Shown here: positions 1 through 64,000 of the stretch, piece after piece | How the letters are laid out: every line of letters starts with the position of its first letter | Numbering within the stretch: position 1 is the stretch's first letter | NCBI GenBank assembly: GCA_018061645.1 | Contig: JAGOTT010000001.1 | Location: forward strand, 65,090 to 129,089 | From: Candidatus Moraniibacteriota bacterium | GTDB taxonomy: Bacteria > Patescibacteriota > Minisyncoccia > Moranbacterales > UBA1568 | Direction of reading: 5' to 3' | DNA: 64,000 nt | Translations under genes and position numbers: made by a program | Notes under the pieces: model-generated | Seen by the model: the letters and a program-made list of their open reading frames with translations, nothing else | Database searches by the model: none | Told to the model about the DNA's origin: nothing

Positions 1-85
1 GCATAGTTTTTCTTTTTGTCCTTTCGGTTCGATTATACACCGGGTTCGGTTTTCCGTATAGACCGTTTCCGTATATAATGGATGC

Positions 86-1201
86 ATGAATATCGTGATA
101 CAGGCGGCGGATCTCGATGCGGCGCGGGTGGACGGAACCCGCGTCTATTTGCGGGAGCTTCTGCGGCGGTTCGGGACGATCGCGACCGATGAACGGTTCA
201 CGATCTGTCATAAGGGGACATTCAATCCCGAGCTCGCACCGCCCGAATTTCCGAACTATTCTTTCGAGACGATTCCGGGGGAGCGGCTCTGGATGCAGAC
301 GGGATTCGCGAAACGGCTCTTCGAACTTCGTCCGGAGAAGGTGTTTATACCGCTTCAGGCGGTGCCGGTCGCGACGCCGCAGGGGACGGAGATTATCGCG
401 ACGGTGCACGACCTCGCCTTCCGGTATTTCCCGAAGACCTTTCCGGTTGCCGCACGCGCGAAACTCAACCTCCTCCTCGGCGTGATGGTCCGCAAGGCGG
501 GGAAGATCATCGCGGTGTCCGAGGCGACGAAGCTCGATCTCATAAAATTCTTCCCCGATATCCCGAGCTCGCGGATACGGGTGATCCATCACGGCGTGAA
601 CGCGGACACCTATTCCCGCGTCGTCGGAGACGGCGAGATGGCGGAGGTGCTTTCGAAGTACGGACTCGAGCGCGAAAGCTATGTGCTCTATGTCGGGGCG
701 ATCCAACCGCGCAAGAACCTGGTCCGGCTCGTGTCGGCTTTCGAGGCGGCGAAGCGGCGACACCCGGAAATGAAACTCGTCATCGTCGGTGAGAAGGCGT
801 GGCTCTCGGATGCGATCGTCGCCCGGATGGAACGGAGTCCGAACGCCGAAGACATCATCCGGACGGGCAAGGCGCCGTTCTCCGAGCTGCCGGCCTGGTA
901 TCAGGGCGCACGCCTGTTCGCGTTCCCGTCGCTCTATGAGGGGTTCGGGTTACCGCTTCTCGAGGCGTTCGCCGCCGGCACGCCGGTCTTATCCGGGAGC
1001 ATCTCATCGCTTCCGGAAGTGGGTGGGGATGCGGCGCTCTATGCCGATCCGCATATCGACGGCGATATCGCGAAAAAACTTCTCATGTTGTGGGAGGATG
1101 CGGATCTCCGTGATCTGCTCCGTGCGCGCGGAAGGGAGCGTGTGAAACTTTTCTCCTGGGATCGATGTGCAGAAGAGACACTTTCGTATATCCGGGAATG
1201 A
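86..1201 (+). CDS. Glycosyltransferase family 4 (GT1/GT4 fold)
   Basis: 371 aa ORF; C-terminal motif EGFGLPLLEAFAAGTPV typical of GT4 retaining glycosyltransferases; high GC3. Confidence 0.85.
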   Translation: MNIVIQAADLDAARVDGTRVYLRELLRRFGTIATDERFTICHKGTFNPELAPPEFPNYSFETIPGERLWMQTGFAKRLFELRPEKVFIPLQAVPVATPQGTEIIATVHDLAFRYFPKTFPVAARAKLNLLLGVMVRKAGKIIAVSEATKLDLIKFFPDIPSSRIRVIHHGVNADTYSRVVGDGEMAEVLSKYGLERESYVLYVGAIQPRKNLVRLVSAFEAAKRRHPEMKLVIVGEKAWLSDAIVARMERSPNAEDIIRTGKAPFSELPAWYQGARLFAFPSLYEGFGLPLLEAFAAGTPVLSGSISSLPEVGGDAALYADPHIDGDIAKKLLMLWEDADLRDLLRARGRERVKLFSWDRCAEETLSYIRE

Positions 1202-1303
1202 TGTTCAGGGAACGGGGAACAAGAAACAAGAGGATGTTTATTTAAGAATCACGTGAAAACGGTATCCTGCGAAAGGATGCCGTTTTTTCCTTGTTTCTCG
1301 GTT

Positions 1304-1750
1304 TCAATCTCTTCGGAAGAAGATCTTCCAGAAGAGATAGGCGATACCGAAGATACCGCCGATGATGATCGGCACGACCCAGGATGGAAAGCCGATCGAC
1401 GCGAGCGTGAGGAGGAATGCGAACCAGGTTATCCCGATCCAGGCGAGCGGGTTCTTCTTGTCGGGCGAGAGAGGGAACGACGCGCCGAGGTGTCTCCCGA
1501 GAAAGCCGGCCAGGGCGATCATGAGGATGATGACGATGAGCGGCTTCGCGAGGTTCATCCGGAAGGTGACGATTCCCGGAAGGATCGCTTCCGCGGTGAG
1601 GACGAGCGCGAACGCGAAGAGCGAAAACTCGACCGCTTCGAGCAGGAGCGCATAGATGACAGGCAGATACGGATGCGAGAAAGCCGTGATCTTTTCGCGG
1701 ATTTTCCGTAGGGAGGATTTTCTCATAGCGGGTTTTTTATCGCTGGTCAC
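1304..1750 (-). CDS. Small polytopic membrane protein, unknown function
   Basis: 148 aa, ~4 predicted TM helices; overlapping + strand ORF is acidic antisense-like. Confidence 0.5.
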   Translation of the reverse strand: MTSDKKPAMRKSSLRKIREKITAFSHPYLPVIYALLLEAVEFSLFAFALVLTAEAILPGIVTFRMNLAKPLIVIILMIALAGFLGRHLGASFPLSPDKKNPLAWIGITWFAFLLTLASIGFPSWVVPIIIGGIFGIAYLFWKIFFRRD

Positions 1751-1757
1751 GTATCAT

Positions 1758-2918
1758 TTACCTGTCTCCATACACCGTCTTGAAACGTTCCCGGATCTGA
1801 TTCGCGAACAGGGAGAAATTCGTGCGGTTCGGACTTGTGCTGAATGTCGCCTGAAGCGTCGCCGCGCGGATCGTTTCCGGAACGGAAACGGATATCTCGA
1901 AACTTCCGCCGGGAAGATCCCGGAGCGTTTCAATCGGCATATCGCAGAAGTAGGTTCGGCGGAGCGAAAACACGGTGCGTCTGAGTGTGCAGGAGGCATA
2001 TCGATCCAGGGCATCTTCGGAAGCCGCGATCGGCTTCGAAACCGCGTGGAGCGACGCGAGGGAATCGTCATGGACAATCGGTCGTCTTTTCCCGTTTTCG
2101 ATGAGGAAGTACCGCTTCGTCTTCGTGTCGGAAAAAAAGGTTCCGTCCGGCTGTGGAGCATCGAAGAGCATTATTTTCCCGCGTTCGTGAAAGCGTATCT
2201 CTTCCTCGTCCGCCGGAACCACACTATCCCAATCGAACCCGAGCGATTCGAATATGGCGGTGCTGCCGATTGGTCGGGCCCGACCCGACCCGTCGATCGC
2301 GTAGACGCCTTCCATATCGGAAAGAAGCGTGCCCGGACGGAACCCCTCGAGGTCTTCTTTGGGTGGGAATATCCTGAGGAGATCTTCGTTTGCGGGAAGG
2401 ATATCCTCCTTCGGAAACCACGAGAGAGCCGCTCGATCCGAGAGGAAGGGTCGGAGCGTGCCATCCGAAAAGAAGTATGCCGTCTTGTCCACGACGAATC
2501 CGCGATCTTTCGTGGCGGCGACGATCGGCTCTCCCTCGGGATAGAAAAACGAACGGTAGGATTTCCGGACGGAAATTTCGGGATTCCGATCCGGCCGCGG
2601 CGAGTCTTTCTCGAGCGTCAGTTCGACGCGGATCGATGAAAACATTCCGACTGTTCCGGCGTATGTGACGAACGTCGAATCCTTCGGGAAGTTTCCTTTC
2701 CTTGCCTCGGTTCCGTCGCGCGTTTTCGGTATCTCGAGGCTGTTCGACGAGGCATTCGGATTCTCGAATGAAAAGAGGAAGTGCTGCGAAGGGAATATCA
2801 TCCGGTAGCCGAAAACCGTTCCCGCCCCGATGAAAACGAGGATGAGCGCTGTGCGGAGAACACGGAACCGGTTACGGAGCGGTTTCGGGACAATCGGAAT
2901 CGGGTCGAAGAGGATCAT
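1758..2918 (-). CDS. Membrane-anchored hypothetical protein (N-terminal signal anchor, extracytoplasmic domain)
   Basis: 386 aa; N-terminal TM segment ALILVFIGAGTVFGY; overlapping + ORF is R-rich antisense-like. Confidence 0.5.
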   Translation of the reverse strand: MILFDPIPIVPKPLRNRFRVLRTALILVFIGAGTVFGYRMIFPSQHFLFSFENPNASSNSLEIPKTRDGTEARKGNFPKDSTFVTYAGTVGMFSSIRVELTLEKDSPRPDRNPEISVRKSYRSFFYPEGEPIVAATKDRGFVVDKTAYFFSDGTLRPFLSDRAALSWFPKEDILPANEDLLRIFPPKEDLEGFRPGTLLSDMEGVYAIDGSGRARPIGSTAIFESLGFDWDSVVPADEEEIRFHERGKIMLFDAPQPDGTFFSDTKTKRYFLIENGKRRPIVHDDSLASLHAVSKPIAASEDALDRYASCTLRRTVFSLRRTYFCDMPIETLRDLPGGSFEISVSVPETIRAATLQATFSTSPNRTNFSLFANQIRERFKTVYGDR

Positions 2919-2937
2919 AAAGGAGAGTCCATTAAGT

Positions 2938-2960
2938 TCATAAAGTCTATAAAGTTTATC
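2938..2960. repeat. Left inverted repeat flanking four-helix-bundle gene A (cataaagtctataaagtttatc)
   Basis: reverse complement ctttatagacttt matches ctttacggacttt at 3342-3358 (11/13). Confidence 0.5.
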
Positions 2961-2980
2961 AAGCCCATCAAGAGGAAACT

Positions 2981-3328
2981 TTAAGCAAGTCTTTTTATAA
3001 ACCCGGAGAGCATTCTTGATATTTCAACGGATTGCCCATACAGAGTATCAAACTTTCTTTGATTTATGTATCCGAGGTCGAGTGCTATATACAGCATGGA
3101 TCGGACTTCGCCGCTGGAGCCTTTTGCTATGAAAAGAAAATTTTTCAATTCCTTATCACTCTTACGTTCGAATCCTTCGGCGATATTGTTCATGACGGAG
3201 ACAGCTGCTCTCTGAATCTGATCGCGGAATCCGTAGTCTTTCATCTGCGAAAAAATACCGTATATGTCCGAGACGAGAATTCTTGACTTCTTCCATGCCT
3301 CGATGTCTTCGAACGTTTGTATACTCAT
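2981..3328 (-). CDS. Four-helix-bundle protein (23S rRNA intervening-sequence protein family, TIGR02436/PF05635-like)
   Basis: 115 aa; motifs QIQRAAVSVMNNIAEGF and FLFIAKGSSGEVRSMLYIA; paralog of ORFs at 39898, 41672, 50352. Confidence 0.9.
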   Translation of the reverse strand: MSIQTFEDIEAWKKSRILVSDIYGIFSQMKDYGFRDQIQRAAVSVMNNIAEGFERKSDKELKNFLFIAKGSSGEVRSMLYIALDLGYINQRKFDTLYGQSVEISRMLSGFIKRLA

Positions 3329-3341
3329 GGGATTTTCTTTC

Positions 3342-3358
3342 GACTTTACGGACTTTTT
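3342..3358. repeat. Right inverted repeat flanking four-helix-bundle gene A
   Basis: gactttacggacttttt; partner of 2938-2960; overlaps last codons of GT-C gene 3346..5154. Confidence 0.5.
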
Positions 3359-5154
3359 AACTCAAAGAGGACGGCATCCTGTTCCATGTGCCTTATTGAA
3401 GGGAAGCCGATGTTTCGAAGCGGAAGCGTTTCCAACTGTTCGGTCGAAAACGTGAACGCGGAGACGAATTCGAACGAGACGGGCATTCCTTCCCATTTCT
3501 CGAAAGATCCGAGCGGTGTCAGCAGATAGATATGTTCGTATCCGTCCTTTGCCATTTTCGCATAATCTTCCGGATTGAAGAAATAGGCGGCATTTTTTCC
3601 ATGGAGGAACCGGAGCGGACCGGAGGGAATGGAGAAATGATCCCCGGTCGTATCGCGATCCATGAGGAGCAGGTCGTGAGCGCCCACGAGCGGTGCTATT
3701 TCGGCGGTCGTCCCGAGGAATCCGCGGTTGTCCGCGAAGGGGAACACCCGGACCGATGTCGGAATCGCGAGTAGGAGGACGAAGAGACAGATGCCGATCG
3801 CGGTTACGTTTCCGATCCGAGCGCGTTTTTCGGTGAGTACAAAGAGCGCGAACGTCCCCGAAAGAAGAAGTGCGGGAAACGCGAACGGAAGGAAGCGGCG
3901 GAGCATCCACGGATGGTCGTGCGTGATGTTCGGATCGACGAAATAGAGGAAGGTCGGGAGCGCGAGGAGCGCCGGGATGAGCGGCACGAAGCGTCTTTTC
4001 CGGAGCAGGAAAACGATGCCGGCGAATCCGAGAACGAAAATCGGCAGGAGTCCGTAGGTAGCGAAGAGTTTCCAGAGCGCGAACGAGGTTCCGGCGCTAT
4101 CCCCGAGTGCGGCCATGTCGGTTCCGGAGAGCGAGGAGAGGTTTTTGAGGAGAGCCTTCGCCATTACGGTGTAGAAGGGGAGATTCGCGGAGAAGTTGAT
4201 GAGGAGCACCGTAAGAGCGAAGAGAAGAGGAGCGGTTCGGAAGAACGTTTTCCGTGGCGCGACGAATTCGCGTCCCTGTCGCGAGAGGAAGAGGATGCCG
4301 AGCGCGATGCCGAGCGCCCAGATACCTTCGATGCGGGTGACGGCGAGCAAAAGCGCCGAGAAATACGCGCCGAGAAAAAAACTCGCGCGGTTCTCGCGGA
4401 GAAAAAGGATGAGGTTGAGCGAGAGGAAGAGGAAGAGGAAGAGCGCGGCGTTTTCGGTGAGCGTGAATTTTACGAACCAGGAAGGGAGGAATGATGCGGC
4501 GAAAATCGCCGTGGCGCCTATCGCGTACCGTTCGCCCGTGAGGGTGCGGACGAGGATGAATATCGAGAGGATGGAGAGCGAAAGGAGGATGCCGTTGCCG
4601 ACACGAAAGCCGTCTATTCCGAAAAACGCCGTGAACGCGGCGAGCCATGACGTGTAGCCGAGCGGAAACTGGGTCAGAAGCGACCCGTCTTCGGCATAGA
4701 AGAATCCCGGGAAGTGTAACGCCTGTCCCTTGCCATAGATGGCGGAAAACGTTCCGCTTGCCGGATGCGAGAACGAAAGTGATCCGGTTCGGACAAGCTC
4801 GAAGGCCGCCTCGCTGATGGACCCCTGATCGCGCCCGGAGAAGACCGTCGGTTCGGCGAAATACATGAGAGAAACGGAATACAGGATAGCGAGAACGAGA
4901 ACGATCTTCGCGGACAGGTTTTCTTTCGTGATCCATTTTCGTGCGGACATGAACGCACCCACACCCATGATGACGGCGAACAGCATGAGCAGGCGCGGAG
5001 AAAAGAACCCCGCGACCGCGAGGAAATAGGTGGACCACCAGAAAAGGAGGAAGCCGAACGCGAAAAACGAGAATCGCGCGGCCTGCATGAGTCGTTGGTC
5101 GTCGTGTTCCATGTAGGGAGTATAGCGGAGACGGCAGCTTTTTTCAATTTGCAA
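3346..5154 (-). CDS. Polytopic GT-C fold membrane glycosyltransferase (PMT/ArnT, GT39-like)
   Basis: 602 aa, >10 TM helices, large C-terminal soluble domain; family resemblance to paralogs at 44475-52308. Confidence 0.55.
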   Translation of the reverse strand: MQIEKSCRLRYTPYMEHDDQRLMQAARFSFFAFGFLLFWWSTYFLAVAGFFSPRLLMLFAVIMGVGAFMSARKWITKENLSAKIVLVLAILYSVSLMYFAEPTVFSGRDQGSISEAAFELVRTGSLSFSHPASGTFSAIYGKGQALHFPGFFYAEDGSLLTQFPLGYTSWLAAFTAFFGIDGFRVGNGILLSLSILSIFILVRTLTGERYAIGATAIFAASFLPSWFVKFTLTENAALFLFLFLSLNLILFLRENRASFFLGAYFSALLLAVTRIEGIWALGIALGILFLSRQGREFVAPRKTFFRTAPLLFALTVLLINFSANLPFYTVMAKALLKNLSSLSGTDMAALGDSAGTSFALWKLFATYGLLPIFVLGFAGIVFLLRKRRFVPLIPALLALPTFLYFVDPNITHDHPWMLRRFLPFAFPALLLSGTFALFVLTEKRARIGNVTAIGICLFVLLLAIPTSVRVFPFADNRGFLGTTAEIAPLVGAHDLLLMDRDTTGDHFSIPSGPLRFLHGKNAAYFFNPEDYAKMAKDGYEHIYLLTPLGSFEKWEGMPVSFEFVSAFTFSTEQLETLPLRNIGFPSIRHMEQDAVLFELKSP

Positions 5155-5177
5155 AAGGGGGTTCCGAAAGGTAGAAT
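5149..5177 (+). promoter_or_regulatory. Candidate sigma70-like promoter (TTGCAA-17-TAGAAT) for Clp-like ATPase gene, possibly leaderless
   Basis: ttgcaa at 5149-5154, tagaat at 5172-5177, 17-nt spacer, ATG at 5184. Confidence 0.3.
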
Positions 5178-5183
5178 GGAAGC

Positions 5184-7649
5184 ATGTTTTTCCCGATCTC
5201 CTATTTCTTCTGGCACTACGCGAAAGGATTCGCTTCGGCGCTTTCGGCGTGGCTCAATATCTTCCGTGCATTCCTGCGTATTTTCGGTGTCGGGGAGCTG
5301 CTTATGACGCTCGTTTCTCCGTGGAAACGCGACGTGACACCGAAGACCTGGATCGGTTTCCAGCCGCTTGCGACGGTCAATCGCCTGCTCATGAACGCTT
5401 TTTCGCGGATGATGGGGGCGATCGTCCGGTCGATCGTCATAGTCGTGGGCGCGGTCGTTCTCGGAATCACGATTGTCGTGGGCGCCGCGTTCGTGATCGT
5501 CTGGTTCCTCTCGGTGCCGGTGTTCCTGTTTCTCCTCTTCCAGCTTTCGGTCCGTGGGGATCTTTGGCGTGCGGAGCAGATCGTGCTGCTCGTTTCCGGC
5601 ATCGGTACGGCACTGTCGCTTCTCTCATACGTCTCACGGCTGCCGGCGTCGTTTCTTCCGGAAAACCGTGGCGATCTTTTCGGTATGGCGTATTTTCCTC
5701 GCGTGCTCGGTCGCCTGGGAATCCGGAAGAAGGATTTCCGCCGGGCGGACTGGGAAAGTGACGATGCCTTCACGAAGCGGCTTTCGGAGCTGAATATCCC
5801 CAAGGAGACATTCGATGGTATCGTCGCGCATGAAGCGGCGGCGGCGGAACGCCGTGCCCGGCGCGGCAAGCCGTTCCTGTGGGAAAATCTTCGCAAGTCC
5901 GTCCCGATCGGTCGCGGTTGGAGGTATGGCTATACCGTGAAGCTCGACCGATACTGCACGGATCTTTCGAAGTCCGATTCCTCCGAATATTCCCGCCTAC
6001 ACCTTTTCGGTCGCGAGGATGAATTCCGTGTGACGACGCTTGTCATGGCGCGTCCCCAGCAGAACAGTGTCCTGCTCGTCGGCGATGCCGGTATCGGAAA
6101 GAAGACGTTTGTTCATTCGCTCGCACGGAAGATCCGCGAGGGGGATCTGCCCGCATACGAGCATCTCCGTTTCCTCGTCTTCGATCTCGGAACCGCGGTC
6201 GGCGATGCCATGAACCGCGACGATGATGTCGAAAACGCGCTCCGGGTGCTGTTCATGCAGGCGGCCTATGCGGGGAACGTCGTCCTGGTCATCGACCATA
6301 TCGATACGTTTCTCGGCGGTGATCCGAATCATCCGAACCTCGCGCCGCTCTTTTCGGAATTTCTCGCCTTACCCACCTTCCGGGTCATCGGACTCATCGG
6401 AGCGGGGAAGTATCACGATCTCGCGCGGACGGACGAACCGGCACTCAAATTCTTCGAGGCGGTCTATCTCCGCGAACCGGACGAGACCGAGACGCGGGAA
6501 ATCCTGCTCAACATACTCGAGCCCGAAGAGCGGAGCGGCGTGCTTTTCACCTGGAAGGCGCTTCAGTCGATCGTCGAACTGTCCGGACAATACGAATGGG
6601 ATGTTCCGTATCCGGAGAAGGCGCTCGACCTCGCGCAGGAGACTTTGCTTCATTACCGGGCGTCTCCGGACGGGTCGTTCATCACTCCCGCGACCGTTCA
6701 GGCCTTCGTCTCGATCAAGACCGGTGTCCCGGTCGGCAGTCTCGGCGAGGACGAAAAGGATCGTCTGCTTCGTCTCGAGGAGATCATGCATGCCCGGGTC
6801 GTCGGACAGGAAGATGCCGTTCGACAGGTCGCGGAATCGATGCGCCGTGCCCGCGCGGGGTTCGGCAACCCGAAACGTCCGCTCGGTTCGTTCCTTTTCC
6901 TCGGCCCGACCGGTGTCGGAAAGACCGAGACCGCGAAAGCGCTCGCCGAAGCGTATTTCGGCGGTGAAGACCGGATGGTGCGGATCGATATGAGCGAGTT
7001 CCAGGGCCCGGACGCGGCCGAGCGACTCATCGGATCGAGCGTTTCGGGCGAAGAGGGACAGCTTACCGCGATCATGAAGGAGCACCCGTTTTCCGTCCTG
7101 CTTCTCGACGAGATCGAAAAGGCGTATCCGAAAGCGCTCGATATCTTTCTTCAGATCATCGACGAGGGATTCGTGACCGACGGATTCGGCAGGAAGATCA
7201 ATTTCCGCAAATGCATCATCATCGCCACTTCGAACGCGAGCTCCGCCCTCATAGCCGAGTTGCTCGGACACGGGGCGACCCCGGAACAGGCGAAAAAGGA
7301 AGTCGTGGCGGACATCGCGAAACAGGGGACGTTCCGGATGGAATTCATGAACCGTTTCGACGGACTCATCTTCTTCTCGTCGCTTTTGCCTGCGGAACTT
7401 TCATCCGTCGTCTCGATCAAACTCGCCGGACTCGCAGCCAGGATCAAAAAGGAGAAGAACATCACGCTCTCGTTCGGTGACGGTGTCGCGGACACGATCG
7501 TCTCCCGCGGGTATGAGCCGGAATTCGGCGCCCGGTCGCTCAACCGCTACCTGGAAGACAAGGTCGAGGATCTTATCGTCCGGAAGGTGCTCACGGGAGC
7601 CGTGAAGGAGGGCGGGAGCTGCGAGATTTCCGTTGTCGATCTCCTGTAA
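5184..7649 (+). CDS. Membrane-anchored Hsp100/Clp-family double AAA+ ATPase (ClpB/ClpC-like, D1 degenerate)
   Basis: 821 aa; N-terminal ~120 aa with 2 TM helices; D1 Walker A GDAGIGKKT and Walker B IDHID (no catalytic Glu); D2 GPTGVGKTETAKALAE and LLLDEIEKA intact; no IGF ClpP loop seen. Confidence 0.8.
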   Translation: MFFPISYFFWHYAKGFASALSAWLNIFRAFLRIFGVGELLMTLVSPWKRDVTPKTWIGFQPLATVNRLLMNAFSRMMGAIVRSIVIVVGAVVLGITIVVGAAFVIVWFLSVPVFLFLLFQLSVRGDLWRAEQIVLLVSGIGTALSLLSYVSRLPASFLPENRGDLFGMAYFPRVLGRLGIRKKDFRRADWESDDAFTKRLSELNIPKETFDGIVAHEAAAAERRARRGKPFLWENLRKSVPIGRGWRYGYTVKLDRYCTDLSKSDSSEYSRLHLFGREDEFRVTTLVMARPQQNSVLLVGDAGIGKKTFVHSLARKIREGDLPAYEHLRFLVFDLGTAVGDAMNRDDDVENALRVLFMQAAYAGNVVLVIDHIDTFLGGDPNHPNLAPLFSEFLALPTFRVIGLIGAGKYHDLARTDEPALKFFEAVYLREPDETETREILLNILEPEERSGVLFTWKALQSIVELSGQYEWDVPYPEKALDLAQETLLHYRASPDGSFITPATVQAFVSIKTGVPVGSLGEDEKDRLLRLEEIMHARVVGQEDAVRQVAESMRRARAGFGNPKRPLGSFLFLGPTGVGKTETAKALAEAYFGGEDRMVRIDMSEFQGPDAAERLIGSSVSGEEGQLTAIMKEHPFSVLLLDEIEKAYPKALDIFLQIIDEGFVTDGFGRKINFRKCIIIATSNASSALIAELLGHGATPEQAKKEVVADIAKQGTFRMEFMNRFDGLIFFSSLLPAELSSVVSIKLAGLAARIKKEKNITLSFGDGVADTIVSRGYEPEFGARSLNRYLEDKVEDLIVRKVLTGAVKEGGSCEISVVDLL

Positions 7650-7683
7650 AATGAAATTTGAAAAATCAAAAATAAGAATTATC

Positions 7684-7716
7684 GTGTCCGCCAAGGACGG
7701 ACTCCTTTATTTTTCA
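7684..7716 (+). terminator. Putative rho-independent terminator after Clp-like gene
   Basis: hairpin gtgtccgccaaggacggac followed by T-rich tract. Confidence 0.4.
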
Positions 7717-7718
7717 TT

Positions 7719-8984
7719 TTGATATTTACGTTTCGCATTTCGTCCCAACGCGAAAAACATGATGATACGAATATGTTTTCGAGCAAGAAAAGCCTGAAAA
7801 TACTGATGATCGCCCCGACACCGTTTTTCGCGGATCGGGGAACGCATATCCGCATTCTCGAGGAAGCGCTCGCCTTGCGGCGGCGCGGGCACGAGGTCAC
7901 GATAGCGACCTATCATATCGGGAACGACCTTCCGGAAGAAACAGCGAACGGAATCGACGTGCGTCGGATCCGGAGGCTCCTCTTCTGGTACAAGAAACTC
8001 GAAGCGGGACCGGACTGGCAGAAGATCATCCTCGACCTCATGCTCATCCGAAAGACATTTTTTCTCGCGCGAACCTGGAAGCCGGATATCATCCATGGAC
8101 ATCTCCACGAAGGCGTCCTCATCGGATGGATCGTGAAGCGTGCGCTTTTTTGGAGGAATATGAGACTCGTCGCGGATTTTCACGGGAGCCTGACGAAGGA
8201 GATGGTCTCGCACGAGTATCTCGGAGGCGGACTCCTCCGGAAGGTTTTCGAGCGGATCGAGCGGGTTATCGACAACCTCGGCGACGCGGCGGTCGCGAGC
8301 TCGTGGACCAATGCCGCCGATATATCGCGTATCCGGCGACGCGGCGGCGTCGAAGTCGCGCTCGACGGTGCCAGGATGCATGATCGTCTTGACGCGGAAA
8401 AACGTCTGCTTGTCCGCGAGAAGCACGGTATTCCGGCCGACGCGACGGTTATCGTCTATACCGGTGCCTTCATCGCCAACAAAGGGATCAAAGCGCTCGT
8501 CGGAGCGATGCCTTCGGCGCTTGCACGTGACGGAAACCTTTTTTTCGTAGTCGCCGGGTTTCCCCGCAACGAGCTTGAACCGCTCCTCGAGGAACAGGAA
8601 ATCCGTTCCCGCGTCAAGATCATAAGCCCTCTCCCGTATTTCGAACTCGGGGAAATCCTCGGGATGAGCGATATCGCGATCGATCCGAAACGCGACGGGA
8701 CGGGGCAGGCGAGCGGAAAGATGCTTCAGTACATGGGAGCGGAGCTGCCGGTGGTCTGTTTCGACACGCGGAACAACCGTGAGTACCTCGGCGACGGGGG
8801 AGTATTCGCGACGGACGATACCACCGAAGCGCTCGCGGATGCGATCGTCGCACTTTCCGCGCGCCGTGACGACTGGGAGAAACTCGGCGGAGACAACGGT
8901 ATCCGTGCGCATGCGTTCAGTTGGGATAAGACCGGTGAAAAATTGGAAGGAATCTATGAAATTGTTTCTCGTAAAGATCGGTAA
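7719..8984 (+). CDS. Glycosyltransferase family 4
   Basis: 421 aa (start may be second Met at ~7773); GT4-like N-domain and C-domain; antisense 462-aa ORF rejected. Confidence 0.8.
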   Translation: MIFTFRISSQREKHDDTNMFSSKKSLKILMIAPTPFFADRGTHIRILEEALALRRRGHEVTIATYHIGNDLPEETANGIDVRRIRRLLFWYKKLEAGPDWQKIILDLMLIRKTFFLARTWKPDIIHGHLHEGVLIGWIVKRALFWRNMRLVADFHGSLTKEMVSHEYLGGGLLRKVFERIERVIDNLGDAAVASSWTNAADISRIRRRGGVEVALDGARMHDRLDAEKRLLVREKHGIPADATVIVYTGAFIANKGIKALVGAMPSALARDGNLFFVVAGFPRNELEPLLEEQEIRSRVKIISPLPYFELGEILGMSDIAIDPKRDGTGQASGKMLQYMGAELPVVCFDTRNNREYLGDGGVFATDDTTEALADAIVALSARRDDWEKLGGDNGIRAHAFSWDKTGEKLEGIYEIVSRKDR

Positions 8985-10197
8985 GGCGTGGACAGCGATA
9001 CGGCGGGAGGGATTATTCTCCGGCGGGAAACGGGTATTTGGCGCGTTCCTTACATTGTTTCGCCGCGTCCATCCCGGGGATATCCTGTTTGTCACGAACG
9101 GGGTCGGGGACAGCGCCCGCTACCGCTGCGAGCATGTCGCGGAGGAGCTCCGTTTCCGCGGGTTTCGAACCGCTGTCACCGTGCAGGACAACCCGTTCCT
9201 TCCGTCGTATGCGGATCGGTTCGCGGTATTCGTCTTTCATCGCGTACTCTACACTCCGTCGGTCGCGAAACTCGTCGAGCGCATCAAGGAGCAGGGAAAG
9301 GAAATCATCTTCGAGACGGATGACCTCGTGTACGATCCCGCGTACCTCGTTCACATGGATTATTTCAAGGTCATGAATCCGCTCGAACGCAAGCTCTATG
9401 AACATGGTGTCGGCGGAGAGATTCTCGCCGACCCGTACGTGAAGGTGGCGACGACCACGACGACGTTCCTCGCCGACAAGCTTCGTGAGAGAGGGAAGCA
9501 GGTCTTTATCGTTCCGAACAAGCTTTCGGAAGCGGACGTGCGGATCGCCTCTGTCATTGCGAGCGAAGCGCGGCAATCCAGTCAGAAAAAGACTTCATGG
9601 ATTCCCGGGTCAAGCCCGAGGATGACAAATGATAAAATTACCCTCGCCTACTTCTCCGGGTCCGCGTCCCACAACAAGGACTTCGCGACCATCACCGGAC
9701 CCTTGCTTTCGATACTCGGGAAATATCCCGAGACGGAGCTTTTCATATATGGTCCGCTCGACCTCGACGCGCGGTTCGATGCATTCGGAGATCGCGTGAA
9801 AAAGGTTCCGTATACGCCGCGCGAAAAACATCTGGAGAATGTCGCTGCGACCGACGTCAATCTGGCACCGCTCGAGATTGGCAATCCCTTTTGCGAGTCG
9901 AAGTCGGAACTCAAATTCTTCGAAGCGGGGATATTCGGCGTACCGACGGTCGCCTCCGCTACCCGTACTTTCCGGGAAGCGATCGAGGACGGAGAAGACG
10001 GCTTCACGGCGGCCACGGATGCGGAATGGACAACCAAACTCGAAAAACTCATACTGGATCCCGCGTTGCGCGAAGAAATGGGAGAGAAAGCCCGTGCGAA
10101 GTCGCTTGAGAAATACGCGACGATGAACGCCAAGAACGAATCCTATTATCAGTATCTCATCGGCAAGATAGCGAAATCCATTCCTGCGTCATCCTGA
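8956..10197 (+). CDS. Glycosyltransferase (GT4-like) carrying an in-frame palindromic-repeat insertion
   Basis: start moved to ATG giving MKLFLVKIG; C-terminal GT motif FFEAGIFGVPTVAS; peptide SVIASEARQSSQKKTSWIPGSSPRMTNDK encoded by repeat 9552-9628. Confidence 0.75.
   Translation: MKLFLVKIGKAWTAIRREGLFSGGKRVFGAFLTLFRRVHPGDILFVTNGVGDSARYRCEHVAEELRFRGFRTAVTVQDNPFLPSYADRFAVFVFHRVLYTPSVAKLVERIKEQGKEIIFETDDLVYDPAYLVHMDYFKVMNPLERKLYEHGVGGEILADPYVKVATTTTTFLADKLRERGKQVFIVPNKLSEADVRIASVIASEARQSSQKKTSWIPGSSPRMTNDKITLAYFSGSASHNKDFATITGPLLSILGKYPETELFIYGPLDLDARFDAFGDRVKKVPYTPREKHLENVAATDVNLAPLEIGNPFCESKSELKFFEAGIFGVPTVASATRTFREAIEDGEDGFTAATDAEWTTKLEKLILDPALREEMGEKARAKSLEKYATMNAKNESYYQYLIGKIAKSIPASS
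9552..9628. repeat. Family-1 palindromic repeat element, in-frame inside GT gene
   Basis: tgtcattgcgagcgaagcgcggcaatccag ... ggattcccgggtcaagcccgaggatgacaa; first 33 nt identical to copy at 42815-42847. Confidence 0.8.
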
Positions 10198-10208
10198 TGC
10201 GGTGAAGG

Positions 10209-11654
10209 ATGCCGATATCGCAAGGAAAGCGGAACGGCTTCGAAATGTCTGATTCAAAACCCATGATAAAAATATTCCTTGGCTGTTTCCTCTTCGCCGT
10301 GTCGCTGTTCACTGCGCCGCCGCTTCCGGCCGCGGAGTATTCGCTGTATGTCGACGGGAGCGCGGAGGATGACGGAGACGGGAGCAAGGACGATCCTTTC
10401 CGGAAGTTGTCCGATGCCATAGAGGAAGCGGAAGGCGGGGATCGGATACATATCGAGAACGGGGAATATTCCGGCGGATTCACCGTTCCGGAGTCCGTTT
10501 CGCTTCATGGTGAGGATCGCGACAAGACGGTCATCAAGGGGACGGTCACGGCCTCGAATAAGACCTCCTTCTCCGATCTGACGGTATCCGGCGGTTCGAC
10601 GGCGATCCTCATCGTCAAGGATGCCAAAGTGCGGATCGAGCGATGCGCCATCCGGGATGCCGCGAAAATCGGCATCGAGATCGTCGCGGGTAACGGCGAA
10701 CTCGTCATCCGAAAATCGAAGCTCTACAAGAACGGAAAGGGTGTCTATATCCAGAAGGGGAACAACTTCGATATCGCCGGATCCGCGGTGTATCGGAACG
10801 ATGAGGAGGGACTCGATATCCGCAACGATGTGGACGGAGTGATCGCAGGGAACGAGATTTACGACAACGGCGAGTCCGGCATCGAGATCATCCTCGGGGA
10901 GAGCGATATGCTCATCGAGAAGAATGTCATTTCCGGAAACGCGGCGAGCGGCATCGCTTCCCAATTCTATACCGACTATAAGAAAACCGGTGACACTCGT
11001 ATCAGGGGGAACACGATCAAGAAGAACGGAAGCTATGGGATAAACTGCAAGACCCCGAGCGGAGGTAATCCGTCCGCCGCTTATTGGGGAAAATCCATGC
11101 TTATCGAGAAAAATATCTTCTCCGGAAACAAGGAAAAAGAGATCGCCGGACGATGCAACATCCCGCTCGGCGAGGATGTCGAGCAGGTGACGAAGGAGCA
11201 GATCGTCGTTGCGGATCCGGCGGCGGCAGGGAAGAGTGCCGAGGAGGAAGCCGCGAGGCTCGCCGCCGAGGAGGAGGCGAAGCGGGTGGTGGAAGCGGAT
11301 GCGAAGATACGGGAAGAGGCAGAGACGATCATCGCTGAATTCGATGCGACGAGGACTCGGGTAGGTGAAGTCTTCCGGGCCGTGGACGAACGCGCTCCTT
11401 CGAAATACTGGTATTGGCTGCTCGGTCCGGATGAGGAGAGCGTCTTATCGGCCGGAAACGAAGTCGCTACCGCGAAGTTTCAGTTCGAACGGCTTCGGGA
11501 TATCTCGGTGCAGTCGCCCGTCACCGAGACACGGCTCGAGCTCGAAGGAAAACTTCCCGACCTTGAAGCATACGTCTCGGAGCAGGAGCGGATCCTCTCC
11601 GAAAAAAACCGGGATCTTAGTTTTTGGAACCGCGTCAAGAAACTGTTTTTATAA
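10209..11654 (+). CDS. Secreted right-handed parallel beta-helix repeat protein with C-terminal coiled-coil
   Basis: 481 aa; signal-like N-terminus; repeated GNxxxxN/beta-helix motifs (IRNDVDGVIAGNEIYDNGESGIEI); Ala/Glu-rich C-terminus. Confidence 0.7.
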   Translation: MPISQGKRNGFEMSDSKPMIKIFLGCFLFAVSLFTAPPLPAAEYSLYVDGSAEDDGDGSKDDPFRKLSDAIEEAEGGDRIHIENGEYSGGFTVPESVSLHGEDRDKTVIKGTVTASNKTSFSDLTVSGGSTAILIVKDAKVRIERCAIRDAAKIGIEIVAGNGELVIRKSKLYKNGKGVYIQKGNNFDIAGSAVYRNDEEGLDIRNDVDGVIAGNEIYDNGESGIEIILGESDMLIEKNVISGNAASGIASQFYTDYKKTGDTRIRGNTIKKNGSYGINCKTPSGGNPSAAYWGKSMLIEKNIFSGNKEKEIAGRCNIPLGEDVEQVTKEQIVVADPAAAGKSAEEEAARLAAEEEAKRVVEADAKIREEAETIIAEFDATRTRVGEVFRAVDERAPSKYWYWLLGPDEESVLSAGNEVATAKFQFERLRDISVQSPVTETRLELEGKLPDLEAYVSEQERILSEKNRDLSFWNRVKKLFL

Positions 11655-11677
11655 ACAATAAGCGTGAACGAAAGGAT

Positions 11678-12634
11678 ATGAAGATTCTCATCACCGGAGG
11701 AGCGGGATTCATCGGCAGCGCGACCGCCAAGAAACTCATGGACCGCGGGGACAAGGTCGTCCTTATCGACAACTTCAACGACTACTACGACCCGAAACTG
11801 AAGCGCGACCGCATTTCGAAATTCCTCAAGGACTACAAGGGACGATTTACCCTCTACAAGGGTGATATCCGAGATGCGAAATTTCTCGACCGCGTCTTCA
11901 GGAAAGAGAAGCCTGCGAAGGTGCTCAATCTCGCCGCGATGGCCGGTGTACGGAGCTCGCTTGAGGATCCATGGCTCTATGCCGACGTGAACGTGATGGG
12001 ATTCGTCACGCTTCTCGAGACGGCGGTCACATACAAGGTGAAGAACTTCGTCTACGCCTCCTCCTCGTCCGTCTACGGCAACAACACGAAAACACCCTTC
12101 GCCGAGACCGATACCGTCGATACTCCGATTTCTCCCTATGCCGCGACCAAGCGGGCGAACGAGCTCATCGCACATACCTACAGCCACATCTACAAGCTCC
12201 CGACGACGGGTCTGCGCTACTTCACCGTCTACGGTCCGTGGGGGCGCCCGGATATGGCGCTCTACAAGTTCGTGACGAATACCATCGAGGGGAAGCCGAT
12301 CGATGTCTACAACAAGGGAAAAATGTCCCGCAATTTCACCTATATCGACGATATCGTCTCGGGAACGATCATCGCGCTTGACACGCCGCAGCCGTACTCG
12401 ATCATGAACATCGGCGGAGACAAGGAAGAGACGCTCATGCGCTTCATCGAGGTCATCGAGCAGTGCGTCGGGAAAAAGGCGAAGAAACGGATGCTTCCGA
12501 TCCAGCCCGGCGACGTCCCGTCGACCGTCGCGGACATCTCCAAACTCCGTGCGCTCGGCTGGAAGCCGACCACCCGCATCGAGGAAGGTATCAAGAACTT
12601 CGTCGACTGGTATCGGGGATACTACAAGGTGTAG
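11678..12634 (+). CDS. NAD-dependent epimerase, UDP-glucuronate 4-epimerase-like
   Basis: MKILITGGAGFIGS Rossmann N-terminus, RBS aaagga upstream; motif GLRYFTVYGPWGRPDMA characteristic of UDP-GlcA epimerases (Cap1J/WbnF-like). Confidence 0.8.
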   Translation: MKILITGGAGFIGSATAKKLMDRGDKVVLIDNFNDYYDPKLKRDRISKFLKDYKGRFTLYKGDIRDAKFLDRVFRKEKPAKVLNLAAMAGVRSSLEDPWLYADVNVMGFVTLLETAVTYKVKNFVYASSSSVYGNNTKTPFAETDTVDTPISPYAATKRANELIAHTYSHIYKLPTTGLRYFTVYGPWGRPDMALYKFVTNTIEGKPIDVYNKGKMSRNFTYIDDIVSGTIIALDTPQPYSIMNIGGDKEETLMRFIEVIEQCVGKKAKKRMLPIQPGDVPSTVADISKLRALGWKPTTRIEEGIKNFVDWYRGYYKV

Positions 12635-12679
12635 CCTCCTGCGCTATCCCAGCCGATACCTGTTCCCGCCCTTCTTCTG

Positions 12680-12706
12680 CTATTCTGAGCGTAGCGAAGA
12701 ATCCAG
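12680..12706. repeat. Family-1 repeat half-element (intergenic)
   Basis: ctattctgagcgtagcgaagaatccag. Confidence 0.6.
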
Positions 12707-12741
12707 TCTTTGAGAAACTTCCCAAAAAATGATTCTTTCGT

Positions 12742-13131
12742 ATGGAAAAAGATTTCGACGAGTGGAATTCGAAAAAGAAACAACTTGATGTTGTATCAAG
12801 GAAACTTCTTTTCAAGGAGGGTGAGATCTGGTGGTGCTCCATTGGCGTGAATGTCGGAGAGGAGGTTTATGGGAAAGGAGAATACTTCCGTCGTCCGGTC
12901 GTGATACTGCGGAAGCTCTCGGGGAATACCTGTATCGTCATGCCGACGACGACGCGGGAACGAAGTGGAAGCTGGTATCATCATCTGAATATCCGAAATA
13001 AGGACAGGTGGGTAATGATGAATCAGATTCGCCTTATTTCAGCGAACCGACTCTGGGTTCGTGAATCCACTTTGTCGAGAGAGGAATTTGAGGAATTAAA
13101 AAAGTCCGTAGCAGGACTGCTCGGACTTTGA
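12742..13131 (+). CDS. PemK/MazF-like endoribonuclease toxin (apparently solitary)
   Basis: 129 aa; GEIWWCSIGVNVGEE..RPVVIL and CIVMPTTTR / NQIRLISANRLW resemble PemK/Kid; no antitoxin ORF recognised nearby; low-GC surroundings. Confidence 0.55.
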   Translation: MEKDFDEWNSKKKQLDVVSRKLLFKEGEIWWCSIGVNVGEEVYGKGEYFRRPVVILRKLSGNTCIVMPTTTRERSGSWYHHLNIRNKDRWVMMNQIRLISANRLWVRESTLSREEFEELKKSVAGLLGL

Positions 13132-13255
13132 TAATTGGTCACCCCGCCGAGGCGGGGATCAGTGGGTAACCCCAAATGTACCATAATTATACGCCTTTTT
13201 TCGGTAAAGTCAAGTCCGTTAGTCAAATCGTCGTCTTGCGCTCGCCTCTTCAGCT

Positions 13256-13290
13256 TTTTCATTCCGAGCGAGTTCTCGAGTCGAGAAATC
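13256..13290. repeat. Family-1 repeat unit (intergenic)
   Basis: ttcattccgagcgagttctcgagtcgagaaatc, same subtype as 25921-25955. Confidence 0.6.
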
Positions 13291-13292
13291 TG

Positions 13293-13324
13293 AAAAATCC
13301 CCACACCATCCGTGGGGATTTTTG
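13293..13324. terminator. Rho-independent terminator-like hairpin (bidirectional)
   Basis: aaaaatccccac accatcc gtggggattttt: 12-bp stem, A-run before and T-run after. Confidence 0.55.
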
Positions 13325-13377
13325 TCTGCCTCGACTGATTTTGGTATTATGGAGAAGTAAATCGATAAGAAAATAAT

Positions 13378-13668
13378 ATGTTTTGGTCGAGTCCAAGCGC
13401 GGATATGGAAATCATGCTGTTCCTGCTCGTCGTATCGCTTGTGATAGCGGTTGCAGTTTATTCTTTCTCGAAGAGACTCCTCTGGTCGATATTTGCTTTT
13501 TCTGTGTTGAGTAATTTGGTATTTTATTTTGGGTTAGATTACAATTTGTCGGTTATTTATAATATTATTTGGCTATTTCATTTCACAAGAGATATTTATC
13601 CATATATAAATATCACGCTTTTGGCTCTGATTCTTATAATTCTTTTCAGAAAGAAATATGCGAAATAG
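13378..13668 (+). CDS. Small hydrophobic protein, hypothetical
   Basis: 96 aa, AT-rich region, 3 TM-like segments; weak. Confidence 0.3.
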   Translation: MFWSSPSADMEIMLFLLVVSLVIAVAVYSFSKRLLWSIFAFSVLSNLVFYFGLDYNLSVIYNIIWLFHFTRDIYPYINITLLALILIILFRKKYAK

Positions 13669-16531
13669 TATGGCTCGGCGCTGTGTGGTGCGGCTGCTTA
13701 TTGCTGTGCTGCTTTTTTTGCCGATTGTTCGAATAGGAGGTGATTTTGGTTCGGCTCATGCGGAAGAGGGGGATTGGTGGGCTGGGTACGAGGAAAACTA
13801 CGTCGTCATCCATCAAGATACTATCTGGAGCGGGAACATCACACGTGAGGATATCCCGAAGCCGGTCATGATCCTGAACGGGGCGACGCTGACCATCACC
13901 CCTGGGACGCACGTCGAAATCGATCGGATCACCGTGACCGACGGAAGGATCATCGCGAAAGGGACGGAGAGCGAAAAAATAGTTTTCACCAAGCAGGCGC
14001 CGGACTTTTCCTGGATGACGCCGGAGTACGAACAATACGATCGAGAGTGTTTCCCGTCGGCATATGCGAAGGGAATTATAGAGTTTTCCTCCTGGTCCGA
14101 TGTGGGTGACGAGGGCTTGTCGGTATTCCGCTATGTCGAGTTCGTTGGTATGGGAACGCATATCGTAAATGACGGGGAAAATTGTCCGGATTTTGCCATG
14201 CGGGACAAGGGTCTTCGCTCCTTGCTCGTGAACACCGCGCATGCTTCGGAGCCGATTATGCAGACCTCCCCCGCGATCCTATTCCATTCCGGGCAACTCC
14301 ACATCGAGAACTCCGTCTTCAGGAACGGAAACCATACCGATATCGAGACCGACATGCAGTTTGACGACAGGTGGGAGTCGTACGATTCCTTGCGCGTTGT
14401 CAACTCGAACTTCGAGGGAAATGGGCAGAACCTCGCCCTGATTTCGGCTTTCGAATACGACGGCGAACACGTGAAGGATTATTCCCATCACGTGCTTCTG
14501 AAGAACAACTGGTATGGAAGCCCGTACGGACCAAGTATCGGTTCGACGCAGGGATCGACGGACATCATCGCGATAGCAGGGGATTATCAGCTCGACGGAT
14601 GGAGGGAATCTGACCTCATCGCCGATCCGGTCGTCGTTATTCCTGGGATAACCGGATCCGCGAAGTTTCTTGACGAATGGGAACTGGATCCGATACTCCA
14701 TAAATACGACGATCTGATGTCCTCGCTCGAGAGGAATGGCTATCAGAAAGAAGTGAACCTGTTCCCGTTCCCGTATGACTGGCGCGTGACGAACAAGACC
14801 TCCGCGCTCTATCTGCAGGACAAGATCGAGGACGTGATCCAAAAGACCGGCGTGTCCAAGGTCGATGTCGTCGCACACTCCATGGGTGGGCTGGTCGCGC
14901 GGTCGTATGTTGAGGAACTCGGAGAGGCGCGGTATGCGGATACGATCGATCAGCTTATCACGCTTGGGACGCCGCACCGCGGGTCGCCGGAAGCGTATCT
15001 GAAGTGGGAGGCGGGCGAAGGATTTTTCAGAATAAGAGGCGCTCTTGCTCGCCATCATTTCGAACAGGAGGCTGAGGAGTCCGGATATGATGGTGATCTC
15101 ATGGGATATATTCGGGACAAGGTGGTTTCTGTCGGGGAGTTGCTTCCGGATGACGATTATCTTGTCGAAGTTTCGTCTGGGGAGACCAAGGGCTACCCGA
15201 CTGGGTATCCGAAGAATTCCTTTCTGGAAGACCTGAATGATCCAAACAATGTCTCAAAATTTGACGGAATACGCTTTGTGAACATAGTCGGAATTGACGA
15301 AGAAGATGACACGATATCAAGCCTTCGAGTGACCGGAAGTTCCGTTTCCGGAAAGTGGGAGCACGGGATGCCGGAGAATTTTTATGATGTCGAGACTAGT
15401 CGTGGCCTTGTTTTTGGCAAGGGGGATCAAACGGTTCCGGAGGCAAGCGCGAAAGGAATTGTAGCTGATGAAACGATCGAGGTTACAGCGACTCACAATG
15501 AACTCCCGACGAAGGCGCAGTGTGATGTATTCCGGAAGTTGACGGGTCAGCAGGAGTGTAACTATGACGAGGATATCCACATCTCGAACATTCTCCTCTT
15601 CAATGTCTTTTCCCCCGTCGATATCCAGGTGGTGTCGCCGAGCGGATTGAAGGTCGGGAAGGACTTCGACGGTGACGGGTTCCTGAATGAGCTTCCCGGC
15701 GCATACTATACCGGGTCGGATACGAAGAACGAATTCGTCACGATCCCGAATCCGGAAAACGGCGAGTATAGGATTCTCGCGCGTGGAACGGATGGCGGCG
15801 GAGTGTATCGGATTGAGACGACGAAGATTATGGAAGCAGCGGACGGTGACGCCACGGAATCAACCGCGGTAATAGAAGGTGAAGTGGTTGCTGGTGTGAT
15901 GGAGGAAGATATGACGGTCGCAGTTTCGGCAAACGCGGTCGAATTGAAGGACGAAGGTGGGGACATCATCGCGCCGACCGTCATGATCGTTACTCCGGAA
16001 TCGAAAACATACCACAATAGCGTCATGATTCCGGTCTCATATTCCGTTTCGGACGATGCCACTCCGAACGAGAAACTAGCGACAGTCGCTTCGCTCGACG
16101 GTGCGGCGTATGCGAAGTCCGATATCGATGCCGCACTTCTTCCGCTTGGCGCCCATGAGTTTTCCGTGAGTGCGACCGACGAGGTGGGAAATGTCGGCAC
16201 GGCGGAAACAACTTTCACTCTCGATACCTCTTGGGGCGCCCTGCTCAAAAATATCGACCACTACGCGGTACTCGGACTTCTCAAGAACAAAGGTGAGCGG
16301 CAGATGCTGAAGACACATATCCGGAACCTCGGTGAAACCGTTGAATTTCTGGAAAAATATGATGCGTTTTTCCGATTCCATCCGAAACTTCGCGATATCT
16401 TCGAACGTGAAATCACACACCAGCTTTCCATTCTTCAGAAATACGTGAATCAGAAATCCGGGAAATCAATCGACCCGATCGGAGCGGCTCGTCTCATCGA
16501 GAGCATGGAATTCTTGAAGAAAACACTATGA
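13658..16531 (+). CDS. Large secreted multidomain protein: beta-helix region + alpha/beta-hydrolase (PGAP1/lipase-like) + Ig-like C-terminal domains
   Basis: 957 aa; signal-like N-terminus; GxSxG nucleophile elbow VVAHSMGGLVARSYV and LITLGTPHRGSPEAY (DUF676/PGAP1-like lipase motifs). Confidence 0.7.
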   Translation: MRNSMARRCVVRLLIAVLLFLPIVRIGGDFGSAHAEEGDWWAGYEENYVVIHQDTIWSGNITREDIPKPVMILNGATLTITPGTHVEIDRITVTDGRIIAKGTESEKIVFTKQAPDFSWMTPEYEQYDRECFPSAYAKGIIEFSSWSDVGDEGLSVFRYVEFVGMGTHIVNDGENCPDFAMRDKGLRSLLVNTAHASEPIMQTSPAILFHSGQLHIENSVFRNGNHTDIETDMQFDDRWESYDSLRVVNSNFEGNGQNLALISAFEYDGEHVKDYSHHVLLKNNWYGSPYGPSIGSTQGSTDIIAIAGDYQLDGWRESDLIADPVVVIPGITGSAKFLDEWELDPILHKYDDLMSSLERNGYQKEVNLFPFPYDWRVTNKTSALYLQDKIEDVIQKTGVSKVDVVAHSMGGLVARSYVEELGEARYADTIDQLITLGTPHRGSPEAYLKWEAGEGFFRIRGALARHHFEQEAEESGYDGDLMGYIRDKVVSVGELLPDDDYLVEVSSGETKGYPTGYPKNSFLEDLNDPNNVSKFDGIRFVNIVGIDEEDDTISSLRVTGSSVSGKWEHGMPENFYDVETSRGLVFGKGDQTVPEASAKGIVADETIEVTATHNELPTKAQCDVFRKLTGQQECNYDEDIHISNILLFNVFSPVDIQVVSPSGLKVGKDFDGDGFLNELPGAYYTGSDTKNEFVTIPNPENGEYRILARGTDGGGVYRIETTKIMEAADGDATESTAVIEGEVVAGVMEEDMTVAVSANAVELKDEGGDIIAPTVMIVTPESKTYHNSVMIPVSYSVSDDATPNEKLATVASLDGAAYAKSDIDAALLPLGAHEFSVSATDEVGNVGTAETTFTLDTSWGALLKNIDHYAVLGLLKNKGERQMLKTHIRNLGETVEFLEKYDAFFRFHPKLRDIFEREITHQLSILQKYVNQKSGKSIDPIGAARLIESMEFLKKTL

Positions 16532-17529
16532 AGAAAATTCTTATCACCGGCGGGGCGGGGTATATCGGGTCGCATGCGGTCAAGCTCTTTCTCGAGAAGG
16601 GCTTTCCGGTTGTCGTGCTCGACAACTTCTCGCGCGGATACCACGAACCGATGGAGATACTCTCTACGAAGGGTAATCTGTCCGTTGAGGAATCGGATCT
16701 GCTCGACGCGGATGCCGTGAAGAACGTCTTCGCGCGGCACGATATCGGCACGGTGATCCACTTCGCGGCGCTCTGTCTCGTGAACGAATCGGTGGAAGAA
16801 CCGAACCGGTACATGAGGAACAATGTCGAAGGCACGCGGAACCTGCTCGAGGCGATGCGCGAAGCGGACGTGAAAAACATCATCTTCTCCTCGACCTGCG
16901 CGGTCTATGGTGAGACCAGGACGCTTCCGGTAGACGAGACGCACCCGACCGATCCCGTGAATCCCTACGGCGCCTCCAAGCTCGCGGCGGAAAACCTGAT
17001 CCGCGAATATGGCGAGCGATATGGCCTCCGATCCGTCATCTTCCGGTATTTCAACGTCTGCGGCGCAGCCGAGGATGGTACCATCGGTGACAGCAAGAAA
17101 CCGTCACAGCTCCTTATGCAGAACGCGGTGCGCGGTGCTATGGGTATCGAATCCTTCGCCTATACCTGTGCGACGGTCGATACGCCCGACGGTACGCCGA
17201 TCCGTGACTATATCGACGTCGAAGACCTCGTCGCGGCACATTTCGGAGGATACGGATATCTCGAGAAGGGCGGCGTGAGCGATGTTTTCAATCTCGGGAA
17301 CGGAAAGGGATTTTCGGTCAAGGAAATCGTTTCGGAAGTCGAGCGAATCTTCGGCACGACCATGGAAAAATTCCAAGCCGAGCCGCGCAAGGGGGAGTAT
17401 GCCAAGATATACGCCGACCCGTCGAAAGCGAGATCGGCACTCGGATTTTCCCCGAAAAAATCCTTGGCGGACAGTATCGAGAGTCTCCGGAAATGGTACT
17501 CCGGTCATCGTCAGGGCTACGGACGGTAG
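16528..17529 (+). CDS. galE: UDP-glucose 4-epimerase
   Basis: MKKILITGGAGYIGSH, YGASKLAAE (YxxxK), SDR extended family; 333 aa. Confidence 0.85.
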   Translation: MKKILITGGAGYIGSHAVKLFLEKGFPVVVLDNFSRGYHEPMEILSTKGNLSVEESDLLDADAVKNVFARHDIGTVIHFAALCLVNESVEEPNRYMRNNVEGTRNLLEAMREADVKNIIFSSTCAVYGETRTLPVDETHPTDPVNPYGASKLAAENLIREYGERYGLRSVIFRYFNVCGAAEDGTIGDSKKPSQLLMQNAVRGAMGIESFAYTCATVDTPDGTPIRDYIDVEDLVAAHFGGYGYLEKGGVSDVFNLGNGKGFSVKEIVSEVERIFGTTMEKFQAEPRKGEYAKIYADPSKARSALGFSPKKSLADSIESLRKWYSGHRQGYGR

Positions 17530-17542
17530 CGGATCCGCACCG

Positions 17543-17571
17543 TTGACTTGAATCGCGTTTCGTCGTATAAC
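17543..17571 (+). promoter_or_regulatory. Candidate sigma70-like promoter TTGACT-17-TATAAC
   Basis: ttgact 17543-17548, tataac 17566-17571; upstream of DUF218 gene with RBS ggaggg. Confidence 0.3.
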
Positions 17572-17602
17572 GAGACGTGTTCTTTTTTTGCAGGAGGGTG
17601 GG

Positions 17603-18169
17603 ATGCGAGCCGATGCGAAGTCTGGAACGAAAAAGAGCCGGATACTGTTCGTGCCCGGGCATCAGGAGATGGAATCGCCGGTCATGACGGAGCGATTGAA
17701 GGAGGCGGAGCGGCTCTGGTGGCAGGGAGACGGTCATTTGTACGACTACATCATCGTTTCCGGCGGTATCACGAGGCGGCGTCAGCTTGTCTCCGAGGCG
17801 GATTTCATGAAGAACTGGCTCGTGAGGCATGCGGGAATCGCTCCGGGGAACATCATTGCGGAATGCTGTTCCTGTGATTCCTTCGAGAACGTGCGGAACG
17901 TGGTGGAGGGATACCTGTGCGAACCCGCGTATCTCGCGAAGGATGTGGAGGTGGTCATCGTTTCCCAGTGGGAGCACGCGAACCGACTCCGGGTGACCTT
18001 CGAGGCGTATGGGATACGGGTCGGTATCTCGTCCGTCCCCGGATATTCCTTCTCACGGCGCCTGCTTGAATGGGGGTATCTCTATTACACTCTATACGAT
18101 CCGAAAGGAGAGAGCTGGTTTTCCAAATGGAAAGCCGACCGCGTTCGGAGAGCGATCGATGGATTCTGA
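17603..18169 (+). CDS. DUF218 (YdcF/SanA/ElyC-like) domain protein
   Basis: YIIVSGG...SEADFMKNWL...GIAPGNIIAECCSCDSFENV matches DUF218 core; start moved to second ATG after RBS. Confidence 0.65.
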   Translation: MRADAKSGTKKSRILFVPGHQEMESPVMTERLKEAERLWWQGDGHLYDYIIVSGGITRRRQLVSEADFMKNWLVRHAGIAPGNIIAECCSCDSFENVRNVVEGYLCEPAYLAKDVEVVIVSQWEHANRLRVTFEAYGIRVGISSVPGYSFSRRLLEWGYLYYTLYDPKGESWFSKWKADRVRRAIDGF

Positions 18170-18190
18170 TCACTCCTGCGGCAAACCCTG

Positions 18191-18910
18191 TCAGACACGA
18201 TGTCTGGCGGGGTCATTTTTTTTGAGAAGGTACGCCAGCTCCTCCTCGCGTTCGGGGTGGAAGATGTATTCGACGGAGACCCCGTCCGGAAGCGATTCCA
18301 TGTGTCGCCCGATATCCAGACCCGGGAGCCAATCCGCGCTTATGAGGTAGTCCGACGTGTCGAGTCCGGAGACACGGAATGCCTTCCGATTCAGGAACCG
18401 GAGTCTATCAAGCACGATCGGAACCGGACGGAGTATGCCTGATCGGTGACGACCGAAGCGGACATGTCCGATGCCGTATTTTTTCGCGAGACCGACGAGA
18501 ATGGTAAAATAGGAGGGGAAGAAGTGCACGTGCTCGTGGGAGTTGAGCCCGTCGGGAAGACGGCCGAACTGTTTTTGAAACGCGAGGATCTGCTCCTCCC
18601 ATGTCGCGCGAACCGACTTCGGTGACAGCTCTCCCGTGATGTGTCCGGCAAGGAACGTCGTGATCCTTCCGAAAAAACTTCCGCGAAGTTCCCTCGAGTC
18701 CGGAATGACCGGATTCCGATCCAGATGGATATCGATTTTTACTCCGGAGTTCAAAAGGAAAGAGACATCGTTCGGTGTGACCGACCCGTGCGGCATGACG
18801 GCGACCCGGTCGACGGCACCCGCCTGGATGAGGGTGCGTGCGGCTTCGTTCATCTTCTCGCTTATCCCGAAATCGTCGATGGTGATGATGCAGTTTCTCA
18901 TATCTTCCAC
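18191..18910 (-). CDS. YdjC/ChbG/HpnK-family carbohydrate deacetylase-like protein
   Basis: N-terminal IITIDDFGISEKMNEAARTLIQAGAVDRVAVMP typical of YdjC family. Confidence 0.7.
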   Translation of the reverse strand: MEDMRNCIITIDDFGISEKMNEAARTLIQAGAVDRVAVMPHGSVTPNDVSFLLNSGVKIDIHLDRNPVIPDSRELRGSFFGRITTFLAGHITGELSPKSVRATWEEQILAFQKQFGRLPDGLNSHEHVHFFPSYFTILVGLAKKYGIGHVRFGRHRSGILRPVPIVLDRLRFLNRKAFRVSGLDTSDYLISADWLPGLDIGRHMESLPDGVSVEYIFHPEREEELAYLLKKNDPARHRV

Positions 18911-18995
18911 TCTATCATATTTATGCTTATTCTCGCTATTTTCGTTGTTATAGGGGCGGGAATGTGGTAGAAAGGAAGAGAAATAAAGGAATCAG

Positions 18996-19727
18996 ATGGA
19001 CACGAGGACAATCTCCGTGGTCGTTCCCTGTTTCAACGAAGGGAAACGGGTATATCGGAATATCGCGAAAATTCGAGAGTTTCTCTCGAAGCGTTTTTCG
19101 TCGTTTCAGATCATCGCGGTGAACGACGGGAGCACCGACGACACGCTCACCGAGCTTGCCCGGGCGGAGCGGGATTTTTCCATCACCGTCATCGACCGGA
19201 AGCGAAACGGAGGCAAGGGAAAGGCGGTGCGTGCCGGGGTGCTGCGAGCGACCGGGGATGTCGTCATGTTTCTCGACGCGGATCTCGGCATACCGATAGG
19301 GAGCCTGGATGAATTCCTTCCCGAGCTCGACAAGGGGGCGGATATCGTCATCGCGTCGCGGATGGTCCCGGGGCTGCGCGTCGCGCGACCGGTCCGCGTG
19401 CACCGTCGATTCATGGAACGGATTTTCCGCCTCCTCCGTATCGCGATCATCGGCAACCCGAAGATACGCGATACCCAGTGCGGGTTCAAGGTCTTCACGA
19501 GGGAAGCCGCGGCGGATATCTTTCCACTACTCACCATCGACCGTTTCGCTTTCGATGCCGAGATCGTCTTCATCGCGGGGATGCTTGGGTACCGCGTGCG
19601 GGAGATGCCGATCGTCCTCCAGAATCCGGTCCGGACGAGCGTCCGGATCTTCCTGGACCCGATCAACATGATCGCCGACCTCTTCCGTATCCGTTGGAAC
19701 GGACTGACCGGAAAATACCGGAGATAG
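18996..19727 (+). CDS. GT2 polyprenol-phosphate glycosyltransferase (DPM1/dolichyl-phosphate glucosyltransferase-like)
   Basis: ISVVVPCFNEGKRV, AVNDGSTDDT, FLDADLGIP, IVIASR; 243 aa soluble-type; last 12 codons lie in 40-bp direct repeat. Confidence 0.8.
   Translation: MDTRTISVVVPCFNEGKRVYRNIAKIREFLSKRFSSFQIIAVNDGSTDDTLTELARAERDFSITVIDRKRNGGKGKAVRAGVLRATGDVVMFLDADLGIPIGSLDEFLPELDKGADIVIASRMVPGLRVARPVRVHRRFMERIFRLLRIAIIGNPKIRDTQCGFKVFTREAAADIFPLLTIDRFAFDAEIVFIAGMLGYRVREMPIVLQNPVRTSVRIFLDPINMIADLFRIRWNGLTGKYRR
19683..19722. repeat. 40-bp direct repeat copy 1 (left boundary of AbiE island)
   Basis: ttccgtatccgttggaacggactgaccggaaaataccgga, identical to 21394-21433; followed by ttacgtaa palindrome. 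Confidence 0.85.
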
Positions 19728-20015
19728 TTACGTAAGTGTACTTAAAACAGAGAAGCCCCCAAAGAGTTTTAAGTATGAAGAAGATATGCCAAGAGCGTTA
19801 TGCTGCCACACCTCGAGCGGAAGGATGAATATGCCGTCGTAGAGCAATTTTCCTTATTATGCATTGGCAGTCAATGCAGTAAACCACTAAGCAAAGCAAA
19901 AGAACTTCACGCGGGATTATTTTGAGTTTAGCCTTATGAATCGCTTTACAAAATTGGGTTTTTATTATAAAATAGTGTACAGTAGTAAGTTTAAAGCTAA
20001 CAACCAGTAACTATT

Positions 20016-20612
20016 ATGGATAAAAAGCCAAAAAAAGGTGAATACATAGAGATCATATTACGATCTCAAAAAACGGTCTTCTCTACGAAAGACATTGCTT
20101 TGTTGTGGGGTGAAAGAGTGAACGTCTCTGTTCGTGTGAGACTTTCTGATTATGTGAAAAATAAAAAGTTGATCAGAGTTCGTCAGGGTATTTACGTCAA
20201 AGATAACAATTATGATCGACAGGAATTAGCGACTCGAATTTATACCCCGGCATATATCAGCTTTGAAACCATATTGACTCGAACAGGAATAAACTTTCAA
20301 TATTACGGAAACATTTTTGTTGCTTCCTATGTCACCAGAGAGATTGAAATTGATGGACAAAAAATAAATTTCGTGAGAATGAAGGATTATGTGTTGAGCA
20401 ATACGATCGGAATTGAAGAGCAGGACAACGTAGCCAGAGCGACCAAGGAACGCGCATTTCTTGATAGGGTATATATCAGCAAAGATTATCACTTCGACCA
20501 CTTGAATGTTCTGGATTGGGACAAGGTTTTTGAAATTTTGCCAATCTATCGTAACGAAAAAATGAACAAGAAAGTGGAGGAGTATTACCAATCATACAAA
20601 GAAACACTATGA
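20016..20612 (+). CDS. AbiEi-like antitoxin/transcriptional regulator (type IV TA, abortive infection)
   Basis: 198 aa; translationally coupled (ATGA overlap) to DUF1814 nucleotidyltransferase; AbiEi_4-like composition. Confidence 0.55.
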   Translation: MDKKPKKGEYIEIILRSQKTVFSTKDIALLWGERVNVSVRVRLSDYVKNKKLIRVRQGIYVKDNNYDRQELATRIYTPAYISFETILTRTGINFQYYGNIFVASYVTREIEIDGQKINFVRMKDYVLSNTIGIEEQDNVARATKERAFLDRVYISKDYHFDHLNVLDWDKVFEILPIYRNEKMNKKVEEYYQSYKETL

Positions 20613-21304
20613 CCATTGATTATCCAAAACACAGAAATATCCTCCTACAGATATTGAAAGATATTTTTTCCGACACATCTATAGCCCCATTCTTAGGATT
20701 CAAGGGTGGTACAGCTGCTTTGATGTTCTATGATCTGGATCGCGATTCTGTCGATATCGATCTCGACTTATTAGACGAAAGCAAGGAGCAAGAGGTGTTT
20801 GAAAAGATTCAAAAGATAGTTGCTCGTTACGGCAAGATGATTGATTCAAAAATGAAACGATTCAATCTTGTGGTTGTCATATCGTATGCGGAGAAATCTC
20901 AGAATATCAAGGTTGAAGTAAGCCGTCGGAATTTTGGTTCAAAATACGAGTCAAAAACACTTTTGGGCATCCCGATGCTCGTCATGGTTCAGGAAGATAT
21001 GTTTGCCAATAAATTGATGGCAATGTATGAACGGATTGGCAAGACGAGTCGAGACGTGTATGATGTGTATTTTTTTGCGAAAAATCGTTGGTCAATAAAC
21101 AAGACATTGGTTGAGAATCGAGCTAATATTCCGTATAAAGAGCTATTGACAAAGTGTATCCAGCTATTGGAAAAAATGGATAATCGTCATATTCTCGATG
21201 GTCTCGGCGAAATGCTTTCCGAACCAAAGAAAGATTGGGCTCGAGCAAAACTTCGGACAGATACTATTTTTCTCTTGGAAGTATTGAGAAGTTTCGAAGA
21301 ATAA
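20609..21304 (+). CDS. AbiEii/AbiGii-family nucleotidyltransferase toxin (DUF1814)
   Basis: 231 aa; motif GFKGGTAALMF and DIDLD typical of DUF1814 NTases. Confidence 0.65.
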   Translation: MTIDYPKHRNILLQILKDIFSDTSIAPFLGFKGGTAALMFYDLDRDSVDIDLDLLDESKEQEVFEKIQKIVARYGKMIDSKMKRFNLVVVISYAEKSQNIKVEVSRRNFGSKYESKTLLGIPMLVMVQEDMFANKLMAMYERIGKTSRDVYDVYFFAKNRWSINKTLVENRANIPYKELLTKCIQLLEKMDNRHILDGLGEMLSEPKKDWARAKLRTDTIFLLEVLRSFEE

Positions 21305-21393
21305 AAAGAAAGAGAACCATCGTTTTATCGGTCGATGCCCTCTTTCGGATACTGCGTTGATAGTATATGCCATCCCATAAAAAACAAAAACCA

Positions 21394-21433
21394 TTCCGTA
21401 TCCGTTGGAACGGACTGACCGGAAAATACCGGA
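21394..21433. repeat. 40-bp direct repeat copy 2 (right boundary of AbiE island)
   Basis: identical to 19683-19722. Confidence 0.85.
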
Positions 21434-21477
21434 AGGAGGTTACGTAACCGGTTACGTAATAACCAGCGATACCACCT

Positions 21478-22656
21478 ATGAAACGATTGATGGACACGGC
21501 GCGGCGGGTCGCGCGCGAACTTCGGAAAAACGATCTCCGGGATTTTACCCGGAAAGCCTGGTTCTATTCGTTCGGGAAGGGAAGAATGCTCTGGGCGCTC
21601 GATCCGGATGATTGGAAACGAAAGAAAGCGAAGGCAGCAGTATATTTTTCGAAGTATCCGGTCGGGAATGGAGGCGAACGACCGAATATCGTCTTCATCG
21701 TTCCGGGAACGTGGATTTCCGGCGGTATCGCGGTCATATTGCGGCATGCCAACCTGCTAAAGACACGCGGATATGACGTGACTATCGTCACCCAGGATCT
21801 CAAGGCTTCTTTTCCGTGGTATGCGGGACAGGATGTTCCGGTCGTGCCGATCGACCGGGTATGGGCGCTTCTTGGGAAAGGGATTGATATCCTCGTTGCG
21901 ACCGGGTGGAACTCCGCTCCGACCGTCGATCTGCTCCCGGCGAAACGGAAGATTTATTTCGTCCAGCTCGACGAGCGCCGCTTCTACGACGACGAAGCGA
22001 CGAAGAATTTCGTCGGGGAAACCTATCGGCTTTCTTTCGAATATGTCGTCATGGCGCGGTGGATGCAAGAGTGGCTCCGGGACGAATTCGGTCATGAGGC
22101 GGCCTATGTTCCGAACGGCCTCGATACGGACCGGTTCCGACCGACGGATCCCGTCGAGCCGAAAGATGTCCGCCCGCGCGTCCTGATCGAGGGGCCGATC
22201 GATATCCCGTTCAAGGGGGTTGCGGACGCGTACGAAGCGGTGAAGGATCTCGACTGCGATATCTGGATGGTGAGTAGTCGCGGGACACCTCCGCAGGAGT
22301 GGCGGTGTGAACGGTTTTTTGAAAGCGTACCGATCGACGATATGCCGGGCATCTATTCGTCCTGCGACATCCTGCTCAAGATGAGTACGGTGGAGAGCTT
22401 CGCATATCCGCCGCTCGAGATGATGGCCTGTGGCGGTGTCCCGGTCATCCTGCGGGTATCCGGTATCGAGGAATATGCGGAACACGACAGGAACTGTCTG
22501 ATTATTGAAACAAAAGAAGAAGCGCGGGCAGCCGTGGAGAAACTGCTCGACGATGCCGATCTGCGTGGCAGGCTTTCCGAAAACGGACTGAAAACTGCGA
22601 AAGAGTGGTCGTGGGACCGATCCGCCGAAGCGATGCGAAAGGTCATAGCCGGATGA
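21478..22656 (+). CDS. Glycosyltransferase (GT4-like)
   Basis: 392 aa; C-terminal ESFAYPPLEMMACGGVPV resembles GT1/GT4 E-x7-E region; RBS aggagg near possible internal start. Confidence 0.65.
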   Translation: MKRLMDTARRVARELRKNDLRDFTRKAWFYSFGKGRMLWALDPDDWKRKKAKAAVYFSKYPVGNGGERPNIVFIVPGTWISGGIAVILRHANLLKTRGYDVTIVTQDLKASFPWYAGQDVPVVPIDRVWALLGKGIDILVATGWNSAPTVDLLPAKRKIYFVQLDERRFYDDEATKNFVGETYRLSFEYVVMARWMQEWLRDEFGHEAAYVPNGLDTDRFRPTDPVEPKDVRPRVLIEGPIDIPFKGVADAYEAVKDLDCDIWMVSSRGTPPQEWRCERFFESVPIDDMPGIYSSCDILLKMSTVESFAYPPLEMMACGGVPVILRVSGIEEYAEHDRNCLIIETKEEARAAVEKLLDDADLRGRLSENGLKTAKEWSWDRSAEAMRKVIAG

Positions 22657-23341
22657 TCCGGATGCCGAGGGCGATACTGCCGACGACGAGGATGGTGAAG
22701 AGCGCCGCTATCGGCCACCCCTTGAGAAACCCGGGTTTGTATTGTGAGAGCCGGTCGAGAAGCGTACCGAGGTCGGCGCGGAGCGATCCTTCGGTATACG
22801 CGGGGCGGAGGAAGAGAGAGTGGCTCTCGTACGTCTTTCCTTTGTTGCTGTCGACGAGTGTCCGATCGGAAAATGCCGGATCCGGAGCGTCCGTCGCGGA
22901 AAGATACGGTTTGCCGCCCTTGCGGTTCTCATCGGAAAAATACGTCGCGACGAAACAGTATCGCTTTCCCATGGAATCCGATATGGACTCGAAGGGGAAT
23001 ACCGTGTACGCACCCTGTTTCCCTGGTTCTCCGGAGAAGCTGATGGAAGCGATTTCCGTATCGCATGCCTCGTCTTTGAGCTGGAATCCGATATGCTCCC
23101 CGCGGCGGATACTCGCGTTCCCGAGGACGACGCGGACCTGATGGAGACCGTTTTCGTGCGCGGTGAAGGTCTGCGAGACCGGCATCCCGGGAGAGAGGGT
23201 CACCTTCTTGGTTTTCCCGAGGAAATTGTATCCGGATTCGCCGATGCCGAAATCAGAAAGGAACGTCCAAAAAATCCCGACAATCCCGAGGAGGAATATC
23301 GTGGTAAGAAGGAGTTTTGATTTTGATGCCGGATGATTCAT
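22643..23341 (-). CDS. Membrane-anchored hypothetical protein (N- and C-terminal TM segments)
   Basis: 232 aa; convergent 14-bp overlap with preceding GT gene. Confidence 0.45.
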   Translation of the reverse strand: MNHPASKSKLLLTTIFLLGIVGIFWTFLSDFGIGESGYNFLGKTKKVTLSPGMPVSQTFTAHENGLHQVRVVLGNASIRRGEHIGFQLKDEACDTEIASISFSGEPGKQGAYTVFPFESISDSMGKRYCFVATYFSDENRKGGKPYLSATDAPDPAFSDRTLVDSNKGKTYESHSLFLRPAYTEGSLRADLGTLLDRLSQYKPGFLKGWPIAALFTILVVGSIALGIRIIRL

Positions 23342-23494
23342 GACCTCGAAAATGGGTTGGAAACAAGTGAATTATGACATACTACCGAGAAAGCGGGAAT
23401 ATCAGATCGGAGGTCGATTTCTGGGTGTTGACAGTGGTATTTTCAAGTAGTATCATGCTTATTGGGAATAACTACATATTTATTTCAAATAAGT

Positions 23495-24799
23495 ATGAAT
23501 AAATCTGAAATACTTGAGGTCCTGAAAGACTGGAATCTCTGGGAGAAACCATTGGAAGAGGGCATCTCGCGCCCGGAATACGTCGGGAAAATGCGCGAAC
23601 AGATAGCATCCGGACAGGTGCTTATCGTGACTGGCGCCAGAAGGAGTGGGAAGTCGTTTCTTATGCGACAGCTCGCGTCTTCGCTTTGCAGTGATGGTCT
23701 TAAGAAGAATCAGATACTCTTCGTGAATTTCGAGGATCCGCGCTGGATAGGCGCGGACGCGGTGTTGCTTGATGAGATATTCCATGTGTATCTGGAATTC
23801 GTTCGCCCCGAAGGAAAACCATATCTTTTTTTGGATGAGATTCAGGAGGTCGAGGGATGGGAAAAGTGGGTTCGTTCCATACATGAGCTCGGCAAGGCAA
23901 CGATCGTTCTTTCCGGATCGAACGCGAAGCTCTTGAGCCGCGAACTCGGGACGGTTCTCACCGGAAGACATGTGGATGTGACGGTATATCCACTTTCGTT
24001 TTCCGAATTCCTTTCCTTCAAGGGCATGGATGCTTCATCTGATCGGCTTGGCGGATATATGCGCGAATATGTCGAGCGAGGGGCTTTCCCGGCGCTGGTC
24101 GTTTCCGGAACGAGCGTTTCGGAATGGCTGTTGTCGTATTATGACGATCTTCTTGAAAAGGATCTTATCAGGCGATTCAAGGTTCGGAAGACCGAAGAGC
24201 TGAAATCGCTCCTCCGGTTTTACATGAGCAATATAGCGAAACCGACGACTTTCCACTCCGCTGGAAAATTTTTGGGCATATCTTCCGATACGACGGAAAA
24301 ATTCATGATTTATTTCGAACAATCGTATCTTCTGTTTCCGCTCCGGCGATTTTCTTCCGGGTTCAAGGGACAGCAGAAAAGCCCGCGGAAAATATACGCC
24401 GTGGATACGGCGCTTGCCCGTGTTAGCGGATTCCGCTCCGGAGAAGATTTCGGAAGAATGGCGGAAAACATAGTTTATCTCGAGCTTCTTCGCGGAAGGA
24501 TGCGATATCCGGAACGGGAATATTTCTACTGGAAAGACGAGCGGGCGGGACGTGATGGGGGCGAAGTCGATTTCGTGGTGAAAAGCGGTGCGGATATCGC
24601 GGAGATCATGCAAGTATGTATGGGGGATTTTCGGGGAGATGTACGGCGGCGCGAACTTCGAGCGATAAAAAAGGCTGCGGAACGGCTTCATCCGAAAAAG
24701 TGCACGGTCATCACCGAAGAATATTCCGGCACGGAGGAGTTCCCGTATGGCGAGGTTGAATTCGTTCCGCTTGAGAAATGGCTCGTCCGATCGAAGTGA
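23495..24799 (+). CDS. AAA family ATPase with DUF4143 C-terminal domain (AAA_14-like)
   Basis: Walker A VTGARRSGKSFLMRQL; Walker B LFLDEIQ; typical architecture of PF13173+PF13635 ATP-binding proteins. Confidence 0.75.
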   Translation: MNKSEILEVLKDWNLWEKPLEEGISRPEYVGKMREQIASGQVLIVTGARRSGKSFLMRQLASSLCSDGLKKNQILFVNFEDPRWIGADAVLLDEIFHVYLEFVRPEGKPYLFLDEIQEVEGWEKWVRSIHELGKATIVLSGSNAKLLSRELGTVLTGRHVDVTVYPLSFSEFLSFKGMDASSDRLGGYMREYVERGAFPALVVSGTSVSEWLLSYYDDLLEKDLIRRFKVRKTEELKSLLRFYMSNIAKPTTFHSAGKFLGISSDTTEKFMIYFEQSYLLFPLRRFSSGFKGQQKSPRKIYAVDTALARVSGFRSGEDFGRMAENIVYLELLRGRMRYPEREYFYWKDERAGRDGGEVDFVVKSGADIAEIMQVCMGDFRGDVRRRELRAIKKAAERLHPKKCTVITEEYSGTEEFPYGEVEFVPLEKWLVRSK

Positions 24800-24858
24800 T
24801 CCCAAGGACCGTCAGGTCTCTCCAAGGGTAAACAGGTATATTGTGCCGATGCCGTGCG

Positions 24859-24890
24859 CCTGTTAGCTGTTCCTTGTTGATTGTTTCCTG
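24859..24890. repeat. Family-2 repeat copy (cctgttagctgttccttgttgattgtttcctg)
   Basis: shares ttgttgattgtt / ctgtt...cctg core with 40272-40314 and 55820-55895. Confidence 0.5.
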
Positions 24891-24891
24891 A

Positions 24892-26655
24892 TTAGAGGTA
24901 GTATCTTGGAATAATCACATTCACGATCGCATAGAGCTGGAGGAGTATCATCGCGAGCGCAAGGATTTTCAAGATCATTTCAAAAGTCTTTTCTCCATCT
25001 GTCATTCTGAGCGTAGCGAAGAATCCCGTTCCTATTTTGTCATTCTGAGCGTAGCGAAGAATCCCGAGATTCCTCGATAGACTCGGAATGACAATACCCC
25101 TTACCCACGAAACCGCAATCCCGACCCCGACGACGACAAGCACCAGATGCCCGATAAGGTTCGGCAGGAAATACCGTCCCGGCTGTCCGATGAGTACCTG
25201 TCCGGTTGCGTCGAATACGCGCCAGTCGTAGAAACGGATGGCGAACTGGAGCGAAATAATCATCCCGAGAAAAAACACGAGATACTTCCGTTCCGGCACC
25301 CGCCCCACTTTGTCATTGCGAGGGAGCACAGCGACCGCGGCAATCCAGTCCATTTTTTTCAAAACAGGCGCCAATAAATACATAAGCACCGCCACAAATC
25401 CGACGATCTCGATCCAATTGATGACCGACAGGATCCACTCCGGAATCGGTGTGTCGAGCCATCCGAAGTTTCCCCAGTACGAAAGTAACGTGTCGCGGAA
25501 TTCTCCCTGACGCATGGTCTTGTCGAGATACTTACCAATCGATTCGAGAGGGGAGTCGAACTTTGATAGAGCGGTCGCATTGGTGATCCCGATAAGATAA
25601 TCCTTCGGCACTGCAAGCAGACCGAACCCGACCAGTGTGATGGTTGTAATTCCGAGATACGCGAAAAACTTTCGCACTTTGTCATTCCGAGCTTCCTTCC
25701 TGTCATCCCGAGCGTAGTCGAGGGATCTCGTATATCGCTGATACGCCCCCCACACAAACAAAGGATACAACGCGGCAACGAGCACGATCCCCGGACCCTT
25801 CGAGAGGAGTCCGAGCACCGCGGCGATGATTGCGATAATCGCCCACTTTGTCATTCCGAGCCCCCCGTCTGTCATTCTGAGCGTAGCGAAGAATCCCGTC
25901 CCTTTGGCGGCATCTCCTTCTTTGTCATTCCGAGCGAGTTTTCGAGTCGAGGAATCTACGCTTCGTAGAAACGAAACCCCCGCATACAGGAACAACGAGA
26001 ACGAGAAAATGAGCGCGACATCGATATTTACCTGCGCTGCGGTGATAGCGAACATCGGCTGAAAAGCGACCAGCGTAGTGAAGAGTAGTGAAGTCTTTTC
26101 CGAAAGCCCGATTTTTCGCACGGTCAGATACATGAGCAGGACCGTCGCCGCACCGAAGGCAACCCCAAGCATTCGCATCGAGAAAATTCTGGTGAAGATG
26201 CTCTCATCGGAGAAGAACCGCTCGAGCCACGACGCGAAAAGGTAATAAACGGATTTCGTGCCGGACGTAGCTGTCGGACTTACGTCGACGTATCGCTTCC
26301 AGTCGTTTTCAGTGATCTGCTTTTCCAGTGATTTATCGGAAAAATTCTGTATATTTTGTCGCTCGAAGGTGAGTTCGTTGAATTTTGCGATAGAAGCGCT
26401 TTGCACCATCTCTTCCGGAAGATTCGATGTCCGGATATCTTTTGCGTCGATGAAGTATTTTCCGCTTTCGTACGCATGTATTTCCCATGTCTTCTCCTTT
26501 GGTTCCGCCCAGTGCTGTGCGGTTCCGTAATGCACCTGCTCATCCGGATTCTGGAACATCGGAATGAGAAAGCTCAAAACGGCGCCTTCAACAGCGAAAA
26601 GCGCGAGCAATGCCGCGAGCCGCATATTTGGAGTGGATATTTGCGGAAGCCTCAT
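24892..26655 (-). CDS. Polytopic GT-C (PMT-like) membrane glycosyltransferase heavily invaded by in-frame palindromic repeats
   Basis: 587 aa; loop-1 motif NPDEQVHYG (PMT FDEVHF-like); contains at least 7 family-1 repeat units all read as ARNDK/GFFATLRMTD peptides. Confidence 0.55.
   Translation of the reverse strand: MRLPQISTPNMRLAALLALFAVEGAVLSFLIPMFQNPDEQVHYGTAQHWAEPKEKTWEIHAYESGKYFIDAKDIRTSNLPEEMVQSASIAKFNELTFERQNIQNFSDKSLEKQITENDWKRYVDVSPTATSGTKSVYYLFASWLERFFSDESIFTRIFSMRMLGVAFGAATVLLMYLTVRKIGLSEKTSLLFTTLVAFQPMFAITAAQVNIDVALIFSFSLFLYAGVSFLRSVDSSTRKLARNDKEGDAAKGTGFFATLRMTDGGLGMTKWAIIAIIAAVLGLLSKGPGIVLVAALYPLFVWGAYQRYTRSLDYARDDRKEARNDKVRKFFAYLGITTITLVGFGLLAVPKDYLIGITNATALSKFDSPLESIGKYLDKTMRQGEFRDTLLSYWGNFGWLDTPIPEWILSVINWIEIVGFVAVLMYLLAPVLKKMDWIAAVAVLPRNDKVGRVPERKYLVFFLGMIISLQFAIRFYDWRVFDATGQVLIGQPGRYFLPNLIGHLVLVVVGVGIAVSWVRGIVIPSLSRNLGILRYAQNDKIGTGFFATLRMTDGEKTFEMILKILALAMILLQLYAIVNVIIPRYYL
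25000..25094. repeat. Family-1 repeats: two tandem units plus inverted partner
   Basis: tgtcattctgagcgtagcgaagaatccc x2 (25000, 25039) then gagattcctcgatagactcggaatgacaa. Confidence 0.85.
25311..25348. repeat. Family-1 repeat unit
   Basis: tgtcattgcgagggagcacagcgaccgcggcaatccag. Confidence 0.75.
25678..25729. repeat. Family-1 repeat, two tandem left-arm units
   Basis: tttgtcattccgagcttccttcctgtcatcccgagcgtagtcgagggatctc. Confidence 0.75.
25846..25955. repeat. Family-1 repeat, three tandem units
   Basis: tgtcattccgagcc.., tgtcattctgagcgtagcgaagaatccc, tgtcattccgagcgagttttcgagtcgaggaatc. Confidence 0.8.
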
Positions 26656-26694
26656 GCCAAGAGTATACTATAAAGGCTAAAAAAAGGCATTTCC

Positions 26695-27999
26695 ATGATT
26701 TCATCTGCATCGGTAAAACAAAAATTCTTCCGTCTTGCGGAGATTATACATCTCCGTCTTTTCGGGCATGGGATGGGTGAGGAGATGCGAAAATTTCTCG
26801 GAAATCTCTCGTGGTCGTTTTTCGGTGGCGTAATCGCCGCCGGGATCATGTTCGCCGTCAATATCCTTGCCGGCCGCTGGCTCGGTCCGGAGGAGTATGG
26901 GAAGTATAATCTTGTTTTTCTGATGGCGCAGGTGTTTTTCATTCCGATGCTGCTTGGAATGGATGTTTCTGCTGCGCGAGCGGTTTCGATCGCCGATGCG
27001 AACAAGGAAAAAATCAGTCGGATAATCTCCGGGTCGGTATTCGTCGTACTCGGCTCGATTGCCGTGACTGTTCCACTGCTCTTTTTCGGAAGCGATCATA
27101 TAGCTGAATTTTTTTCCGCGACCTCGGATATGGTGCTTATCGCGATATTTTTTGCTGTAGCGATAGCACTGAAAGCGCTTTTCGACGGCGCAGTGAGAGG
27201 ACTTCATTTTTTCCGTTTTCAGGCGATGACGAGAATGTTTGAAGGAATCGTGGGGATGATAATCTTTCTCGCCGCGTTTTTTTTTCTTCGCGACCACCTC
27301 TCTCTCGCCTTCTCGGTCGTCATTTCCGCGCTGCTTGTTTCTTCGATATATGTACTGAAGATGTGGGTGTTTTTTTCAGGATTTAGCATCGCATCGATAC
27401 GTGAACTTCTGCGGTACGCGAAATTTGTTGTTATCGGATCCGTGATAACGCTTATTCTCGGATATGGCGATCGCTACGTCGTGAATCGCTACCTCGGTAT
27501 CGAAGAACTCGGAATATATTCGGCCTATTACACTGCTACCATTCTTGTCGTAGGGCAATTTATCGCGATATTCGCGAATGTCTTTTTTCCGATGATCGCA
27601 AAGGTCGGAGAAAAGCGGGAAATAATGAAAAAGCTCGACCGCCTCGTCCTTATCGGGATCATCCCCGCAGTCGCGGGAATCTTTGTGATCGGTTTTCTCA
27701 TTCTCAAGCTCTTCGGCAGCGCTTATGCTGTTGATCCGCTTACGCTTCTCCTTTTCGGAGTGGTCGCGGCTCTCCAGTTCTTTGTTTCGTTTTACTCCGG
27801 TATGGTGAACGCGCATAACGAGCGGACATATTTCTGGGGACTCACTTTTTTTGCCATGAGAGCGATCGTCTATGCGGCCTACATCGTCGCGCTTATCGCT
27901 ACCAATTCGGTTACCGTTTCCGCTATTCTTGCCGGTCTTATCGTCAACTATGTTGTCGATATGTTGAATCTCCGTTATATTATAAGGAAATATGCCTGA
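26695..27999 (+). CDS. Oligosaccharide/polysaccharide flippase (Wzx-like, MOP superfamily)
   Basis: 434 aa (start may be at Met ~26773); LGPEEYGKYNLV motif; ~12 TM helices. Confidence 0.7.
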   Translation: MISSASVKQKFFRLAEIIHLRLFGHGMGEEMRKFLGNLSWSFFGGVIAAGIMFAVNILAGRWLGPEEYGKYNLVFLMAQVFFIPMLLGMDVSAARAVSIADANKEKISRIISGSVFVVLGSIAVTVPLLFFGSDHIAEFFSATSDMVLIAIFFAVAIALKALFDGAVRGLHFFRFQAMTRMFEGIVGMIIFLAAFFFLRDHLSLAFSVVISALLVSSIYVLKMWVFFSGFSIASIRELLRYAKFVVIGSVITLILGYGDRYVVNRYLGIEELGIYSAYYTATILVVGQFIAIFANVFFPMIAKVGEKREIMKKLDRLVLIGIIPAVAGIFVIGFLILKLFGSAYAVDPLTLLLFGVVAALQFFVSFYSGMVNAHNERTYFWGLTFFAMRAIVYAAYIVALIATNSVTVSAILAGLIVNYVVDMLNLRYIIRKYA

Positions 28000-29104
28000 A
28001 TACGATATCGTCATCATCGGAGCGGGAATTTCCGGCGCGACACTCGCCGAGCGGTACGCGTCGTCCGGAAAGCGTGTTTTGGTCGTCGAAAAACGTGACC
28101 ATATCGGCGGGAATTGCTATGACCATGAAAACGAGGATGGCATCCTTGTTTCGGAGTATGGCGCGCACCTCTTTCATACCAATCATGAGGACGTCTGGGA
28201 ATACGTGAATCGGTTTTCCGAATGGTATCCGTACGAGCACCGCGTGCTTTCTTCGGTTGACGGAAAACTCGTTCCTGTTCCGGTGAATATCGATACGGTG
28301 AACGCGCTTTTCGATATGAACATCGAAACGGAGCAGGAGATGCAAGAATGGCTCGAAGAGAACACGGAGAAGATAGAAGATCCGAAAAACAGCGAGGAGT
28401 CGGCTTTGCGGCGAGTCGGGAAGGTTCTTTATGAGAAAATGTTCAAGAACTACACGAAGAAACAGTGGGACATGTGGCCGAGCGAGCTCGAGGCGTCCGT
28501 GATGGACCGGATTCCTGTCCGGACGAATCATGACGATCGATATTTTTCCGACGCACACCAGGCGCTCCCGAAAGAGGGGTATGCCAGGATATTCGAAAGG
28601 ATGCTCGATCATCCGAACATCACTGTCAGACTCGGGGTGACATACGAAGATATCAAAAAGGATATCGGTGGATTTGAAAAACTTTTCTTCACGGGACCGA
28701 TAGACCAGTTTTTCGACTACAAATTCGGGGAAAAACTCCAGTATCGATCGCTCCGGTTCGAGTGGGAAACGCACGACAAGGAGATTTATCAGAATAATTC
28801 CGTCATCAACTATCCGTCGCTCGATATTCCCTATACTCGCATCATCGAATACAAGCACTTCACCGGACAGAAACATCCGAAGACGGTGATCTCCAGGGAA
28901 TACAGCTCTTGGGAAGGGGAACCGTACTACCCCGTCCCGAGCGAGCGCAACCGGCGAATATATGCCAAATATCAGGCGGAAGCGGAAAAATTGGAAAAGG
29001 AAGGTATATACTTCGTCGGTCGCCTCGCGAACTACAAGTATTTCAATATGGATCAGGCTTTCAAGAATGCCTTGGATCTTTTTAAAAAATTAGAAAATGA
29101 ATAG
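27992..29104 (+). CDS. glf: UDP-galactopyranose mutase
   Basis: MPEYDIVIIGAGISGATLAE FAD motif, GGNCYDHENEDGILVSEYGAHLFHTN; 370 aa. Confidence 0.9.
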   Translation: MPEYDIVIIGAGISGATLAERYASSGKRVLVVEKRDHIGGNCYDHENEDGILVSEYGAHLFHTNHEDVWEYVNRFSEWYPYEHRVLSSVDGKLVPVPVNIDTVNALFDMNIETEQEMQEWLEENTEKIEDPKNSEESALRRVGKVLYEKMFKNYTKKQWDMWPSELEASVMDRIPVRTNHDDRYFSDAHQALPKEGYARIFERMLDHPNITVRLGVTYEDIKKDIGGFEKLFFTGPIDQFFDYKFGEKLQYRSLRFEWETHDKEIYQNNSVINYPSLDIPYTRIIEYKHFTGQKHPKTVISREYSSWEGEPYYPVPSERNRRIYAKYQAEAEKLEKEGIYFVGRLANYKYFNMDQAFKNALDLFKKLENE

Positions 29105-29115
29105 AGGGTAAAATT

Positions 29116-30342
29116 ATGAAACTATTAATAGTTGCGCCAGATTTTTATCCGACTAACGGTGGATATGCCAATGCCATAAGCAATTTTTTTGATTGCCTCT
29201 CTCGGGATGATAGTAATATACAGATAACAGTCTTTACCCCAACGCCGATTGGGTCCAATGTTGAAATTCAAAGGAATAATGTGCTAATTTTAAGATTCCC
29301 TTTTAATAGGGCGTTGATGCCGTTTAAAGTTTGGGAAATTGTAGCTTATTTTAAGATAAGAAAATTTCTTAAAAAAAATGCGATAGACGTTGTGTTTTTT
29401 GAAACAGCTGAGTTTGGGCTGCTTGGATATTTATTGTCTATTTCTTTCAAGAAGGTTCTTGTGAGAATCCATGCTTGTACTGAGACAGAGGTAGCTATAT
29501 GGGGAACGCGCTTGTATGACAAAATCCATTCCTTTTTTATAAAGTTGTTTTTGAAAAAAGTAAAATGGATTTTGTCTACGAATAGCTATCATTTAGGATT
29601 CTATAAAAAATATTTTCTAATGGATGACGTATATAAAATTGCAAGCAAGGTTTTTTTTGTAGTTCCGAATACCGTTGTTGCTGATCCTGGAAACGAACAG
29701 CTAACCATAAGAGCAGTGAGAGAGACGGAGCTGTTTCCTAAATATGAAATTTTTTTGAAGCAGGGCCAGCGAATTTTTTTTGGTCTTGGGAGACTTAACC
29801 GAGTTGGATTGATGCAGAAAGGATTTGAGGATTTAATTTATGCAGTGTCCTTTATTAAAACTGAGGATGAGTATCTCTATAATAAAATAAAGATTGTTTT
29901 GGTTGGTGACGGTGAATGTAGAAAATACATTACAAATCTGATTAATAAACTCGAGCTCAGTGAGGCTTTTGTGATAATATCAAAAATGGAGCATAAGGAT
30001 GTACTTGCTTTTATGCATGAGTCTTCCGCTACCATGCTCTTTTCTCGATTTGAGGGGCTATCAATGTTTGCGTTGGAGGCATTGCACTCGGGGTCGCCAC
30101 TGCTGTTTGCTAGGAGTGGTGGTATAAGCGATCTTATTGGCGATAGCGGGAATGGACACCTGACCGATCCGCAGGATATTGACGGGATAAAAGATGGCAT
30201 AAAGAAAATCCTTCGTAGTACCGAAGGAGAGATAGAAGAAATGCGAAAGAAATCGCGCTCTCACTTTAATGAGAACTATGCGTCGGAAAAAACTATTAAA
30301 AAATTTATCAATATAATTAACTTGGTAAATAAATGTTACTAG
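29116..30342 (+). CDS. Glycosyltransferase family 4 (low-GC cassette)
   Basis: MKLLIVAPDFYPTNGGYANA; C-terminal EGLSMFALEALHSGSPL; AT-rich codon usage unlike neighbours. Confidence 0.75.
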   Translation: MKLLIVAPDFYPTNGGYANAISNFFDCLSRDDSNIQITVFTPTPIGSNVEIQRNNVLILRFPFNRALMPFKVWEIVAYFKIRKFLKKNAIDVVFFETAEFGLLGYLLSISFKKVLVRIHACTETEVAIWGTRLYDKIHSFFIKLFLKKVKWILSTNSYHLGFYKKYFLMDDVYKIASKVFFVVPNTVVADPGNEQLTIRAVRETELFPKYEIFLKQGQRIFFGLGRLNRVGLMQKGFEDLIYAVSFIKTEDEYLYNKIKIVLVGDGECRKYITNLINKLELSEAFVIISKMEHKDVLAFMHESSATMLFSRFEGLSMFALEALHSGSPLLFARSGGISDLIGDSGNGHLTDPQDIDGIKDGIKKILRSTEGEIEEMRKKSRSHFNENYASEKTIKKFINIINLVNKCY

Positions 30343-30346
30343 ATAT

Positions 30347-31174
30347 ATGGAAGAATACGAAAGTTCCTACACTAAAAAGAACCACTTCAGTTTTGGGAAA
30401 AACTGGAGCAAATTTCTGAAATCATTAAATGATGAAAAGATAGACGAGGCGAAGAAATCGCTCATTGAATTTTTTGGTGAAACTCGAACTATCAAAGGAA
30501 AGACGTTTATAGATATTGGATGCGGGAGTGGACTATTTTCTTTAGCTGCTTATCTACTTGGTGCTGAAAAGGTAGTGAGTGTTGATGTCGATCGCTTCTC
30601 TGTTTCGTGCGCAAAGTATTTGAGAGAGAAGTCTGGAAATCCTAATAATTGGAAGATTTTACAGGGCTCTGCTTTGGATGAGAGTTTTATAAAATCTTTA
30701 GGAAAGTTTGACATTGTTTATTCTTGGGGGGTTCTTCACCATACCGGGGATATGTATAGAGCGTTCGGCAATGTCATTAATTTAATAAAAGATGATGGAA
30801 TCTTTTATCTTGCCATCTACAATAAATTTGAGAAGAGATTCAGGGGAGGGACTTCTCGTAGCTGGCTAAAAATAAAGAAAATCTATAATAAATCCGGCAA
30901 CACAACCAAGCAAATTTTAAATCTGGTTTATGCAACCTACTTGTTGCTTGTAAGGTCTGTTCTTCTGGAGAATCCGGGTAGATACATTAAAGAATATAAG
31001 ACACTTCGCGGAATGGACTTTTTTACTGACGTAAAAGACTGGTTGGGTGGCTATCCTTACGAATTTGCTACTGTTGATGAAATTGCTGATTTTTTTAAAA
31101 AGAAGGGGCTGCTAATTGAAAAGGTGAAGCCCATAATCGGGACTGGGTGTAATGAATTTTTGCTAAAAAAATAA
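30347..31174 (+). CDS. Class I SAM-dependent methyltransferase (low-GC cassette)
   Basis: motif I FIDIGCGSGLFSLAAYLLGA, VVSVDVD. Confidence 0.75.
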   Translation: MEEYESSYTKKNHFSFGKNWSKFLKSLNDEKIDEAKKSLIEFFGETRTIKGKTFIDIGCGSGLFSLAAYLLGAEKVVSVDVDRFSVSCAKYLREKSGNPNNWKILQGSALDESFIKSLGKFDIVYSWGVLHHTGDMYRAFGNVINLIKDDGIFYLAIYNKFEKRFRGGTSRSWLKIKKIYNKSGNTTKQILNLVYATYLLLVRSVLLENPGRYIKEYKTLRGMDFFTDVKDWLGGYPYEFATVDEIADFFKKKGLLIEKVKPIIGTGCNEFLLKK

Positions 31175-31193
31175 AGATTATTTTTATGTCAAG

Positions 31194-32315
31194 TCACTCT
31201 AATTCTGCGTAGAATACAGAGTAATGTTCTGCTATAGACTGCTTATCAAATAGTTTTTTAGCCTCTTCCTTCGCATTCCTCCCTAAGTTTTCCCGGAGCT
31301 CTTTTTTATCCGTAAGTAGCTCTATTGCGCTTGTGATAGCGGGTGCATTTTTTACTGTTACCAGAAAGCCCGTTGATTGATCCTTGATTAGGGCTCTATT
31401 TTCGGAGAGATCCGTTGTGATAATGGCTTTCCCTGATATCATTGCTTCGATGATGGCATTGCTCATTCCCTCTCCCTCGGTTGGTAAGACGAAGATATCA
31501 GTGATAGTAAGAATTTCCGGAACATCAGTTCGGTTCCCGAGGAATTTTATCGAATCTCTTGATTTGTAGCCCGATGCTTGTTTTTTTAGTTCTTCTTCTT
31601 TTTCTCCATCACCAACAAGAAGGAGAACCGCGTCCTCTTGTTTTTGAAAGATTTCTTCAAACGCAGCAAGGAGATATTCGTGCCCTTTCTTTCTTCTGAG
31701 TCTGCTGACGCAACTAATGACGAAGGCGTCTTCGGGGATTCCAAGAGAGGTTTTTTTCTTTGCTTTATTGATGTCTACCTGAAATTGGCTAGCGTCAATG
31801 CCATTTGGAATTACTGTAAACTTCTTTTCATTGGGAAGATGAAGTCTTCCCATCCATTCCTTCTTCGCTTTTTCAGTCTGCACCAGATAGTGAGTGACAA
31901 GTCCTTTTGTCAACCGGTCGAAGAAAGCGAGCCATTCCCATTGAAGCAGGAGACCTCTTTTTGATGAAACAATTTTTTTTATTCCAAAAAGTCTTCCGAG
32001 AACCCGTCCATAGAGATCGGCATGGATAAGATAAGTGACGAGAATATCAGGCTGAAATTCTCGAATAACTCTGTAGAAACGGTACATGACACCAAGGTCA
32101 AAGAGACCACGGAATTCGAGATAATGTACAGGGACGCCTTTTTCTTCCAGCTGTCTTCCAATAGGACCATGCCCCCTAACGCAGCAGACACGATTCTCGT
32201 GGTAGCCTTGAAGCTCAGGAAGAATCCGAAGGAGTTGTGTTTCCGCACCTCCAATTTCGAGACCACTTATGAGATGAAGTATCTTCCTTTTTTCTTGCAT
32301 ATATATTCTAGTCAA
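31194..32315 (-). CDS. Glycosyltransferase family 4 (low-GC cassette)
   Basis: ILHLISGLEIGGAETQLL N-terminus; C-terminal EGEGMSNAIIEAMISGKAII. Confidence 0.8.
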   Translation of the reverse strand: MTRIYMQEKRKILHLISGLEIGGAETQLLRILPELQGYHENRVCCVRGHGPIGRQLEEKGVPVHYLEFRGLFDLGVMYRFYRVIREFQPDILVTYLIHADLYGRVLGRLFGIKKIVSSKRGLLLQWEWLAFFDRLTKGLVTHYLVQTEKAKKEWMGRLHLPNEKKFTVIPNGIDASQFQVDINKAKKKTSLGIPEDAFVISCVSRLRRKKGHEYLLAAFEEIFQKQEDAVLLLVGDGEKEEELKKQASGYKSRDSIKFLGNRTDVPEILTITDIFVLPTEGEGMSNAIIEAMISGKAIITTDLSENRALIKDQSTGFLVTVKNAPAITSAIELLTDKKELRENLGRNAKEEAKKLFDKQSIAEHYSVFYAELE

Positions 32316-34197
32316 AATACTCCTGGAACCAGAGTTCGAGGGTTATGAGCGCCCAGATATGATAACCGAAATCGACGTTTGTTGTGCAATGTCTATCAAG
32401 GAGTGACTTAACGGATTCTTTCTTGAAAATACCTCTATTTATCGCCTTATCTGAGAGAAGGGTTTGATAGGCATAGTCTTTCAGTTCACCACGGAACCAC
32501 CCGTGTATCGGAATCCCGAATCCCATCTTCGGACGAAACATGACCTCGTCGGGGATGATGCCGCGAAGCGCTTCTTTCAGGATATATTTCTTATTGTTTC
32601 TTCCTTTGAGCTTGAGATGAAAGGGGATTTTCGCCGTAAGCTCGAGAAGTTCATGATCGAGAAATGGGGAGCGCCCTTCGAGGGCGACCGCCATGGTGTC
32701 GATATCGACTTTGACCATGAGATCGTCGGGGAGATAGGTCGCGAAGTCGGCATAGACGGCCTGCTCCGCCCTGCTTCGGCTTCCGGATTCGGCGAATCGA
32801 TCGGCGACGATGCGATAGGAATCCGAATGCTTCATTTTCTCACGGAAGTCATCCGTATAGAGTTCGTCCTTCATCTCGTTCGTGAAATAGCAGATATAGT
32901 CCACATATCGGTAGTCGTAGGGCTTCGAGAGGCTCTCGGCGAAACGATGCGCACGGTCGAGGAATGTCGTTTTGAATGCTTTCGCGGCAAGCGCCGTCGC
33001 GGGGAGCGCGAGCGTCTTATGGAGGAGCATCAGCTTGTCGTAGGCGAGGGCGAACTTGTGTATGCTGTAGCGTCCATATCCGGCGAAGTTCTCGTCACCG
33101 CCGTCACCGTTCAGAGCCACCGTGACGTGCTCGCGGGTGAGCTTGGAGACATAGTAGGTCGGAAGGGCGCTCGAGTCGGCATAGGGCTCCTCGTACTGTT
33201 TGACGAGCATGGGGAGGAGGTCGATCGCGTGCGGTTCGACGATGAATTCGGTATGCTCGGTCTTGAACCAGTCCGCGATCATCCGGGCGTAGGGGAGCTC
33301 ATTGTACTTCTCTTCCTTGAAGCCGATGGAAAAGGTCTTGATGGGTTTGTCGGAGTGCCGCGCCATCATGGCGACGACCGCACTCGAATCCACGCCTCCG
33401 GACAGGAAGGCGCCGATCGGCACGTCGGAAATCATGCGGAGGCGGGTCGATTCGTCGAGCTTGTCGATGATCCGCTTCTTCCATTCGCTTTCCGGGAAAT
33501 CGAGTTTTTCGGAGTAATCGAGTTTCCAGTAGCGCTTGTTTTCGAGCGTTCCGGTCGCAAGGTCGAGTGAGAGGAAATGCGCCGGCTCGAGCTTCTTGAT
33601 GTCCTTGAATCCGGTGAGCGGGGCGGGGACATACTGAAGAGTCAGATAGTGATGGATCGCCTCGTAGTCAGGCTCCCGGACATATTCCGGCTGGGTGAGG
33701 ATGGCTTTCAGTTCGGATGCGAACATGAAGATTTTTCCGTCGAAGAAATACTTGAACGGTTTTTTGCCGACACGGTCCCGGGCGGCGAAGATGGTTCGTT
33801 CCTGCTCGTCGTAGATTGCAAAGGCGAACATCCCACGAAGGTGGTCGAGACACTTTTCACGATATTTGTCGAAAAGCGCGAGGATGACCTCGGTGTCGGA
33901 GTGGGAGGCGAAAGTGTAGCCCTCCTTTTCAAGCATTGCGCGCTTCTCCTGAAAGTTGTAGACCTCGCCGTTGAAGACGATTTCGTAGCGGTCGAGATAC
34001 CGCATCGGCTGGTGCCCGAGCGGTGAGAGGTCGATGATGGAAAGGCGTCGGTGGCCGAGACCGACCTTGTGATCGGGCGAGACGTATACGCCGCCGTCAT
34101 CCGGACCGCGATGCCTGATGGCCTCGTTCATCGTCTCGACTTCTTCGGTCGAGATTTCCTTGTTTGTGAGGGAGATTTTTCCGGCAATACCGCACAT
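32308..34197 (-). CDS. asnB: Asparagine synthase (glutamine-hydrolysing), AsnB/WbpS-like amidotransferase
   Basis: start set at MCGIAG (Cys2 nucleophile); SGGVDSS PP-loop motif; 629 aa. Confidence 0.85.
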   Translation of the reverse strand: MCGIAGKISLTNKEISTEEVETMNEAIRHRGPDDGGVYVSPDHKVGLGHRRLSIIDLSPLGHQPMRYLDRYEIVFNGEVYNFQEKRAMLEKEGYTFASHSDTEVILALFDKYREKCLDHLRGMFAFAIYDEQERTIFAARDRVGKKPFKYFFDGKIFMFASELKAILTQPEYVREPDYEAIHHYLTLQYVPAPLTGFKDIKKLEPAHFLSLDLATGTLENKRYWKLDYSEKLDFPESEWKKRIIDKLDESTRLRMISDVPIGAFLSGGVDSSAVVAMMARHSDKPIKTFSIGFKEEKYNELPYARMIADWFKTEHTEFIVEPHAIDLLPMLVKQYEEPYADSSALPTYYVSKLTREHVTVALNGDGGDENFAGYGRYSIHKFALAYDKLMLLHKTLALPATALAAKAFKTTFLDRAHRFAESLSKPYDYRYVDYICYFTNEMKDELYTDDFREKMKHSDSYRIVADRFAESGSRSRAEQAVYADFATYLPDDLMVKVDIDTMAVALEGRSPFLDHELLELTAKIPFHLKLKGRNNKKYILKEALRGIIPDEVMFRPKMGFGIPIHGWFRGELKDYAYQTLLSDKAINRGIFKKESVKSLLDRHCTTNVDFGYHIWALITLELWFQEYFD

Positions 34198-34202
34198 ATC
34201 AG

Positions 34203-34231
34203 TGAACAGCGAACAATTAACAGTCAACAGG
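34203..34231. repeat. Family-2 repeat copy (aacaattaacagtcaacag)
   Basis: 19-mer identical to reverse complement of 40281-40299. Confidence 0.65.
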
Positions 34232-34238
34232 AGCACTG

Positions 34239-34264
34239 GATTCCCGCCTTCGCGGGAATGACAG
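34239..34264. repeat. Family-1 repeat half-element, self-complementary hairpin
   Basis: ggattcccgccttcgcgggaatgaca. Confidence 0.6.
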
Positions 34265-34281
34265 CCTGAGGAGCATGGGCG

Positions 34282-36345
34282 CTAGCGTACTTTCCAAATA
34301 TACACGCCGTCCTGTTCATAAACAAGCGGATACGCATCGTTGAATTTCTCAATATTCGCGCCATAAGCGTTTTCACGCATCCACCATTCACGCTCGCGAT
34401 ATATCGTATCGAATTTATCGAAGGAATAGACGACATATTTCGGCTGGTCGACGAGCTTGCCCAACGCATCTATTTCCTTCTCCGTTTTTTTGAGAATCGC
34501 CTTCTGTTTCTGTATTTCGTCGGCGAATTCGAAGAACGATATCCTGTTTTCGGTGTATTGATTCACGAGCGAGTCTATCTCCGCATTTCGCCCCACGACA
34601 GAGCGACTGAGTTTTTCTATTTCCGCTTTCGGATCTTGTTCGAGGACTTCCTTTGCGAGAAAATATTCGGGGCCGATCGGAATATCCGTTCGCTCGGCAA
34701 AAAATGCGATCATCGGCCCGTTTGCGGCCTGGGTGATGAACGAGGAGTTCTTCGTCGTGTGTTCGCGGATCCACATCGCGGCACGGTATTCCGATTCCGA
34801 TGTAAGGGCCTTTTTGTGTGATGCGATATAGAACGAACCCGCGATGCCGATGACACAGAGCGCCATGAAGGACAGCAGAATCGTTTTTGACCGCATCGGA
34901 TATTTCTCCGATACATATTTCAAAATCGGGATGGAAGCAATGACCAGGAGTATATCCATGAGAAGCCAGAATCGTTCAGGAAGATAGAGATGATTGAGTC
35001 GCGGCAGAATTTCCGCGAACATGAAAAGGACGAGGAGGAGCGGGAGTATGATCCGTATCAACGGATCTTTCATAAATGGAATTTTCCTTGCAAGACCGAA
35101 AACGAGCGCGACGGCTATGAACACAAGTGCCGGGCTGAAATAATAGGCGTAATATTTCGCCGCACCGGTCACTCCCGGCCAGCCCATCTGGAGACCCGCG
35201 CCATCGCTTGAATAGTTTCCGATAAACCACAAACGCCATGCGGATATGTCGGAGACGTGAAGAAGAATGTTCCAGGCCGTAGCGATGGTCCCTTGCAATG
35301 TGCCTATTTCCCGAGAAGCAAGTAAACTAAGAAGCCCGAAACAGGCGACGACAAGTGCGGCGATGATTCTCTGGTCCCGTGTCACGTCGGATGAAAGGGC
35401 TCTCCGCATGAAGACAAGCCCGATCCATGCGGCATAGGTAAGAAGTGGAAAGACGAAGAACTCGTGATAGTTCATTCCTCCTATGGCGATAATGGAGGCC
35501 AACAGGAAAAATGCAATCTTCTTTTCCGTGAAAAATCTGAATGCGAAGTAGACGAGAATCGGAAGGAAAATGATGACAACATTCTGTGGGCGAGTCATGT
35601 CGATTTCCATATTGATCACCGGCACGGATAGCGCGAGGAGATAGATGACGGCTTCGACGGATTTTTTCTTGACATCCGATAGACGGATGAGTCGTGAAAG
35701 GACAAGAAGAAGACTTGTTTGCAATGCTATGAGGATAAATGTAAAAAGAGTATAGAGTTGTATCCCTGAGAAGGTCGCGAGTACACCGATTGAGGAGTAG
35801 AAAAATCCTCGGTATTCCTGAGCCACGTCCTGGTCCTCCAGTCCTTTTTCCAGCTTGATGAGATCGGTATACCCGTCCCACTCCGGCATGAATCCGTAGA
35901 AATGATAGTTGGTCGCATGAAGGAAGAGGAATCCCGCGAGCGCGGCGAGCAGGATACCGTTGCGCTTGTTCAAAACCTGATTCAAATTGATGGCAATCTC
36001 ATCACCACGATTCAGTTTCGTCGCGACAAGGGCGCAGGCGAAAATGACGAGGTTCGCGATGAGTATATTTTCTGTCGAAATCCTGATTCCAGCAGACTGG
36101 TTGAGAAAGAAGAAAAGAGGGGAGTAGAGGAAAAAGTAAAATGTAAGAAACGCGAAATATTTTTCGATGATCGAAAATGACGATATTTTGAACACCTGAA
36201 AGAACGCCATCGGTGTGGCGATGAAGAGGGAAAGCACCCCGGCTACGCCGAGCGCGATTTCTGCACCTGGAGCGTTCTTGGCGAAAAACGCAATCAGGTA
36301 AATTGCGAGCGAAACGACGTTCGCTCGGATGTAGTCGATTCTCAT
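34282..36345 (-). CDS. Polytopic membrane protein with large C-terminal soluble domain (possible GT-C glycosyltransferase or polymerase)
   Basis: 687 aa, >12 TM helices; no confident family assignment. Confidence 0.4.
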   Translation of the reverse strand: MRIDYIRANVVSLAIYLIAFFAKNAPGAEIALGVAGVLSLFIATPMAFFQVFKISSFSIIEKYFAFLTFYFFLYSPLFFFLNQSAGIRISTENILIANLVIFACALVATKLNRGDEIAINLNQVLNKRNGILLAALAGFLFLHATNYHFYGFMPEWDGYTDLIKLEKGLEDQDVAQEYRGFFYSSIGVLATFSGIQLYTLFTFILIALQTSLLLVLSRLIRLSDVKKKSVEAVIYLLALSVPVINMEIDMTRPQNVVIIFLPILVYFAFRFFTEKKIAFFLLASIIAIGGMNYHEFFVFPLLTYAAWIGLVFMRRALSSDVTRDQRIIAALVVACFGLLSLLASREIGTLQGTIATAWNILLHVSDISAWRLWFIGNYSSDGAGLQMGWPGVTGAAKYYAYYFSPALVFIAVALVFGLARKIPFMKDPLIRIILPLLLVLFMFAEILPRLNHLYLPERFWLLMDILLVIASIPILKYVSEKYPMRSKTILLSFMALCVIGIAGSFYIASHKKALTSESEYRAAMWIREHTTKNSSFITQAANGPMIAFFAERTDIPIGPEYFLAKEVLEQDPKAEIEKLSRSVVGRNAEIDSLVNQYTENRISFFEFADEIQKQKAILKKTEKEIDALGKLVDQPKYVVYSFDKFDTIYREREWWMRENAYGANIEKFNDAYPLVYEQDGVYIWKVR

Positions 36346-37505
36346 TTTCGTATCGTTTGGAAGAGCTCAAGGTATTTCCCTATGGATGCATCCCAGGAAA
36401 AACGTTCGCGCACATTTCTTTTGGCCATAGCCGAGAAAGTTTTCCGCTTCGTTTCATCCTGAATAAGTCTTTCGATAGCTGTCCCGATTTCTTTTGCCGA
36501 AGGCTGGCCTATGAGAATGCTGTTTTTGTCGTGTTCGACGATTTCGTCGGCGCCTTCGTTCGGAGTGGCGATGACGGCACATTCGCAATACATCGCCTCG
36601 AGGAGCGACGTGGAGAGCCCGCCGCCCGGAAGTGAGGAGTGAATGTAAATGTCGCTTGCTTTCAGTGTCGCGATCACTTTTGTCCGTTCGAGCCTCCCGG
36701 TCATTTCGATCGGGAGGCCTTTGGAGAGTTTTTTCAAATGACTGAAGTCCTCGCCATCTCCGACGATGAGAAATATGATTTTCGACCTGATATCTTCAGG
36801 AAGTATGCGGATCGCCCCGATGGTATTCTCGATGCCTTTCCACTTATAGAGTCGCGCGGCTGTCGACATGATGATTTTCCCAGGATATCGTTCCTGCATG
36901 GACATATCCGTCGGCACCGCGTCGATAGCATCGAAATCGATCCCGCGATAGATGACAGGGGAATTACGCCAATCGAATTTTTCGACGAATCGTTCCACTG
37001 CCTTGGAAATCGATATGTTCATGTCGGAACATCGAAAGACAATCCTCCCGAAGGTATGATCATATATCTTTGCGACGAATGTGCTGAACGGACTTGAAAG
37101 CCGCACGAAGTCCGACCCATGTTCGATATGGACAAGCGGAATACCTCGCGACTTTGCATACGTGAGAGCGAGGAGTGATGTATTGAAGAATCTGGTTCGT
37201 GATATGACTATGTCCGGGCGTTCTTTCCAGAGCGCGAGAAACATGCGGAAAAACCTCGGCGTGAGGAAGAGTGGAATATATTTCGGGAGAGGATAATTCG
37301 GAATGATCTCGTATGCCGGAAAACGGATGATCCGGATATTTTCACATGGCGATTCCTCTTCCGGGGCATTCGCTGGGAGTCGTGGCGTAAAAACGACGAT
37401 TTCGACACCCTGCCGCGCAAGGTGTCGATTGAATTCTTCGCTATGGCTTTCCAATCCGCCTGTGTGCGGAGGATAGTATGGTGAGAAGACGAGGACTTTC
37501 ATCAA
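36342..37505 (-). CDS. Glycosyltransferase family 4
   Basis: MMKVLVFSPYYPPHTGGLESH N-terminus; GT4 C-domain. Confidence 0.85.
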   Translation of the reverse strand: MMKVLVFSPYYPPHTGGLESHSEEFNRHLARQGVEIVVFTPRLPANAPEEESPCENIRIIRFPAYEIIPNYPLPKYIPLFLTPRFFRMFLALWKERPDIVISRTRFFNTSLLALTYAKSRGIPLVHIEHGSDFVRLSSPFSTFVAKIYDHTFGRIVFRCSDMNISISKAVERFVEKFDWRNSPVIYRGIDFDAIDAVPTDMSMQERYPGKIIMSTAARLYKWKGIENTIGAIRILPEDIRSKIIFLIVGDGEDFSHLKKLSKGLPIEMTGRLERTKVIATLKASDIYIHSSLPGGGLSTSLLEAMYCECAVIATPNEGADEIVEHDKNSILIGQPSAKEIGTAIERLIQDETKRKTFSAMAKRNVRERFSWDASIGKYLELFQTIRK

Positions 37506-37855
37506 TCGTTTTTATTTTCTTTGAGGTCATCCAGGGACTCTTTCCGTGTGAGCGAGGTGATCTGCTGTTCGAGACTTTCGACGGCGGAGAGGATCTTGAA
37601 GATCATGAGGAAGACGAGAATGAATCCGACGAGGATGACCGCGTTGATGTTGCCCTCGATGCCGATGAACAGGGCGACCTGGTTGCTCAGGTTCGGGTAG
37701 ATGGCGATGGCGGCCATACCGCCCCAGACGATGATCCGGACGGCGAACTTGAGGAAGGTCTGATTGTCCTCATGGGTGAGGTATTTCTTACCGCCCTGAA
37801 AGATCATGAATGCGGCGAGGGCGAGGATGACGACCTGGTAGAGATGGAGAGACAT
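37502..37855 (-). CDS. Small membrane protein (DUF2304-like) coupled to GT2
   Basis: 117 aa, 3-4 TM helices plus charged tail; downstream of and overlapping GT2 operon partner, common GT2+DUF2304 arrangement. Confidence 0.5.
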   Translation of the reverse strand: MSLHLYQVVILALAAFMIFQGGKKYLTHEDNQTFLKFAVRIIVWGGMAAIAIYPNLSNQVALFIGIEGNINAVILVGFILVFLMIFKILSAVESLEQQITSLTRKESLDDLKENKND

Positions 37856-37912
37856 ATAAGAATTGCAGATTGCAGAATTAAGATTGATGAATGATGAATT
37901 GAGATTTTCGAA

Positions 37913-38000
37913 TGAGATTCCTCGACTCCAAGACTCGCTCGGAATGACAAAATGATGAAATCCTTCGACTGCGCTCAGGATGACAGCTTCGCTGTCATTT
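37913..38000. repeat. Family-1 repeats (two reverse-orientation units) in GT2-DUF2304 intergenic spacer
   Basis: gagattcctcgactccaagactcgctcggaatgacaa and gaaatccttcgactgcgctcaggatgaca; preceded by low-complexity tandem repeats 37861-37912. Confidence 0.75.
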
Positions 38001-38756
38001 TAGCATGTGGAAGATCATGCGGTAGAGGGTCTTGATGCCGTTTGCGAGACTCTGTTTGTGGAGTTTCCCCATCGAATATTCGGTGTAGCGGACTTCGATC
38101 GGGATTTCCCGATATGTGAGCTTGTATTTATAGATTTCGCGGATGACCTCGCTGTCGTATTCGTAGCGGTCTGTTCTCGTGTTGATGACTTCGGCGGCAT
38201 GGCGGGAGTAGGCGCGGAAGCCAGACTGGCTGTCGGAGACCCACAGACCGTAGAGGTACCAGACGATGGCGTTGCCGATCCAATTGTGGACGATCTTGTA
38301 TTTCGGCATGCCCCGGGGATCCTTGAGGCGGGTGCCGAGGACGACATCGCAGTGTCCGTCACGGATGGGGGCGATGAGTTGTTCGATGTCCGCGGGACTG
38401 TGCTGACCGTCGCCGTCCATGGTGACGATGATATCGGCGTCTTGGATTTTTGCCGCCTCAATGCCGGTCTTGGTGGCGGCGCCTTTGCCGCGGTTGAGCC
38501 GGTGGCGAAGCGTGAGGACGCCGGTCTCCTTCGCTTTTTCGTAGGTGGCGTCCCTCGACCCGTCGTCGACGACGAGGATGTTGCCGTATCCGGCTTGGCG
38601 GATTTCGGTGATGACGCCCCCGATGACGGTTTCCTCGTTATAGGCGGGGATGACGATGAAGACGGACGGAGCGTCCCTACGGACGACCGTTTCACGGATG
38701 TCGATCTCGACATCACGGGTTTCGTAGTGGATTTCGCGGGTTTCGGTTTCAGGCAT
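37995..38756 (-). CDS. GT2 polyprenol-phosphate glycosyltransferase (DPM1-like)
   Basis: VFIVIPAYNEE, LVVDDGSRDAT, VTMDGDGQHSP, VVLGTR. Confidence 0.85.
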   Translation of the reverse strand: MPETETREIHYETRDVEIDIRETVVRRDAPSVFIVIPAYNEETVIGGVITEIRQAGYGNILVVDDGSRDATYEKAKETGVLTLRHRLNRGKGAATKTGIEAAKIQDADIIVTMDGDGQHSPADIEQLIAPIRDGHCDVVLGTRLKDPRGMPKYKIVHNWIGNAIVWYLYGLWVSDSQSGFRAYSRHAAEVINTRTDRYEYDSEVIREIYKYKLTYREIPIEVRYTEYSMGKLHKQSLANGIKTLYRMIFHMLK

Positions 38757-38887
38757 AGGAATCCTTTCTTGTGGCTTATTGTAGCAGTTCCTATGGAAAG
38801 GGGAAAGTTGTGATTCTGAGCGGTTTCTGGTACGATAAAGCTGAAGAAAGCCTGTTTTTGATAGGTTTTAGTTTTTAGAAACGATAT

Positions 38888-39832
38888 ATGGAAAACGGGA
38901 AACCGTATGTATCGGTGGTGGTGCCGGTATATAACGAGGAAGGGAACGTGGTCGAGTTGCACCGGCGGATCAGGGAGGCGTGCGAGAAAATCGGGCGTTT
39001 GTTCGAAATCATCCTCGTCGATGACGGATCGACGGATAAGACGGTTGAGCTGTGTCGCGGATTATCGCCTTTGACGCTTATCGGATTTCGTAGGAACTTT
39101 GGGCAGACAGCCGCCTTTGACGCGGGGATCAAGAGAGCGACTGGGGATATCGTCATCACGATGGATGGCGACCTGCAGAACGATCCGGCGGACATCCCGC
39201 TTCTTCTTGCAGAGATGGACAAGGGGTTCGATATCGTTTCCGGATGGCGCCACAAGCGCAAGGACACGCTCATGAAACGGTTCTTCTCGCGCGGGGCGAA
39301 CCTGCTTCGCAAGGGACTGGTCAAGGACGGGATCCATGATTCCGGATGCAGCCTCAAGGCATATCGGCGCGAATGCTTCGACGGGGTGGATCTGTTCGGG
39401 GAGATGCATCGGTTCATGCCGGCGCTCCTTCAGCTCGACGGTTTCCGCGTGTCCGAGGTCAAGGTCTCGCACCACCCGCGTATCCACGGCGTGACGAAAT
39501 ACAACTGGAAACGAGCGATCAAGGGATTTGTCGATATGCTCTTCATCTGGTTCTGGCGCAAGTACTCGCACCGCGCGATCCACCTCTTCGGTGGGACGGG
39601 GCTCGTGCTCGGACTTGTCGGTATCGGGCTTCTCGGATGGATGTTCGTGGAAAAAGTCTTCTTCGGCGCGTCACTTTCGGAACGCATCTGGCCTTTGGTC
39701 GGAACGCTCCTTGTCCTTGTCGGAGTGCAGCTCTTCATCTTCGGCATCCTCGTTGATGTTTCGGTGAAGACGTACTACAGCCAGCGTGGAAGAATGAATT
39801 ACAGCGTAAAACAGATAACAAATAACAGTTAA
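38888..39832 (+). CDS. GT2 polyprenol-phosphate glycosyltransferase with C-terminal TM helices (GtrB/ArnC-like)
   Basis: VSVVVPVYNEE, LVDDGSTDKT, ITMDGDLQNDP, two C-terminal TM helices; last codons (KQITNNS) lie in family-2 repeat. Confidence 0.85.
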   Translation: MENGKPYVSVVVPVYNEEGNVVELHRRIREACEKIGRLFEIILVDDGSTDKTVELCRGLSPLTLIGFRRNFGQTAAFDAGIKRATGDIVITMDGDLQNDPADIPLLLAEMDKGFDIVSGWRHKRKDTLMKRFFSRGANLLRKGLVKDGIHDSGCSLKAYRRECFDGVDLFGEMHRFMPALLQLDGFRVSEVKVSHHPRIHGVTKYNWKRAIKGFVDMLFIWFWRKYSHRAIHLFGGTGLVLGLVGIGLLGWMFVEKVFFGASLSERIWPLVGTLLVLVGVQLFIFGILVDVSVKTYYSQRGRMNYSVKQITNNS

Positions 39833-39879
39833 CAGTCAACGGGGAAGCAAAAACAACAAAAACAGTTAACGGAAAACGA
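39809..39879. repeat. Family-2 repeat / left IR of four-helix-bundle gene B
   Basis: aaacagataacaaataacagttaacagtcaac ... aacagttaacggaaaacg; IR partner at 40272-40314. Confidence 0.65.
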
Positions 39880-39897
39880 AGAAAAGAAAAAATAGGT

Positions 39898-40260
39898 ATG
39901 GAAAAGGATATCCTGAAGGAGAAGATGGATGGATTAGCGAAGGGTGTCTATGATGTGACAAAGAAATTTCCAAAGGATGAGATTTATGGAATAACATCGC
40001 AGTTGAGAAGGGCATCCTTATCGGTTATCCTGAATTATGTCGAAGGATTTGCTCGAACGGGTGACAAGGAATTGAAAAACTTTCTTCAGATATCGTACGG
40101 GTCGCTGAAAGAAACGAAATACCTTATATTTTTCTGTACCCGAGAAAAGTATATGACAAAGAAGGAGTATGGAGCTCTTATGGCGTTGACAGATGAGATA
40201 GGGGCGATGCTTTGGAAAAGAATCCAGAGCGTGAAAGGAAGAATCGCTGCTGGTAAGTGA
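39898..40260 (+). CDS. Four-helix-bundle protein (23S rRNA IVS protein family)
   Basis: 120 aa; QLRRASLSVILNYVEGF, FLQISYGSLKETKYL. Confidence 0.9.
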   Translation: MEKDILKEKMDGLAKGVYDVTKKFPKDEIYGITSQLRRASLSVILNYVEGFARTGDKELKNFLQISYGSLKETKYLIFFCTREKYMTKKEYGALMALTDEIGAMLWKRIQSVKGRIAAGK

Positions 40261-40271
40261 GTGTTCGCTAT

Positions 40272-40314
40272 AAACTGTTTTCTGTTGACTGTTAATTGTT
40301 GATTGTTAACTGTT
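40272..40314. repeat. Family-2 repeat / right IR of four-helix-bundle gene B
   Basis: aaactgttttctgttgactgttaattgttgattgttaactgtt immediately abutting ugd ATG. Confidence 0.65.
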
Positions 40315-41625
40315 ATGAAGTTGTCCTTCATCGGGACGGGGTACGTGGGGCTGGTGTCGGGGACGTGCATGGCGGAAATCGGTCACGAGGTGATCTGTGC
40401 GGATATCGACAAGAAGAAAATCGACAAGCTCAAGCGGGGAGGAATCCCGATCTATGAGTTCGGTCTCGAGGAGCTGATCAAGGAGAACGTGCGCCAGGAA
40501 CGGCTGTCCTTCACGACGGACGTGGGTAGGGCGATCCGCGAGGCGGATGTCATTTTCTCCGCGGTTGGAACGCCGCCCCATCCCAAGACCGGCGAGGCGG
40601 ATCTCCGGTACGTGTTCGCAGCGGCGGAAACCTTCGGAAAGAACCTGAACGGGTACAAGATCTTCGTGAACAAATCCACGGTCCCGGTCGGGACGGCGGA
40701 ACGGGTGCACGCCGCGATCGCGAAAGCAAGTGATGGAAAATTCGAGTTCGATGTCGTCTCGAATCCGGAATTCCTCCGCGAGGGCGCGGCGGTCAAGGAT
40801 TTCCTCAATCCGGACCGGGTCGTCGTCGGTGCGGACAGCGAGCGTGCCTGGGAGATAATGGAAAAGGTCTATCGCCCGATCGCCCGTTCGGGGCGTCCGG
40901 TGGTGCTGACCGACGTGAAAAGCGCGGAAATCATCAAATACGCGTCGAACGCATTTCTTGCGACCAAGATATCTTTCATAAACGAGATCGCCCGGTTCAT
41001 CGACAAGGCCGGCGGCAACGTGAAGGAGGTGTCACGCGGGATGGGATTCGACAGCCGGATCGGCTCGCGATTCCTCTATGCCGGTATCGGGTATGGCGGG
41101 TCGTGCTTCCCGAAGGACGTGAAGGCGCTCATCCACACGGGCAAGGAGCATGGCGTGGACTTCACCATTCTCGAAGCGGTGGAGGCGACCAATGAGAGAC
41201 AGAAGCTCCTGCCGGTCGCGCATCTGCGGAAATCGCTCAAGACGCTCAAAGGGAAGCGGATCGCGCTTTGGGGTCTTTCGTTCAAACCGCGGACCGACGA
41301 TGCGCGCGAAGCGCCGGCACTTTCGATCATCGAGGCGCTCACCAAGGCAGGGGCGTCGATTCAGGCTTTCGATCCGGTCGCGACCGAGAACGCCAAAGGA
41401 TTCATCGGCAGGAACGCGAAAGTGAAGTATGTGACGAAACAATACGATGCGCTCGACAAGGCGGATGCGCTCGTCATCGTCACCGAGTGGGATGAGTTCC
41501 GTACCGCGGATTACAAGGAGATCGGCAAGCGCATGAAAGGGCGGGTGATCGTCGATGGACGCAATATCCTCGAGCGCGAGGAAGCCGAAGCCGCGGGATT
41601 CGTTTACTATGGGGTTGGAGTCTGA
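40315..41625 (+). CDS. ugd: UDP-glucose 6-dehydrogenase
   Basis: MKLSFIGTGYVGLVSG, GGSCFPKDV catalytic Cys motif, 436 aa. Confidence 0.9.
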   Translation: MKLSFIGTGYVGLVSGTCMAEIGHEVICADIDKKKIDKLKRGGIPIYEFGLEELIKENVRQERLSFTTDVGRAIREADVIFSAVGTPPHPKTGEADLRYVFAAAETFGKNLNGYKIFVNKSTVPVGTAERVHAAIAKASDGKFEFDVVSNPEFLREGAAVKDFLNPDRVVVGADSERAWEIMEKVYRPIARSGRPVVLTDVKSAEIIKYASNAFLATKISFINEIARFIDKAGGNVKEVSRGMGFDSRIGSRFLYAGIGYGGSCFPKDVKALIHTGKEHGVDFTILEAVEATNERQKLLPVAHLRKSLKTLKGKRIALWGLSFKPRTDDAREAPALSIIEALTKAGASIQAFDPVATENAKGFIGRNAKVKYVTKQYDALDKADALVIVTEWDEFRTADYKEIGKRMKGRVIVDGRNILEREEAEAAGFVYYGVGV

Positions 41626-41642
41626 TAGACAATAGACCAAGA

Positions 41643-41655
41643 ACCAAAATCCAAT
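41643..41655. repeat. Left inverted repeat flanking four-helix-bundle gene C (accaaaatccaat)
   Basis: perfect 13-bp reverse complement at 42083-42095. Confidence 0.65.
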
Positions 41656-41671
41656 CACCAAGGAAATTCCG

Positions 41672-42043
41672 ATGACCAATGACCAATCCCCGAAAAAGAA
41701 ATTCGATCTTGAGGATCGGACGCTTGATTTTGCGAAGCGAGTCGTACGGATGTGTAAGGAGCTACCGACGAACACCGTAAACGATAATCTTGTAGATCAA
41801 GTGATCCGCTCCGCTGGTTCGGTCGGAGCGAATTATCGTGAAGCGAATGATGCGCTTGGTACGAAAGACTTTCTGATGCGTCTGAAGATTTCTCGAAAAG
41901 AGGTGAAAGAGACACATTTCTGGCTGGAGCTTATCATCGAAGCAAATCCGGATCTGAAGAAAAGAATCGAAAGCCTGTTTCAAGAATCGCTCGAGTTGAA
42001 AAAGATTCTTTCTGCTATAATCACGAAACTCCAGAATAAATGA
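41672..42043 (+). CDS. Four-helix-bundle protein (23S rRNA IVS protein family)
   Basis: 123 aa; VIRSAGSVGANYREAN, FLMRLKISRKEVKETHFWL; close paralog of 50352..50723. Confidence 0.9.
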   Translation: MTNDQSPKKKFDLEDRTLDFAKRVVRMCKELPTNTVNDNLVDQVIRSAGSVGANYREANDALGTKDFLMRLKISRKEVKETHFWLELIIEANPDLKKRIESLFQESLELKKILSAIITKLQNK

Positions 42044-42082
42044 TTCAGTGATTGTTTCTTGATGATTGATCATTATCTGGTT

Positions 42083-42095
42083 ATTGGATTTTGGT
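42083..42095. repeat. Right inverted repeat flanking four-helix-bundle gene C (attggattttggt)
   Basis: reverse complement of 41643-41655. Confidence 0.65.
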
Positions 42096-42106
42096 AATTG
42101 GTGATT

Positions 42107-43429
42107 ATGAAAGTGTTATTTCTCAATTATGAGTATCCTCCGCTCGGTGGAGGTGCGGCGAACGCGACGCGGTATATCCTGCGGGAGTTTTCGCGCATGC
42201 CGGGTGTCGAGGCACATCTCGTGACGAGCGGGATGGGGAAGGAGTATGAGAAGGAACATATCGGCGGATCCGTGTGGGTGCATCGGCTGCCGATTGGCAA
42301 GGATCCGGGAAAGATCCACTCGCAGTCGGTGCGGGATCTGATTGTCTACAGCGCGAAGGCGTGGTGGTTTTCTTCGTGGATCATCCGTACGGCGAAACGC
42401 GAGGGAAATCCCTTCGACCGGACGATTGCCTTTTTCGGGATTCCCTGCGGGGCGCTCGCTCTTTGGTTCAAGTGGCGGTTTGGTATCCCATATGTCGTGT
42501 CGCTCCGCGGGTCGGATGTCCCCGGATACAGCGAGAAGTATGACCGGCTCTATCTTTTCCTCGCGCCGTTCGTCCGGCTCGTGTGGAAGAAGGCGCTCGC
42601 GGTCGTTCCGAACAGTCGGGGGCTCGCGGAACTTGCCGGAAAGACCGCTCCGCGACAGGCATTCGAAATTATTCCGAACGGTGTGGACACGGAGGAATTC
42701 CGTCCCGATCCGGCGCGCGAACGTGACGGATATTTCCGCATACTGGCCGTGTCCCGGCTTACGCCGCGGAAGGGGATTCGATTCCTCATCCGGGCGATGT
42801 CGATACTTTCTCCGTCTGTCATTGCGAGCGAAGCGCGGCAATCCAGTGAAAAGGGAAAAGGACTGGATCGCCACGCCTCTGGCGAAGACGTCGGGGCTCG
42901 CGATGACAGATATTCGAAACTGGAACTCTGGATCGCGGGTGACGGGGAGGAGAAAGCGGAACTTGAAGTGCTCGCGAAGGAATGCGGCGTCTCCGACAAG
43001 GTGAAGTTCTTCGGGGCGGTACCGCATGAGCATCTCGGCCGATACTACGGACTTGCGGACGTCTTCTGTCTGCCGTCGCAGAACGAGGGCATGAGCAACA
43101 CCGTGCTCGAGGCGCTCGCGGCGGGGCTCCCGATCGTCGCGACGGTGACCGGCGGGACGGAGGAATTGATCCGTGACGGGGAGAACGGTCTCTTCGTCGT
43201 ACAACGGTCGCCGGAGGATCTCGCCGAGAAGCTCGGAAAACTCTTGGCCGACGAGTCACTCCGAGTGCGTATGGGAGAGGCGGGCCGGAAGCGTGCCGAG
43301 GAGATGAATTGGGAAAGCGTTGCAGGCCAATTTCTTGAGCTGTGCTCAAGAAAAAAAGCACAAATCTTAGAACACAAAGATCCAAACAAAACACAGACCA
43401 CAAAACTGAAAACTGACCGATCGGAATGA
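42107..43429 (+). CDS. Glycosyltransferase family 4 with in-frame palindromic-repeat insertion in interdomain linker
   Basis: MKVLFLNYEYPPLGGGAANA; C-terminal EGMSNTVLEALAAGLPIV; inserted peptide SVIASEARQSSEKGKGLDRHASGEDVGARDDR from repeat 42817-42908. Confidence 0.85.
   Translation: MKVLFLNYEYPPLGGGAANATRYILREFSRMPGVEAHLVTSGMGKEYEKEHIGGSVWVHRLPIGKDPGKIHSQSVRDLIVYSAKAWWFSSWIIRTAKREGNPFDRTIAFFGIPCGALALWFKWRFGIPYVVSLRGSDVPGYSEKYDRLYLFLAPFVRLVWKKALAVVPNSRGLAELAGKTAPRQAFEIIPNGVDTEEFRPDPARERDGYFRILAVSRLTPRKGIRFLIRAMSILSPSVIASEARQSSEKGKGLDRHASGEDVGARDDRYSKLELWIAGDGEEKAELEVLAKECGVSDKVKFFGAVPHEHLGRYYGLADVFCLPSQNEGMSNTVLEALAAGLPIVATVTGGTEELIRDGENGLFVVQRSPEDLAEKLGKLLADESLRVRMGEAGRKRAEEMNWESVAGQFLELCSRKKAQILEHKDPNKTQTTKLKTDRSE
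42817..42908. repeat. Family-1 palindromic repeat element, in-frame inside GT4 gene
   Basis: tgtcattgcgagcgaagcgcggcaatccagt ... ctggatcgcc...ctcgcgatgaca. Confidence 0.8.
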
Positions 43430-44397
43430 CGGACACTTCTATGCTCTCAAGGAAAAATATCTTTTTTCTCCTGAAGTTCGCGGTTGCCGCGGGACTCGTG
43501 GCGCTCCTCGTACGGAACGTGGATTGGGTGGCGATCGGCGAGGAGTTTTCCGAAGCGTCGCTTCCGCTCGTGGCGCTCGCGTTCGTCTTCTATATCGTCG
43601 GGATGCTGATATCCGTCGGCAGGTGGCAGGCGACGGCGCGGTTCAAGAAGTTCGATCTTCCCTTTTCGGATGCGGTCCGGTTTCATTTCGCCGGACTTTT
43701 CCTCAACAATTTCCTGCCGTCGTTTCTCGGTGGGGACGCCTATCGGAGCTATCTTCTGGGGAATCCGGGGAAACGCTATTCCGCAGCTGCCTCGACCGTC
43801 ATCTTCGTCCGTTTCGTCGGTCTCTGGTCGACGATCGCGCTTTTCCTCGTATTCGGGTTCCTCGCGTTCGATGCCGTGTTTTCGCAGCCGATGTTCGCGC
43901 TGTTCGGAATCGGTCTCGGATGTTTTTTCGCGTTCGACGTGGCACTGACGCTTTTTTCCGATCGTGCTCCGGTGCAGTGGCTGTTCGGGATTTTTCCGGA
44001 CAAACTCCGGAACTTCTTCTATGAGATAGGAGGATTCACGGACCGGAAGTTCGTCCGGGAGAGTTTTCTCGTCTCGATCCTGTTCTCGTTCGTCGGGGTC
44101 GGGTTATTCAATCTGGCTCTTTTCTGGTCTTTCGGAGAGCATATCTCCGTCCTTCCGTATCTCTCGGTCGTTTTTCTTGTCTCGGTCGTATCCAGTCTTC
44201 CGATTTCGGTGAACAATATCGGTCTCAAGGAGTGGTCGTATTACACCTTTTTCCCGCTTATCGGCATCAGTCCGGAAGCTGCGCTTGCCGTGGCGCTCCT
44301 CGGGCGGTTTCTCCAGATGTTCGCGAGTCTCTTCGGCGCGCCGTCCTTCTTTCGAAGGAAAAGGAACCGGATAGCGGAAGATACCCGGGATTCGTAA
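43426..44397 (+). CDS. UPF0104/lysylphosphatidylglycerol-synthase-TM-like (flippase-like) membrane protein
   Basis: 323 aa, ~8 TM helices; N-terminal LLKFAVAAGLVALLVRNVDW typical of PF03706 proteins found next to GT2 genes. Confidence 0.6.
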   Translation: MTDTSMLSRKNIFFLLKFAVAAGLVALLVRNVDWVAIGEEFSEASLPLVALAFVFYIVGMLISVGRWQATARFKKFDLPFSDAVRFHFAGLFLNNFLPSFLGGDAYRSYLLGNPGKRYSAAASTVIFVRFVGLWSTIALFLVFGFLAFDAVFSQPMFALFGIGLGCFFAFDVALTLFSDRAPVQWLFGIFPDKLRNFFYEIGGFTDRKFVRESFLVSILFSFVGVGLFNLALFWSFGEHISVLPYLSVVFLVSVVSSLPISVNNIGLKEWSYYTFFPLIGISPEAALAVALLGRFLQMFASLFGAPSFFRRKRNRIAEDTRDS

Positions 44398-44474
44398 ACG
44401 TCCTGGAACTCATCATGCCGAACCCGTTCTTTTTCTAAGGAAACGCCTTCTCTCGTGGAGAAAGCGGGCATTTT

Positions 44475-46118
44475 TCAATATGTCAGGCATTTCTCCGGGA
44501 ATGGCATCCGCGGTTCCGAGCGCGAAGCCGGATCGAATACGGCTCCGAGCGTTCCGAACGGTATCAGATCATCAGTCGACGACGGTTTGCGCTCATCGAT
44601 AAAAAGGCGATTGAATCCGTCCGGAGCATCCCGCATTTCGCCTCTGAAGTAGCATCCTTGGTAGCCGTATTCGGCCGAAAGCACGTAATACATCGATTTG
44701 ACGTTGTGGCTTTCCCCGGAGATAAGAATCGGAATATCCTTGTGCGGGAATCGATGGAGCGTTTCATCGGCGATGGAACGCAGTTGTCCAAGGGTAACCT
44801 TGGCTTCGGTTCCGAATCGCAAGTCACGACCGCTTTCTTCCGCTGATGTCTGTGACATATCCAATTCATGCAGGTATTTCGTTGTCGCTTGAAAATTGAT
44901 CAGAATCAAGGCGATTCCAGCGGCTACTGTGGCGTTCTTGAGCCAGATGCTCCTGACAGCGCCGACGATACGATCGGCAGCGATGCCAAGGAAGATGAAT
45001 AACGGAGGAATGATCCCGAGATAGAAACGTGTCTGGATCTCGTATGCCACGAATACGGTGGCAAAAAAGAATCCGGCGAACCATAGTCCGACGAAAGCGA
45101 GCGCCGTTTTGCGTTTCATATCAGAAGCCGATCTCCATCTCTGGTATGCCGATACTGTGATAAATCCGAATATCATCATCGCAGGGATGGAGTATGGCAA
45201 TAAAGCCCGGCATTTTTTGTCGCAGGTCATCGAGAAGCCTTCCGTTTTGATCACATCGGTATCCTGCTGTCCGGTAACGGTGAGCCAGGTGACGCGTGAT
45301 GCCTGCTGGTAAGATCGAAAAATCTTCTCGTGCCAGCCATGCCCAACGCCATGATACGTATCGTCCGTAAGCGCCTTTTTGAATGTCTCCGTATTTTCTC
45401 CGCCGGTTTTCCATTCGTGTACAAAAATCGGGAATTGCAGTGCCGTAACTATGGCGATACCGAAGAATATCTCCCGAAGACGCAAGGATCTTGAGAGGAC
45501 AAGAAACATCGTCAGTCCGATCAGGAGTCCTGCGATCGCTACGAGGTGCAACTGTGCGATTATGCCGACGCATGTGGCTGCTCCGACAAGAAGCCATCGA
45601 CGCGTAGCGCCTTTTCTCTCGATCGCTTCGAGAAAAAACAAGGCGAAGAGCGTCGTGAAAAACGGGAGGCCGTTCGGATTCCATGTGAAACGGGAAAATG
45701 TCACCAGAAACAGTGAAACGCTTGCCAGCGCGGTGAACCACAGGGACAGCGGAAGGGGAATGAACCGTTGAAGCAACAAAAAAAGAAGGGGAATCGTAAG
45801 AACACCGAAAACAAGGTCGGGATACGCGAAACTTTCCGCCGTGCCGCCGAAAATCTTTCCTGAAAAATACTGGAAATAGTAGGAAATCGGTCCGAGGTGA
45901 AATCCCGTGCTGCCTGCTTCGGGTCCGAGAAGCGGCAGCGACGTGATTCCATGCGCCATCGCCTGATTCATGATGATAGCATCGCGAGCCTGGTCCGATT
46001 TGAATACGAGCCAATCGCTATGGTGAACCGATCGCAGCCCGATGGCAACGACGATGATGATCGCTGACAATGCGAGCAGGAGCTTTTTCCGTAGGTCTGG
46101 AACCTTATCAAGGCACAT
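44475..46118 (-). CDS. GT-C fold membrane glycosyltransferase, GT39/ArnT/PMT-like
   Basis: start set at MCLDKVPDLRKKLLLAL; loop-1 motif FKSDQARDA (DE-type); >10 TM helices. Confidence 0.6.
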   Translation of the reverse strand: MCLDKVPDLRKKLLLALSAIIIVVAIGLRSVHHSDWLVFKSDQARDAIIMNQAMAHGITSLPLLGPEAGSTGFHLGPISYYFQYFSGKIFGGTAESFAYPDLVFGVLTIPLLFLLLQRFIPLPLSLWFTALASVSLFLVTFSRFTWNPNGLPFFTTLFALFFLEAIERKGATRRWLLVGAATCVGIIAQLHLVAIAGLLIGLTMFLVLSRSLRLREIFFGIAIVTALQFPIFVHEWKTGGENTETFKKALTDDTYHGVGHGWHEKIFRSYQQASRVTWLTVTGQQDTDVIKTEGFSMTCDKKCRALLPYSIPAMMIFGFITVSAYQRWRSASDMKRKTALAFVGLWFAGFFFATVFVAYEIQTRFYLGIIPPLFIFLGIAADRIVGAVRSIWLKNATVAAGIALILINFQATTKYLHELDMSQTSAEESGRDLRFGTEAKVTLGQLRSIADETLHRFPHKDIPILISGESHNVKSMYYVLSAEYGYQGCYFRGEMRDAPDGFNRLFIDERKPSSTDDLIPFGTLGAVFDPASRSEPRMPFPEKCLTY

Positions 46119-46153
46119 ATTTTTTCGAAGCCGTTTTTTCACCCGAAAAGTCT

Positions 46154-48397
46154 TCAGGGCATGAACGGATAGATCTTCACATACTGTCCCGGGCGGCCGT
46201 TGATGAGGAGTTCCCACTCGGCGCCATCGGTTTTTTCATAGTACTTGTCGAACCGGATGACGTCCTTGCGGAGATCGTCGACAGCGATCTTGACCCGTCC
46301 GGTAGTGCGGCTCTCCCGTCCGGAAGAGACGACGACATAATCGAACGTATCGTTTTGGTAGAGTTTCCAGTCGAAGTTGCTCCGGCAGATCCCGTCGAAG
46401 AATCGGCAGACGCCGTTCTTGTCGGTCCAGATGGTGAGATCCTTGGCATTCGGGAGGCTGTTGAGATACATCGCCGCCTCGTAGCTTCCGTCACCCATGT
46501 CTTTCACGTTCACGTATCGGTCCTGTGGGAGAAGCGTCGAGGCGTAGCTCATCGGGAACGGGGTATTCGAAAGCGAGACGAGCGAGGCGATGGCGATGCT
46601 GGTGAGGACCACCGGAAGAGCGGAAGCGAAACGGATTTTCGATACGAGCGTGCCGATGGCGATACCGGCGATGATTCCGGCGACGGGGTAGAGCATGATC
46701 TGATAGCGGGTTATGGCGCCGACGCCGTTCACCGAGCTTCCGAGGTGGTAGAGCGCGATGAAGACGATTCCGTAAAGCAGTGTTTTCCCGGCGGTCGTTC
46801 GTGAGAAAGCCGGGCGCACGAGGAGAAGTCCTCCGCCAAGAAAGAGTCCGGCGAAGACGATCGGAACGACTCCGAAGAGGAGCGGATAAAAATTCGTCGC
46901 GAAGACGCCGAAAAGCCCGGCGTCGAGATAGATGGTCTTCGGGGCGGAGAGAAGTGACTGGAAATCGTAGCGTGCCATGCCGGCCCACACGTTCCATGAG
47001 ACGAACGAGAGCATCCCGACCCAGAATGCCGCGATGGCGGCGGAAACCCATCGGCTCCGATTCCGGAAGAACCGCATGATCGTTTCGGAAAAACGGGATC
47101 TGTTTAGGAAACGGTCGATGGCGATGGCGGCGATGATCGAAAGGAAGATCGGCGCGGTGCTTACGAACGCCTGCGAGAGGATGGTCGCGTTCAGGAGTTT
47201 TTCCGGCCGAACCCAGGTCGCCGGAAAGAGTACGAAGAAGGTCGAGATCGCCCCGAACGTCCAGAGAGCGTAGGCGAGAAGCGATCGTTTGAGATATGGC
47301 AGGAACGGCCGGTCGCGTTTCATGAGCACATATTCGAGGAAGACGACCCCGAACATGAGGACGAAGAGGATATTTCCGACGTATTTCGTGAGAAGCACGA
47401 GTCCGAGAATCACCGCCGAGAGGAAAAGAAAGGCGATATGTCCCCGTTTCAGATAGGTGAGGTAGGCGAGGAACGAGAGCGGTGCGAAGACCCACAGGAG
47501 GGAATCGGGATTGACGATCTTCGTCATGCCGAGCGTGATCGGAGAGAGGATAATGAGCGGATACGTGACGAGCGCGATCGTCCGCCCGAGGAGCCGGTCG
47601 AGCAGGAAGTAGAAGAGAGGGAGGAATATCGCCGCGGCGATGACGATACCGATGCGGAACGAGAAGAAGAGCTGCTCGAGTCCGACATCGCTCCCATTCG
47701 TCCGTTTCCAGGCGACCGGGTCGCTTTCGTGGAGCAGTCCGGTGCCGCTCGCGAAGGCGATAGTCAGTCCGGGCTTGTCGCTGACGCTCGTCTTTCGGAA
47801 TTCGAGGTTTCCGAGGGATTCCCAATATTTCGGGATGCGGTCATGGATCCAGAGTGCTTCGTCGACCCCGGAGAATTTTCCGAGATCCTTCGTGGCGAAG
47901 AAAAGGAATACGAACGTGGTCGCGATGACGAACAGGATCGCGGGCGCTCCCTGTCGGCTGAACCATGCCCGAAGAGTCGGTTCCGGCACGGAAACATCAT
48001 GAATGACCGTCCATTCCTGCAGGATGAGTTTTCGGACAAGGAACATCGAGACGCCGAATGCGTAGAAGGTGACGGCGATCTTCGCGCTGGCGGGAATGTC
48101 GGCGTAGAGATTCCAGGCGAGGACGAAAGTGAGAATGGTCGGAAAGGTTGCAATGAACAATGCTTTGAAGACAGGGACGAATTTTCTTTCCGATACCGAA
48201 AAAAATACGGCTGCGCCGAGCGCAAGACCGAGCGTCGGAAGCGCGACGATGAATATCTCCCGAGGAAGCTCCGCAAGAGAGGCGGGAACCCAGGGAATGT
48301 GTCGTGCAATGAATACTCCGGCGACAAGTGCGAGTATCGCGGAAAGTGCGATGACTGTCGGGGTCGTTTTACCGGCGGCGGCACGGAATCGGTTCAT
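46154..48397 (-). CDS. GT-C fold membrane glycosyltransferase, GT39/ArnT/PMT-like
   Basis: 747 aa; loop motif GVDEALWIHDR; many TM helices and C-terminal soluble domain. Confidence 0.6.
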   Translation of the reverse strand: MNRFRAAAGKTTPTVIALSAILALVAGVFIARHIPWVPASLAELPREIFIVALPTLGLALGAAVFFSVSERKFVPVFKALFIATFPTILTFVLAWNLYADIPASAKIAVTFYAFGVSMFLVRKLILQEWTVIHDVSVPEPTLRAWFSRQGAPAILFVIATTFVFLFFATKDLGKFSGVDEALWIHDRIPKYWESLGNLEFRKTSVSDKPGLTIAFASGTGLLHESDPVAWKRTNGSDVGLEQLFFSFRIGIVIAAAIFLPLFYFLLDRLLGRTIALVTYPLIILSPITLGMTKIVNPDSLLWVFAPLSFLAYLTYLKRGHIAFLFLSAVILGLVLLTKYVGNILFVLMFGVVFLEYVLMKRDRPFLPYLKRSLLAYALWTFGAISTFFVLFPATWVRPEKLLNATILSQAFVSTAPIFLSIIAAIAIDRFLNRSRFSETIMRFFRNRSRWVSAAIAAFWVGMLSFVSWNVWAGMARYDFQSLLSAPKTIYLDAGLFGVFATNFYPLLFGVVPIVFAGLFLGGGLLLVRPAFSRTTAGKTLLYGIVFIALYHLGSSVNGVGAITRYQIMLYPVAGIIAGIAIGTLVSKIRFASALPVVLTSIAIASLVSLSNTPFPMSYASTLLPQDRYVNVKDMGDGSYEAAMYLNSLPNAKDLTIWTDKNGVCRFFDGICRSNFDWKLYQNDTFDYVVVSSGRESRTTGRVKIAVDDLRKDVIRFDKYYEKTDGAEWELLINGRPGQYVKIYPFMP

Positions 48398-48486
48398 GGA
48401 TATGGTTGCGTTCTCCGGTGGGAAGCGGTATACTTCCGAAAGAAGAAAGCTTTTAATAAGGCATTATTCTCTTTCACTCTATCACA

Positions 48487-50268
48487 ATGTCCGAAGAAAG
48501 GAAACCATTTTCCAGCCGTTTTTCGAGGCCGATTCTCATCCTGATCGCCATTCTCGCGTTTGGCGGGTTCCTTCGGCTGTATCATTTTTCCGACTGGCTC
48601 CACTTCGAACTCGACCAGGCGCGCGATGCGCGGGTCATCGACGAGGCACTTTCCGGGGGCCCTGGCGAGCTGACGCTTCTCGGCATGAAGGCCGGGGGAA
48701 CGTCGCTTCGGCTCGGTCCCGGGTTCTACTACCTTGAGTATCTTTCCGGGCTCGTTTTCGGTGCGACCCCGCAGGGGATAGCGATGATCATCCCTATCCT
48801 TTCGGTCGCCTCGATCGGGGTGTTTTACCTGTTCGCGCGGCGGTTTTTCGGGGTGTCGGTCTCGCTCGCGCTCGCGCTCCTTTTTTCCGTTTCCGAATAC
48901 CTGGTCATGTACGGGCGGTTCGCGTGGAATCCGAACCCGCTGCCGTTCTTCTCGCTCCTTGGATTCTATGCGTTGCTTCGGTCCGTTTCTCCGGATGAGC
49001 GGCGACCGGGACGGTGGTTTGTCCTATCCGCATTTTCCATCGGTCTCGCGACGCATCTCCATTTCCTCGCCTTCCTCTCGCTTCCGGTGGTCGCGGCGAT
49101 TTTTCTCCTCGTCCGTCGGCCGAGATTTTCCTCCAAGGCGTGGGCGGCGGCGTTCGCGGCGTTTATCGTGTTCTATGTTCCGGTCGTGCTCAACGAGATC
49201 GAGACCGGCGGTGCGAATTCCAGGGCGTTCCTTTCGGCAATCACCGAAAAATCATCGAAGACGACCCGGACGGCTCCGGAGAAACTTATCCGGAACATTA
49301 CCGAGCACGGACTGGGATATCTTACGATCCTGACGGGGATCGAGGACGGGGGATTCGCGGATGTCGACCTGCGTCGCGAGGGAGTGTTCCGTATCGAATG
49401 CGATGCGAGGTGCCAGGACGGGAAAGTCGTCGGATCCGTATCCATGGCCGCATTCGCGCTTTCCCTGATTTCTGCTTTTTATCTGTGGTTTCGAATCCGA
49501 GATCGGAGGCAGTCGGACGTACTGCTTTTGTCCGGGATATGGTTTCTGGTTGTCTTTTCCGTGCTTTTCCCGCTTGCGTACGGGTTCTCGCCGCGGTTCT
49601 TCCTTGCTGCCGCGCCGATACCGTTCCTCCTGCTTGGGTTCCTCTTGGAGGGCGCGCGCGCGGTGTTTCCGGGTCGGAAGTCTGTGATGTGGGTCGGAGC
49701 GGCGATACTCGCCATCTTTGTTGCATTGAACGTCTTCGGAGTCGCGGAACGGTTCCGCCAATCGTCGCTCGCGTTGACGGAGGCGGTAGACACTCCGGCG
49801 GATCGTATCCTCAAGGAAAAGATCCGTGTGCCGCTCGAGCAGCAGATGAAGATTGTTGATTATCTCAAGACGCGGTCGGATGAGCGGGGGTGGCCGGTGT
49901 ATATGCACAGTGAACCGGAACATCGGCGGGCGCTCAAGTATCTTCTCGAGCGACGCGGTGTGGAGAACGCCGGATTCGGATTGACGGGTATTTATGAAGA
50001 GGGGATCTATGTGCTCATTCTCCGATCGAAGTCGGATCTCTATGACGGAATGAAGAAGTATCTCGAGAAATATGATGTCGTCGAGAAACATTCCTTCGGG
50101 ACGCTCACGATGATAGAATTCCGACCGAAGGAAACGTCCATCGAGGCGAAGCGACAGGTCTTCGTTCCGCAAGGGAAGGTGCAGGATAACCCGACCGCGC
50201 TCCCGCGCTACACCTGGCGCGAATGGTGGGAGCGGAAGAATGATCCGGGGAATGATGAAGAAGAATAA
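48487..50268 (+). CDS. GT-C fold membrane glycosyltransferase, GT39/ArnT/PMT-like
   Basis: 593 aa; HFELDQARDARVIDEAL loop-1; YGRFAWNPNPLPFF; divergent from 46154..48397. Confidence 0.65.
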   Translation: MSEERKPFSSRFSRPILILIAILAFGGFLRLYHFSDWLHFELDQARDARVIDEALSGGPGELTLLGMKAGGTSLRLGPGFYYLEYLSGLVFGATPQGIAMIIPILSVASIGVFYLFARRFFGVSVSLALALLFSVSEYLVMYGRFAWNPNPLPFFSLLGFYALLRSVSPDERRPGRWFVLSAFSIGLATHLHFLAFLSLPVVAAIFLLVRRPRFSSKAWAAAFAAFIVFYVPVVLNEIETGGANSRAFLSAITEKSSKTTRTAPEKLIRNITEHGLGYLTILTGIEDGGFADVDLRREGVFRIECDARCQDGKVVGSVSMAAFALSLISAFYLWFRIRDRRQSDVLLLSGIWFLVVFSVLFPLAYGFSPRFFLAAAPIPFLLLGFLLEGARAVFPGRKSVMWVGAAILAIFVALNVFGVAERFRQSSLALTEAVDTPADRILKEKIRVPLEQQMKIVDYLKTRSDERGWPVYMHSEPEHRRALKYLLERRGVENAGFGLTGIYEEGIYVLILRSKSDLYDGMKKYLEKYDVVEKHSFGTLTMIEFRPKETSIEAKRQVFVPQGKVQDNPTALPRYTWREWWERKNDPGNDEEE

Positions 50269-50303
50269 GCAGAGGATACAAGAGACAAGAAATGCAACGT
50301 TGG

Positions 50304-50327
50304 AAGAAACAAGGTACAAGAAACAAG
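50304..50327. repeat. Left inverted repeat flanking four-helix-bundle gene D (aagaaacaaggtacaagaaacaag)
   Basis: 22/23 match to reverse complement of 50737-50760. Confidence 0.7.
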
Positions 50328-50351
50328 ATACAAAAAATCCGAAATACGAAA

Positions 50352-50723
50352 ATGACCGAAGTGAAACAAAAAGAGAAGAGATTTGACCTGGAGGAAAGGA
50401 CGTTGGAGTATTCGAAAAGAGTTCTCCGGTTGTGCAAAAGTCTCCCAAAGAATGGTATCAATCGGGAGATGGCTGATCAGCTGTTTCGTTCCGCAAGCTC
50501 CGTCGGGGCGAATTATCGGGAAGCGAACGACGCCCTTGGTAAGAAGGATTTTGTCATGAGGATAAAGATATCCAGAAAAGAAGCGAAGGAGGCCGAGTAT
50601 TGGTTGAAGCTGGTTGCGGAAGGTAATCCTGAAATGAAAGAAAAAATGAGTGGGCTTATCGATGAAACAAAGGAGCTGCGGATGATATTTTCTTCCATAA
50701 TAAGCAAGGTTTCAGTGAATTGA
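50352..50723 (+). CDS. Four-helix-bundle protein (23S rRNA IVS protein family)
   Basis: start at MTEVKQKEKRFDLEERTLEYSKRVL aligning with paralog 41672; LFRSASSVGANYREAN. Confidence 0.9.
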   Translation: MTEVKQKEKRFDLEERTLEYSKRVLRLCKSLPKNGINREMADQLFRSASSVGANYREANDALGKKDFVMRIKISRKEAKEAEYWLKLVAEGNPEMKEKMSGLIDETKELRMIFSSIISKVSVN

Positions 50724-50736
50724 TTTTTCGTGATTT

Positions 50737-50760
50737 TTGTTTCTTGTAACTTGTTTCTTG
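50737..50760. repeat. Right inverted repeat flanking four-helix-bundle gene D (ttgtttcttgtaacttgtttcttg)
   Basis: partner of 50304-50327. Confidence 0.7.
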
Positions 50761-52308
50761 ATGATTAACGCTATGAGCTTAAGGAAAACATTGGCAGTGC
50801 TGGCGGTCATCGTTCTGATTGGGGCAGTTCTGCGCTTCTGGGGGCTTGGGAATAATCCGTTCAATGCTGATGAGTTCCTCGATATCAACTCCGCCTACGG
50901 GTACGCGCAGACGGGGGAATGGAAGGCGTGGGATTTCAATTTCGGTCAGGTGTCGGAAGTCAATATCAACCAGGCGCGTGATGAGCGTGCGAACGTGTAC
51001 AAGTGGCAGGTGGCGCAGCTCTTCTCTTTCCTTCCGCCGACGGAAGCGGTCGCGCGGAGCGTGTCGGCGCTGTGGGGCGTGTTCTCGATTCTCGCGATGT
51101 TCTTTGCCGGGTGGATGTTTTCGGGAAAGAAACGGATCGGGCTCTTCGCGGCGGCACTCTTCGCCGTATCCGTTTCCGGGATCGAGTTCGATCGCAAGCT
51201 CCGCATGTACGCGATGTTCTTTCCGCTCTTCCTTCTCATGTCCGTGTCGCTTTTCGGTCTCTACGAGCGGGAATATAAGGGCAGGATAAAAGCGCTCCGG
51301 ACCTTCTGGGAGAAGACCGACCTGAACCCCGCGTATCTCCTCCCGCTTCTCGTATCCGGATATCTTTCCTTTCAGACGCACCAGTTGTCGATCAACATCA
51401 TCCCGATTTTCGCCGTCTATGTGGTAACGATGATCGTTCTCGCTTGGCGCAGGAAACGATCCGCCGAGGACAAGTATATGGGAACCGCGGCGCTGGGGCT
51501 GGTCGTCGCGATCGTCGCGTGGACCGCGGCGCCGGAGAAGATGAAGGAACTGCTCGGCGCACTCGTGCTCTTCGATAACCATTACTCGTATTTCCGCTAT
51601 GTCGTGCGTGACTACGCGCAGCCGATCCTTGCGGCGCTTCTCTTCGGGTATGGTGCGTGGCATCTCGTGAAAAAGCTCGGAAAAGAGAAAGAGACCGCGT
51701 GGCTGCTTGTCTCGTCGCTTGTGCCGCTTGTGATGGCGGTCTGGTTCTGGCGACGCAACGAGGGACAACAATACATCTTCTTCGCGCAGTCCTTCATGGC
51801 GATACTGGTCGCTTCCGGCGGATACGGGCTCGTGCGGTTCGTGAATGACGAGTTTTCGTCCCGATGGAAGCATGCCGTGTGCGCGGCGACGCTCCTCCTT
51901 GCGGTGCTCGTTCCGAATTGGGGATACTTTTTTTGGGAAAACAACACGTATCATGAGACATCGACGGGGAGTTCGGCGAACTACCGGAAGATCTACCAGT
52001 ATTTCCGCAACAATGCGGGCGATGGCGACGCGCTCATCGCGCGGAATTTCCGCAACTACTACTGGAGCGGTACGGAGACCAAGGTACTTGATTTCGGCGG
52101 GGAACTTTCTGTCTCAAAACTTTCGGTCGGGGAAATAGAGGCGTTCATGACGAAACATCCGACCGGTTGGTTCATCGCGTCGGACAACGACATGGATTAT
52201 GTTTCGCGCGATGCGGAAATATTCATCGGGAAAAATATGGAGCGGCAGAGCCATTCGCTCATCCGGGGGAACGTTGAAGTGTGGCGGTGGGGGAAAAATA
52301 GTCTGTAA
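50761..52308 (+). CDS. GT-C fold membrane glycosyltransferase, GT39/ArnT/PMT-like
   Basis: ATG after IR (track used TTG at 50737); loop-1 NPFNADEFLDIN (PMT DE motif); ~11 TM helices. Confidence 0.65.
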   Translation: MINAMSLRKTLAVLAVIVLIGAVLRFWGLGNNPFNADEFLDINSAYGYAQTGEWKAWDFNFGQVSEVNINQARDERANVYKWQVAQLFSFLPPTEAVARSVSALWGVFSILAMFFAGWMFSGKKRIGLFAAALFAVSVSGIEFDRKLRMYAMFFPLFLLMSVSLFGLYEREYKGRIKALRTFWEKTDLNPAYLLPLLVSGYLSFQTHQLSINIIPIFAVYVVTMIVLAWRRKRSAEDKYMGTAALGLVVAIVAWTAAPEKMKELLGALVLFDNHYSYFRYVVRDYAQPILAALLFGYGAWHLVKKLGKEKETAWLLVSSLVPLVMAVWFWRRNEGQQYIFFAQSFMAILVASGGYGLVRFVNDEFSSRWKHAVCAATLLLAVLVPNWGYFFWENNTYHETSTGSSANYRKIYQYFRNNAGDGDALIARNFRNYYWSGTETKVLDFGGELSVSKLSVGEIEAFMTKHPTGWFIASDNDMDYVSRDAEIFIGKNMERQSHSLIRGNVEVWRWGKNSL

Positions 52309-52348
52309 AGTCCGTAAAGTTTCGATCGGAAATACGGTGAAAAAATGA

Positions 52349-52378
52349 AAAACCCCGGCAGATTCCTGCGGGGGTTTT
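52349..52378. terminator. Bidirectional rho-independent terminator between convergent genes
   Basis: aaaaaccccggcagattcctgcgggggtttt. Confidence 0.55.
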
Positions 52379-52391
52379 CGGTTGGAGAGAA

Positions 52392-52694
52392 TTACGGATG
52401 ATTGTTCTGTCCGGCGCCGCCGTGCCCGATGACCCGGCATCCCGTCTTCGAGGCGAAGATCGACGGTTCGAAGGTCGCAATACTTGGTTTGCGTTTGTCC
52501 AGACAGACACAGTATGTCATGCCTCGGATGCGGCAGATACATTTTTCGCCACTTCCGACCATTCGTTGGATATGTACTTCGTTGTCGTCGATCTTTTCCA
52601 GATACGGCCTGCCGATCGTGTGACCCTTGGCGCGGACGATTTTTGCTATCGCTTCGAGTTCTATCGTTGAAACTTTTCGGGCTATTTTACCCAT
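52392..52694 (-). CDS. Small Cys-rich hypothetical protein
   Basis: 100 aa; ggag RBS upstream; CxC...CxC pattern; GC3 moderately high. Confidence 0.35.
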   Translation of the reverse strand: MGKIARKVSTIELEAIAKIVRAKGHTIGRPYLEKIDDNEVHIQRMVGSGEKCICRIRGMTYCVCLDKRKPSIATFEPSIFASKTGCRVIGHGGAGQNNHP

Positions 52695-52848
52695 TTTCCG
52701 TCTCCAAAAAAACTTTTAAAGTTTTAAAGAAAAAACACCCCTTTGAAGCCGACGCTCTGGCTCCGTTTCTTTATACCATTTTTTGGCCTTCATGTCAATC
52801 GCGCGTGCTTCGTGAAAGAAAAACCGCGCCGATTTTTGTCGGTGCGGT

Positions 52849-53142
52849 TCATGATCCGTTCTTCGTATCGCGGATCGTCTTTACGATACCGAATACGAGA
52901 TCCTGTCTTTTCCGGTCGGCGAGGAGGGCTATGCCTGGCGGGTCGGTATGGATACGGATGATCGCTTTCCAGGGGAGCGCTTCGATCTCTTCCGCGTACT
53001 CGGTCTTCCATCGTTCGAAAAGTGTGTTCTCGAGTCGTTCTGTCCGGGGCATTTTTTTCTTGCCGAGGACGAAATATCTGAAAGCTGAAAATACTTCGAA
53101 GAGAACCTGCTCCTTTCTTTTTTTAAAAGCGTGCGTTTCCAT
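52849..53142 (-). CDS. Hypothetical small protein (second gene of two-gene module)
   Basis: 97 aa from ATG with strong aaggagg RBS; overlapping + ORF looks spurious. Confidence 0.4.
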   Translation of the reverse strand: METHAFKKRKEQVLFEVFSAFRYFVLGKKKMPRTERLENTLFERWKTEYAEEIEALPWKAIIRIHTDPPGIALLADRKRQDLVFGIVKTIRDTKNGS

Positions 53143-53210
53143 AAGAACCTCCTTTTCTCGGAAAAAAATACCGCGTCCGTAGTTCCGGGCGCGGCTGGTG
53201 GCTGATGCTC

Positions 53211-53459
53211 TCAAGCGGCGATTTTCATCCGTTCGATGATCCGCTGAGAAAGCTGCTTGGACAAGATATGCTTGCCCTCGCCTTTGAGCGCGAAGTATTC
53301 GGTGACGACCTCGTGCGTTACCACCTCGTCGATCGCCTGGCTGTTCGTGTCGTACCAGTCGGAAAAGCCGCTATGGCCGTTCTGTTCCCGGTCGAGCTTG
53401 CAGCAGATGGTGGCGTAGATGAGGTCGAGCAGAATGATTCTTTTCTCCGAGGGGTTCAC
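53211..53459 (-). CDS. Hypothetical small protein (GTG start, first gene of two-gene module)
   Basis: 82 aa; GC3 ~85%; aggaga RBS 6 nt upstream of GTG. Confidence 0.5.
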   Translation of the reverse strand: MNPSEKRIILLDLIYATICCKLDREQNGHSGFSDWYDTNSQAIDEVVTHEVVTEYFALKGEGKHILSKQLSQRIIERMKIAA

Positions 53460-53558
53460 GGAAGTCTCCTAGTGTGTGAGTTGGTAAACCAACAAAAAAA
53501 GTCCTCATCGGACCTGTGGAGTATGACAGATTTCCCGTTTTCTGTCAAGGATTCCTGA

Positions 53559-53870
53559 TTGACGGGGGAACGGTTGTCGTGGTACAAGGAAGTGTCTTCA
53601 ATGACACAGAGAGAGGGTATCGGTATGCCGCTTATCTTCGCGGGTTTCGTTCTTTTGTTTCTGATAGCGGTCTTCGCTCCGTATGTCAACGCTATCGCGG
53701 CGACATTCATCATCGCCGGCCGGTTGGTCGTCGCTTTTTTCATCAGCCTCATTCCTCTGGGCTTCCTGATTGTTTCCATCGTGGCGGTGTATCTCGGGTT
53801 TCAGGATATGCGTCGGGAGCTTCGGAGACCGAGGCGCCGAGTCGGTTCCGACGGCTTCGAAGATTTTTGA
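53559..53870 (+). CDS. Small 2-TM membrane protein, hypothetical
   Basis: start probably at internal Met (MPLIFAGF...); weak. Confidence 0.35.
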   Translation: MTGERLSWYKEVSSMTQREGIGMPLIFAGFVLLFLIAVFAPYVNAIAATFIIAGRLVVAFFISLIPLGFLIVSIVAVYLGFQDMRRELRRPRRRVGSDGFEDF

Positions 53871-53906
53871 TGCCATTCAGGCGGGTGCCGATGTACCCGC
53901 CTTTTT

Positions 53907-55379
53907 TCATGCTTGCGACTTATTCTTCGTGAAGAGTTTCCGGATCGGGTTCAGGTCGGATTCCTTCAGTTCCTTTGCCAGGAAAAGCGGGAGATAGTAG
54001 AGGACGAATAGGAATGCTCCGGAGAAGATGAATGATACGGGCTCGGAGGGGAGTATTTTCGAGAGGAGCGCGATGCCTGTCGCGGAGACAAGGGAAACGA
54101 CCCAGAGCCTCGTCGAGAGACGGACGGAGAAATGTCGCTCGGTATAGATGAGGATGGCGATCATGAGGATGAACGAGACGAGTGTGGTGGCGCCTGCCGC
54201 ACCGACGATACCGAAAGGAGGGATGAGTGCGAAATTGAGGACGAGTGCGAGCAGTACGCCGAACCCCGAGAGTTTCATCGGGATTTTCACCAGTCCGGCG
54301 CCGTTGAGCGCGAAGGCGAGGACGTAGAAGACCGTGAGGAACCCGGCGCCTACGGCGAATACGCTCATCGCGGATGCCGCGCCGAGGTAGTGGTCGCCGT
54401 AGAAGAGATGGAGGATCGGTTCGGCATAGACGGCAAGCAGCGTGACGAACGGAAAGAGGAGAAACGCCATGAGGCGGAGTGATTTCTCTACGAGCTCCCG
54501 CGTCTTTTCCGGTCCCTGGTCGGCGTTGCTTTTCGCGATCGCCGGAACCATCATGACCGCGAGCGCGTAAAAAAGGTAGTAGGGGATGCGCCCCATGGTG
54601 ATGGCGGCGTTGTAGAGACCCGTCGCGATGTCATCCCGGAGGAGCGCCTGCACGAGATACAGGTCGAGTGTGAGGACGAGCTCGTAGAAGACGAGGAAGA
54701 GCGTGAACGGCCAGGCGTATGAGAGCAGGAGTTTTCCGGGGAATGTGAAGTCCTGCCCCGGTTCCTGCGGGAAGGATTTTTTCGTGATGATCCAGTCGGC
54801 GACGAGACCGACGAAGAAGACCGAGAGCGGTGCCAGGATGTAACCGGAAACCGATCCCGGGAGACCGAAGAGGAACGCGAGCCCGACGATGAAGAACAGA
54901 CGCGCGAAGGAGCGGATGATCTTGAGCGTCGCCTGGAAGCGGAAATAGTGGAGTCCGTTGAAATAGTGGAGATAAAAGGACGCGGCGGCGAAGGCGGGAA
55001 TGATGAGTGAGGAAAGCGCGAAAAGCGAAGCCAGCTCCGGGTCGCCGAGAAGCTGGGCGATGAGCGGGGAAGCGAGAAAGAATATCACGGTGAGGCTCCC
55101 CATGATGAGCGCCTGGAGTCTCATACCGACCCGCTTGATGACCGGAACCTTCCAGGGGGCGTTTTCGAAGACTTCGGAGAGGTATTTCGACATCGCGGTC
55201 GGGAGGCCGTTTCCGACGAGTACGATGATCATGGTCGTGAGCGTGATGACGAGCCCGTAGCGACCGTAGTCGGCGGGACCGAGAATCCGTCCGACGGAGG
55301 CGTGGACGATGTAGCTCGCGATATTGAAGACGATCTCGGAAGCGGTGAGCCACACGAGTGCGCGTGAGAAGTTTTTCAT
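53907..55379 (-). CDS. Oligosaccharide flippase (Wzx-like, MOP superfamily)
   Basis: 490 aa, 12-14 TM; N-terminal GRILGPADYGRYGLV motif. Confidence 0.75.
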   Translation of the reverse strand: MKNFSRALVWLTASEIVFNIASYIVHASVGRILGPADYGRYGLVITLTTMIIVLVGNGLPTAMSKYLSEVFENAPWKVPVIKRVGMRLQALIMGSLTVIFFLASPLIAQLLGDPELASLFALSSLIIPAFAAASFYLHYFNGLHYFRFQATLKIIRSFARLFFIVGLAFLFGLPGSVSGYILAPLSVFFVGLVADWIITKKSFPQEPGQDFTFPGKLLLSYAWPFTLFLVFYELVLTLDLYLVQALLRDDIATGLYNAAITMGRIPYYLFYALAVMMVPAIAKSNADQGPEKTRELVEKSLRLMAFLLFPFVTLLAVYAEPILHLFYGDHYLGAASAMSVFAVGAGFLTVFYVLAFALNGAGLVKIPMKLSGFGVLLALVLNFALIPPFGIVGAAGATTLVSFILMIAILIYTERHFSVRLSTRLWVVSLVSATGIALLSKILPSEPVSFIFSGAFLFVLYYLPLFLAKELKESDLNPIRKLFTKNKSQA

Positions 55380-55619
55380 AAGCCCATTCTATCGGAAATC
55401 GTCGGAAAAAGAAAAAACCGTTCTATCCGGACGGTTTTCATGTGTGGGTGGAAACGGAAATCCGGGGGACGGTATAGGTCGGAACCATGAAGAGAAATTC
55501 GCCCGGCATCGGCTGATGCCTCCACGCGCGGCCTCGTCTTCCGCTTGTGGATCACCGTTCGCCCGAATCGCCGTTTCCGGGGGAGATGATAGGGTAAATG
55601 CAGGCATCTGTCAATAGGC

Positions 55620-56255
55620 TCAGGGTAATTCGACGGTTTTTCGGATCTCGTCGGCAATGACTTCTTTCGGCCCATCCGCGTCGATGACGACCATGTTCCA
55701 GTCGGAGACCATTTTCTTGAAGAGATCTGTTTTGGCATGGAGATATTCCTCGCCCTGCTCCGGGGCGCGCTCGCGGCCCATGATGACTCCCGGGTCGATG
55801 TCGAAATATAAGGCGATATCAGAAACAGGTAACAAATAGCAGATAACAGATAGCAAAAGACCCCGTTTCCTGTTTCCTGTTGACTGTTCACCGTTGGCTG
55901 ATCGGAGGTATTCGATATTGATAATCGAGTCGTAGAACGAACGGTCGGAAAGCAGATAGTCGAAATGCTCTTTCCTGAGTTTGCGGAGGAGAAGTCGGAA
56001 GCGGAGAAAATCGAGGAAGAGAAATTTCTCCCGCAGGACTATAGAACACCAGGAAGCCTTCGTGACAGCCTTTTCTTTCCCGGGTTCGAATTTTTGTACT
56101 CCTCTGAAAAGCCGCGCGATCCGGTTCGCGTACGAAAACTCGACCGCGTTGAATACGGCGACTTTCTTATCTCTGCCTTCAAGGTATTCTTTGAGGAGCG
56201 CGAGCTGGGTGCTCTTGCCGCTCCCATCCACACCGGAAAGAGTGATATATCTCAT
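55620..56255 (-). CDS. tmk: Thymidylate kinase with in-frame family-2 palindromic insertion
   Basis: MRYITLSGVDGSGKSTQ P-loop, SDRSFYDS, LYFDIDPGV; ~25 aa insert NGEQSTGNRKRGLLLSVICYLLPVSD encoded by repeat 55820-55895. Confidence 0.65.
   Translation of the reverse strand: MRYITLSGVDGSGKSTQLALLKEYLEGRDKKVAVFNAVEFSYANRIARLFRGVQKFEPGKEKAVTKASWCSIVLREKFLFLDFLRFRLLLRKLRKEHFDYLLSDRSFYDSIINIEYLRSANGEQSTGNRKRGLLLSVICYLLPVSDIALYFDIDPGVIMGRERAPEQGEEYLHAKTDLFKKMVSDWNMVVIDADGPKEVIADEIRKTVELP
55820..55895. repeat. Family-2 palindromic repeat inside tmk
   Basis: gaaacaggtaacaaatagcagataacag...ccccgtttcctgtttcctgttgactgttcaccgtt; arms gaaacagg/cctgtttc. Confidence 0.65.
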
Positions 56256-56293
56256 ATGCGCAGGGTAGCAAAAAGTGCTAGTATAAGCAATGT

Positions 56294-57802
56294 ATGGGAT
56301 TTCAAAAACTCTCAAAATACGCGTTTTTCTCCTTTCTCTTCCTCCTCCCGTTTCAGACGGTGCTTTTGCTGCGCGAGCCGATTATGGCCGGGGAGAAGTG
56401 GCAGTACGGAACGATCGGATTGTATGGAACGGATATTTTGTTGTTAGCAGCGCTTGTCTTTCATTTGTCATCCCGAGCGCAGTCGAGGGATCTTCATATG
56501 AAATGGCGGATTCCTCGATTCGCGGACTCGCTCGGAATGACAGAAGGGATACTCATCCTCTTCCTTTTGTGGGTGGGAGCGTCTGTCTTCTGGGCGACCG
56601 ATACGGTGCTCGCCGGATATTTTTTTGCGAAGCTGCTTCTCGGAGCGGGGGTGTTCTTCCTTGCGCGGTCACTTGATGATACGGGTGTGGGAATGGCGGT
56701 GAAAGTCCTGCTTGCGGCGGCGGTCATCCAGGTGCTGATCGGGATCGGGCAATTCCTGTATCAGACGGCGCCCGCGTCGACTCTGCTCGGGATGAGTGCG
56801 CATGAAGCGTGGACTGCGGGGACGTCCGTCTTGAAGCTGGAAGAAGGACGCTTCCTCCGCGCGTACGGATCATTCCCACACCCGAATATGCTTGGGGGAT
56901 TCTTGGCAGCGGTTTTCGTATTGGGTATTTCGTATTTGGTATCTGGTATCAAAACCATCTCTGTCATTGCGAGCGTAGCGAAGCAATCCAGGGAGAAGGA
57001 TCTTAGCCAAACACTTTCTGGATTGCCACGGGTTCGAAGACTCACCCTCGCAATGACGGCGGAGTGGGCTGGTGTGCTGATCATCCTCCTTGCTCTCATC
57101 CTCACGTTTTCCCGAGCCGCATGGCTCGGTGTAGCGATGGGAATCGTCGCGTATTGCGTATTTCGTATCCTGTATCCCTCCCATCAGACAAAATCAAAAT
57201 GTATCATAATTCCACGGCCGTGGAATTATGATACATTTTTCAAGACGATGTTCGTTCTGGGGATAGCGACGGCGGTGTTCGTGTTCGTGCTCCGTGACCA
57301 GGTGTTTCCGCGGTTCGACACGGCGGCAATCGAACGGGAAGGGTCGGTGTCGGAGCGGGTCGTGTCGCTTCGGGACGCGAAGACACTCATTGTAGAACAT
57401 CCGATCATCGGGGTCGGCGCGGGCAGCTTCACGAAAGCGATCATGGAAAACGAGCCGGATCGTCCGGTGTGGAGCGTCCAGCCGGCGCATGATGTCTTCG
57501 TTCTTGTCTGGGCGGAGCTGGGAGTGGTTGGAGCTGTGCTGTTCGTGGTGTTTTTTCTTTCTGTCATCGCGAGCGTAGCGTGGCGATCCAGAAATCAGGA
57601 AAAGAGTCTGGATTGCCACGGAGGCGAAACGCCTCCTCGCAATGACAGGGGAGTGGGTTTGGTGTTGGGAAATCAATCCATCATCTTTGCGATAGCATTT
57701 CTTACGCTTCTCCCGGGTCTCCTCCTCGACCATTGGCTCTGGTCGTCGCACTTCGGGTTATTGTTTTTCTTCCTACTGGCAGGATTTTCGAACAGAAAAT
57801 GA
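56294..57802 (+). CDS. O-antigen ligase/polymerase family (Wzy_C-like) membrane protein with three in-frame palindromic insertions
   Basis: 502 aa; LTFSRAAWLGVAMGIVAY motif; repeats at 56466-56542, 56962-57057, 57562-57647 keep frame. Confidence 0.65.
   Translation: MGFQKLSKYAFFSFLFLLPFQTVLLLREPIMAGEKWQYGTIGLYGTDILLLAALVFHLSSRAQSRDLHMKWRIPRFADSLGMTEGILILFLLWVGASVFWATDTVLAGYFFAKLLLGAGVFFLARSLDDTGVGMAVKVLLAAAVIQVLIGIGQFLYQTAPASTLLGMSAHEAWTAGTSVLKLEEGRFLRAYGSFPHPNMLGGFLAAVFVLGISYLVSGIKTISVIASVAKQSREKDLSQTLSGLPRVRRLTLAMTAEWAGVLIILLALILTFSRAAWLGVAMGIVAYCVFRILYPSHQTKSKCIIIPRPWNYDTFFKTMFVLGIATAVFVFVLRDQVFPRFDTAAIEREGSVSERVVSLRDAKTLIVEHPIIGVGAGSFTKAIMENEPDRPVWSVQPAHDVFVLVWAELGVVGAVLFVVFFLSVIASVAWRSRNQEKSLDCHGGETPPRNDRGVGLVLGNQSIIFAIAFLTLLPGLLLDHWLWSSHFGLLFFFLLAGFSNRK
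56466..56542. repeat. Family-1 palindromic element in O-antigen-ligase-like gene
   Basis: tgtcatcccgagcgcagtcgagggatc ... ggattcctcgattcgcggactcgctcggaatgaca. Confidence 0.8.
56962..57057. repeat. Family-1 palindromic element in O-antigen-ligase-like gene
   Basis: tgtcattgcgagcgtagcgaagcaatccag ... ctggattgccacgggttcgaagactcaccctcgcaatgac. Confidence 0.85.
57562..57647. repeat. Family-1 palindromic element in O-antigen-ligase-like gene
   Basis: tgtcatcgcgagcgtagcgtggcgatccag ... ctggattgccacggaggcgaaacgcctcctcgcaatgaca. Confidence 0.85.
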
Positions 57803-57920
57803 AACCGCTTCGGTCGATAATGACGAAGCGGTCTTTTTTTTGTCTCGATCGATGATACGAAAAGCGGGATTCTTCGCTTCCCTCCAAAGGCGGGCAGGCG
57901 CTCAGAATGACATGCAGGAG

Positions 57921-59420
57921 CTAATACATGATCACCGAGACGGGTTGCATCTTGGCTACGGGTTTGACGATGCCGTTTTCCTTGACGGAGGCGATGACAT
58001 CCGCGGCCTGCTTGTAGTGCGAGGAGTCCTGTTCGATGACTTTCGAGGAGCGACCGTTGTAGAGGGTGACGCCCTTAGCCGCGAGTTTCGCATCGAGTTC
58101 GGATTTGTTTTCGGGGACGACGGAATCCGTCTTTTCCTTCGATTTGCCGGCGCCGTGGTTGCAGGAATAGAAACTCGATTCGTTTCCATCCTGACCGACG
58201 CAGAGATAGGCTTCCGTCGACATGGAGGTCGGAATGAACGCCGGCTCGCCGGTTTCCTTGAATACCGGGTGGTCGTGCATACGCGACGGGCCGTAGGCAC
58301 GGCTGGTGCCGTTGCGGTGGATCCAGAGGGATTTTCCGAAGTGATCCTCTCGGGAGACGAGGATGTGCGGCATGTCGTAGAGGAGTTCCATTTCCGGATC
58401 GCGACCAAGCGTCTCTTCGATCGTGCGGGCGATGTTGTGCGCGATGACGGCGCGGTTCGCGTGGGCGAAGTTGGAACAGGCGTTGCGTGCCGCCATGTAG
58501 AGATCGGCTTCCTCGCCCGTGAATTCGATGAGTGGTTCCTTCTTTCCGAAGTCGGACTCCCGGATCTTGCGTGCGATACGGCCGACGATCGCCCGATACG
58601 GCGTGCGCCAGAAGAACCGGCCGATGTTCATGAGGATGGCGGTCGATTTATGCTCGCGTTTCTTCGCGGTGTACATGTACATGGTGTACTGGCCGAGGAT
58701 TCCCGAACCACAGTGGATCATGAACAGATACTGGCCTTTCTTTACGCCGAGCTTTTCCGCGAGGATGGGATCCTCGATGTCGGTCACCTTCATGAGATCG
58801 AGGAAGTGGTTGCCTGCGGCTCCGAGGATGCCCGAGCGGAACTGGGCGAAGAAGAGGAAGAGCGAGGGGATGATGTCCTTTATGTATCGCGACGATTTCT
58901 CTTCGCCGAAGAAGTTGCCGCGGTCGAGGGAATTTTCGCTCTCGAACTTTGTCTTGATGCCAAGATATTTGACGAGCGGCGTGATACCAAGGCGTGCGAT
59001 GTCCACGATGACACGGAAGGGGAGGTAGGTGCCGAGGTAGGCCTTCGTCGGGACGCGAGGGACAAGCGCCTGAAAGAGTTTTTCCAGTTCTTCCGGTGTG
59101 GTGTTCTCGTCGGTGAGATTGGTCCGGACGAGACGCATGCCGCACGCCGGGTCGGAGTCGTTCAATTGCGGAAGAATGGCGGTTTCGGAGACGACGGTGG
59201 TGCCGGTCGCGTTCTTGCGCCCGGGCTTGCTGTGTACGTCCGCCATCGCGGCGACATGGCAGGAGACGCAATGGTTCGATGCGACGCTTTCGAGCTGTGC
59301 CAGGGTCGATGCTTCCGGCATGAGTCCGTCCTGCACGTGAAAAACGACCGGAACCTTCATTTTTTCCGTCTTCATCTCCCGTTTGTAGGGAGTGATTTCC
59401 CTGATATCCGATGGATTCAT
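57921..59420 (-). CDS. rtcB: RtcB-family RNA ligase-like protein
   Basis: 499 aa; MADVHSKPG (D-x-H), IHCGSGILGQ (HSGSRGLG-like), CNHGAGKS (HGAGR-like), ANRAVIAHN; antisense 533-aa ORF rejected. Confidence 0.6.
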   Translation of the reverse strand: MNPSDIREITPYKREMKTEKMKVPVVFHVQDGLMPEASTLAQLESVASNHCVSCHVAAMADVHSKPGRKNATGTTVVSETAILPQLNDSDPACGMRLVRTNLTDENTTPEELEKLFQALVPRVPTKAYLGTYLPFRVIVDIARLGITPLVKYLGIKTKFESENSLDRGNFFGEEKSSRYIKDIIPSLFLFFAQFRSGILGAAGNHFLDLMKVTDIEDPILAEKLGVKKGQYLFMIHCGSGILGQYTMYMYTAKKREHKSTAILMNIGRFFWRTPYRAIVGRIARKIRESDFGKKEPLIEFTGEEADLYMAARNACSNFAHANRAVIAHNIARTIEETLGRDPEMELLYDMPHILVSREDHFGKSLWIHRNGTSRAYGPSRMHDHPVFKETGEPAFIPTSMSTEAYLCVGQDGNESSFYSCNHGAGKSKEKTDSVVPENKSELDAKLAAKGVTLYNGRSSKVIEQDSSHYKQAADVIASVKENGIVKPVAKMQPVSVIMY

Positions 59421-59494
59421 AGCGACTTTTTCATGTTTTAACTTCGGGACATGCTAACACGGAAACCGGATTCCGGGAAGGGTCATGTGTCGAT

Positions 59495-60475
59495 TCAGTC
59501 GTGGTGATGCGCTTTCGGATGGTATTCGAGTGTCTCTTCCGGAATGCCGAACTTCACGGAAATCCGACTCTTGTATTCGCCGAGGTCCGGACCCATGAAG
59601 ACGATTCGGTTGTCGCCGGAAAACGATCCTATCGGCTGCAGGTCGAAGTCGCCGTAGGCATAATTTATGACGAACGAATCGTCCTCGGAGCGGATAACGC
59701 CTTTGATGCGGAAAAAATCCTCCTTCGGGAACGATTCGAGGATTTCCGTCACCGTCTCTTTCGAGTAAGTCTTTTCCGTGTGGAGTTCGATCAGGTCCAC
59801 TTCGCCGGCCTGATGGTCGGCGGGGACAAGGTCCTCCTGTTCGGTGATGCTCGCTTCGGTAGAGAAGAGCGTTGTTTCGATACCGAAGATCACCTCGGCG
59901 TCGACATGCCCCTGATCGGTCCGTATCTTCGGTGTGTCCGGGTTGAGTTCGAAGACATCGTCGAGGACAAAATCGAGCTTCCGCTCGTCGAGCGTCTCGT
60001 GCTTGTTGATGAGGATGATATCGTTGTACTGCGCCTGGATCTTGGCAGTATAGCTCGTGTCCCGGTATCCGGGGAAGTTGAGTGCGTCGATCACGGTGAT
60101 GACACCATCCATGACCAGATTCTTGTGGCGGCGCACTTCCCAGACGATCGGAGCCGGGGCGGCGGATCCGGAGGTCTCGATGATGATGCGATCAGGGGAG
60201 GATGCGGCGAGTTCCTGGAGCGCCGTGCCGAGTTCGCCGATGAGCACGTGGCAGACACAGCCATTGAGCATTTCCTTGACCATGGACACACCACCCGACT
60301 TCGCGAGTTCCGAATCGACGGCGATCGTGCCGATCTCGTTCTTGAGCCAGGCGATGCGGTATCCTTCGGGGGAGTTTTTGATCAGATCGAGAATGATCGT
60401 TGTTTTACCTGCGCCGAGGAAACCGGTGAAGACCGTGACGGGAATCGGTGGCTTCGTCGCCTGTTCGTCTGTCAT
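59495..60475 (-). CDS. COG0523/CobW-family GTPase (zinc metallochaperone, ZigA/ZNG1-like)
   Basis: VTVFTGFLGAGKTT P-loop, GCVCHVLIGE (CxCC-type), His-rich C-terminus HPKAHHHD; divergent from zur. Confidence 0.85.
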   Translation of the reverse strand: MTDEQATKPPIPVTVFTGFLGAGKTTIILDLIKNSPEGYRIAWLKNEIGTIAVDSELAKSGGVSMVKEMLNGCVCHVLIGELGTALQELAASSPDRIIIETSGSAAPAPIVWEVRRHKNLVMDGVITVIDALNFPGYRDTSYTAKIQAQYNDIILINKHETLDERKLDFVLDDVFELNPDTPKIRTDQGHVDAEVIFGIETTLFSTEASITEQEDLVPADHQAGEVDLIELHTEKTYSKETVTEILESFPKEDFFRIKGVIRSEDDSFVINYAYGDFDLQPIGSFSGDNRIVFMGPDLGEYKSRISVKFGIPEETLEYHPKAHHHD

Positions 60476-60528
60476 AGGGGAGCGCATTCGCAGCTTATAG
60501 CTCCAGTATAGCACCTCTCTTGACAAGC

Positions 60529-60560
60529 GCAACTGAGTTGCATATTATGTCGATATAACA
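60529..60560. promoter_or_regulatory. Candidate Zur operator(s) in divergent COG0523/zur promoter region
   Basis: perfect 13-bp palindrome gcaactgagttgc (60529-60541) and AT-rich near-palindrome tattatgtcgatataaca (60543-60560) just upstream of zur ATG. Confidence 0.35.
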
Positions 60561-60576
60561 CGGCAAGGATACGGAT

Positions 60577-60999
60577 ATGAAGGAATGCATATCGGTACTC
60601 GGGGAACTTTCATCGCGCGGTGTCCGTATGACGCGGACGCGGGAAGCGATTCTTTCACTGTTTTCCGAAGCGGGTGCGCCGCTCTCCGTCCCGCGGATCC
60701 TCGAGTCGCTCGAGGAGACGGGGAGGCGCCCGAACAAGACGACGGTGTACCGTGAGCTCGAATTCCTGAAGGGATTGGGAATCGTGAAGGAGCTCACGCT
60801 CCGCAATGATCTCGCGCTCTACGAGCTTTCCGGGCCGCACCATCACCACCTTGTGTGTGTGGATTGCGGTACGGTACGGGACATCGCGGTTTCAGATGAG
60901 TCGCTTCTCCGTGAGGAGCGGCGGATCGAGCGGAAGGAAGGGTTCCGGGTCCTCGAGCATTCGCTCGAGTTTTTCGGGATCTGCGGAAACTGCCGATAA
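60577..60999 (+). CDS. zur: Fur-family zinc uptake regulator
   Basis: 140 aa; RMTRTREAIL, HHHHLVCVDCG, CGNC motifs. Confidence 0.85.
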   Translation: MKECISVLGELSSRGVRMTRTREAILSLFSEAGAPLSVPRILESLEETGRRPNKTTVYRELEFLKGLGIVKELTLRNDLALYELSGPHHHHLVCVDCGTVRDIAVSDESLLREERRIERKEGFRVLEHSLEFFGICGNCR

Positions 61000-61011
61000 A
61001 TCGAATGAAGA

Positions 61012-62049
61012 ATGAAAAATATGAAACGGATGAATGCGAGGATTATATTGGGAGCGGCGGTGATCGTCGCGGTGATACTTTTTTGGAACGCATGGACGGA
61101 TGTTCCGGAGAACGGATTCACTGATGAAAAAAATCTTCGGGTCGTAGCGACATTCTATCCGCTTGCGGAATTTTCCCGGATGGTCGGCGGTGATCTGGCC
61201 GATGTTTCCGTTGTCGTTTCTCCGGGGGTCGAGCCGCATGATTATGAGCCGACGCCACGTGATCTCGTTTCAATCGAGAATGCCGATGTGTTCGTTCTGA
61301 ACGGAGCGGAGATGGATCCGTGGGCGGAGAAACTCGTGCCGGCACTAAGGGAGAAGGGAGTCTCGGTAGTGATCGCGGCGGAGTCGGTGACGCTTCTTGC
61401 GGCGGAGGAGCATGATGAGCATCACGAGGAGGGAAACGGCGGACATGATGCCGACGAAGCGGATAGCGAGCACGATGCGCATGAGGAAGAAGCACACGAG
61501 GAAAAGCATGAACACGGCGCGTACGATCCGCACTTCTGGCTTGATCCGATATATGCCGAAAGCATCGTCGGCTCAATTCGCATGGCTCTGGTCGAAAAGG
61601 ATGCCGACAATGCCAGGACATACGAAGCGAACGCGGCTGCCGCCCTTTCGGAACTCGCGACGCTTGATGGTGAATATCGGACCATCCTGTCGACCTGCGC
61701 GCGTGACGAAGTGATCACTTCGCACAATGCTTTCGCCTACCTTGCCGGTCGGTACGGGTTCGGAGCACATTCGATCGCGGGGCTTTCCCCGGAGGCGGAA
61801 CCGTCCGCGGGTCGGATCGCGGAACTCGTGGACCTCGCGAAAAAGGAGAATATACGGTATATTTTCTTCGAGACGCTCGTATCACCGAAGGTTTCGGAGA
61901 CGCTTGCCCGCGAAATCGGTGCCGAGACGCTCGTCTTCGATCCGCTTGAGGGACTTTCGGCGGAGGATGCTGCTGCCGGGAAGAATTATTTTTCGGTCAT
62001 GCGGGAAAATCTTGCGAATCTTTCGATGGCGCTTGAATGCCGTCAGTGA
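61012..62049 (+). CDS. znuA: Zinc ABC transporter substrate-binding protein
   Basis: VVATFYPLAEF, His/Asp/Glu-rich loop EEHDEHHEEGNGGHDADEADSEHDAHEEEAHEEKHEHG, HFWLDP. Confidence 0.85.
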   Translation: MKNMKRMNARIILGAAVIVAVILFWNAWTDVPENGFTDEKNLRVVATFYPLAEFSRMVGGDLADVSVVVSPGVEPHDYEPTPRDLVSIENADVFVLNGAEMDPWAEKLVPALREKGVSVVIAAESVTLLAAEEHDEHHEEGNGGHDADEADSEHDAHEEEAHEEKHEHGAYDPHFWLDPIYAESIVGSIRMALVEKDADNARTYEANAAAALSELATLDGEYRTILSTCARDEVITSHNAFAYLAGRYGFGAHSIAGLSPEAEPSAGRIAELVDLAKKENIRYIFFETLVSPKVSETLAREIGAETLVFDPLEGLSAEDAAAGKNYFSVMRENLANLSMALECRQ

Positions 62050-62084
62050 GTTCATGAAGCTTGTAAAGTCGATAAAGAAAGAAT

Positions 62085-62804
62085 GTGTCTGAAATGAACG
62101 AGCCAGCGATACTGTTCGAGGGGGTCAGATTCGGTTACGAGGGGAGCTCGGAGCCGATTTTCAAGAATCTCTCCCTTGCGATCGAGGAGGGCGGATATAC
62201 CGGAATCGTCGGCGGGAACGGTTCCGGAAAAACGACGGCGCTTCGGCTTCTGCTCGGTTTGCTGCATCCGTCCGAGGGGAGGATTCATCTGTTCGGGACG
62301 CCGATAGGGGAGTTTTCGACATGGGGGTCGATCGGGTATGTTCCGCAGTATGTCTTCCAGCGGGAGCGGGAATTTCCGGCGACGGTGCGGGAGATCGTTG
62401 AGAGCGGGCACACGACCGGAACCGGTGTCTCCATCTGCCAATTTGGCACGGGGCACTGTCATCCGGTCGACGAGGCGCTTCGGATCGCCGAGATCGATCA
62501 TCTTTCACATCGACTTATCGGTGAACTGTCCGGGGGCGAACGCCAGCGGGTCTTCATCGCGCGCGCCCTCGTTTCGGCTCCGAAACTGCTCGTGCTCGAC
62601 GAGCCGACGGCGAATGTCGATGCCGTGTCGCAGGAGAAATTCTTCGCGTTCCTTTCCTCGCTCAATCGTTCCGGAATGACGATCGTCCTTGTTTCGCATG
62701 ATATCGATACCGTGTTCCGGGAAGCGAAATCGGTCTTCTCCCTTGAGGACGGGATGTTCCGCCGGAGGAAGACCCCTGATATGGTCGAGCGGCATATCCA
62801 CTAG
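62085..62804 (+). CDS. znuC: Zinc ABC transporter ATP-binding protein
   Basis: GIVGGNGSGKTT, LSGGERQRV, LLVLDEPTANVD. Confidence 0.85.
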   Translation: MSEMNEPAILFEGVRFGYEGSSEPIFKNLSLAIEEGGYTGIVGGNGSGKTTALRLLLGLLHPSEGRIHLFGTPIGEFSTWGSIGYVPQYVFQREREFPATVREIVESGHTTGTGVSICQFGTGHCHPVDEALRIAEIDHLSHRLIGELSGGERQRVFIARALVSAPKLLVLDEPTANVDAVSQEKFFAFLSSLNRSGMTIVLVSHDIDTVFREAKSVFSLEDGMFRRRKTPDMVERHIH

Positions 62805-62814
62805 ATTTCTGCAT

Positions 62815-63621
62815 ATGATCCAGGACCTCTTCCAATATGATTTTCTCGCCCGGGCGTTTTCCGCGGGGCTCGTGATCGCCGTCCTCGCTCCGGTGGTCGG
62901 GACGTTTCTTGTCGTGCGGCGACTGTCGTTCCTCGCGGACACGCTCGCGCATGTATCGCTCCTGGGTGTCGCCGGGTCGATCTTTTTCGGGATATCACCA
63001 GCGATCGGAGCGGTCGTCGTGTCGCTTCTTGCGGCGCTCGGTGTCGACCGGATCCGCTCATCCGGGCGGGTCATGACGGAAGCGGTGCTTGCGCTCTTCC
63101 TGTCGGTGTCGCTTGCAGCGGCGGTTGTGATCGTGTCCCTCTCCGGGGTCTCGAACGTGAACCTCATGAGCTATCTCTTCGGGAGTCTCGCGACAGTCTC
63201 CTTTTCGGAGCTTGTGTTCCTTCTTGCATTGGTCGTTTTCGCGCTCGCTTTTTTCCTTCGCTTTTATCGTCCGCTTTTTCTGCTTTCGCTCGACGAGGAT
63301 CTGGCGAAGGTATCCGGGGTCCGGGTCGGAGCCGTGAATGCCGTGTTCGTGTCGTTTACCGCGCTCACCGCCGCGGCATCGCTCCAGATCGTCGGGGTGC
63401 TCCTCCTCGGGGCGCTCATGGTGATCCCGGTGCTTACCGCGCTTCAGTTCGGGAGAGGATTCCGGGTGACGATACTCATCGCCATCGGATGCTCGCTCTT
63501 CGCGTTCCTTGCGGGATTCTTCCTGTCGTATTCCTTCGATCTGCCGTCCGGGGGGACGATAGTGCTCTCCGCCGGAGGATTCTTCCTTCTCGCGTTTCTC
63601 GGACGGAAACTGCTCCGGTAG
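62815..63621 (+). CDS. znuB: Zinc ABC transporter permease
   Basis: start at MIQDLFQYDFLARAF; ~8 TM; FLADTLAHVSLLG motif. Confidence 0.8.
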   Translation: MIQDLFQYDFLARAFSAGLVIAVLAPVVGTFLVVRRLSFLADTLAHVSLLGVAGSIFFGISPAIGAVVVSLLAALGVDRIRSSGRVMTEAVLALFLSVSLAAAVVIVSLSGVSNVNLMSYLFGSLATVSFSELVFLLALVVFALAFFLRFYRPLFLLSLDEDLAKVSGVRVGAVNAVFVSFTALTAAASLQIVGVLLLGALMVIPVLTALQFGRGFRVTILIAIGCSLFAFLAGFFLSYSFDLPSGGTIVLSAGGFFLLAFLGRKLLR

Positions 63622-63643
63622 CGTTTTCTTGAGAGGCGAAATG

Positions 63644-63675
63644 AAAAATCCCCCGAACGGGGGATTTTATTTTTG
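63644..63675. terminator. Bidirectional rho-independent terminator
   Basis: aaaaatcccccgaacgggggattttatttttg between convergent znuB and GT4 fragment. Confidence 0.7.
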
Positions 63676-63692
63676 TCGGCGATAGCGGGATG

Positions 63693-64000
63693 TCAGAGTG
63701 ATTGGTAGAGCCGGCCATATGCTTCGGCGGTCGTCTTGAGATCGAATTTCTTCTCGACGAAGGCGCGGGCGTTTTTGCCGAGCTCCGCACGTCGCGCCGG
63801 GTCCGATTGAAGCGTCGTGACCGCCTTCATGAAATCCTCGTTCGATCCGCGCTTCACGGTGACGGAGATATCCTCGTTCGAGAACTCCTCGAAGGCGGGG
63901 AGGTCGGAGAGGATGACCGGTTTCCCGCAGGCGTAGGCCTCGATGATGACGAGCGGGACGTCGAATTTCCCCTTCATGTCCGTGACGGGGAATGCGATGA
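63693..64000 (-). CDS. Glycosyltransferase family 4, C-terminal part (gene runs off window edge)
   Basis: VIIEAYACGKPVI...AEAYGRLY GT4 C-terminal motifs; ORF open to window end. Confidence 0.7.
   Translation of the reverse strand, partial: IAFPVTDMKGKFDVPLVIIEAYACGKPVILSDLPAFEEFSNEDISVTVKRGSNEDFMKAVTTLQSDPARRAELGKNARAFVEKKFDLKTTAEAYGRLYQSL

Follow-up and report, generated by a model that had tools for sequence, protein, structure and literature searches.

An AbiE Gene Pair Inserted with Duplication of Its Target in a Glycosyltransferase Operon of Candidatus Moranbacteria

The AbiE segment found between two glycosyltransferase genes of a Candidatus Moranbacteria genome is an insertion that is accompanied by a duplication of the target sequence. 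The window in which it was analysed comprises 64,000 nucleotides of a Candidatus Moraniibacteriota bacterium (GCA_018061645.1, JAGOTT010000001.1:65090-129089); coordinates are counted from its first letter, and all features described here are on the + strand. We consider it probable that the segment is a self-contained AbiE toxin–antitoxin, or abortive infection, cassette with its own promoter, palindromic operator, abiEi and abiEii, and that this cassette was acquired horizontally and entered by "insertion with long target duplication" rather than by means of a recombinase of its own. The locus provides a clean pair of filled and empty sites, in which a defence or addiction cassette, with no mobility gene, has settled in a surface-glycosylation operon that remains undisrupted. 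The CPR bacteria, or Patescibacteria, have tiny genomes with few recognisable mobile elements, and the exchange of defence genes among them is poorly known.

The Empty Site and the Target Duplication

In a syntenic relative (L089), a GT4-type gene (L089 8771-9949) follows 38 nt after the GT2 glycosyltransferase gene, and the sequence that is repeated in the window is present in a single copy. Window positions 17750-19735 align to L089 6756-8740, and 21394-24985 to L089 8688-12278, with flank identities of 83% (left) and 92% (right). The two alignments overlap at L089 8688-8740, a segment that occurs once in L089 and twice in the window. Because L089 has GT2 directly next to the GT4-type gene and the repeat only once, the insertion is proven, and the empty site that the first-pass annotation of the window had proposed to look for does exist. 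The same 38-nt gap between GT2 and the next gene is found on the contig of another GT2 relative (P0121). The left junction is spanned by an independent NCBI contig (L001), and both junctions are compatible with two Logan unitigs (L002 and L088). An empty site was verified for the AbiE locus of the window only; when a second was sought for a cassette located 3' of rpoC (L013), the relatives were too diverged past the rpoC stop codon and had other cargo there.

The direct repeat of 40 nt that had been annotated with its left copy at the end of GT2 is indeed perfect (19683-19722 and 21394-21433, spacing 1711). It is the sole perfect repeat of at least 24 nt in the 64 kb, and it is not part of a larger tandem duplication of the GT2 3' end. 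The 40 nt are only the core of the repeat, however. The single copy in L089, with 2 mismatches to these 40 nt, reveals a true duplication of 53/54 nt (19683-19735 and 21394-21447, ≈93% identity), which takes in the first TTACGTAA. The left copy (19683-19735), collinear with the single copy at L089 8688-8740, consists of the last 45 nt of GT2 with its stop codon, plus TTACGTAA, which is the 5' arm of an intergenic hairpin. The right copy (54 nt, 21394-21447) is the same except for one block, which reads AGGAGG (21434-21439) on the right and GATAG on the left; the other 48 nt are identical. GT2 itself (18996-19727, 243 aa; Pfam PF00535, 1e-29) is intact and retains its ancestral 3' end, ...GKYRR*; its relatives P0121 (94%) and P0122 (93%) are of equal length and end in ..YRR, as does the left copy. 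The right copy is non-coding and lies upstream of the GT4-type gene (21478-22656; Pfam PF00534, PF13524 and PF13692), which is the immediate 3' neighbour of GT2 in relatives.

TTACGTAA occurs three times in the window (at 19728, 21440 and 21452), always at the AbiE locus, against an expectation of 0.25, and none of 100 shuffles reached three occurrences. The perfect 20-nt palindrome that had been noticed after the right repeat lies at 21440-21459. It corresponds to the host intergenic hairpin of the GT2-GT4 operon and is built from a pair of 12-nt units that contain TTACGTAA. The loop of this hairpin corresponds to the insertion point, which lies 8 nt 3' of the GT2 stop codon. In L089, the hairpin reads TTGCGTAACCGATTGCGTAA and still folds as RNA via G-U pairs. 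The counterpart of TTACGTAA there is TTGCGTAA, in which the DNA palindrome is lost while two G-U pairs keep the RNA hairpin; a reading of TTACGTAA as a protein-binding palindrome is not supported.

Composition of the Insert and the abiE Genes

The insert proper (1658 bp, 19736-21393), which is missing from L089, is as AT-rich as had been annotated, with a GC content of 0.378 compared to 0.571 and 0.535 in the 3-kb flanks. Along the sequence, GC is 0.35-0.40 across 19700-21350 and 0.55-0.65 on either side. The abiE genes are clearly foreign in codon usage as well: the GC3 of abiEi and abiEii is 0.41, compared to a host mean of 0.65, and the cosine of their codon usage to that of the host is 0.69 for abiEi and 0.74 for abiEii, compared to a host mean of 0.90. 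The empty site and the foreign composition together bear out the proposal that an AbiEi/AbiEii module was inserted at the GT2 3' end. This 55%-GC genome acquired the cassette horizontally, presumably from a lower-GC member of the Patescibacteria.

PADLOC and Pfam matches support the annotated pair of an AbiEi-like and a DUF1814 gene, which overlap by 4 nt (ATGA) with the antitoxin gene first. The abiEi product (20016-20612, 198 aa), by family an antitoxin and autorepressor, matches PADLOC AbiEi (6.3e-55) over positions 3-182 of 186, in line with an antitoxin that begins with a winged-helix domain; the match to Pfam AbiEi_4 reaches only 20 bits, under the cut-off of 25. The abiEii product (20609-21304, 231 aa), by family a DUF1814 nucleotidyltransferase toxin, matches PF08843 (4.8e-16; 59.9 bits, cut-off 22.5) and, over positions 3-227 of 231, PADLOC AbiEii (1.6e-76). 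The nucleotidyltransferase motifs described for AbiEii are hG[G/S]x(n)DhD with an Arg (I/II), KLxAaxxR (III) and +DxxD (IV) (PMC3985639). Motifs I–IV are all present here, as KGG(33-34)...R45-D-S-V-D49-I-D51, K135-LMAMYE-R142 and R148-D149-VY-D152, and the invariant residues among 30 homologs are G33 G34, R45, S47, D49, D51, K135, R142, R148 D149 and D152. The G34-D49 spacing of 14 residues is shorter than the x15 reported for the family. Judged by register, S47 corresponds to the phospho-acceptor T65 of S. agalactiae AbiEii (R63-x-T65-x-D67-x-D69). By analogy with the family, the AbiEii nucleotidyltransferase would block translation, and AbiEi would bind AbiEii, leading to an inactivating auto-phosphorylation, as well as repress the operon through the palindrome described below. 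Phage infection or loss of the cassette would then free the toxin.

The operon is set between two spacers. The left spacer (19736-19944, GC 0.42) holds a hairpin with 10-bp arms (19739-19775) and a second hairpin at 19860-19878, and neither the rest of the window nor 86 other loci (up to L090) contained a convincing homolog of it. The right spacer (21305-21393) has a stable hairpin directly 3' of the abiEii stop codon (≈21308-21346; fold energy −18.3 kcal/mol, z = −2.45) and no convincing homolog in the other loci (up to L090) or the rest of the window. An Rfam scan of 19500-21700 gave no match at E ≤ 1.

Promoter and Candidate Operator

The top promoter-like site of the region (19945-19973) consists of TTTACA and TAAAAT separated by a 17-nt spacer, with 10 of 12 matches, and in 69 related loci the −35 and −10 boxes have the same location. 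The alignment of these 69 loci also revealed a conserved palindrome (19978-20008), located after the −10 box and before the start codon, with the consensus ACTGGAAGTAAGCTTTAAGCTTACTTCCAGT. In this palindrome, 82.6% of the cells are paired, compared to 26-50% when it is slid along the alignment, and its covariation score is 0.31, compared to 0.14 in shuffles, of which none out of 500 scored as high. The copy in the window is degenerate, with ≈8 of the 12 inner positions symmetric when read by eye. The palindrome is a candidate AbiEi operator or, since an RNA leader would covary alike, a candidate 5'-leader hairpin. It appears to be a better operator candidate than the hairpin at 19860-19878, to which the first-pass annotation had assigned this role; the latter is not within the conserved part of the cassette, and shuffled sequences fold equally well (z = −1.4).

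Comparison with the operator architecture of known AbiE systems, which had also been suggested, gave a divided result: a conserved, covarying palindrome is present in 69 loci, but the layout is unlike IR1/IR2 of S. agalactiae. There, the operator is made up of two 23-bp inverted repeats 3 bp apart (PMC3985639), whereas the family described here has a single 15+1+15 palindrome located 3' of the −10 box. For an AbiE subfamily that is very large and uncharacterised, the element thus provides an operator or leader candidate that can be tested.

Searches for Mobility Functions

In agreement with the annotation, no integrase was found: integrase, recombinase and transposase domains were absent at E ≤ 1e-4 from the ≈50 largest ORFs of the 64-kb window. 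No tRNA or tmRNA gene is present in the window, and the repeat consists of the GT2 3' end and a hairpin arm. The insert has no terminal inverted repeats. Among the 2.9 million viral contigs of IMG/VR, there were no relatives of the window AbiEii and no match to a 40-mer from the left spacer, and carriage by a phage was rejected on these grounds. An integron gene cassette is likewise not supported: there is no integrase in the window, and the repeats are host gene or intergenic sequence that differs by locus. The 1731-bp Logan contig L002 might be read as a circular element, but its length and ends are those of a k = 31 graph between two collapsed repeat nodes; other short contigs had no terminal repeats.

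Related Cassettes in the Patescibacteria

Many CPR classes have homologs of the cassette, with amino-acid identities of 64-89%. These related cassettes share only the promoter, the operator and the two genes, and DNA similarity to the closest relatives is restricted to ≈19934-21306, from the −35 box to the abiEii stop codon. The minimal inserts (1413 bp in L013 and 1412 bp in L021) extend from ≈15-19 nt 5' of the −35 box to 9-18 nt past the stop codon. The cassettes sit between conserved genes, such as in glycosylation clusters and in the region 3' of rpoC.

Direct repeats of at least 40 bits flank the cassette at 21 of 78 genome loci (77 related loci and the window), compared to 4 of 78 in an inverted control and 2 of 53 in displaced controls. 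Tight flanking repeats, 44-229 bp in length and unrelated in sequence, are present at about ten other loci; one of these (L037) rests on tandem repeats. Imperfect repeats, with 84-98% identity, also occur at other loci. In L003, a 135-nt repeat is identical but for differences clustered at one of its ends, and L004 has three cassettes with repeated copies of a gene end between them, resembling a tandem array. The repeat flanking failed to replicate when a second set, taken from JGI metagenome contigs, was examined: none of the 38 non-duplicate loci had a flanking repeat of at least 40 bits (p = 1.5e-4 for the difference between the two sets). A degenerate scan of these contigs for sequence encoding the repeat gave no matches and was uninformative, the collection evidently not including the sample of L089.

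A further-reaching reading, possible but less likely than not, is that the AbiE cassettes of the Patescibacteria are minimal selfish units of ≈1.41 kb that move between distant CPR lineages without a recombinase of their own, via long target duplication. If so, this type of insertion would be independent of a DNA-cutting RM cargo, and there would be a general route, driven by the host or by DNA uptake, by which addictive gene pairs enter small genomes.

Route of Insertion

Insertion into the loop of the intergenic hairpin duplicated 53 nt of the target. In the reading that we favour, this would have come about through repair of a break by the host or through short-homology recombination of DNA taken up from outside. 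The duplication could have arisen de novo at a staggered break, or an excised circle bearing one copy of the repeat could have re-integrated in a Campbell-type event. The 6-nt block difference between the two copies is not predicted by a fresh duplication followed by random decay. Such a compact difference is more readily reconciled with two copies that differ in origin, an outcome expected of Campbell-type or of site-specific recombination.

A Campbell-type event within the species is possible, if on balance doubtful. The cassette would have stood between repeats at this locus in a conspecific strain, looped out by recombination of one repeat with the other, entered the lineage as DNA, and re-integrated through one crossover within the identical 40 nt. 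The 40/40 identity beside an allele-like 6-nt block suggests copies from different strains, and the 2/40 differences in L089 indicate that strain-level variants of the segment exist; the one-end cluster of differences in the L003 repeat is similar. A length of 40 nt is nevertheless near the lower limit for RecA-dependent recombination. Moreover, neither a strain with the AGGAGG allele nor a circular junction was found, the scan of a metagenome collection evidently without the L089 sample gave no match to the repeat pattern, and the model needs the same structure in the donor. As such, it explains the arrival of the copy in the window but not the origin of the first duplication, and is incomplete. 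A life cycle of excision and reinvasion has been proposed for repeat-flanked units (Furuta et al., PMC2853133).

The first-pass annotation had interpreted the repeats as attL and attR. In this case, the 53-nt segment would have been part of an attP, and a tyrosine or serine recombinase would have joined this attP to an attB at the GT2 3' end, with the crossover in or near TTACGTAA. The recombinase would be encoded elsewhere or have been deleted from an island that was once larger, and the 1.7 kb would be a satellite or a decayed island. That the repeat covers the 3' end of a gene and restores it, as integrative islands do, and that the TTACGTAA units are unique to the locus, is consistent with such integration. 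The 6-nt block would be natural if the right copy were an attP arm and the crossover fell within the 8-nt TTACGTAA, remnants of an island might account for the otherwise unexplained spacers (≈300 bp; 19736-19944 and 21305-21393), and the three cassettes of L004, split by gene-end copies, look like a tandem array. However, there is no recombinase in the insert or the 64 kb and no tRNA gene as a target, the related cassettes have no attP-like flank in common, and the repeats elsewhere are unrelated and vary from 44 to 229 bp. In addition, the DNA palindrome of TTACGTAA is not kept in the L089 empty site (TTGCGTAA), and AbiEii has no relative on viral contigs. Site-specific integration is thus unlikely.

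We also considered the possibility that the assembly had threaded a cassette from another molecule or strain into this locus through the shared 40-nt k-mer path, as a loop in the assembly graph; many assembler k-mers are longer than the perfect repeat. The Logan unitig L002 matches, to the nucleotide, what lies between two collapsed repeat nodes (1731 = 1671 + 30 + 30 nt), and L088 begins 30 nt inside the right repeat. The graph is therefore ambiguous at k = 31. The cassette unitig, however, bears the host-type repeat (52% GC) at both ends, and the independent assembly L001 reads from GT2 through GATAG-TTACGTAA into the insert, while the GT4-type gene is preceded by the other variant, AGGAGG. 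These are therefore two distinct junctions and not one collapsed site. The imperfect repeats at other loci (84-98% identity) cannot collapse in a graph, and a circle of 1.7 kb that lacks replication genes could not be maintained on its own, making an artefact highly improbable.

A non-autonomous transposon or IS-derived element with a target-site duplication would account for direct repeats of target sequence bracketing the insert, but is close to refuted by the absence of terminal inverted repeats and transposase in the window, by a 53-nt duplication far longer than those made by transposases, by repeat lengths that vary by locus (44 to 229 bp), and by insert ends that are not conserved between relatives.

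Relation to Known Systems

The favoured route, insertion with long target duplication, has a precedent in RM units inserted with duplications of >30 bp, described mostly in naturally competent species by Furuta, Abe and Kobayashi (2010; PMC2853133). One example has a 46-bp repeat over the 3' end of a gene, a low-GC insert and no mobility genes (PMC2853133). Long target duplication of RM units is attributed to Nobusato et al. (2000), as cited in the same paper (PMC2853133). These cases were defined by flanks that align with an empty genome, a single copy of the repeat there, a duplication >30 bp, an insert <20 kb, and no other mobile genes. The window locus has flanks that align with those of L089, a duplication of 53/54 nt that is single there, an insert of 1658 bp with the promoter, abiEi and abiEii only, and no tRNA-derived att site, and its cargo is AbiE instead of RM. 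It is a variant of the long-target-duplication phenomenon and not a member of the described RM set. Like the RM cases, it comprises a complete selfish unit without mobility genes, with a locus-specific duplication >30 bp that is single in the empty genome, a repeat over a gene 3' end, an insert with lower GC than the host, and repeat lengths that vary by locus. It differs in its cargo, in its CPR host and in the 6-nt block change in one copy. Furuta et al. invoked a double-strand-break activity of the RM cargo (PMC2853133). AbiE does not cut DNA, and such activity therefore cannot come from the cargo here. If the pattern holds, the phenomenon would extend from RM to a toxin that cuts no DNA, the sole mechanistic idea proposed for it would fall, and host repair or DNA uptake would be indicated.

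As a predicted toxin–antitoxin system, the cassette resembles AbiE of Lactococcus and S. agalactiae and MenAT of M. tuberculosis, which are likewise bicistronic, overlapping operons with the antitoxin first, encode a DUF1814 nucleotidyltransferase with motifs I–IV and a Ser/Thr phospho-acceptor position, have an inverted-repeat element in the promoter region, and are found on horizontally moving DNA. In contrast to these, the window cassette belongs to a distinct subfamily that is very widespread in the Patescibacteria.

Integrative islands at the 3' ends of genes or tRNA genes share the direct repeats that rebuild the target 3' end and the AT-rich cargo, whereas the window locus has no integrase or conserved attP, a cargo of only 1.66 kb, and a target that is not a tRNA gene. 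In naturally transformable bacteria, minimal mobile elements, or variable cassettes, are exchanged at sites flanked by conserved genes. They resemble the AbiE cassettes in being small, in carrying defence or toxin–antitoxin genes but none for mobility, and in lying at recombination hot spots between conserved genes; their double crossover in the flanks makes no direct repeats, however, whereas at the window locus the duplication is present.

Empty Site and Target Duplication

The AbiE cassette lies between a GT2 gene (18996–19727, + strand) and a GT4-type gene (21478–22656, + strand), and the GC content drops to 0.35–0.40 across 19700–21350, compared to 0.55–0.65 on either side. It is bracketed by a perfect 40-nt direct repeat (19683–19722 and 21394–21433), the only perfect repeat of at least 24 nt within the 64-kb window; the other families of repeats consist of short REP-like sequences that are less well matched. 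All three copies of TTACGTAA in the window are found at this locus (0.25 expected), and 21440–21459 is a perfect palindrome, TTACGTAACCGGTTACGTAA. The repeat, the palindromes and the AT-rich segment are as the first-pass annotation described them. The GC3 of abiEi and abiEii is 0.41, against a host mean of 0.65, and the codon-usage cosine to the host is 0.69 for abiEi and 0.74 for abiEii (host mean 0.90). The host-like GC and codon usage that would speak against acquisition are therefore not seen.

The closest homologs of the GT2 protein, P0121 (94%) and P0122 (93%), are each 243 aa long and end in ..YRR, as does the window GT2. P0122 is encoded on L089, a 93.7-kb JGI contig that is syntenic with the window, in the gene order DUF218, YdjC, GT2, a 392-aa GT4-type gene, a 232-aa ORF, an AAA_14/DUF4143 ATPase and further genes. 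The GT2 and GT4 genes are separated there by 38 nt, and the gene spacing is the same on the P0121 contig, with a 38-nt gap from GT2 to the next gene. Window positions 17750–19735 align with L089 6756–8740, and 21394–24985 with L089 8688–12278. The 53 nt at L089 8688–8740 are common to both alignments, present once in L089 and twice in the window. Because the alignments overlap on this single-copy segment, the real target duplication is 53/54 nt (19683–19735 and 21394–21447) rather than 40 nt. It consists of the final 45 nt of GT2, including the stop codon, and the first TTACGTAA. The foreign DNA is the 1658 bp at 19736–21393 (GC 0.378, versus 0.571 and 0.535 in the flanks), inserted 8 nt past the GT2 stop codon, between the arms of an intergenic hairpin. 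The empty site and the foreign composition bear out the earlier proposal of an AbiE module acquired at the 3' end of GT2. The locus offers a clean pair of filled and empty sites in CPR genomes, the filled one holding a defence/addiction cassette that has no mobility genes and is bracketed by a target duplication of 53 nt.

In L089, the counterpart of the intergenic palindrome is TTGCGTAACCGATTGCGTAA. The DNA palindrome is lost, while the + strand RNA would keep a hairpin of 8–9 bp with two G-U pairs, which speaks for the TTACGTAA units being either a hairpin in the RNA of the GT2–GT4 interval or a tandem unit of 12 nt, and against a palindrome conserved for protein binding.

Two genes further downstream, the AAA_14/DUF4143 ATPase gene (23462–24799) matches the PADLOC candidate defence family PDC-S01 (1.2e-105). 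It occupies the same place in L089 and is thus outside the insertion. A further contig that carries the relative's GT2, L090 (Logan SRR26425183), ends exactly after GATAGTTGCGTAA, where the insertion point would fall by homology. This end may represent a branch in the assembly graph of that sample, i.e., a polymorphic site.

The abiE Genes and Their Upstream Region

The abiEi ORF (20016–20612, 198 aa) matches the PADLOC AbiEi profile over its full length (6.3e-55); its Pfam AbiEi_4 match falls below the cut-off when taken alone. It overlaps by ATGA with abiEii (20609–21304, 231 aa), which matches Pfam PF08843 (AbiEii; 4.8e-16) and PADLOC AbiEii (1.6e-76). GTP binding and toxicity of AbiEii require the motifs hG[G/S]x(n)DhD with an Arg, KLxAaxxR and +DxxD (Dy et al. 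2014, PMC3985639). The corresponding residues (G33, G34, R45, D49, D51, K135, R142, R148, D149 and D152) are invariant across 30 homologs. S47 is likewise invariant and corresponds, by register, to T65, the phospho-acceptor of AbiEii in S. agalactiae; a 2026 preprint reports that AbiEi induces auto-phosphorylation there and thereby neutralises the toxin. Judged by sequence, the module looks functional.

The architecture upstream of abiEi is fixed across 69 loci and consists of a -35 box (window 19945–19950), a -10 box (19968–19973) and a 31-nt palindrome, ACTGGAAGTAAGCTTTAAGCTTACTTCCAGT (19978–20008), shortly before the start codon. The two boxes form the best promoter-like site in a local scan. 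The halves of the palindrome covary: 82.6% of cells are complementary, compared to 26–50% when the partner is slid, and there are 118 double changes versus 50 in shuffles, with a covariation score of 0.31 versus 0.14 that none of 500 shuffles reached. The window copy is itself degenerate. Such covariation would fit an operator bound by a dimer or, equally, an RNA hairpin in the 5' leader. The hairpin at 19860–19878, previously put forward as a possible operator, was rejected; it lies in the non-conserved left spacer (19736–19944) and folds no better than shuffled sequence (z = -1.4).

Flanking Repeats at Other AbiE Loci

At 78 loci, comprising those from GTDB genomes, three from exact protein look-ups and the window, the 1.5-kb stretches upstream of abiEi and downstream of abiEii were compared with each other. 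Direct repeats scoring 40 bits or more were present at 21 of these, compared to 4/78 for the same flanks in inverted orientation and 2/53 for pseudo-cassettes displaced by 3–4 kb at the same loci. Some of the 21 (L010, L018, L035, L037 and L079) reflect REP-like elements, tandem repeats or paralogous gene ends. Eleven loci, including the window, passed a tighter filter (at least 40 bits, at most 320 bp upstream and at most 400 bp downstream). One of them, L037, owes its repeat to tandem repeats; apart from the window, the other nine have repeats of 135 nt (L003, 96%), 49 nt (L004, 98%), 48 nt (L013, 96%), 150 nt (L015, 93%), 44 nt (L021, 93%), 88 nt (L030, 91%), 44 nt (L031, 91%), 45 nt (L075, 89%) and 229 nt (L085, 89%). 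The sequences of the tight repeats are mutually unrelated and of host type (terminator, intergenic region or gene end). The smallest inserts, 1413 bp in L013 and 1412 bp in L021, extend from 15–19 nt upstream of the -35 box to 9–18 nt past the stop codon.

This result did not replicate in a separate, independent set of 80 loci from JGI metagenome contigs. After removal of duplicates, 38 of these had 300 bp or more on each side; flanking repeats scoring 40 bits or more were seen at none of them, nor at the loci with short flanks. The difference between the two sets is significant (p = 1.5e-4). When the sets were pooled, direct repeats were found at 21/116 loci and inverted control repeats at 4/116 (p = 5e-4). 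Flanking repeats are therefore a trait of a minority of cassettes, not a rule, and support from an empty site is confined to the window locus. An empty site was not found for the L013 cassette, which lies directly downstream of rpoC, since its nearest relatives are too diverged past the rpoC stop codon and carry other cargo there.

The rpoC-proximal site in three related Uhrbacteria holds the AbiE cassette (L013 5268–6776), a set of 378-aa, 244-aa and ThiF-domain genes (L171 7027–10023) and a 23S_rRNA_IVP gene (L172 4084–4705), and looks like a hot spot for variable genes. In L004, positions 2900–6600 form an array of three cargo units (Fic, AbiE and SLFN/AlbA-HTH). Repeated gene ends separate the units: an epimerase 3' end (2900–2944, 4265–4325 and 5700–5774) and the 3' end of a second ORF (4230–4278, 5923–5971 and 6549–6597), each present three times. 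The array points to successive insertions at a single spot or to recombination between short homologous stretches. L015 and L017 are parts of one 23.8-kb contig, JBDRFT010000036.1 (1–9326 reversed and 14509–23834), in which the cassette and its flanks are mirrored at both ends. This palindromic contig is probably an assembler artefact, and the two were counted as a single locus.

Route of Insertion

Of the several routes of insertion compatible with the data, recombinase-independent insertion with long target duplication is the best description. This type was defined for restriction-modification (RM) units by Furuta, Abe and Kobayashi (2010, PMC2853133) as a complete unit without mobility genes, flanked by a duplication of >30 bp whose sequence occurs once in the genome lacking the insert. 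Their examples, mainly from naturally competent species, include 46-bp repeats that enclose a low-GC insert and extend over a gene's 3' end. They suggested that double-strand breaks made by the RM system play a part, and proposed a life cycle of insertion, amplification and release (PMC2853133). The window locus has every structural feature of these insertions and differs in its cargo: the toxin of the AbiE pair is a nucleotidyltransferase and no nuclease. Among the papers examined that use the term (those after 2012 by title and abstract), it was applied to RM systems alone, and no instance was found for AbiE or CPR bacteria. We treat the locus as a variant of this insertion type, with AbiE as cargo and a CPR host.

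The two repeat copies agree at 48 positions and are set apart by a single 6-nt block, GATAG in the left copy and AGGAGG in the right; the relatives have GATAG. A comparable cluster of differences is seen at one end of the otherwise identical 135-nt repeat of L003. Such a block is not predicted by a fresh duplication followed by random decay, whereas it is predicted if the two copies differ in origin. One such case would be homologous integration of the Campbell type, with a circle excised in a conspecific strain as the donor; this is a compatible reading that would account for the arrival of the window copy. The predicted circular junction of the excised cassette is ...AAAAACCA + 53-nt segment + GTGTACTT....

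A site-specific event with crossover in TTACGTAA would also predict the block, and the att-site integration of the first-pass annotation, taken as the work of an integrase in trans or as a decayed island, is a real but weaker alternative, which the results do not support. The window forms a single large cluster for glycosylation and the envelope, and a Pfam scan of ~50 of its largest non-overlapping ORFs gave no domain of an integrase, recombinase or transposase. It has no tRNA or tmRNA gene, and no inverted repeat links both ends of the insert. IMG/VR viral contigs yielded no relative of the window AbiEii and no match to a 40-mer from the left spacer. Comparison across related cassettes carries more weight. 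The AbiEii subfamily has thousands of homologs at 64–89% identity, in Moran-, Falkow-, Buchanan-, Gracili-, Uhr-, Kaiser- and Saccharibacteria, among others. DNA similarity with the closest relatives (L003, L004 and L006) extends from ~19934–19983 to ~21282–21306, i.e., from the -35 box through the stop codon, and includes no conserved attP candidate.

The locus is unlikely to be an assembly artefact: L001, an independent NCBI contig, contains the left junction, each junction has its own variant, and the cassette unitig ends in host-type repeat sequence. The junctions are supported at the level of contigs and unitigs rather than by reads.

Other Variable Features

In the window, L003, L004 and L006, the cassette is always found within glycosylation, epimerase or PMT clusters; hot spots of recombination in loci for surface polysaccharides may underlie this placement. 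Another island of foreign composition (29116–32315), with a SAM-methyltransferase gene between two GT4 genes, has a GC content of 0.365–0.42 and a GC3 of 0.36–0.39, as low as in the abiE genes. A short REP-like family around TGTCATTC(C/T)GAGCG(A/T)AGCGAAGAATCC is dispersed in both orientations in the window (9547, 12673, 13244, 24995, 25033, 25675–25957, 37916, 42812, 56466–56995 and 57536) and in the flanks of L035, where it gives rise to spurious flanking repeats. Copies at 12673–12711 and 13244–13291 lie on both sides of a PemK/MazF-type toxin gene (12742–13131; PF02452, 3e-13), which belongs to a 3.5-kb segment (12631–16162), just past an epimerase gene, that is absent from the syntenic L089. 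Genes for the four-helix-bundle 23S_rRNA_IVP adjoin variable cargo in the window (50292–50723), in L006 (3273–3626) and in L172 (4260–4613).

What the first reader, a model, noticed from the sequence alone, without database searches (positions are those of the whole stretch)
24859..55895. Second dispersed repeat family (AACAGTTAACAGTCAAC-like), including an in-frame palindrome inside thymidylate kinase
Copies occur at 24859, 34203, 39809, 40272 and 55820. The 19-mer aacaattaacagtcaacag is identical at 34218 (+) and 40281 (-). The copy in tmk forms a palindrome (gaaacagg...cctgtttc) that adds ~25 residues between conserved Tmk motifs without breaking the frame. Another copy supplies the last seven codons (KQITNNS) of a GT2 gene. 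These repeats also double as the IRs of one four-helix-bundle cassette.
Basis: seen in the sequence. Interest (0 to 1): 0.55.

Follow-up and report, generated by a model that had tools for sequence, protein, structure and literature searches.

The report
Heptamer-repeat arms of IVS-like gene cassettes
The AACAG-type repeats are tandem 7-base arrays that form the inverted, stem-forming arms of a small four-helix-bundle gene cassette, the same design as the intervening sequence of 23S rRNA but here wedged between protein genes, and an ORF-less hairpin version sits in frame inside thymidylate kinase and has spread between related bacteria.

Summary
AACAGNN arrays lie at 24859-24890, 34198-34231, 39806-39846, 40268-40314 and 55822-55898. 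AACAGNNAACAG with up to 1 mismatch gives 25 hits against 1.5 expected.

It is not a fixed-sequence family. It is one flavour of period-7 tandem arrays (15 in the window, 0.5 expected). All four TIGR02436/PF05635 four-helix-bundle genes here are flanked by inverted arrays, each with its own unit. So are 86% of 79 homologous loci from many phyla, with periods 7, 8 or 9 and arms that co-vary.

The Coxiella 23S IVS has the same gene, stem and GACAGAT heptamers, and RNase III excises it. None of the loci here lies in rRNA.

GT2-ugd relatives show empty sites of 3-25 nt against 482 nt here.

The tmk palindrome is no artefact: ten homologues carry it, six checked at DNA level. It replaces a native segment, for a net gain of 3-8 residues, not 25. 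Its distribution is polyphyletic, and it is more conserved at nucleotide level than its flanks.

RNase III processing is inferred only.

Verdict: a new variant of known kinds (IVS, RPE-like in-frame palindromes). Interest 0.6.

The parts
24859..24890 (-). Solo AACAGNN array of about 5 units. It begins right after the stop codon (24892-24894) of the PMT-family glycosyltransferase gene 24892..26655 (-). The motif TACCTCTAATCAG at 24888-24900 matches the left end of the tmk element.
   Evidence: The hairpin with CCTGTT at about 24832 is only weak (z -1.3).
34198..34231 (+). Solo array. It reads AACAG on the + strand and CTGTTNN on the sense (-) strand of asnB. It abuts the asnB start codon (ATG at 34197-34195, giving MCGI...). 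It contains the exact 19-mer at 34212-34230.
39806..39846 (+). Left (5') arm of cassette 1: AACAGAT AACAAAT AACAGTT AACAGTC AACGG. It contains the last 7 codons and the stop codon of the GT2 gene (38888..39832).
   Evidence: 35 nt of it are identical in orthologous locus L006.
39857..39875 (+). Inner left-arm segment (AAACAGTTAACGGAAAACG). In the minimum-free-energy fold it pairs with 40268-40281.
39898..40260 (+). Four-helix-bundle protein of cassette 1 (120 aa), a member of TIGR02436 / PF05635 (23S_rRNA_IVP).
   Evidence: (E 8e-29), (PDB 2gsc, E 2e-11). Against the L006 orthologue, 32 codon differences are synonymous and 8 non-synonymous.
40268..40314 (+). Right (3') arm of cassette 1, made of (NNCTGTT)n units and complementary to the left arm. 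It ends exactly at the ugd start codon (ATG 40315). It contains the reverse complement of the 19-mer at 40282-40300.
   Evidence: Fold of 39790-40330: -151 kcal/mol, z -6.4.
55859..55898 (-). 5' arm of the tmk element, of AACAGNN type on the sense (-) strand. It encodes the hydrophilic stretch ANGEQSTGNRKRG, which AlphaFold2 models as a low-confidence loop (residues 122-131).
55822..55858 (-). 3' arm of the tmk element, of NNCTGTT type on the sense strand. It encodes LLLSVICYLLPVS, which is modelled as helix 132-140 followed by the conserved LP..D motif.
55620..56254 (-). Thymidylate-kinase-family gene (211 aa from ATG 56254). Its product is identical to P0001, which is annotated as Candidatus Moranbacteria KBD19_00570.
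41625..42106 (+). Cassette 2. Left arm 41625-41654 (ACCAANN-type units) starts at the ugd stop codon. The 4HB ORF is 41672-42043. The right arm 42078-42106 (TTGGTNN) abuts the next gene's ATG at 42107.
50303..50762 (+). Cassette 3. Left arm 50303-50338 (AAGAAAC / AAGGTAC units). The 4HB ORF is 50352-50723. The right arm is 50727-50762, and the next gene starts at 50761 or 50773.
2926..3358 (-). Cassette 4, whose arms have period 9 (TAAAGTCNN). The left arm 3358-3337 contains the stop codon (3348-3346) of the upstream gene 3346..5154. The 4HB ORF is 3328-2981. The right arm is 2960-2926.

Best explanation
The AACAGNN repeats are tandem heptamer arrays. They form the two inverted arms of a small cassette that carries a single gene for a four-helix-bundle protein (S23p / TIGR02436).

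The cassette has the design of the ORF-bearing intervening sequence (IVS) of 23S rRNA. Here, however, it sits in the very short spacers between co-directional protein genes. It fits so tightly that its arms overlap the upstream stop codon and abut the downstream start codon.

Shown here:
- The anatomy of the cassettes.
- The complementarity of the two arms, which is specific to each cassette.
- Nucleotide-level conservation of the arms.
- Purifying selection on the ORF.
- Filled versus empty sites in relatives.
- The generality of the design across phyla.

Inferred, by analogy with the Coxiella and Leptospira IVS:
- Once the operon is transcribed, the arms pair into a stem of about 30-45 bp.
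- RNase III cuts this stem. That would release the 4HB mRNA and separate the flanking cistrons.
- Tandem units would let the stem re-form in shifted registers after slippage.

The solo arrays (24859-24890, 34198-34231) and the ORF-less hairpin in tmk are derivatives of the same kind of arm.

The tmk copy is an old, translated, RPE-like in-frame element. Its AACAG arm encodes a disordered hydrophilic loop. Its CTGTT arm encodes a hydrophobic helix plus the LLP motif, which replaces the native helix. The segment has been exchanged horizontally between Moranbacteria tmk lineages, either by homing-like insertion or by allelic recombination. It is now kept mainly as coding sequence, and its hairpin is thermodynamically weak.
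For: Window:
- AACAGNNAACAG gives 25 hits against 1.5 expected. Period-7 arrays number 15 against 0.5 expected, and no such excess appears at periods 5, 8 or 10.
- The window holds four PF05635/TIGR02436 ORFs, and each is flanked by inverted arrays with its own unit.
- In the cassette 1 fold the arms pair end to end (z -6.4). The arms of cassette 3 also pair.

Other genomes:
- In 79 4HB loci from many phyla, the inverted-repeat score between the two flanks has a median of 15.5, against 8.0 in 286 shifted controls. 86% of loci exceed the control 95th percentile.
- The arms have period 7 in 34 loci, 9 in 14 and 8 in 13.
- Arms from the same locus score 15.5 against 7.5 for arms paired across loci (p 9e-38), so the two arms co-vary.
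- 39 of 53 cassettes have the same orientation as both neighbouring genes.

Published precedent:
- The Coxiella IVS has an S23p ORF and terminal inverted repeats that form a 28-bp stem.
- It has tandem heptamers GACAGAT whose copy number varies between strains.
- RNase III excises it (PMC4990558).

Insertion:
- The gap between GT2 and ugd is 3-25 nt in L087, L088, L089, L094 and L096. It is 449 nt in L006 and 482 nt here, where the cassette sits.
- In L101 a different cassette, with 9-nt arms, follows the same GT2 gene.

Selection:
- The cassette 1 ORF differs from its L006 orthologue by 32 synonymous and 8 non-synonymous codon changes.
- 35 nt of the left arm are identical between the two loci.

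tmk:
- Ten of 120 homologues carry the heptamer form at the same site, and their DNA keeps the AACAGNN/NNCTGTT periodicity.
- Each of two heptamer-form genes has a native-form gene among its closest relatives. P0003/P0005 flanks are 87/84% identical, about the same as P0003 against heptamer-form P0002 (86/81). P0008/P0115 flanks are 87/93% identical. Between these two pairs identity is only about 70%.
- The 21 nt AATATCGAATACCTCCGATCA are 100% identical in all five genes compared. In the 3' arm, third codon positions are 71-93% identical, against 36-69% in the flanks.
- The AlphaFold2 model places the segment as a loop (122-131) followed by a helix (132-140), just before the strand that corresponds to PDLTFYIDV of solved Tmk structures.
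Against: - No transcript or cleavage data exist for this organism, so the RNase III step rests on analogy alone.
- The G.U versus A.C mismatch asymmetry expected for a sense-strand RNA stem is absent (75 against 89, p 0.31). Pairing at the DNA level is therefore not excluded.
- The minimum-free-energy fold of cassette 2 uses its arms only partly.
- The tmk hairpin is not more stable than shuffled sequence (z -0.65 to -2.2). An RNase III cut there would destroy an essential mRNA.
- No target-site duplication or recombinase was found.
- Solo arrays have no demonstrated origin from cassettes.
- The tmk tree is a rough neighbour-joining tree built on about 170 columns.
Confidence: 0.6

Rival explanations
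1. The arms act at the DNA level. On this reading the inverted tandem arrays are extruded as hairpins or cruciforms in single-stranded or supercoiled DNA. They would serve as the recognition or recombination structure that moves the cassette and its ORF-less hairpin, much as attC sites of integron cassettes, REP/RAYT elements or IS200/IS605 ends do. Any RNA stem would be a by-product.
For: - Filled and empty sites occur in relatives, and a different cassette sits at the same GT2 3' end in L101.
- The tmk element is polyphyletic, and a 21-nt flank appears to have been co-converted with it.
- Arm mismatches show no G.U bias.
- Other small palindromes nest in or next to arrays: at 34238-34263, at 56963-57057, and in L092 and L095.
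Against: - No integrase, RAYT or TnpA gene lies in or beside any cassette. The only ORF is the 4HB protein.
- Arm sequences differ between cassettes within one genome, which fits poorly with a sequence-specific enzyme acting in trans.
- No target-site duplication was seen.
- The strong bias towards the orientation of both neighbours (39 of 53) points to a constraint at the transcript level.
Confidence: 0.22
2. The arrays are neutral simple-sequence repeats, like the STRR heptamers of cyanobacteria, made by replication slippage in A-rich gene ends. Their resemblance to each other and their position next to 4HB genes would have no functional meaning.
For: - Unit number differs between orthologous arms in the window and L006 and between Coxiella strains, which shows that slippage occurs.
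- Solo arrays exist.
- The native GT2 tail AAAGAAATAATTAATAAT is already A-rich and resembles an array.
Against: - Slippage cannot explain why the two arms of each cassette are complementary to each other but not to arms of other cassettes (p 9e-38).
- It cannot explain why 86% of 4HB genes across phyla have such arms.
- It cannot explain why arms are more conserved than synonymous sites.
Confidence: 0.08
3. The tmk segment is an ordinary, vertically inherited part of this Tmk family that only happens to resemble the repeat. Alternatively, it is an assembly artefact.
For: - All homologues have a segment of similar length at this position.
- The 3' arm evolves mainly by synonymous change, as normal coding sequence does.
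Against: - The segment is found in independent assemblies from several sources.
- Heptamer periodicity is kept at the DNA level.
- Close relatives carry an unrelated native sequence at the same place.
- Third-position and 21-nt flank identity far exceed the rest of the gene.
- The 12-mer AACAGTCAACAG is shared with the cassette arm and with the asnB array.
Confidence: 0.04

Closest known systems
ORF-bearing intervening sequence (IVS) of 23S rRNA, of the S23p type (Coxiella burnetii, Leptospira, Brucella)
   Same: - One small PF05635/S23p four-helix-bundle ORF.
- Complementary termini that form a stem of about 28 bp or longer.
- Tandem heptamers upstream of the ORF. Coxiella has GACAGAT and this window has AACAGAT/AACAGTT.
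- Repeat number varies between strains.
- The element lies embedded in a longer transcript (PMC4990558).
   Different: - These cassettes lie between protein-coding genes, and in some related loci between tRNA genes, not in helix 9, 25 or 45 of 23S rRNA. The window has no Rfam hit, and none of the 80 related loci has an LSU rRNA hit.
- The ORF here is under purifying selection, whereas the Coxiella ORF is reported to be decaying.
- RNase III cleavage has not been tested here.
Rickettsia palindromic elements (RPEs) and other intragenic MITE-like palindromes
   Same: A repeated palindromic element is inserted in frame into a housekeeping enzyme gene. It is translated, tolerated, and kept in related species (PMC10969869).
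   Different: - The element is about 80-105 nt and is built from tandem heptamers, not a roughly 150-bp element encoding a conserved peptide.
- It replaces a native segment instead of simply adding residues.
- The same tmk site holds at least three unrelated repeat classes in different lineages.
- It belongs to a different phylum (Patescibacteria).
- No sequence relationship to RPE families was tested.
Cyanobacterial STRR tandem heptanucleotide repeats (STRR3 CAACAGT, STRR2 TTGGTCA).
   Same: Tandem heptamers whose units are essentially the same as here (AACAGTC/AACAGTT; TTGGTNA in the arms of cassette 2). They lie mostly at gene boundaries.
   Different: - The host phylum is different.
- No link between STRR repeats and four-helix-bundle cassettes or inverted pairing is known to me.
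- The library searches for STRR/CAACAGT and for small dispersed repeats with heptameric repeats in Nostoc listed nothing relevant among their top-ranked papers.
Avd accessory protein of diversity-generating retroelements
   Same: The protein has the same four-helix-bundle fold family (weak PF22296 and NF033474 hits).
   Different: The scores are below the curated cut-offs (34 against 80 bits). No reverse transcriptase or template/variable repeat pair is associated with the cassettes.

Membership tests
23S rRNA IVS (S23p type) | Carries an ORF of the S23p / PF05635 / TIGR02436 family | tested here: met
   all four ORFs score above the curated cut-offs. PDB 2gsc XCC0516, E 2e-11.
23S rRNA IVS (S23p type) | Complementary termini that form a long stem enclosing the ORF | tested here: met
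   Cassette 1 z -6.4. Cassette 3 arms pair. 86% of 79 loci exceed controls. Arms are specific to their own locus. Cassette 2 pairs only partly.
23S rRNA IVS (S23p type) | Tandem heptameric repeats in the 5' region, as reported for Coxiella | tested here: met
   for the window. PMC4990558 reports GACAGAT x3.
23S rRNA IVS (S23p type) | Located inside the 23S rRNA gene (helix 9, 25 or 45) | tested here: not met
   The Rfam gathering scan finds no rRNA in the window and no LSU rRNA in the 80 related loci. The neighbours are GT2, ugd, asnB and similar genes.
23S rRNA IVS (S23p type) | Excised from the precursor RNA by RNase III | not testable with these tools
   This needs RNA-end mapping or an in vitro cleavage assay. 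The indirect G.U asymmetry test was inconclusive.
RPE-like in-frame palindromic insertion | Multi-copy palindromic repeat inserted into a protein-coding gene without breaking the frame | tested here: met
   The 211-aa Tmk is intact and identical to P0001.
RPE-like in-frame palindromic insertion | Absent from orthologues in close relatives, so that it counts as an insertion and not an ancestral feature | tested here: met
   The native-form genes P0005 and P0115 are among the closest relatives of the heptamer-form genes P0003 and P0008 (84-93% flank identity). 110 of 120 homologues lack the heptamer form.
RPE-like in-frame palindromic insertion | Lies in a structurally permissive, surface-exposed part of the protein | tested here: inconclusive
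   The AlphaFold2 model (pLDDT 84) gives a low-confidence loop at 122-131 and a helix at 132-140. Surface exposure and enzyme activity were not measured.
MITE (miniature inverted-repeat transposable element) | Terminal inverted repeats, target-site duplication, and a cognate IS transposase | tested here: not met
   Inverted arms are present. No target-site duplication appears when filled and empty GT2-ugd sites are compared. No transposase lies next to the cassettes. Arm sequences are not shared between cassettes.
DGR Avd | Scores as the Avd equivalog and lies next to a reverse transcriptase and TR/VR repeats | tested here: not met
   NF033474 scores 34 bits against a cut-off of 80. PF22296 scores 38.8 against 40. 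The flanking genes are GT2 and ugd.
Known anti-phage defence systems (PADLOC) | Match to a defence-system protein model | tested here: not met
   No hit at E <= 0.01 for any of the four 4HB proteins.

The most novel reading that the evidence does not exclude
Four-helix-bundle (S23p) cassettes with co-evolving inverted tandem-repeat arms (periods 7-9) may form a widespread class of mobile elements embedded in operons and tRNA clusters, which I could not find described as a class. The classical 23S rRNA IVS would be only its rRNA-resident minority. ORF-less hairpin derivatives of these arms could invade coding sequence and spread horizontally to one specific site of tmk. That site is a recurrent target for at least three unrelated repeat classes in Moranbacteria. 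This would amount to a homing-like behaviour for a non-autonomous hairpin.
Probability: 0.4. Interest if true: 0.75.

Novelty: new variant of a known kind. Interest (0 to 1): 0.6.

Why it matters
The origin and function of 23S rRNA intervening sequences and of the S23p / four-helix-bundle family have been open questions since the 1990s.

None of the 80 sampled loci lies in rRNA. At least in this sample, most family members therefore sit outside rRNA, yet they keep the same stem-plus-tandem-repeat design, with arms that co-vary. If that holds generally, the IVS is a special case of a general cassette. Its biology then becomes testable in ordinary operons: RNase III processing, mRNA decoupling, and whether the pentameric protein binds its own arms.

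The tmk case extends the Rickettsia idea of 'selfish DNA in protein-coding genes' to the reduced genomes of the candidate phyla radiation. It also offers a natural experiment in which a hairpin arm was recruited as a structural helix of an essential enzyme.

For annotation there are two practical points:
- Peptides such as VNSKQST...LLLSVICYLLP or KQITNNS in CPR proteins are footprints of repeats.
- Gene ends next to 4HB genes may be encoded by cassette arms.

Tried and rejected
- Rfam gathering scans of the window and of the 80 related loci found no known RNA family on the arrays and no LSU rRNA.
- PADLOC gave no defence-system match for the 4HB proteins.
- Library searches found no description of non-rRNA cassettes with tandem-repeat arms. 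The terms tried were heptamer plus IVS protein, PF05635, TIGR02436, 'four helix bundle protein', STRR/CAACAGT, and small dispersed repeats. Only the Coxiella paper mentions the heptamers. This is absence of evidence within one library only.
- The G.U versus A.C mismatch asymmetry test, meant to separate an RNA stem from a DNA stem, was not significant and is confounded by base composition and by register ambiguity.
- Folds of the tmk hairpin in four lineages gave z -0.65 to -2.2. The idea that it is a strong, conserved RNA stem was rejected. The 5' arm changes without compensation, while the 3' arm changes mostly at synonymous sites.
- No target-site duplication was seen at the GT2-ugd site.
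- An earlier tblastn with a mis-framed Ugd query gave misleading weak hits. It was redone correctly.
- The 6-nt TACCTC match between the PMT gene end and the tmk element is not significant on its own once 1 mismatch is allowed (3 matches against 0.78 expected).
- The idea that the array 'adds 25 residues' was rejected.


Full report
**1. Observation**

The five copies are present.
- The 19-mer AACAATTAACAGTCAACAG is exact at 34212-34230 (+) and 40282-40300 (-). With up to 3 mismatches it has 7 matches against 0.01 expected.
- AACAGNNAACAG with up to 1 mismatch has 25 matches against 1.54 expected.
- TRF and a lag-7 autocorrelation scan show that every copy is a tandem array of 7-nt units.
- The window holds 15 period-7 arrays against 0.53 in composition-matched shuffles. 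Periods 5, 8 and 10 show no excess.
- Many of these arrays use other units: ACCAANN, AAGAAAC, GGTATNN, GGGAACN.

The 'family' is therefore one sequence flavour of a broader class.

**2. Organism and genes**

The Tmk protein is identical to P0001, which is annotated as Candidatus Moranbacteria (Patescibacteria/CPR). The neighbouring genes encode a GT2 glycosyltransferase, UDP-glucose dehydrogenase, asparagine synthase, a PMT-family transferase and a Wzy-type polymerase.

**3. What the arrays belong to**

The window encodes four TIGR02436/PF05635 four-helix-bundle (4HB, 'S23p') proteins: 39898-40260, 41672-42043, 50352-50723 and 3328-2981 (-). Cassette 1 matches PDB 2gsc.

Each ORF is flanked by inverted tandem arrays:
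- Cassette 1 uses AACAGNN. These are the arrays in the finding.
- Cassette 2 uses ACCAANN on the left and TTGGTNN on the right.
- Cassette 3 uses AAGAAAC and AAGGTAC.
- Cassette 4 uses the 9-mer TAAAGTCNN.

Folding:
- In the fold of cassette 1 the arms pair end to end (-151 kcal/mol, z -6.4).
- The arms of cassette 3 also pair.
- The arms of cassette 2 pair only partly.

Position and orientation:
- All four cassettes have the same orientation as both neighbouring genes.
- They are wedged into the gene boundaries. The left arm contains the upstream stop codon in cassettes 1 and 4 and starts at the stop codon in cassette 2.
- The right arm ends at or near the downstream ATG (40315, 42107, and 50761 or 50773).

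**4. Generality**

I fetched 80 loci that encode relatives of these proteins from GTDB species genomes of many phyla.
- The best inverted repeat between the 150 nt upstream and downstream of the ORF scores a median of 15.5, against 8.0 for 286 shifted controls. 86% of 79 loci exceed the control 95th percentile.
- The arms are tandem arrays of period 7 in 34 loci, 9 in 14 and 8 in 13.
- Pairing the left flank of one locus with the right flank of another drops the median to 7.5 (p 9e-38). What is conserved is therefore complementarity, not sequence: the two arms co-vary.
- 39 of 53 cassettes with two callable neighbours are co-oriented with both.
- None of the 80 loci lies in a 23S rRNA gene. 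Four abut tRNA genes.

**5. Link to known biology**

The Coxiella burnetii 23S IVS carries an S23p ORF. It is bordered by inverted repeats that form a 28-bp stem, and three tandem heptamers GACAGAT lie upstream of the ORF. Their number varies between strains. RNase III excises the element within the stem (PMC4990558). The cassettes here share all of these sequence features except the rRNA location. Processing by RNase III is therefore the most likely mechanism, but it is inferred. The G.U versus A.C asymmetry test did not favour the sense RNA strand (75 against 89).

**6. Evidence for insertion**

- GT2 and ugd are adjacent in at least ten relatives.
- The spacer is 3-25 nt in L087, L088, L089, L094 and L096.
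- It is 68-203 nt, with other small repeats, in L086, L092, L095 and L098.
- It is 449 nt in L006 and 482 nt here, where it holds the cassette.
- In L101 a cassette of the other subfamily, with 9-nt arms, follows the same GT2 gene.
- Between the window and L006 the 4HB ORF shows 32 synonymous and 8 non-synonymous codon differences, and 35 nt of the left arm are identical.
- No target-site duplication was seen.
- The GT2 tail is NYSVKQITNNS here and NYSIKEIINN in orthologues without an array. The array overlaps the tail but does not lengthen it.

**7. The tmk palindrome**

Length and distribution:
- The gene is intact (211 aa).
- Among 120 homologues the segment between NIEYL and YFD is 29-52 residues long. 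Native forms have 32 or 37 residues, for example SDSWIVRVGLFFLEALLPKAD.
- The heptamer form has 40-47 residues and occurs in ten clusters.
- The net gain is therefore 3-8 residues.
- The same site holds a GC-rich palindrome that encodes ...FPRKRES..WIPAFAGMT in five clusters, and a (TTGGAAA)n array that encodes GNWKLEIGNWKL in two.

DNA level:
- The DNA of six heptamer-form genes keeps the AACAGNN/NNCTGTT units.

Polyphyly:
- The form is polyphyletic on a neighbour-joining tree.
- Each of two heptamer-form genes has a native-form gene among its closest relatives. P0003/P0005 flanks are 87/84% identical and P0008/P0115 flanks are 87/93% identical.
- Between these two pairs identity is only about 70%.

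Nucleotide conservation:
- Nevertheless the 21 nt AATATCGAATACCTCCGATCA are identical in all five genes compared.
- Third positions of the 3' arm are 71-93% identical, against 36-69% in the flanks.

This pattern indicates horizontal exchange of the segment, either by homing-like insertion or by allelic recombination with co-conversion.

Fold and structure:
- The hairpin itself is weak (z -0.65 to -2.2).
- The 5' arm varies without compensatory change, whereas the 3' arm changes mostly at synonymous sites.
- AlphaFold2 (pLDDT 84) models the 5' arm as a disordered loop (122-131) and the 3' arm as helix 132-140. The next strand corresponds to PDLTFYIDV of solved Tmk structures.

**8. Solo arrays**

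The array at 24859-24890 follows the stop codon of the PMT-like gene. The array at 34198-34231 abuts the asnB ATG in the 'right-arm' orientation. Their origin as cassette remnants is a conjecture.

**9. Verdict**

The element is best filed as a new variant of known kinds: an IVS-type S23p cassette outside rRNA, plus an RPE-like in-frame hairpin (PMC10969869).

I found no description of the general non-rRNA architecture in the searchable library. That does not prove novelty.

Noticed in passing
window 56914-56950, 56963-57057, 57149-57179 (inside Wzy-type gene 56294..57802 +): The O-antigen-ligase-like gene carries two heptamer arrays in direct orientation (units TTTCGTA/GGTATCT and GCGTATT). 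Between them lies a palindrome of about 95 nt (arms GTCATTGCGAGCGT...ACCCTCGCAATGAC). All of this is in frame and encodes ...VIASVAKQSREKD...LTLAMT.... The orthologue in L001 has the same kind of array at 9230-9273.
   Followed up: partly
window 34238-34263: The GC-rich palindrome GGATTCCCGCCTTCGCGGGAATGACA lies directly beside the asnB heptamer array. In one reading frame it translates to WIPAFAGMT, the same peptide that fills the tmk hotspot in P0006, P0029 and P0077. Small palindromes seem to nest in or next to tandem arrays. L092 and L095 show the same at the GT2-ugd spacer.
   Followed up: partly
Tmk homologues P0050 and P0083 (protein level): A different heptamer array, (TTGGAAA)n, which translates to GNWKLEIGNWKL, occupies the same tmk site. 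This one loop has therefore been taken over by at least three unrelated repeat classes.
   Followed up: partly
L026 2320-2906; L023 2803-2873; L059 2937-3007; L078 2972-3044: Several 4HB cassettes from other phyla sit directly beside tRNA genes, and in L026 between two of them. They are thus embedded in stable-RNA transcription units other than rRNA.
   Followed up: no
L006 (CAYVDI010000004.1, labelled 'uncultured Bdellovibrionales'): This contig carries the orthologous GT2-cassette-ugd locus, with protein identities of 91%, 91% and 93% to the window (GT2, 4HB, Ugd). It is probably a Moranbacteria contig that was binned or labelled wrongly.
   Followed up: no
window 52300-52320 and 3337-3358: The 9-nt unit AGTCCGTAA, which is the unit of the left arm of cassette 4, recurs as a 2.3-copy tandem array at the 3' end of ORF 50737..52308. 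This is a solo 9-mer array far from cassette 4.
   Followed up: no
window 1203-1233, 7645-7681, 37862-37907, 43386-43417: Further period-7 arrays with other units (GGGAACN, AAATNAA, ATTGCAG/AATGATG, AAAACTG) lie at or near gene boundaries, with no 4HB gene beside them.
   Followed up: no
L004 9681-9747; L003 316-414: ORF-less palindromic heptamer hairpins occur in relatives. One (GATTCTG.../...CAAAATC) lies inside the Wzy_C gene of L004 (8470-9942), and another lies in the ORF upstream of tmk in L003. In-frame heptamer hairpins are therefore not confined to tmk.
   Followed up: no

Follow-up and report, generated by a model that had tools for sequence, protein, structure and literature searches.

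A probable REP-like hairpin DNA element inserted in frame into predicted cytoplasmic loops of a GT-C membrane glycosyltransferase from Moranbacteria

A short hairpin repeat is inserted serially and in frame in a membrane glycosyltransferase gene within the 64-kb stretch of Moranbacteria DNA analyzed here (the window), and these repeats probably represent a small selfish REP-like hairpin DNA element that selection has filtered to stop-free frames in permissive loops. Surviving copies keep the frame, are read in a stop-free frame and occur only in short predicted cytoplasmic loops between transmembrane (TM) helices. Units have spared both the helices and the catalytic loops that face outward, and four places in the gene have seen repeated gain, loss and replacement of copies.

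The host gene (24892..26655, - strand) encodes 587 aa; NCBI calls a 577-aa product from the second ATG. The original prediction had described a GT-C membrane glycosyltransferase, and by curated Pfam cut-offs the protein is a GT-C enzyme (DUF2142, 42.2 bits against a cut-off of 30.1; PMT, 41.4 bits against 22.7), with sugar-transferase activity predicted from sequence. It has the polytopic membrane module of the GT-C fold, as in PMT, STT3/PglB, ArnT and ALG enzymes. P37-D38-E39 lies right after TM1 (aa 11-33), where D38 and E39 are invariant among 115 sequences. We take the acidic-residue loop after TM1 to be extracytoplasmic in solved GT-C structures, and from this together with a positive-inside count we infer that the first loop of the host protein faces outward. 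The topology of the protein was predicted from three features: its hydropathy, the position of the invariant D38/E39 just behind TM1, and K/R density, which is 0.16-0.37 for the N-terminus and the CL loops and 0-0.20 for the EL loops.

The repeat core TGTCATNNNGAGC is present on the + strand at 25000, 25038, 25311, 25680, 25701, 25849, 25870 and 25923, all within the host ORF, which agrees with the repeat hotspot originally predicted at eight positions. Over the whole window the core has 18 matches at one mismatch or fewer, where 0.16 are expected from shuffles. The host gene accounts for 10 of ~25 units within 2.8% of the window (P = 6e-10), or for 4 of 14 when independent sites are counted over the same 2.8% (P = 5e-4). 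The units originally listed had been predicted to share one orientation; of the ten in the gene, nine do (+ strand, two-sided p = 0.02), and the tenth is an inverted unit at 25066-25094 on the - strand, which forms a 27-nt inverted pair with 25037-25063.

Inspection of the host protein places the units in four insert blocks. Block 1 (25847..25957, +; aa 232-263, loop TM4/TM5) comprises a 15-nt truncated 'head' without a 3' arm (25847-25861), a full unit at 25870-25898 with the same sequence as both direct units of block 4, and a long-loop unit that is also full (25921-25957). Block 2 (25678..25730, +; aa 309-323, loop TM6/TM7) has another 15-nt head of this kind (25678-25692), 21 nt upstream of the full unit 25701-25730. 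Block 3 (25311..25348, +; aa 431-444, loop TM8/TM9) is the single unit TGTCATTGCGAGGGAGCACAGCGACCGCGGCAATCCAG, a variant with a longer loop, which contributes the peptide ..DWIAAVAVLPRNDK.. to the protein. Block 4 (24995..25095, both strands; aa 517-553, loop TM10/TM11) combines identical direct units at 25000-25028 and 25038-25066 (+) with the inverted unit. TRF did not call the units as tandem arrays. The blocks measure 32, 15, 14 and 37 aa, respectively, or 98 aa in total, and explain the extra length of the host protein (587 aa versus a family median of ~485 aa). More than 85% of 114 homologues do not have them, as holds individually for blocks 1 and 4, and this comparison, which the original prediction had proposed, identifies the segments as insertions. 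In an AF2 model, confidence drops only in 10-residue bins that overlap the four blocks (pLDDT 57-72, 67, 66 and 63-69 for blocks 1 to 4).

The element is dispersed and non-coding. A unit is ~22-45 nt long (15-45 nt with the truncated heads of the host gene) and consists of a conserved 5' (Y)TGTCAT, a 5-bp basal stem, GAG, a variable mini-hairpin and 3' ATCC(AG). The GAG is conserved and the inner three pairs of the basal stem covary; MAFFT sets the 26-nt and 27-nt length classes one column apart. Covariation was used as support for the hairpin because thermodynamic support for single units is weak: nearest-neighbour DNA parameters give them z-scores of -0.2 to -1.1, no more stable than shuffles. 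Folding beyond shuffles as DNA is limited to the CCCGC type, the long-stem type and the doublet, and the block 4 doublet (25037-25094) reaches -16.1 kcal/mol (z -5.5). The commonest inner loop is GCGAAGC, GCGTAGC or GCGCAGC, which is exactly d(GCGNAGC), reportedly described by Hirao and co-workers as an extraordinarily stable DNA mini-hairpin; the latter is a structural motif and not a genetic element. ViennaRNA DNA parameters miss the stability of d(GCGNAGC), such that the z-scores for single units are no measure of the mini-hairpin. This inner loop hints that the element acts as single-stranded DNA.

Complementarity between the two arms extends beyond the host gene. The window contains 22 heads of the form GTCATNNNGAG, and 19 of the 22 are followed 14-70 nt downstream by the exact reverse complement of NNN plus AT, with six NNN types represented and a chance expectation of ~5% per head. 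At 120 loci of other genomes, 233 of 278 heads have a complementary arm, and when genomes were scanned with a pattern that imposed no complementarity, nearly all matches had complementary arms. That solo heads are 5'-truncated retro-copies was rejected as a general rule, most of the 45 armless heads among these 278 being point-mutated full units. Stacks of heads with a 21-nt period seem local to this gene lineage. Units are arranged as singlets, inverted doublets and local stacks, with singlets and same-strand stacks outnumbering inverted doublets in the host gene. Six inverted doublets occur in the window, with inverted ends CTGTCAT...ATGACAG and arms that often differ in the inner hairpin. 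None of the six has a target-site duplication, as judged by direct repeats of at least 3 nt within 4 nt of the ends.

Translation of the units yields unrelated peptides from one DNA sequence. Both kinds of segment that had been foreseen are seen, with ..ARNDK.., ..PRNDK.., ..YAQNDK.. and ..ARDDR.. in one frame and ..GFFATLRMTD.. and ..LGMTK.. in the other. Three copies of an identical 29-mer, TGTCATTCTGAGCGTAGCGAAGAATCCCG, lie in the host gene; two are translated as GFFATLRMT and the third as ILRYAQNDK. One 29-mer is thus read in two frames, and the repeat is therefore a nucleic-acid element rather than a protein repeat. A 31-nt identical copy is also common to two other genes 33 kb apart (the + arm at 42817..42908 and the unit at 9552). 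Two frames are stop-free in each orientation of the unit, and all 12 antisense intragenic units (12/12) use the two frames free of TGA. The 9:1 orientation bias in the host gene is not accounted for by stop codons, as two frames are open either way. Replication-strand bias was likewise rejected as its cause: GC skew is positive and uniform throughout, and units occur on both strands.

A topology check had been suggested for the repeat peptides; each of them falls in a loop between TM helices, and the predicted topology puts all four sites on the cytoplasmic side. Among 115 sequences, length gains of at least 8 aa are confined to CL2, CL3, CL4 and CL5 (5, 14, 41 and 9 sequences, respectively), and many of these gains are repeat-type peptides. 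EL2, EL3 and EL5 are length-invariant at 9, 7 and 17 aa. Such a distribution raises the question of whether the inserts are now functional cytoplasmic loop extensions, the second alternative of the original prediction, serving for example as a K/R-rich docking or regulatory surface or as helix extensions, and maintained because the peptide is under positive or purifying selection. All four blocks are K/R-rich and in predicted cytoplasmic loops, in agreement with the positive-inside rule; parts of them appear in the AF2 model as helical extensions of TM helices; and decayed repeat-like peptides (RFLDKLGMT.., RFLKKIRMGTEK) seem to be retained in CL4 of many homologues. We nonetheless regard such exaptation as unlikely. 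One DNA unit gives unrelated peptides in two frames, most homologues function with corresponding loops of just 3-12 aa, and the pLDDT of the blocks is only 57-72. Moreover, orthologues with 84-87% core nucleotide identity differ much in peptide and length at each site. The site 4 unit is identical over 42/42 nt between orthologues P0002 and P0003, whose cores are 84% identical, which would fit retention of the peptide, but nucleotide conservation of a unit is equally compatible with homogenization at the DNA level. Under the selfish-element reading, the K/R-rich peptides (RNDK, LRMT) would be tolerated cytoplasmic loop extensions that are not needed.

Four orthologues with in-frame units at the same four sites (Logan SRR34217545, SRR6490211 and SRR26424636; JGI 3300048585) provide the evidence for turnover. 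Despite sharing the sites, they differ in unit subtypes and numbers: two to four heads or units are stacked with a period of 21 nt at the block 2 site, and P0002 has a matching unit at the site matching block 3 (40/42 nt identical). In the assembled sequences compared here, no insertion or excision event was seen directly. A search for strain-level alleles of the host gene found the same contig alone in its 90% cluster, and neighbouring genes in other assemblies had no record or lay on short contigs ending before the host gene.

These same orthologues bear on whether repeat-induced mis-assembly made the blocks or their copy number, or whether the gene is a pseudogene in decay. In favour of an artefact, the sequence comes from a MAG, short-read assemblers could collapse or expand identical 29-nt units spaced 38 nt apart, and no second assembly of the exact allele was found. 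The four orthologues, however, come from independent samples and assemblers and show the same sites and the same kinds of unit, in frame. The ORF is open across 587 codons and through all units, as the original prediction had it, and the host gene retains all family-invariant residues. Identity with the orthologues is 77% at third codon positions and ~92% at first and second positions, so that third positions diverge ~3-fold more. This excess of third-position substitutions shows, on comparative sequence grounds, that the host gene remains under purifying selection, and we hold an artefact or a pseudogene to be highly improbable. The same observations, together with use of two stop-free frames only, uphold the earlier suggestion of selection for frame-compatible copies.

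Outside the host gene, units were found in three further ORFs and at five intergenic sites. In a gene for a Wzy_C (O-antigen-ligase-like) membrane protein (56294..57802, +), in-frame inverted doublets occupy 56466-56542, 56962-57058 and 57562-57647; shorter homologues are without them, and close relatives have other unit types at the same sites. Further in-frame inverted doublets, each with arms on both strands, lie at 42817..42908 in a GT4 glycosyltransferase gene (42098-43429, +) and at 9552..9627 in a GT1-like gene (8779-10197, +). In total, ~19-20 of ~25-26 units, or about three quarters, are intragenic and fall in four ORFs, all of which encode envelope-glycan enzymes. The intergenic units comprise one with a degenerate head 3' of an epimerase gene (12678..12706, +, sense), one 3' of a PemK gene (13257..13291, +, sense), one of the CCCGC type, GTCATTCCCGCGAAGGCGGGAATCC, between two - strand genes (34238..34262, -; DNA fold -8.9 kcal/mol, z -4.3), two in tandem between two - strand glycosyltransferase genes (37915..37985, -) and one immediately 3' of rtcB (57867..57912, -; rtcB at 57921-59420, -). 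Intergenic sites thus make up 5 of 14 in 6.6% of the window, a 5-fold enrichment (P = 1.5e-3) that fits selection against copies in genes.

A further possibility is that the hairpins act in mRNA or DNA, whether through translational pausing after TM-helix pairs, through mRNA stabilization or attenuation, or through recombination that gives phase or antigenic variation of the envelope-glycan enzymes. In its favour, the stem shows covariation, the unit is conserved between phyla, every host gene is an envelope-glycan enzyme, and each intergenic copy closely follows the 3' end of a gene in the sense direction, like REP-type mRNA stabilizers. Against it, the units of the host gene run antisense, whereas intergenic copies do not, and three further GT-C paralogues in the window as well as most homologues are without units. 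The mRNA of block 4 is more stable than shuffles (z -3.1), whereas that of blocks 1 to 3 is not (z +0.55, +1.25 and +0.80), and a general mRNA-structure role was rejected because block 4 stands alone in this respect. Rfam gave no family match at gathering score over the whole window and, at E up to 10, chance-level hits only in 24800-26700 (mir-61, 20 bits versus a gathering score of 77, and sX5). We therefore judge a function of this kind to be quite unlikely, more so than a role for the peptides.

Near-identical units are present in Alpha-, Gamma- and Epsilonproteobacteria, Acidobacteria, Chloroflexi, Bacteroidota, Firmicutes, cyanobacteria and CPR. Bradyrhizobium and Legionellales are among the main carriers, Nostocales plasmids also bear the unit, and copies across phyla are mostly outside annotated genes. 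Among ~50 ORFs of the 64-kb window, Pfam matched no Y1/HUH (Y1_Tnp), DDE or other transposase and no cognate RAYT gene was found, nor was there a parent IS for the doublet ends in the window. At the 120 loci of other genomes, the only recurrent neighbour genes belong to large paralogous families (ABC transporters, SDR, sensor kinases). A link to 23S-rRNA-IVP cassettes was rejected, their flanking inverted repeats being unrelated A/C-rich sequences. REP-type elements co-evolve with a lineage-specific transposase, which makes near-identity across phyla unusual for the type; it could instead indicate a conserved host function.

To account for these observations, we propose that the element spreads as selfish DNA and would be mobilized in trans. 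Since target duplication is lacking and the unpaired flank of the hairpin is conserved, copying may proceed by a single-strand, REP/IS200-like route, or else by recombination or gene conversion between copies. With ~7% of the genome non-coding, selection would leave copies in intergenic spacers and in a few permissive loops of non-essential envelope-glycan enzymes. Resident units may render a site safer or more attractive to the next unit, giving rise to nests, and the 21-nt (7-codon) stacks of truncated heads may stem from local duplication. A broader reading is possible but speculative: the unit GTCAT-stem-GAG-(GCGNAGC)-stem-ATCC could be an undescribed pan-bacterial family of mobile hairpin DNA, ~27 nt in size, that needs neither target duplication nor a lineage-specific transposase to move and persists in gene-dense CPR genomes by colonizing cytoplasmic loops of membrane and glycan enzymes.

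Several known systems resemble the element in part. The small dispersed repeats (SDR) of Nostoc, reportedly described by Elhai et al. in 2008, are said to be 21-27 nt long, to form hairpins in some cases, to nest in other sequences and to be restricted to cyanobacteria. Compared by description only, they share with the present unit a mobile-looking repeat far under 100 nt, nesting and occurrence in Nostocales; unlike the present unit, they come without a description as serial in-frame inserts in membrane-protein loops. Classical MITEs derived from DDE transposons differ by target-site duplication, which is missing at the six doublets. Closer in organization are REP/REPIN elements, which are extragenic by definition, lineage-specific, flank a cognate RAYT tyrosine transposase gene and have the 5' motif GTAG (PMC3116915, which also mentions Nostoc SDR). 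Each is a short, imperfect palindrome whose 5' motif is conserved and unpaired, and each is found as singlets, as inverted doublets that fold into a long hairpin, and as tandems and nested clusters, with no target-site duplication. In contrast to REP/REPIN, the present units are about three-quarters intragenic, have 5' GTCAT, often differ between doublet arms, have no RAYT gene in the window and extend across phyla in sequence. The small QMITE2/REP-like elements of Coxiella burnetii are also reported in Bradyrhizobium and Rhodobacter, and QMITE2 copies are ~80-190 nt and mostly intergenic (PMC5896051). They are likened here by description and not by sequence, as small REP-like palindromes that lack TIR and DR, sometimes overlap or extend ORFs in frame, and cross classes; Bradyrhizobium carries both, and Legionellales are also a main carrier of the present unit. 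Literature searches on the DNA core, the encoded peptides and MITE/REPIN in CPR gave nothing relevant.

The nearest precedent for in-frame insertion is the Rickettsia palindromic element (RPE, Ogata et al. 2000), which PMC10969869 summarizes as ~100-150 bp, encoding one conserved peptide and confined to Rickettsia. Both are palindromic dispersed repeats placed in frame in unrelated genes of a reduced genome, with ORFs intact and at fold-compatible positions. The present units differ in being 15-45 nt, read in two frames, present at up to ten per gene and found in many phyla, with Moranbacteria as host. On the selfish-element reading, the repeats are a variant of the RPE phenomenon.

Selfish DNA within protein-coding genes, so far best known from Rickettsia, is thus probably also at work in CPR, where the element is about one-fifth the size. 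In the present case, a polytopic membrane enzyme accepts a 20% gain in length so long as the additions stay in predicted cytoplasmic loops, and the contrast between four variable and five length-invariant loops amounts to a natural insertion scan of a GT-C enzyme. The units inflate protein lengths, make spurious small ORFs and may complicate short-read MAG assembly. A 27-nt hairpin that is near-identical across phyla raises the question of what mobilizes or conserves it. If the unit were indeed a pan-bacterial mobile hairpin, it would provide a steady supply of new loop sequence, part of which would later be assimilated into protein.

The gene at the center of the original prediction is a minus-strand ORF of 587 codons that runs uninterrupted across 24892-26655. 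Its product is 100% identical to a DUF2142 domain-containing protein of a Candidatus Moranbacteria MAG and exceeds the Pfam cut-offs for both DUF2142 and PMT. An AlphaFold model generated with 115 sequences has a mean pLDDT of 89.5 and a pTM of 0.91. All 18 family-invariant residues are retained together with the nearly invariant ones, including D38/E39 just after TM1. Comparison with P0002, an orthologue from another sample, gives 86.9% core identity overall and 77% at third codon positions, which implies ~92% at first and second positions, a signature of purifying selection. The Pfam match, the structural model, the invariant residues and the codon-position signature thus uphold the proposed assignment, and the sequence evidence describes a live GT-C glycosyltransferase of predicted function.

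Inspection of the plus strand of this ORF reveals the core TGTCATNNNGAGC at 25000, 25038, 25311, 25680, 25701, 25849, 25870 and 25923, with an additional copy on the minus strand at 25081-25093. The eight plus-strand copies correspond to those listed in the original prediction. Across the whole window, 18 sites match TGTCATNNNGAGC when up to one mismatch is allowed, where dinucleotide shuffles predict 0.16. The gene occupies 2.8% of the window, yet it carries 10 of ~25 units (P = 6e-10) or, when independent sites are counted, 4 of 14 (P = 5e-4). Two of the ten copies, at 25678-25692 and 25847-25861, are 15-nt heads (the conserved 5' part of the unit) that lack the complementary 3' arm. Both the listed core copies and these statistics confirm the hotspot first noticed in the sequence. 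The claim of a single orientation is too strong, as one unit is inverted; nine of ten copies share a direction (p = 0.02). Separately, an antisense resemblance to the head (ATCATCGCGAGCG) is seen at 24946-24958 and at the equivalent position in loci L001-L004 from other assemblies. This stretch is native coding for ..LALAMIL.. in the last TM helix. Its conservation in all orthologues and its lack of a 3' arm indicate that it is not an insertion.

Comparison with the homologue family (median ~485 aa, with 79 of 114 members at 495 aa or less) shows the units within the protein to be insertions. Four blocks of the query, residues 232-263, 309-323, 431-444 and 517-553, have no counterpart in more than 85% of the 114 homologues. 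Each consists of repeat units, and together they sum to 98 aa, the entire length excess of the query. The only 10-residue bins with lowered model confidence are those overlapping the blocks (pLDDT 57-72, 67, 66 and 63-69, respectively). Topology was derived from hydropathy (~11 TM helices), from the D38/E39 loop, which we take to lie outside on the basis of solved GT-C enzymes, and from K/R density, which is 0.16-0.37 in the N-terminus and alternate short loops versus 0-0.20 in the other loops. On this topology the four blocks fall within the cytoplasmic loops CL2-CL5, between TM4/5, TM6/7, TM8/9 and TM10/11, in keeping with the prediction that repeat peptides fall between TM helices. Across the 115 sequences, length gains of at least 8 residues occur in CL2-CL5 only (5, 14, 41 and 9 sequences), with the extracytoplasmic loops EL2, EL3 and EL5 constant at 9, 7 and 17 aa and EL1 and EL4 almost constant. 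Repeat-type peptides (FLDYARNDK, WIPAFAGMT, SLDYARDDK, RFLDKLGMT) are present in CL2-CL5 of many unrelated lineages, and some CL4 loops of median length look like decayed units.

The full unit has the form (Y)TGTCAT-NNN-GAG-(variable inner hairpin)-N'N'N'-ATCC(AG/CG), with a stem in which AT+NNN is paired with N'N'N'+AT. A search by the head GTCATNNNGAG alone returned 22 heads in the window, 19 of which are followed 14-70 nt downstream by the exact reverse complement of NNN and then AT; the chance of such an arm is ~5% per head. Six NNN types are represented in the window (TGC, TCC, TCT, CCC, CGC and CCT). The commonest inner part is GCGAAGC, GCGTAGC or GCGCAGC, which is the ultra-stable d(GCGNAGC) DNA mini-hairpin; in other units it is replaced by a CCCGC...GCGGG stem or by an extended one. 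By nearest-neighbor folding, single units are weakly supported (z -0.2 to -1.1). Support is strong for CCCGC units (z -4.3), for long-stem units (z -4.6) and for the inverted doublet, a pair of inverted units, at 25037-25094 (z -5.5). That the hairpins serve an RNA or DNA function is one rival explanation, but the mRNA of blocks 1-3 is unstructured.

The unit is an element at the level of DNA. Three copies of one 29-mer, TGTCATTCTGAGCGTAGCGAAGAATCCCG, lie in the GT-C gene; two are read as GFFATLRMT and one as ILRYAQNDK, because two copies are 38 nt apart. Exaptation of the inserted peptides, another rival, is made less likely by the reading of one 29-mer in two frames and by orthologues that vary at the same sites. 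In antisense orientation the unit contains TGA in one of three frames, and each of the window's 12 antisense units inside genes lies in one of the two TGA-free frames, as anticipated if frame-compatible copies are selected. Most sense units are in the VIAS/VIPS frame.

The DNA of four orthologues that come from independent samples and assemblers was also compared; their cores are 84-87% identical in nucleotides to the query or to one another. Units occupy the same four sites in each, but their subtypes and numbers differ, and the independence of these assemblies argues against an assembly artefact. At site 4, P0002 and a further orthologue, P0003, each have a single TGC-type unit, where the query has a pair of TCT units and one inverted TCC unit. 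The stacks at site 2 comprise two to four heads or units, and here P0002 differs from P0003 by a 57-nt extra segment whose first bases are exactly TGTCAT. In several orthologues, truncated heads form stacks with 21-nt (7-codon) spacing on the 5' side of a full unit; since solo heads are rare in other genomes, we read these stacks as local duplications. The site-4 units of P0002 and P0003 are identical at 42/42 nt although the core differs at 16% of positions, which is compatible with either DNA-level constraint or homogenization. Logan assemblies L125 and L126, made from sequencing runs on other samples, also contain identical proteins of the query organism, on contigs of only 6-11 kb that end before the repeat-bearing genes.

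Elsewhere in the window, a Wzy_C (O-antigen-ligase-like) membrane protein gene at 56294-57802 (+) forms a second hotspot, with three in-frame inverted doublets and 3 of 14 sites (P = 4e-3). Shorter homologues lack these doublets, and in close relatives other unit types take their place. Further in-frame inverted doublets lie in a GT1-like gene (9552-9627) and a GT4 gene (42817-42908), their + arms identical over 31 nt across the 33 kb that separate these two different glycosyltransferase genes. As both genes are of the cytoplasmic GT-B type, the element is not restricted to membrane proteins. Unlike the DUF2142-type gene, the three consecutive PMT_2-type GT-C paralogues of the window (44475-46217 (-), 46154-48397 (-) and 48487-50268 (+)) contain no unit. 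Intergenic DNA is 6.6% of the window and has 5 of 14 sites (P = 1.5e-3), which points to selection against genic copies; the surviving genic copies cluster in four envelope-glycan genes. Every intergenic copy (12678, 13257, 34238-34262, 37915-37985 and 57867-57912) closely follows the 3' end of a gene, with its GTCAT strand matching that gene's sense, the reverse of the orientation prevailing within the GT-C gene, and a Uhrbacteria locus (L030, 5308-5333) shows the same arrangement.

Units and genes occur on both strands. GC skew is positive in all 2-kb bins of 1-64000, so that the window as a whole belongs to a single replichore, in which + is the leading strand. Two low-GC islands, at 20001-22000 and 28001-32000 (0.39-0.43 versus 0.53-0.58 elsewhere), carry an AbiEi/AbiEii toxin-antitoxin pair in one and glf, GT4 and methyltransferase genes in the other, and were probably gained by the glycan cluster through horizontal transfer. 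Four 23S-rRNA-intervening-sequence-type four-helix-bundle (bAvd-like) genes are dispersed among the glycan genes of the 64 kb (2981-3328 (-), 39898-40260 (+), 41672-42043 (+) and 50292-50723 (+)). Two are flanked by 31-36-nt A/C-rich imperfect inverted repeats (39810-39840/40284-40314 and 50304-50337/50726-50759) and resemble small mobile cassettes.

Scanning one genome per species for exact matches to the pattern returned at least 120 loci. Carriers among the matches listed include Bradyrhizobium, sphingomonads, Legionellales, Lysobacterales, Acidobacteria, Dehalococcoidia, Chloroflexaceae, Ignavibacteria, Bacteroidota, Verrucomicrobia, Nitrospirae, Fibrobacter, Desulfovibrio and Firmicutes, as well as Gracilibacteria and Uhrbacteria of the CPR; the prevailing form among these matches is CGTCATTGCGAGCGAAGCGAAGCAATCCAG, and no gene family recurrently adjoins it. 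Plasmid copies, found in Novosphingobium (more than 40 places in one record), Methylobacterium, Methylosinus, Legionella and Nostocales, are nearly always outside annotated genes, and the unit is also present in Helicobacter canis prophages.

No Rfam family matches the unit, nor is it described in the searchable literature; the small QMITE2/REP of Coxiella and the SDRs of Nostoc may be linked to it. Rickettsia palindromic elements present a phenomenon that works alike, but their size and single conserved peptide are not matched here. REP/REPIN sequences are similar in appearance, whereas the extragenic location, cognate RAYT transposase and lineage specificity that define REPs were not seen for the unit. 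Classical MITEs differ in target duplication, which is absent at every doublet in the window, and no transposase of any kind was found among ~50 ORFs. We infer that mobilization is single-strand and free of target duplication, or proceeds through copying by recombination; this is the least secure part of the account. Demonstrated by contrast are the insertions, their restriction to certain loops, the frame filter, the turnover and the nature of the unit as DNA. All this is best explained by a selfish hairpin element of the REP-like kind, very small in size, with selection acting as a filter on its copies. The genome is 93% coding, and copies would survive only in intergenic spacers or, within genes, in stop-free frames at permissive predicted cytoplasmic loops of dispensable envelope enzymes; sites already bearing a unit would gain further ones.
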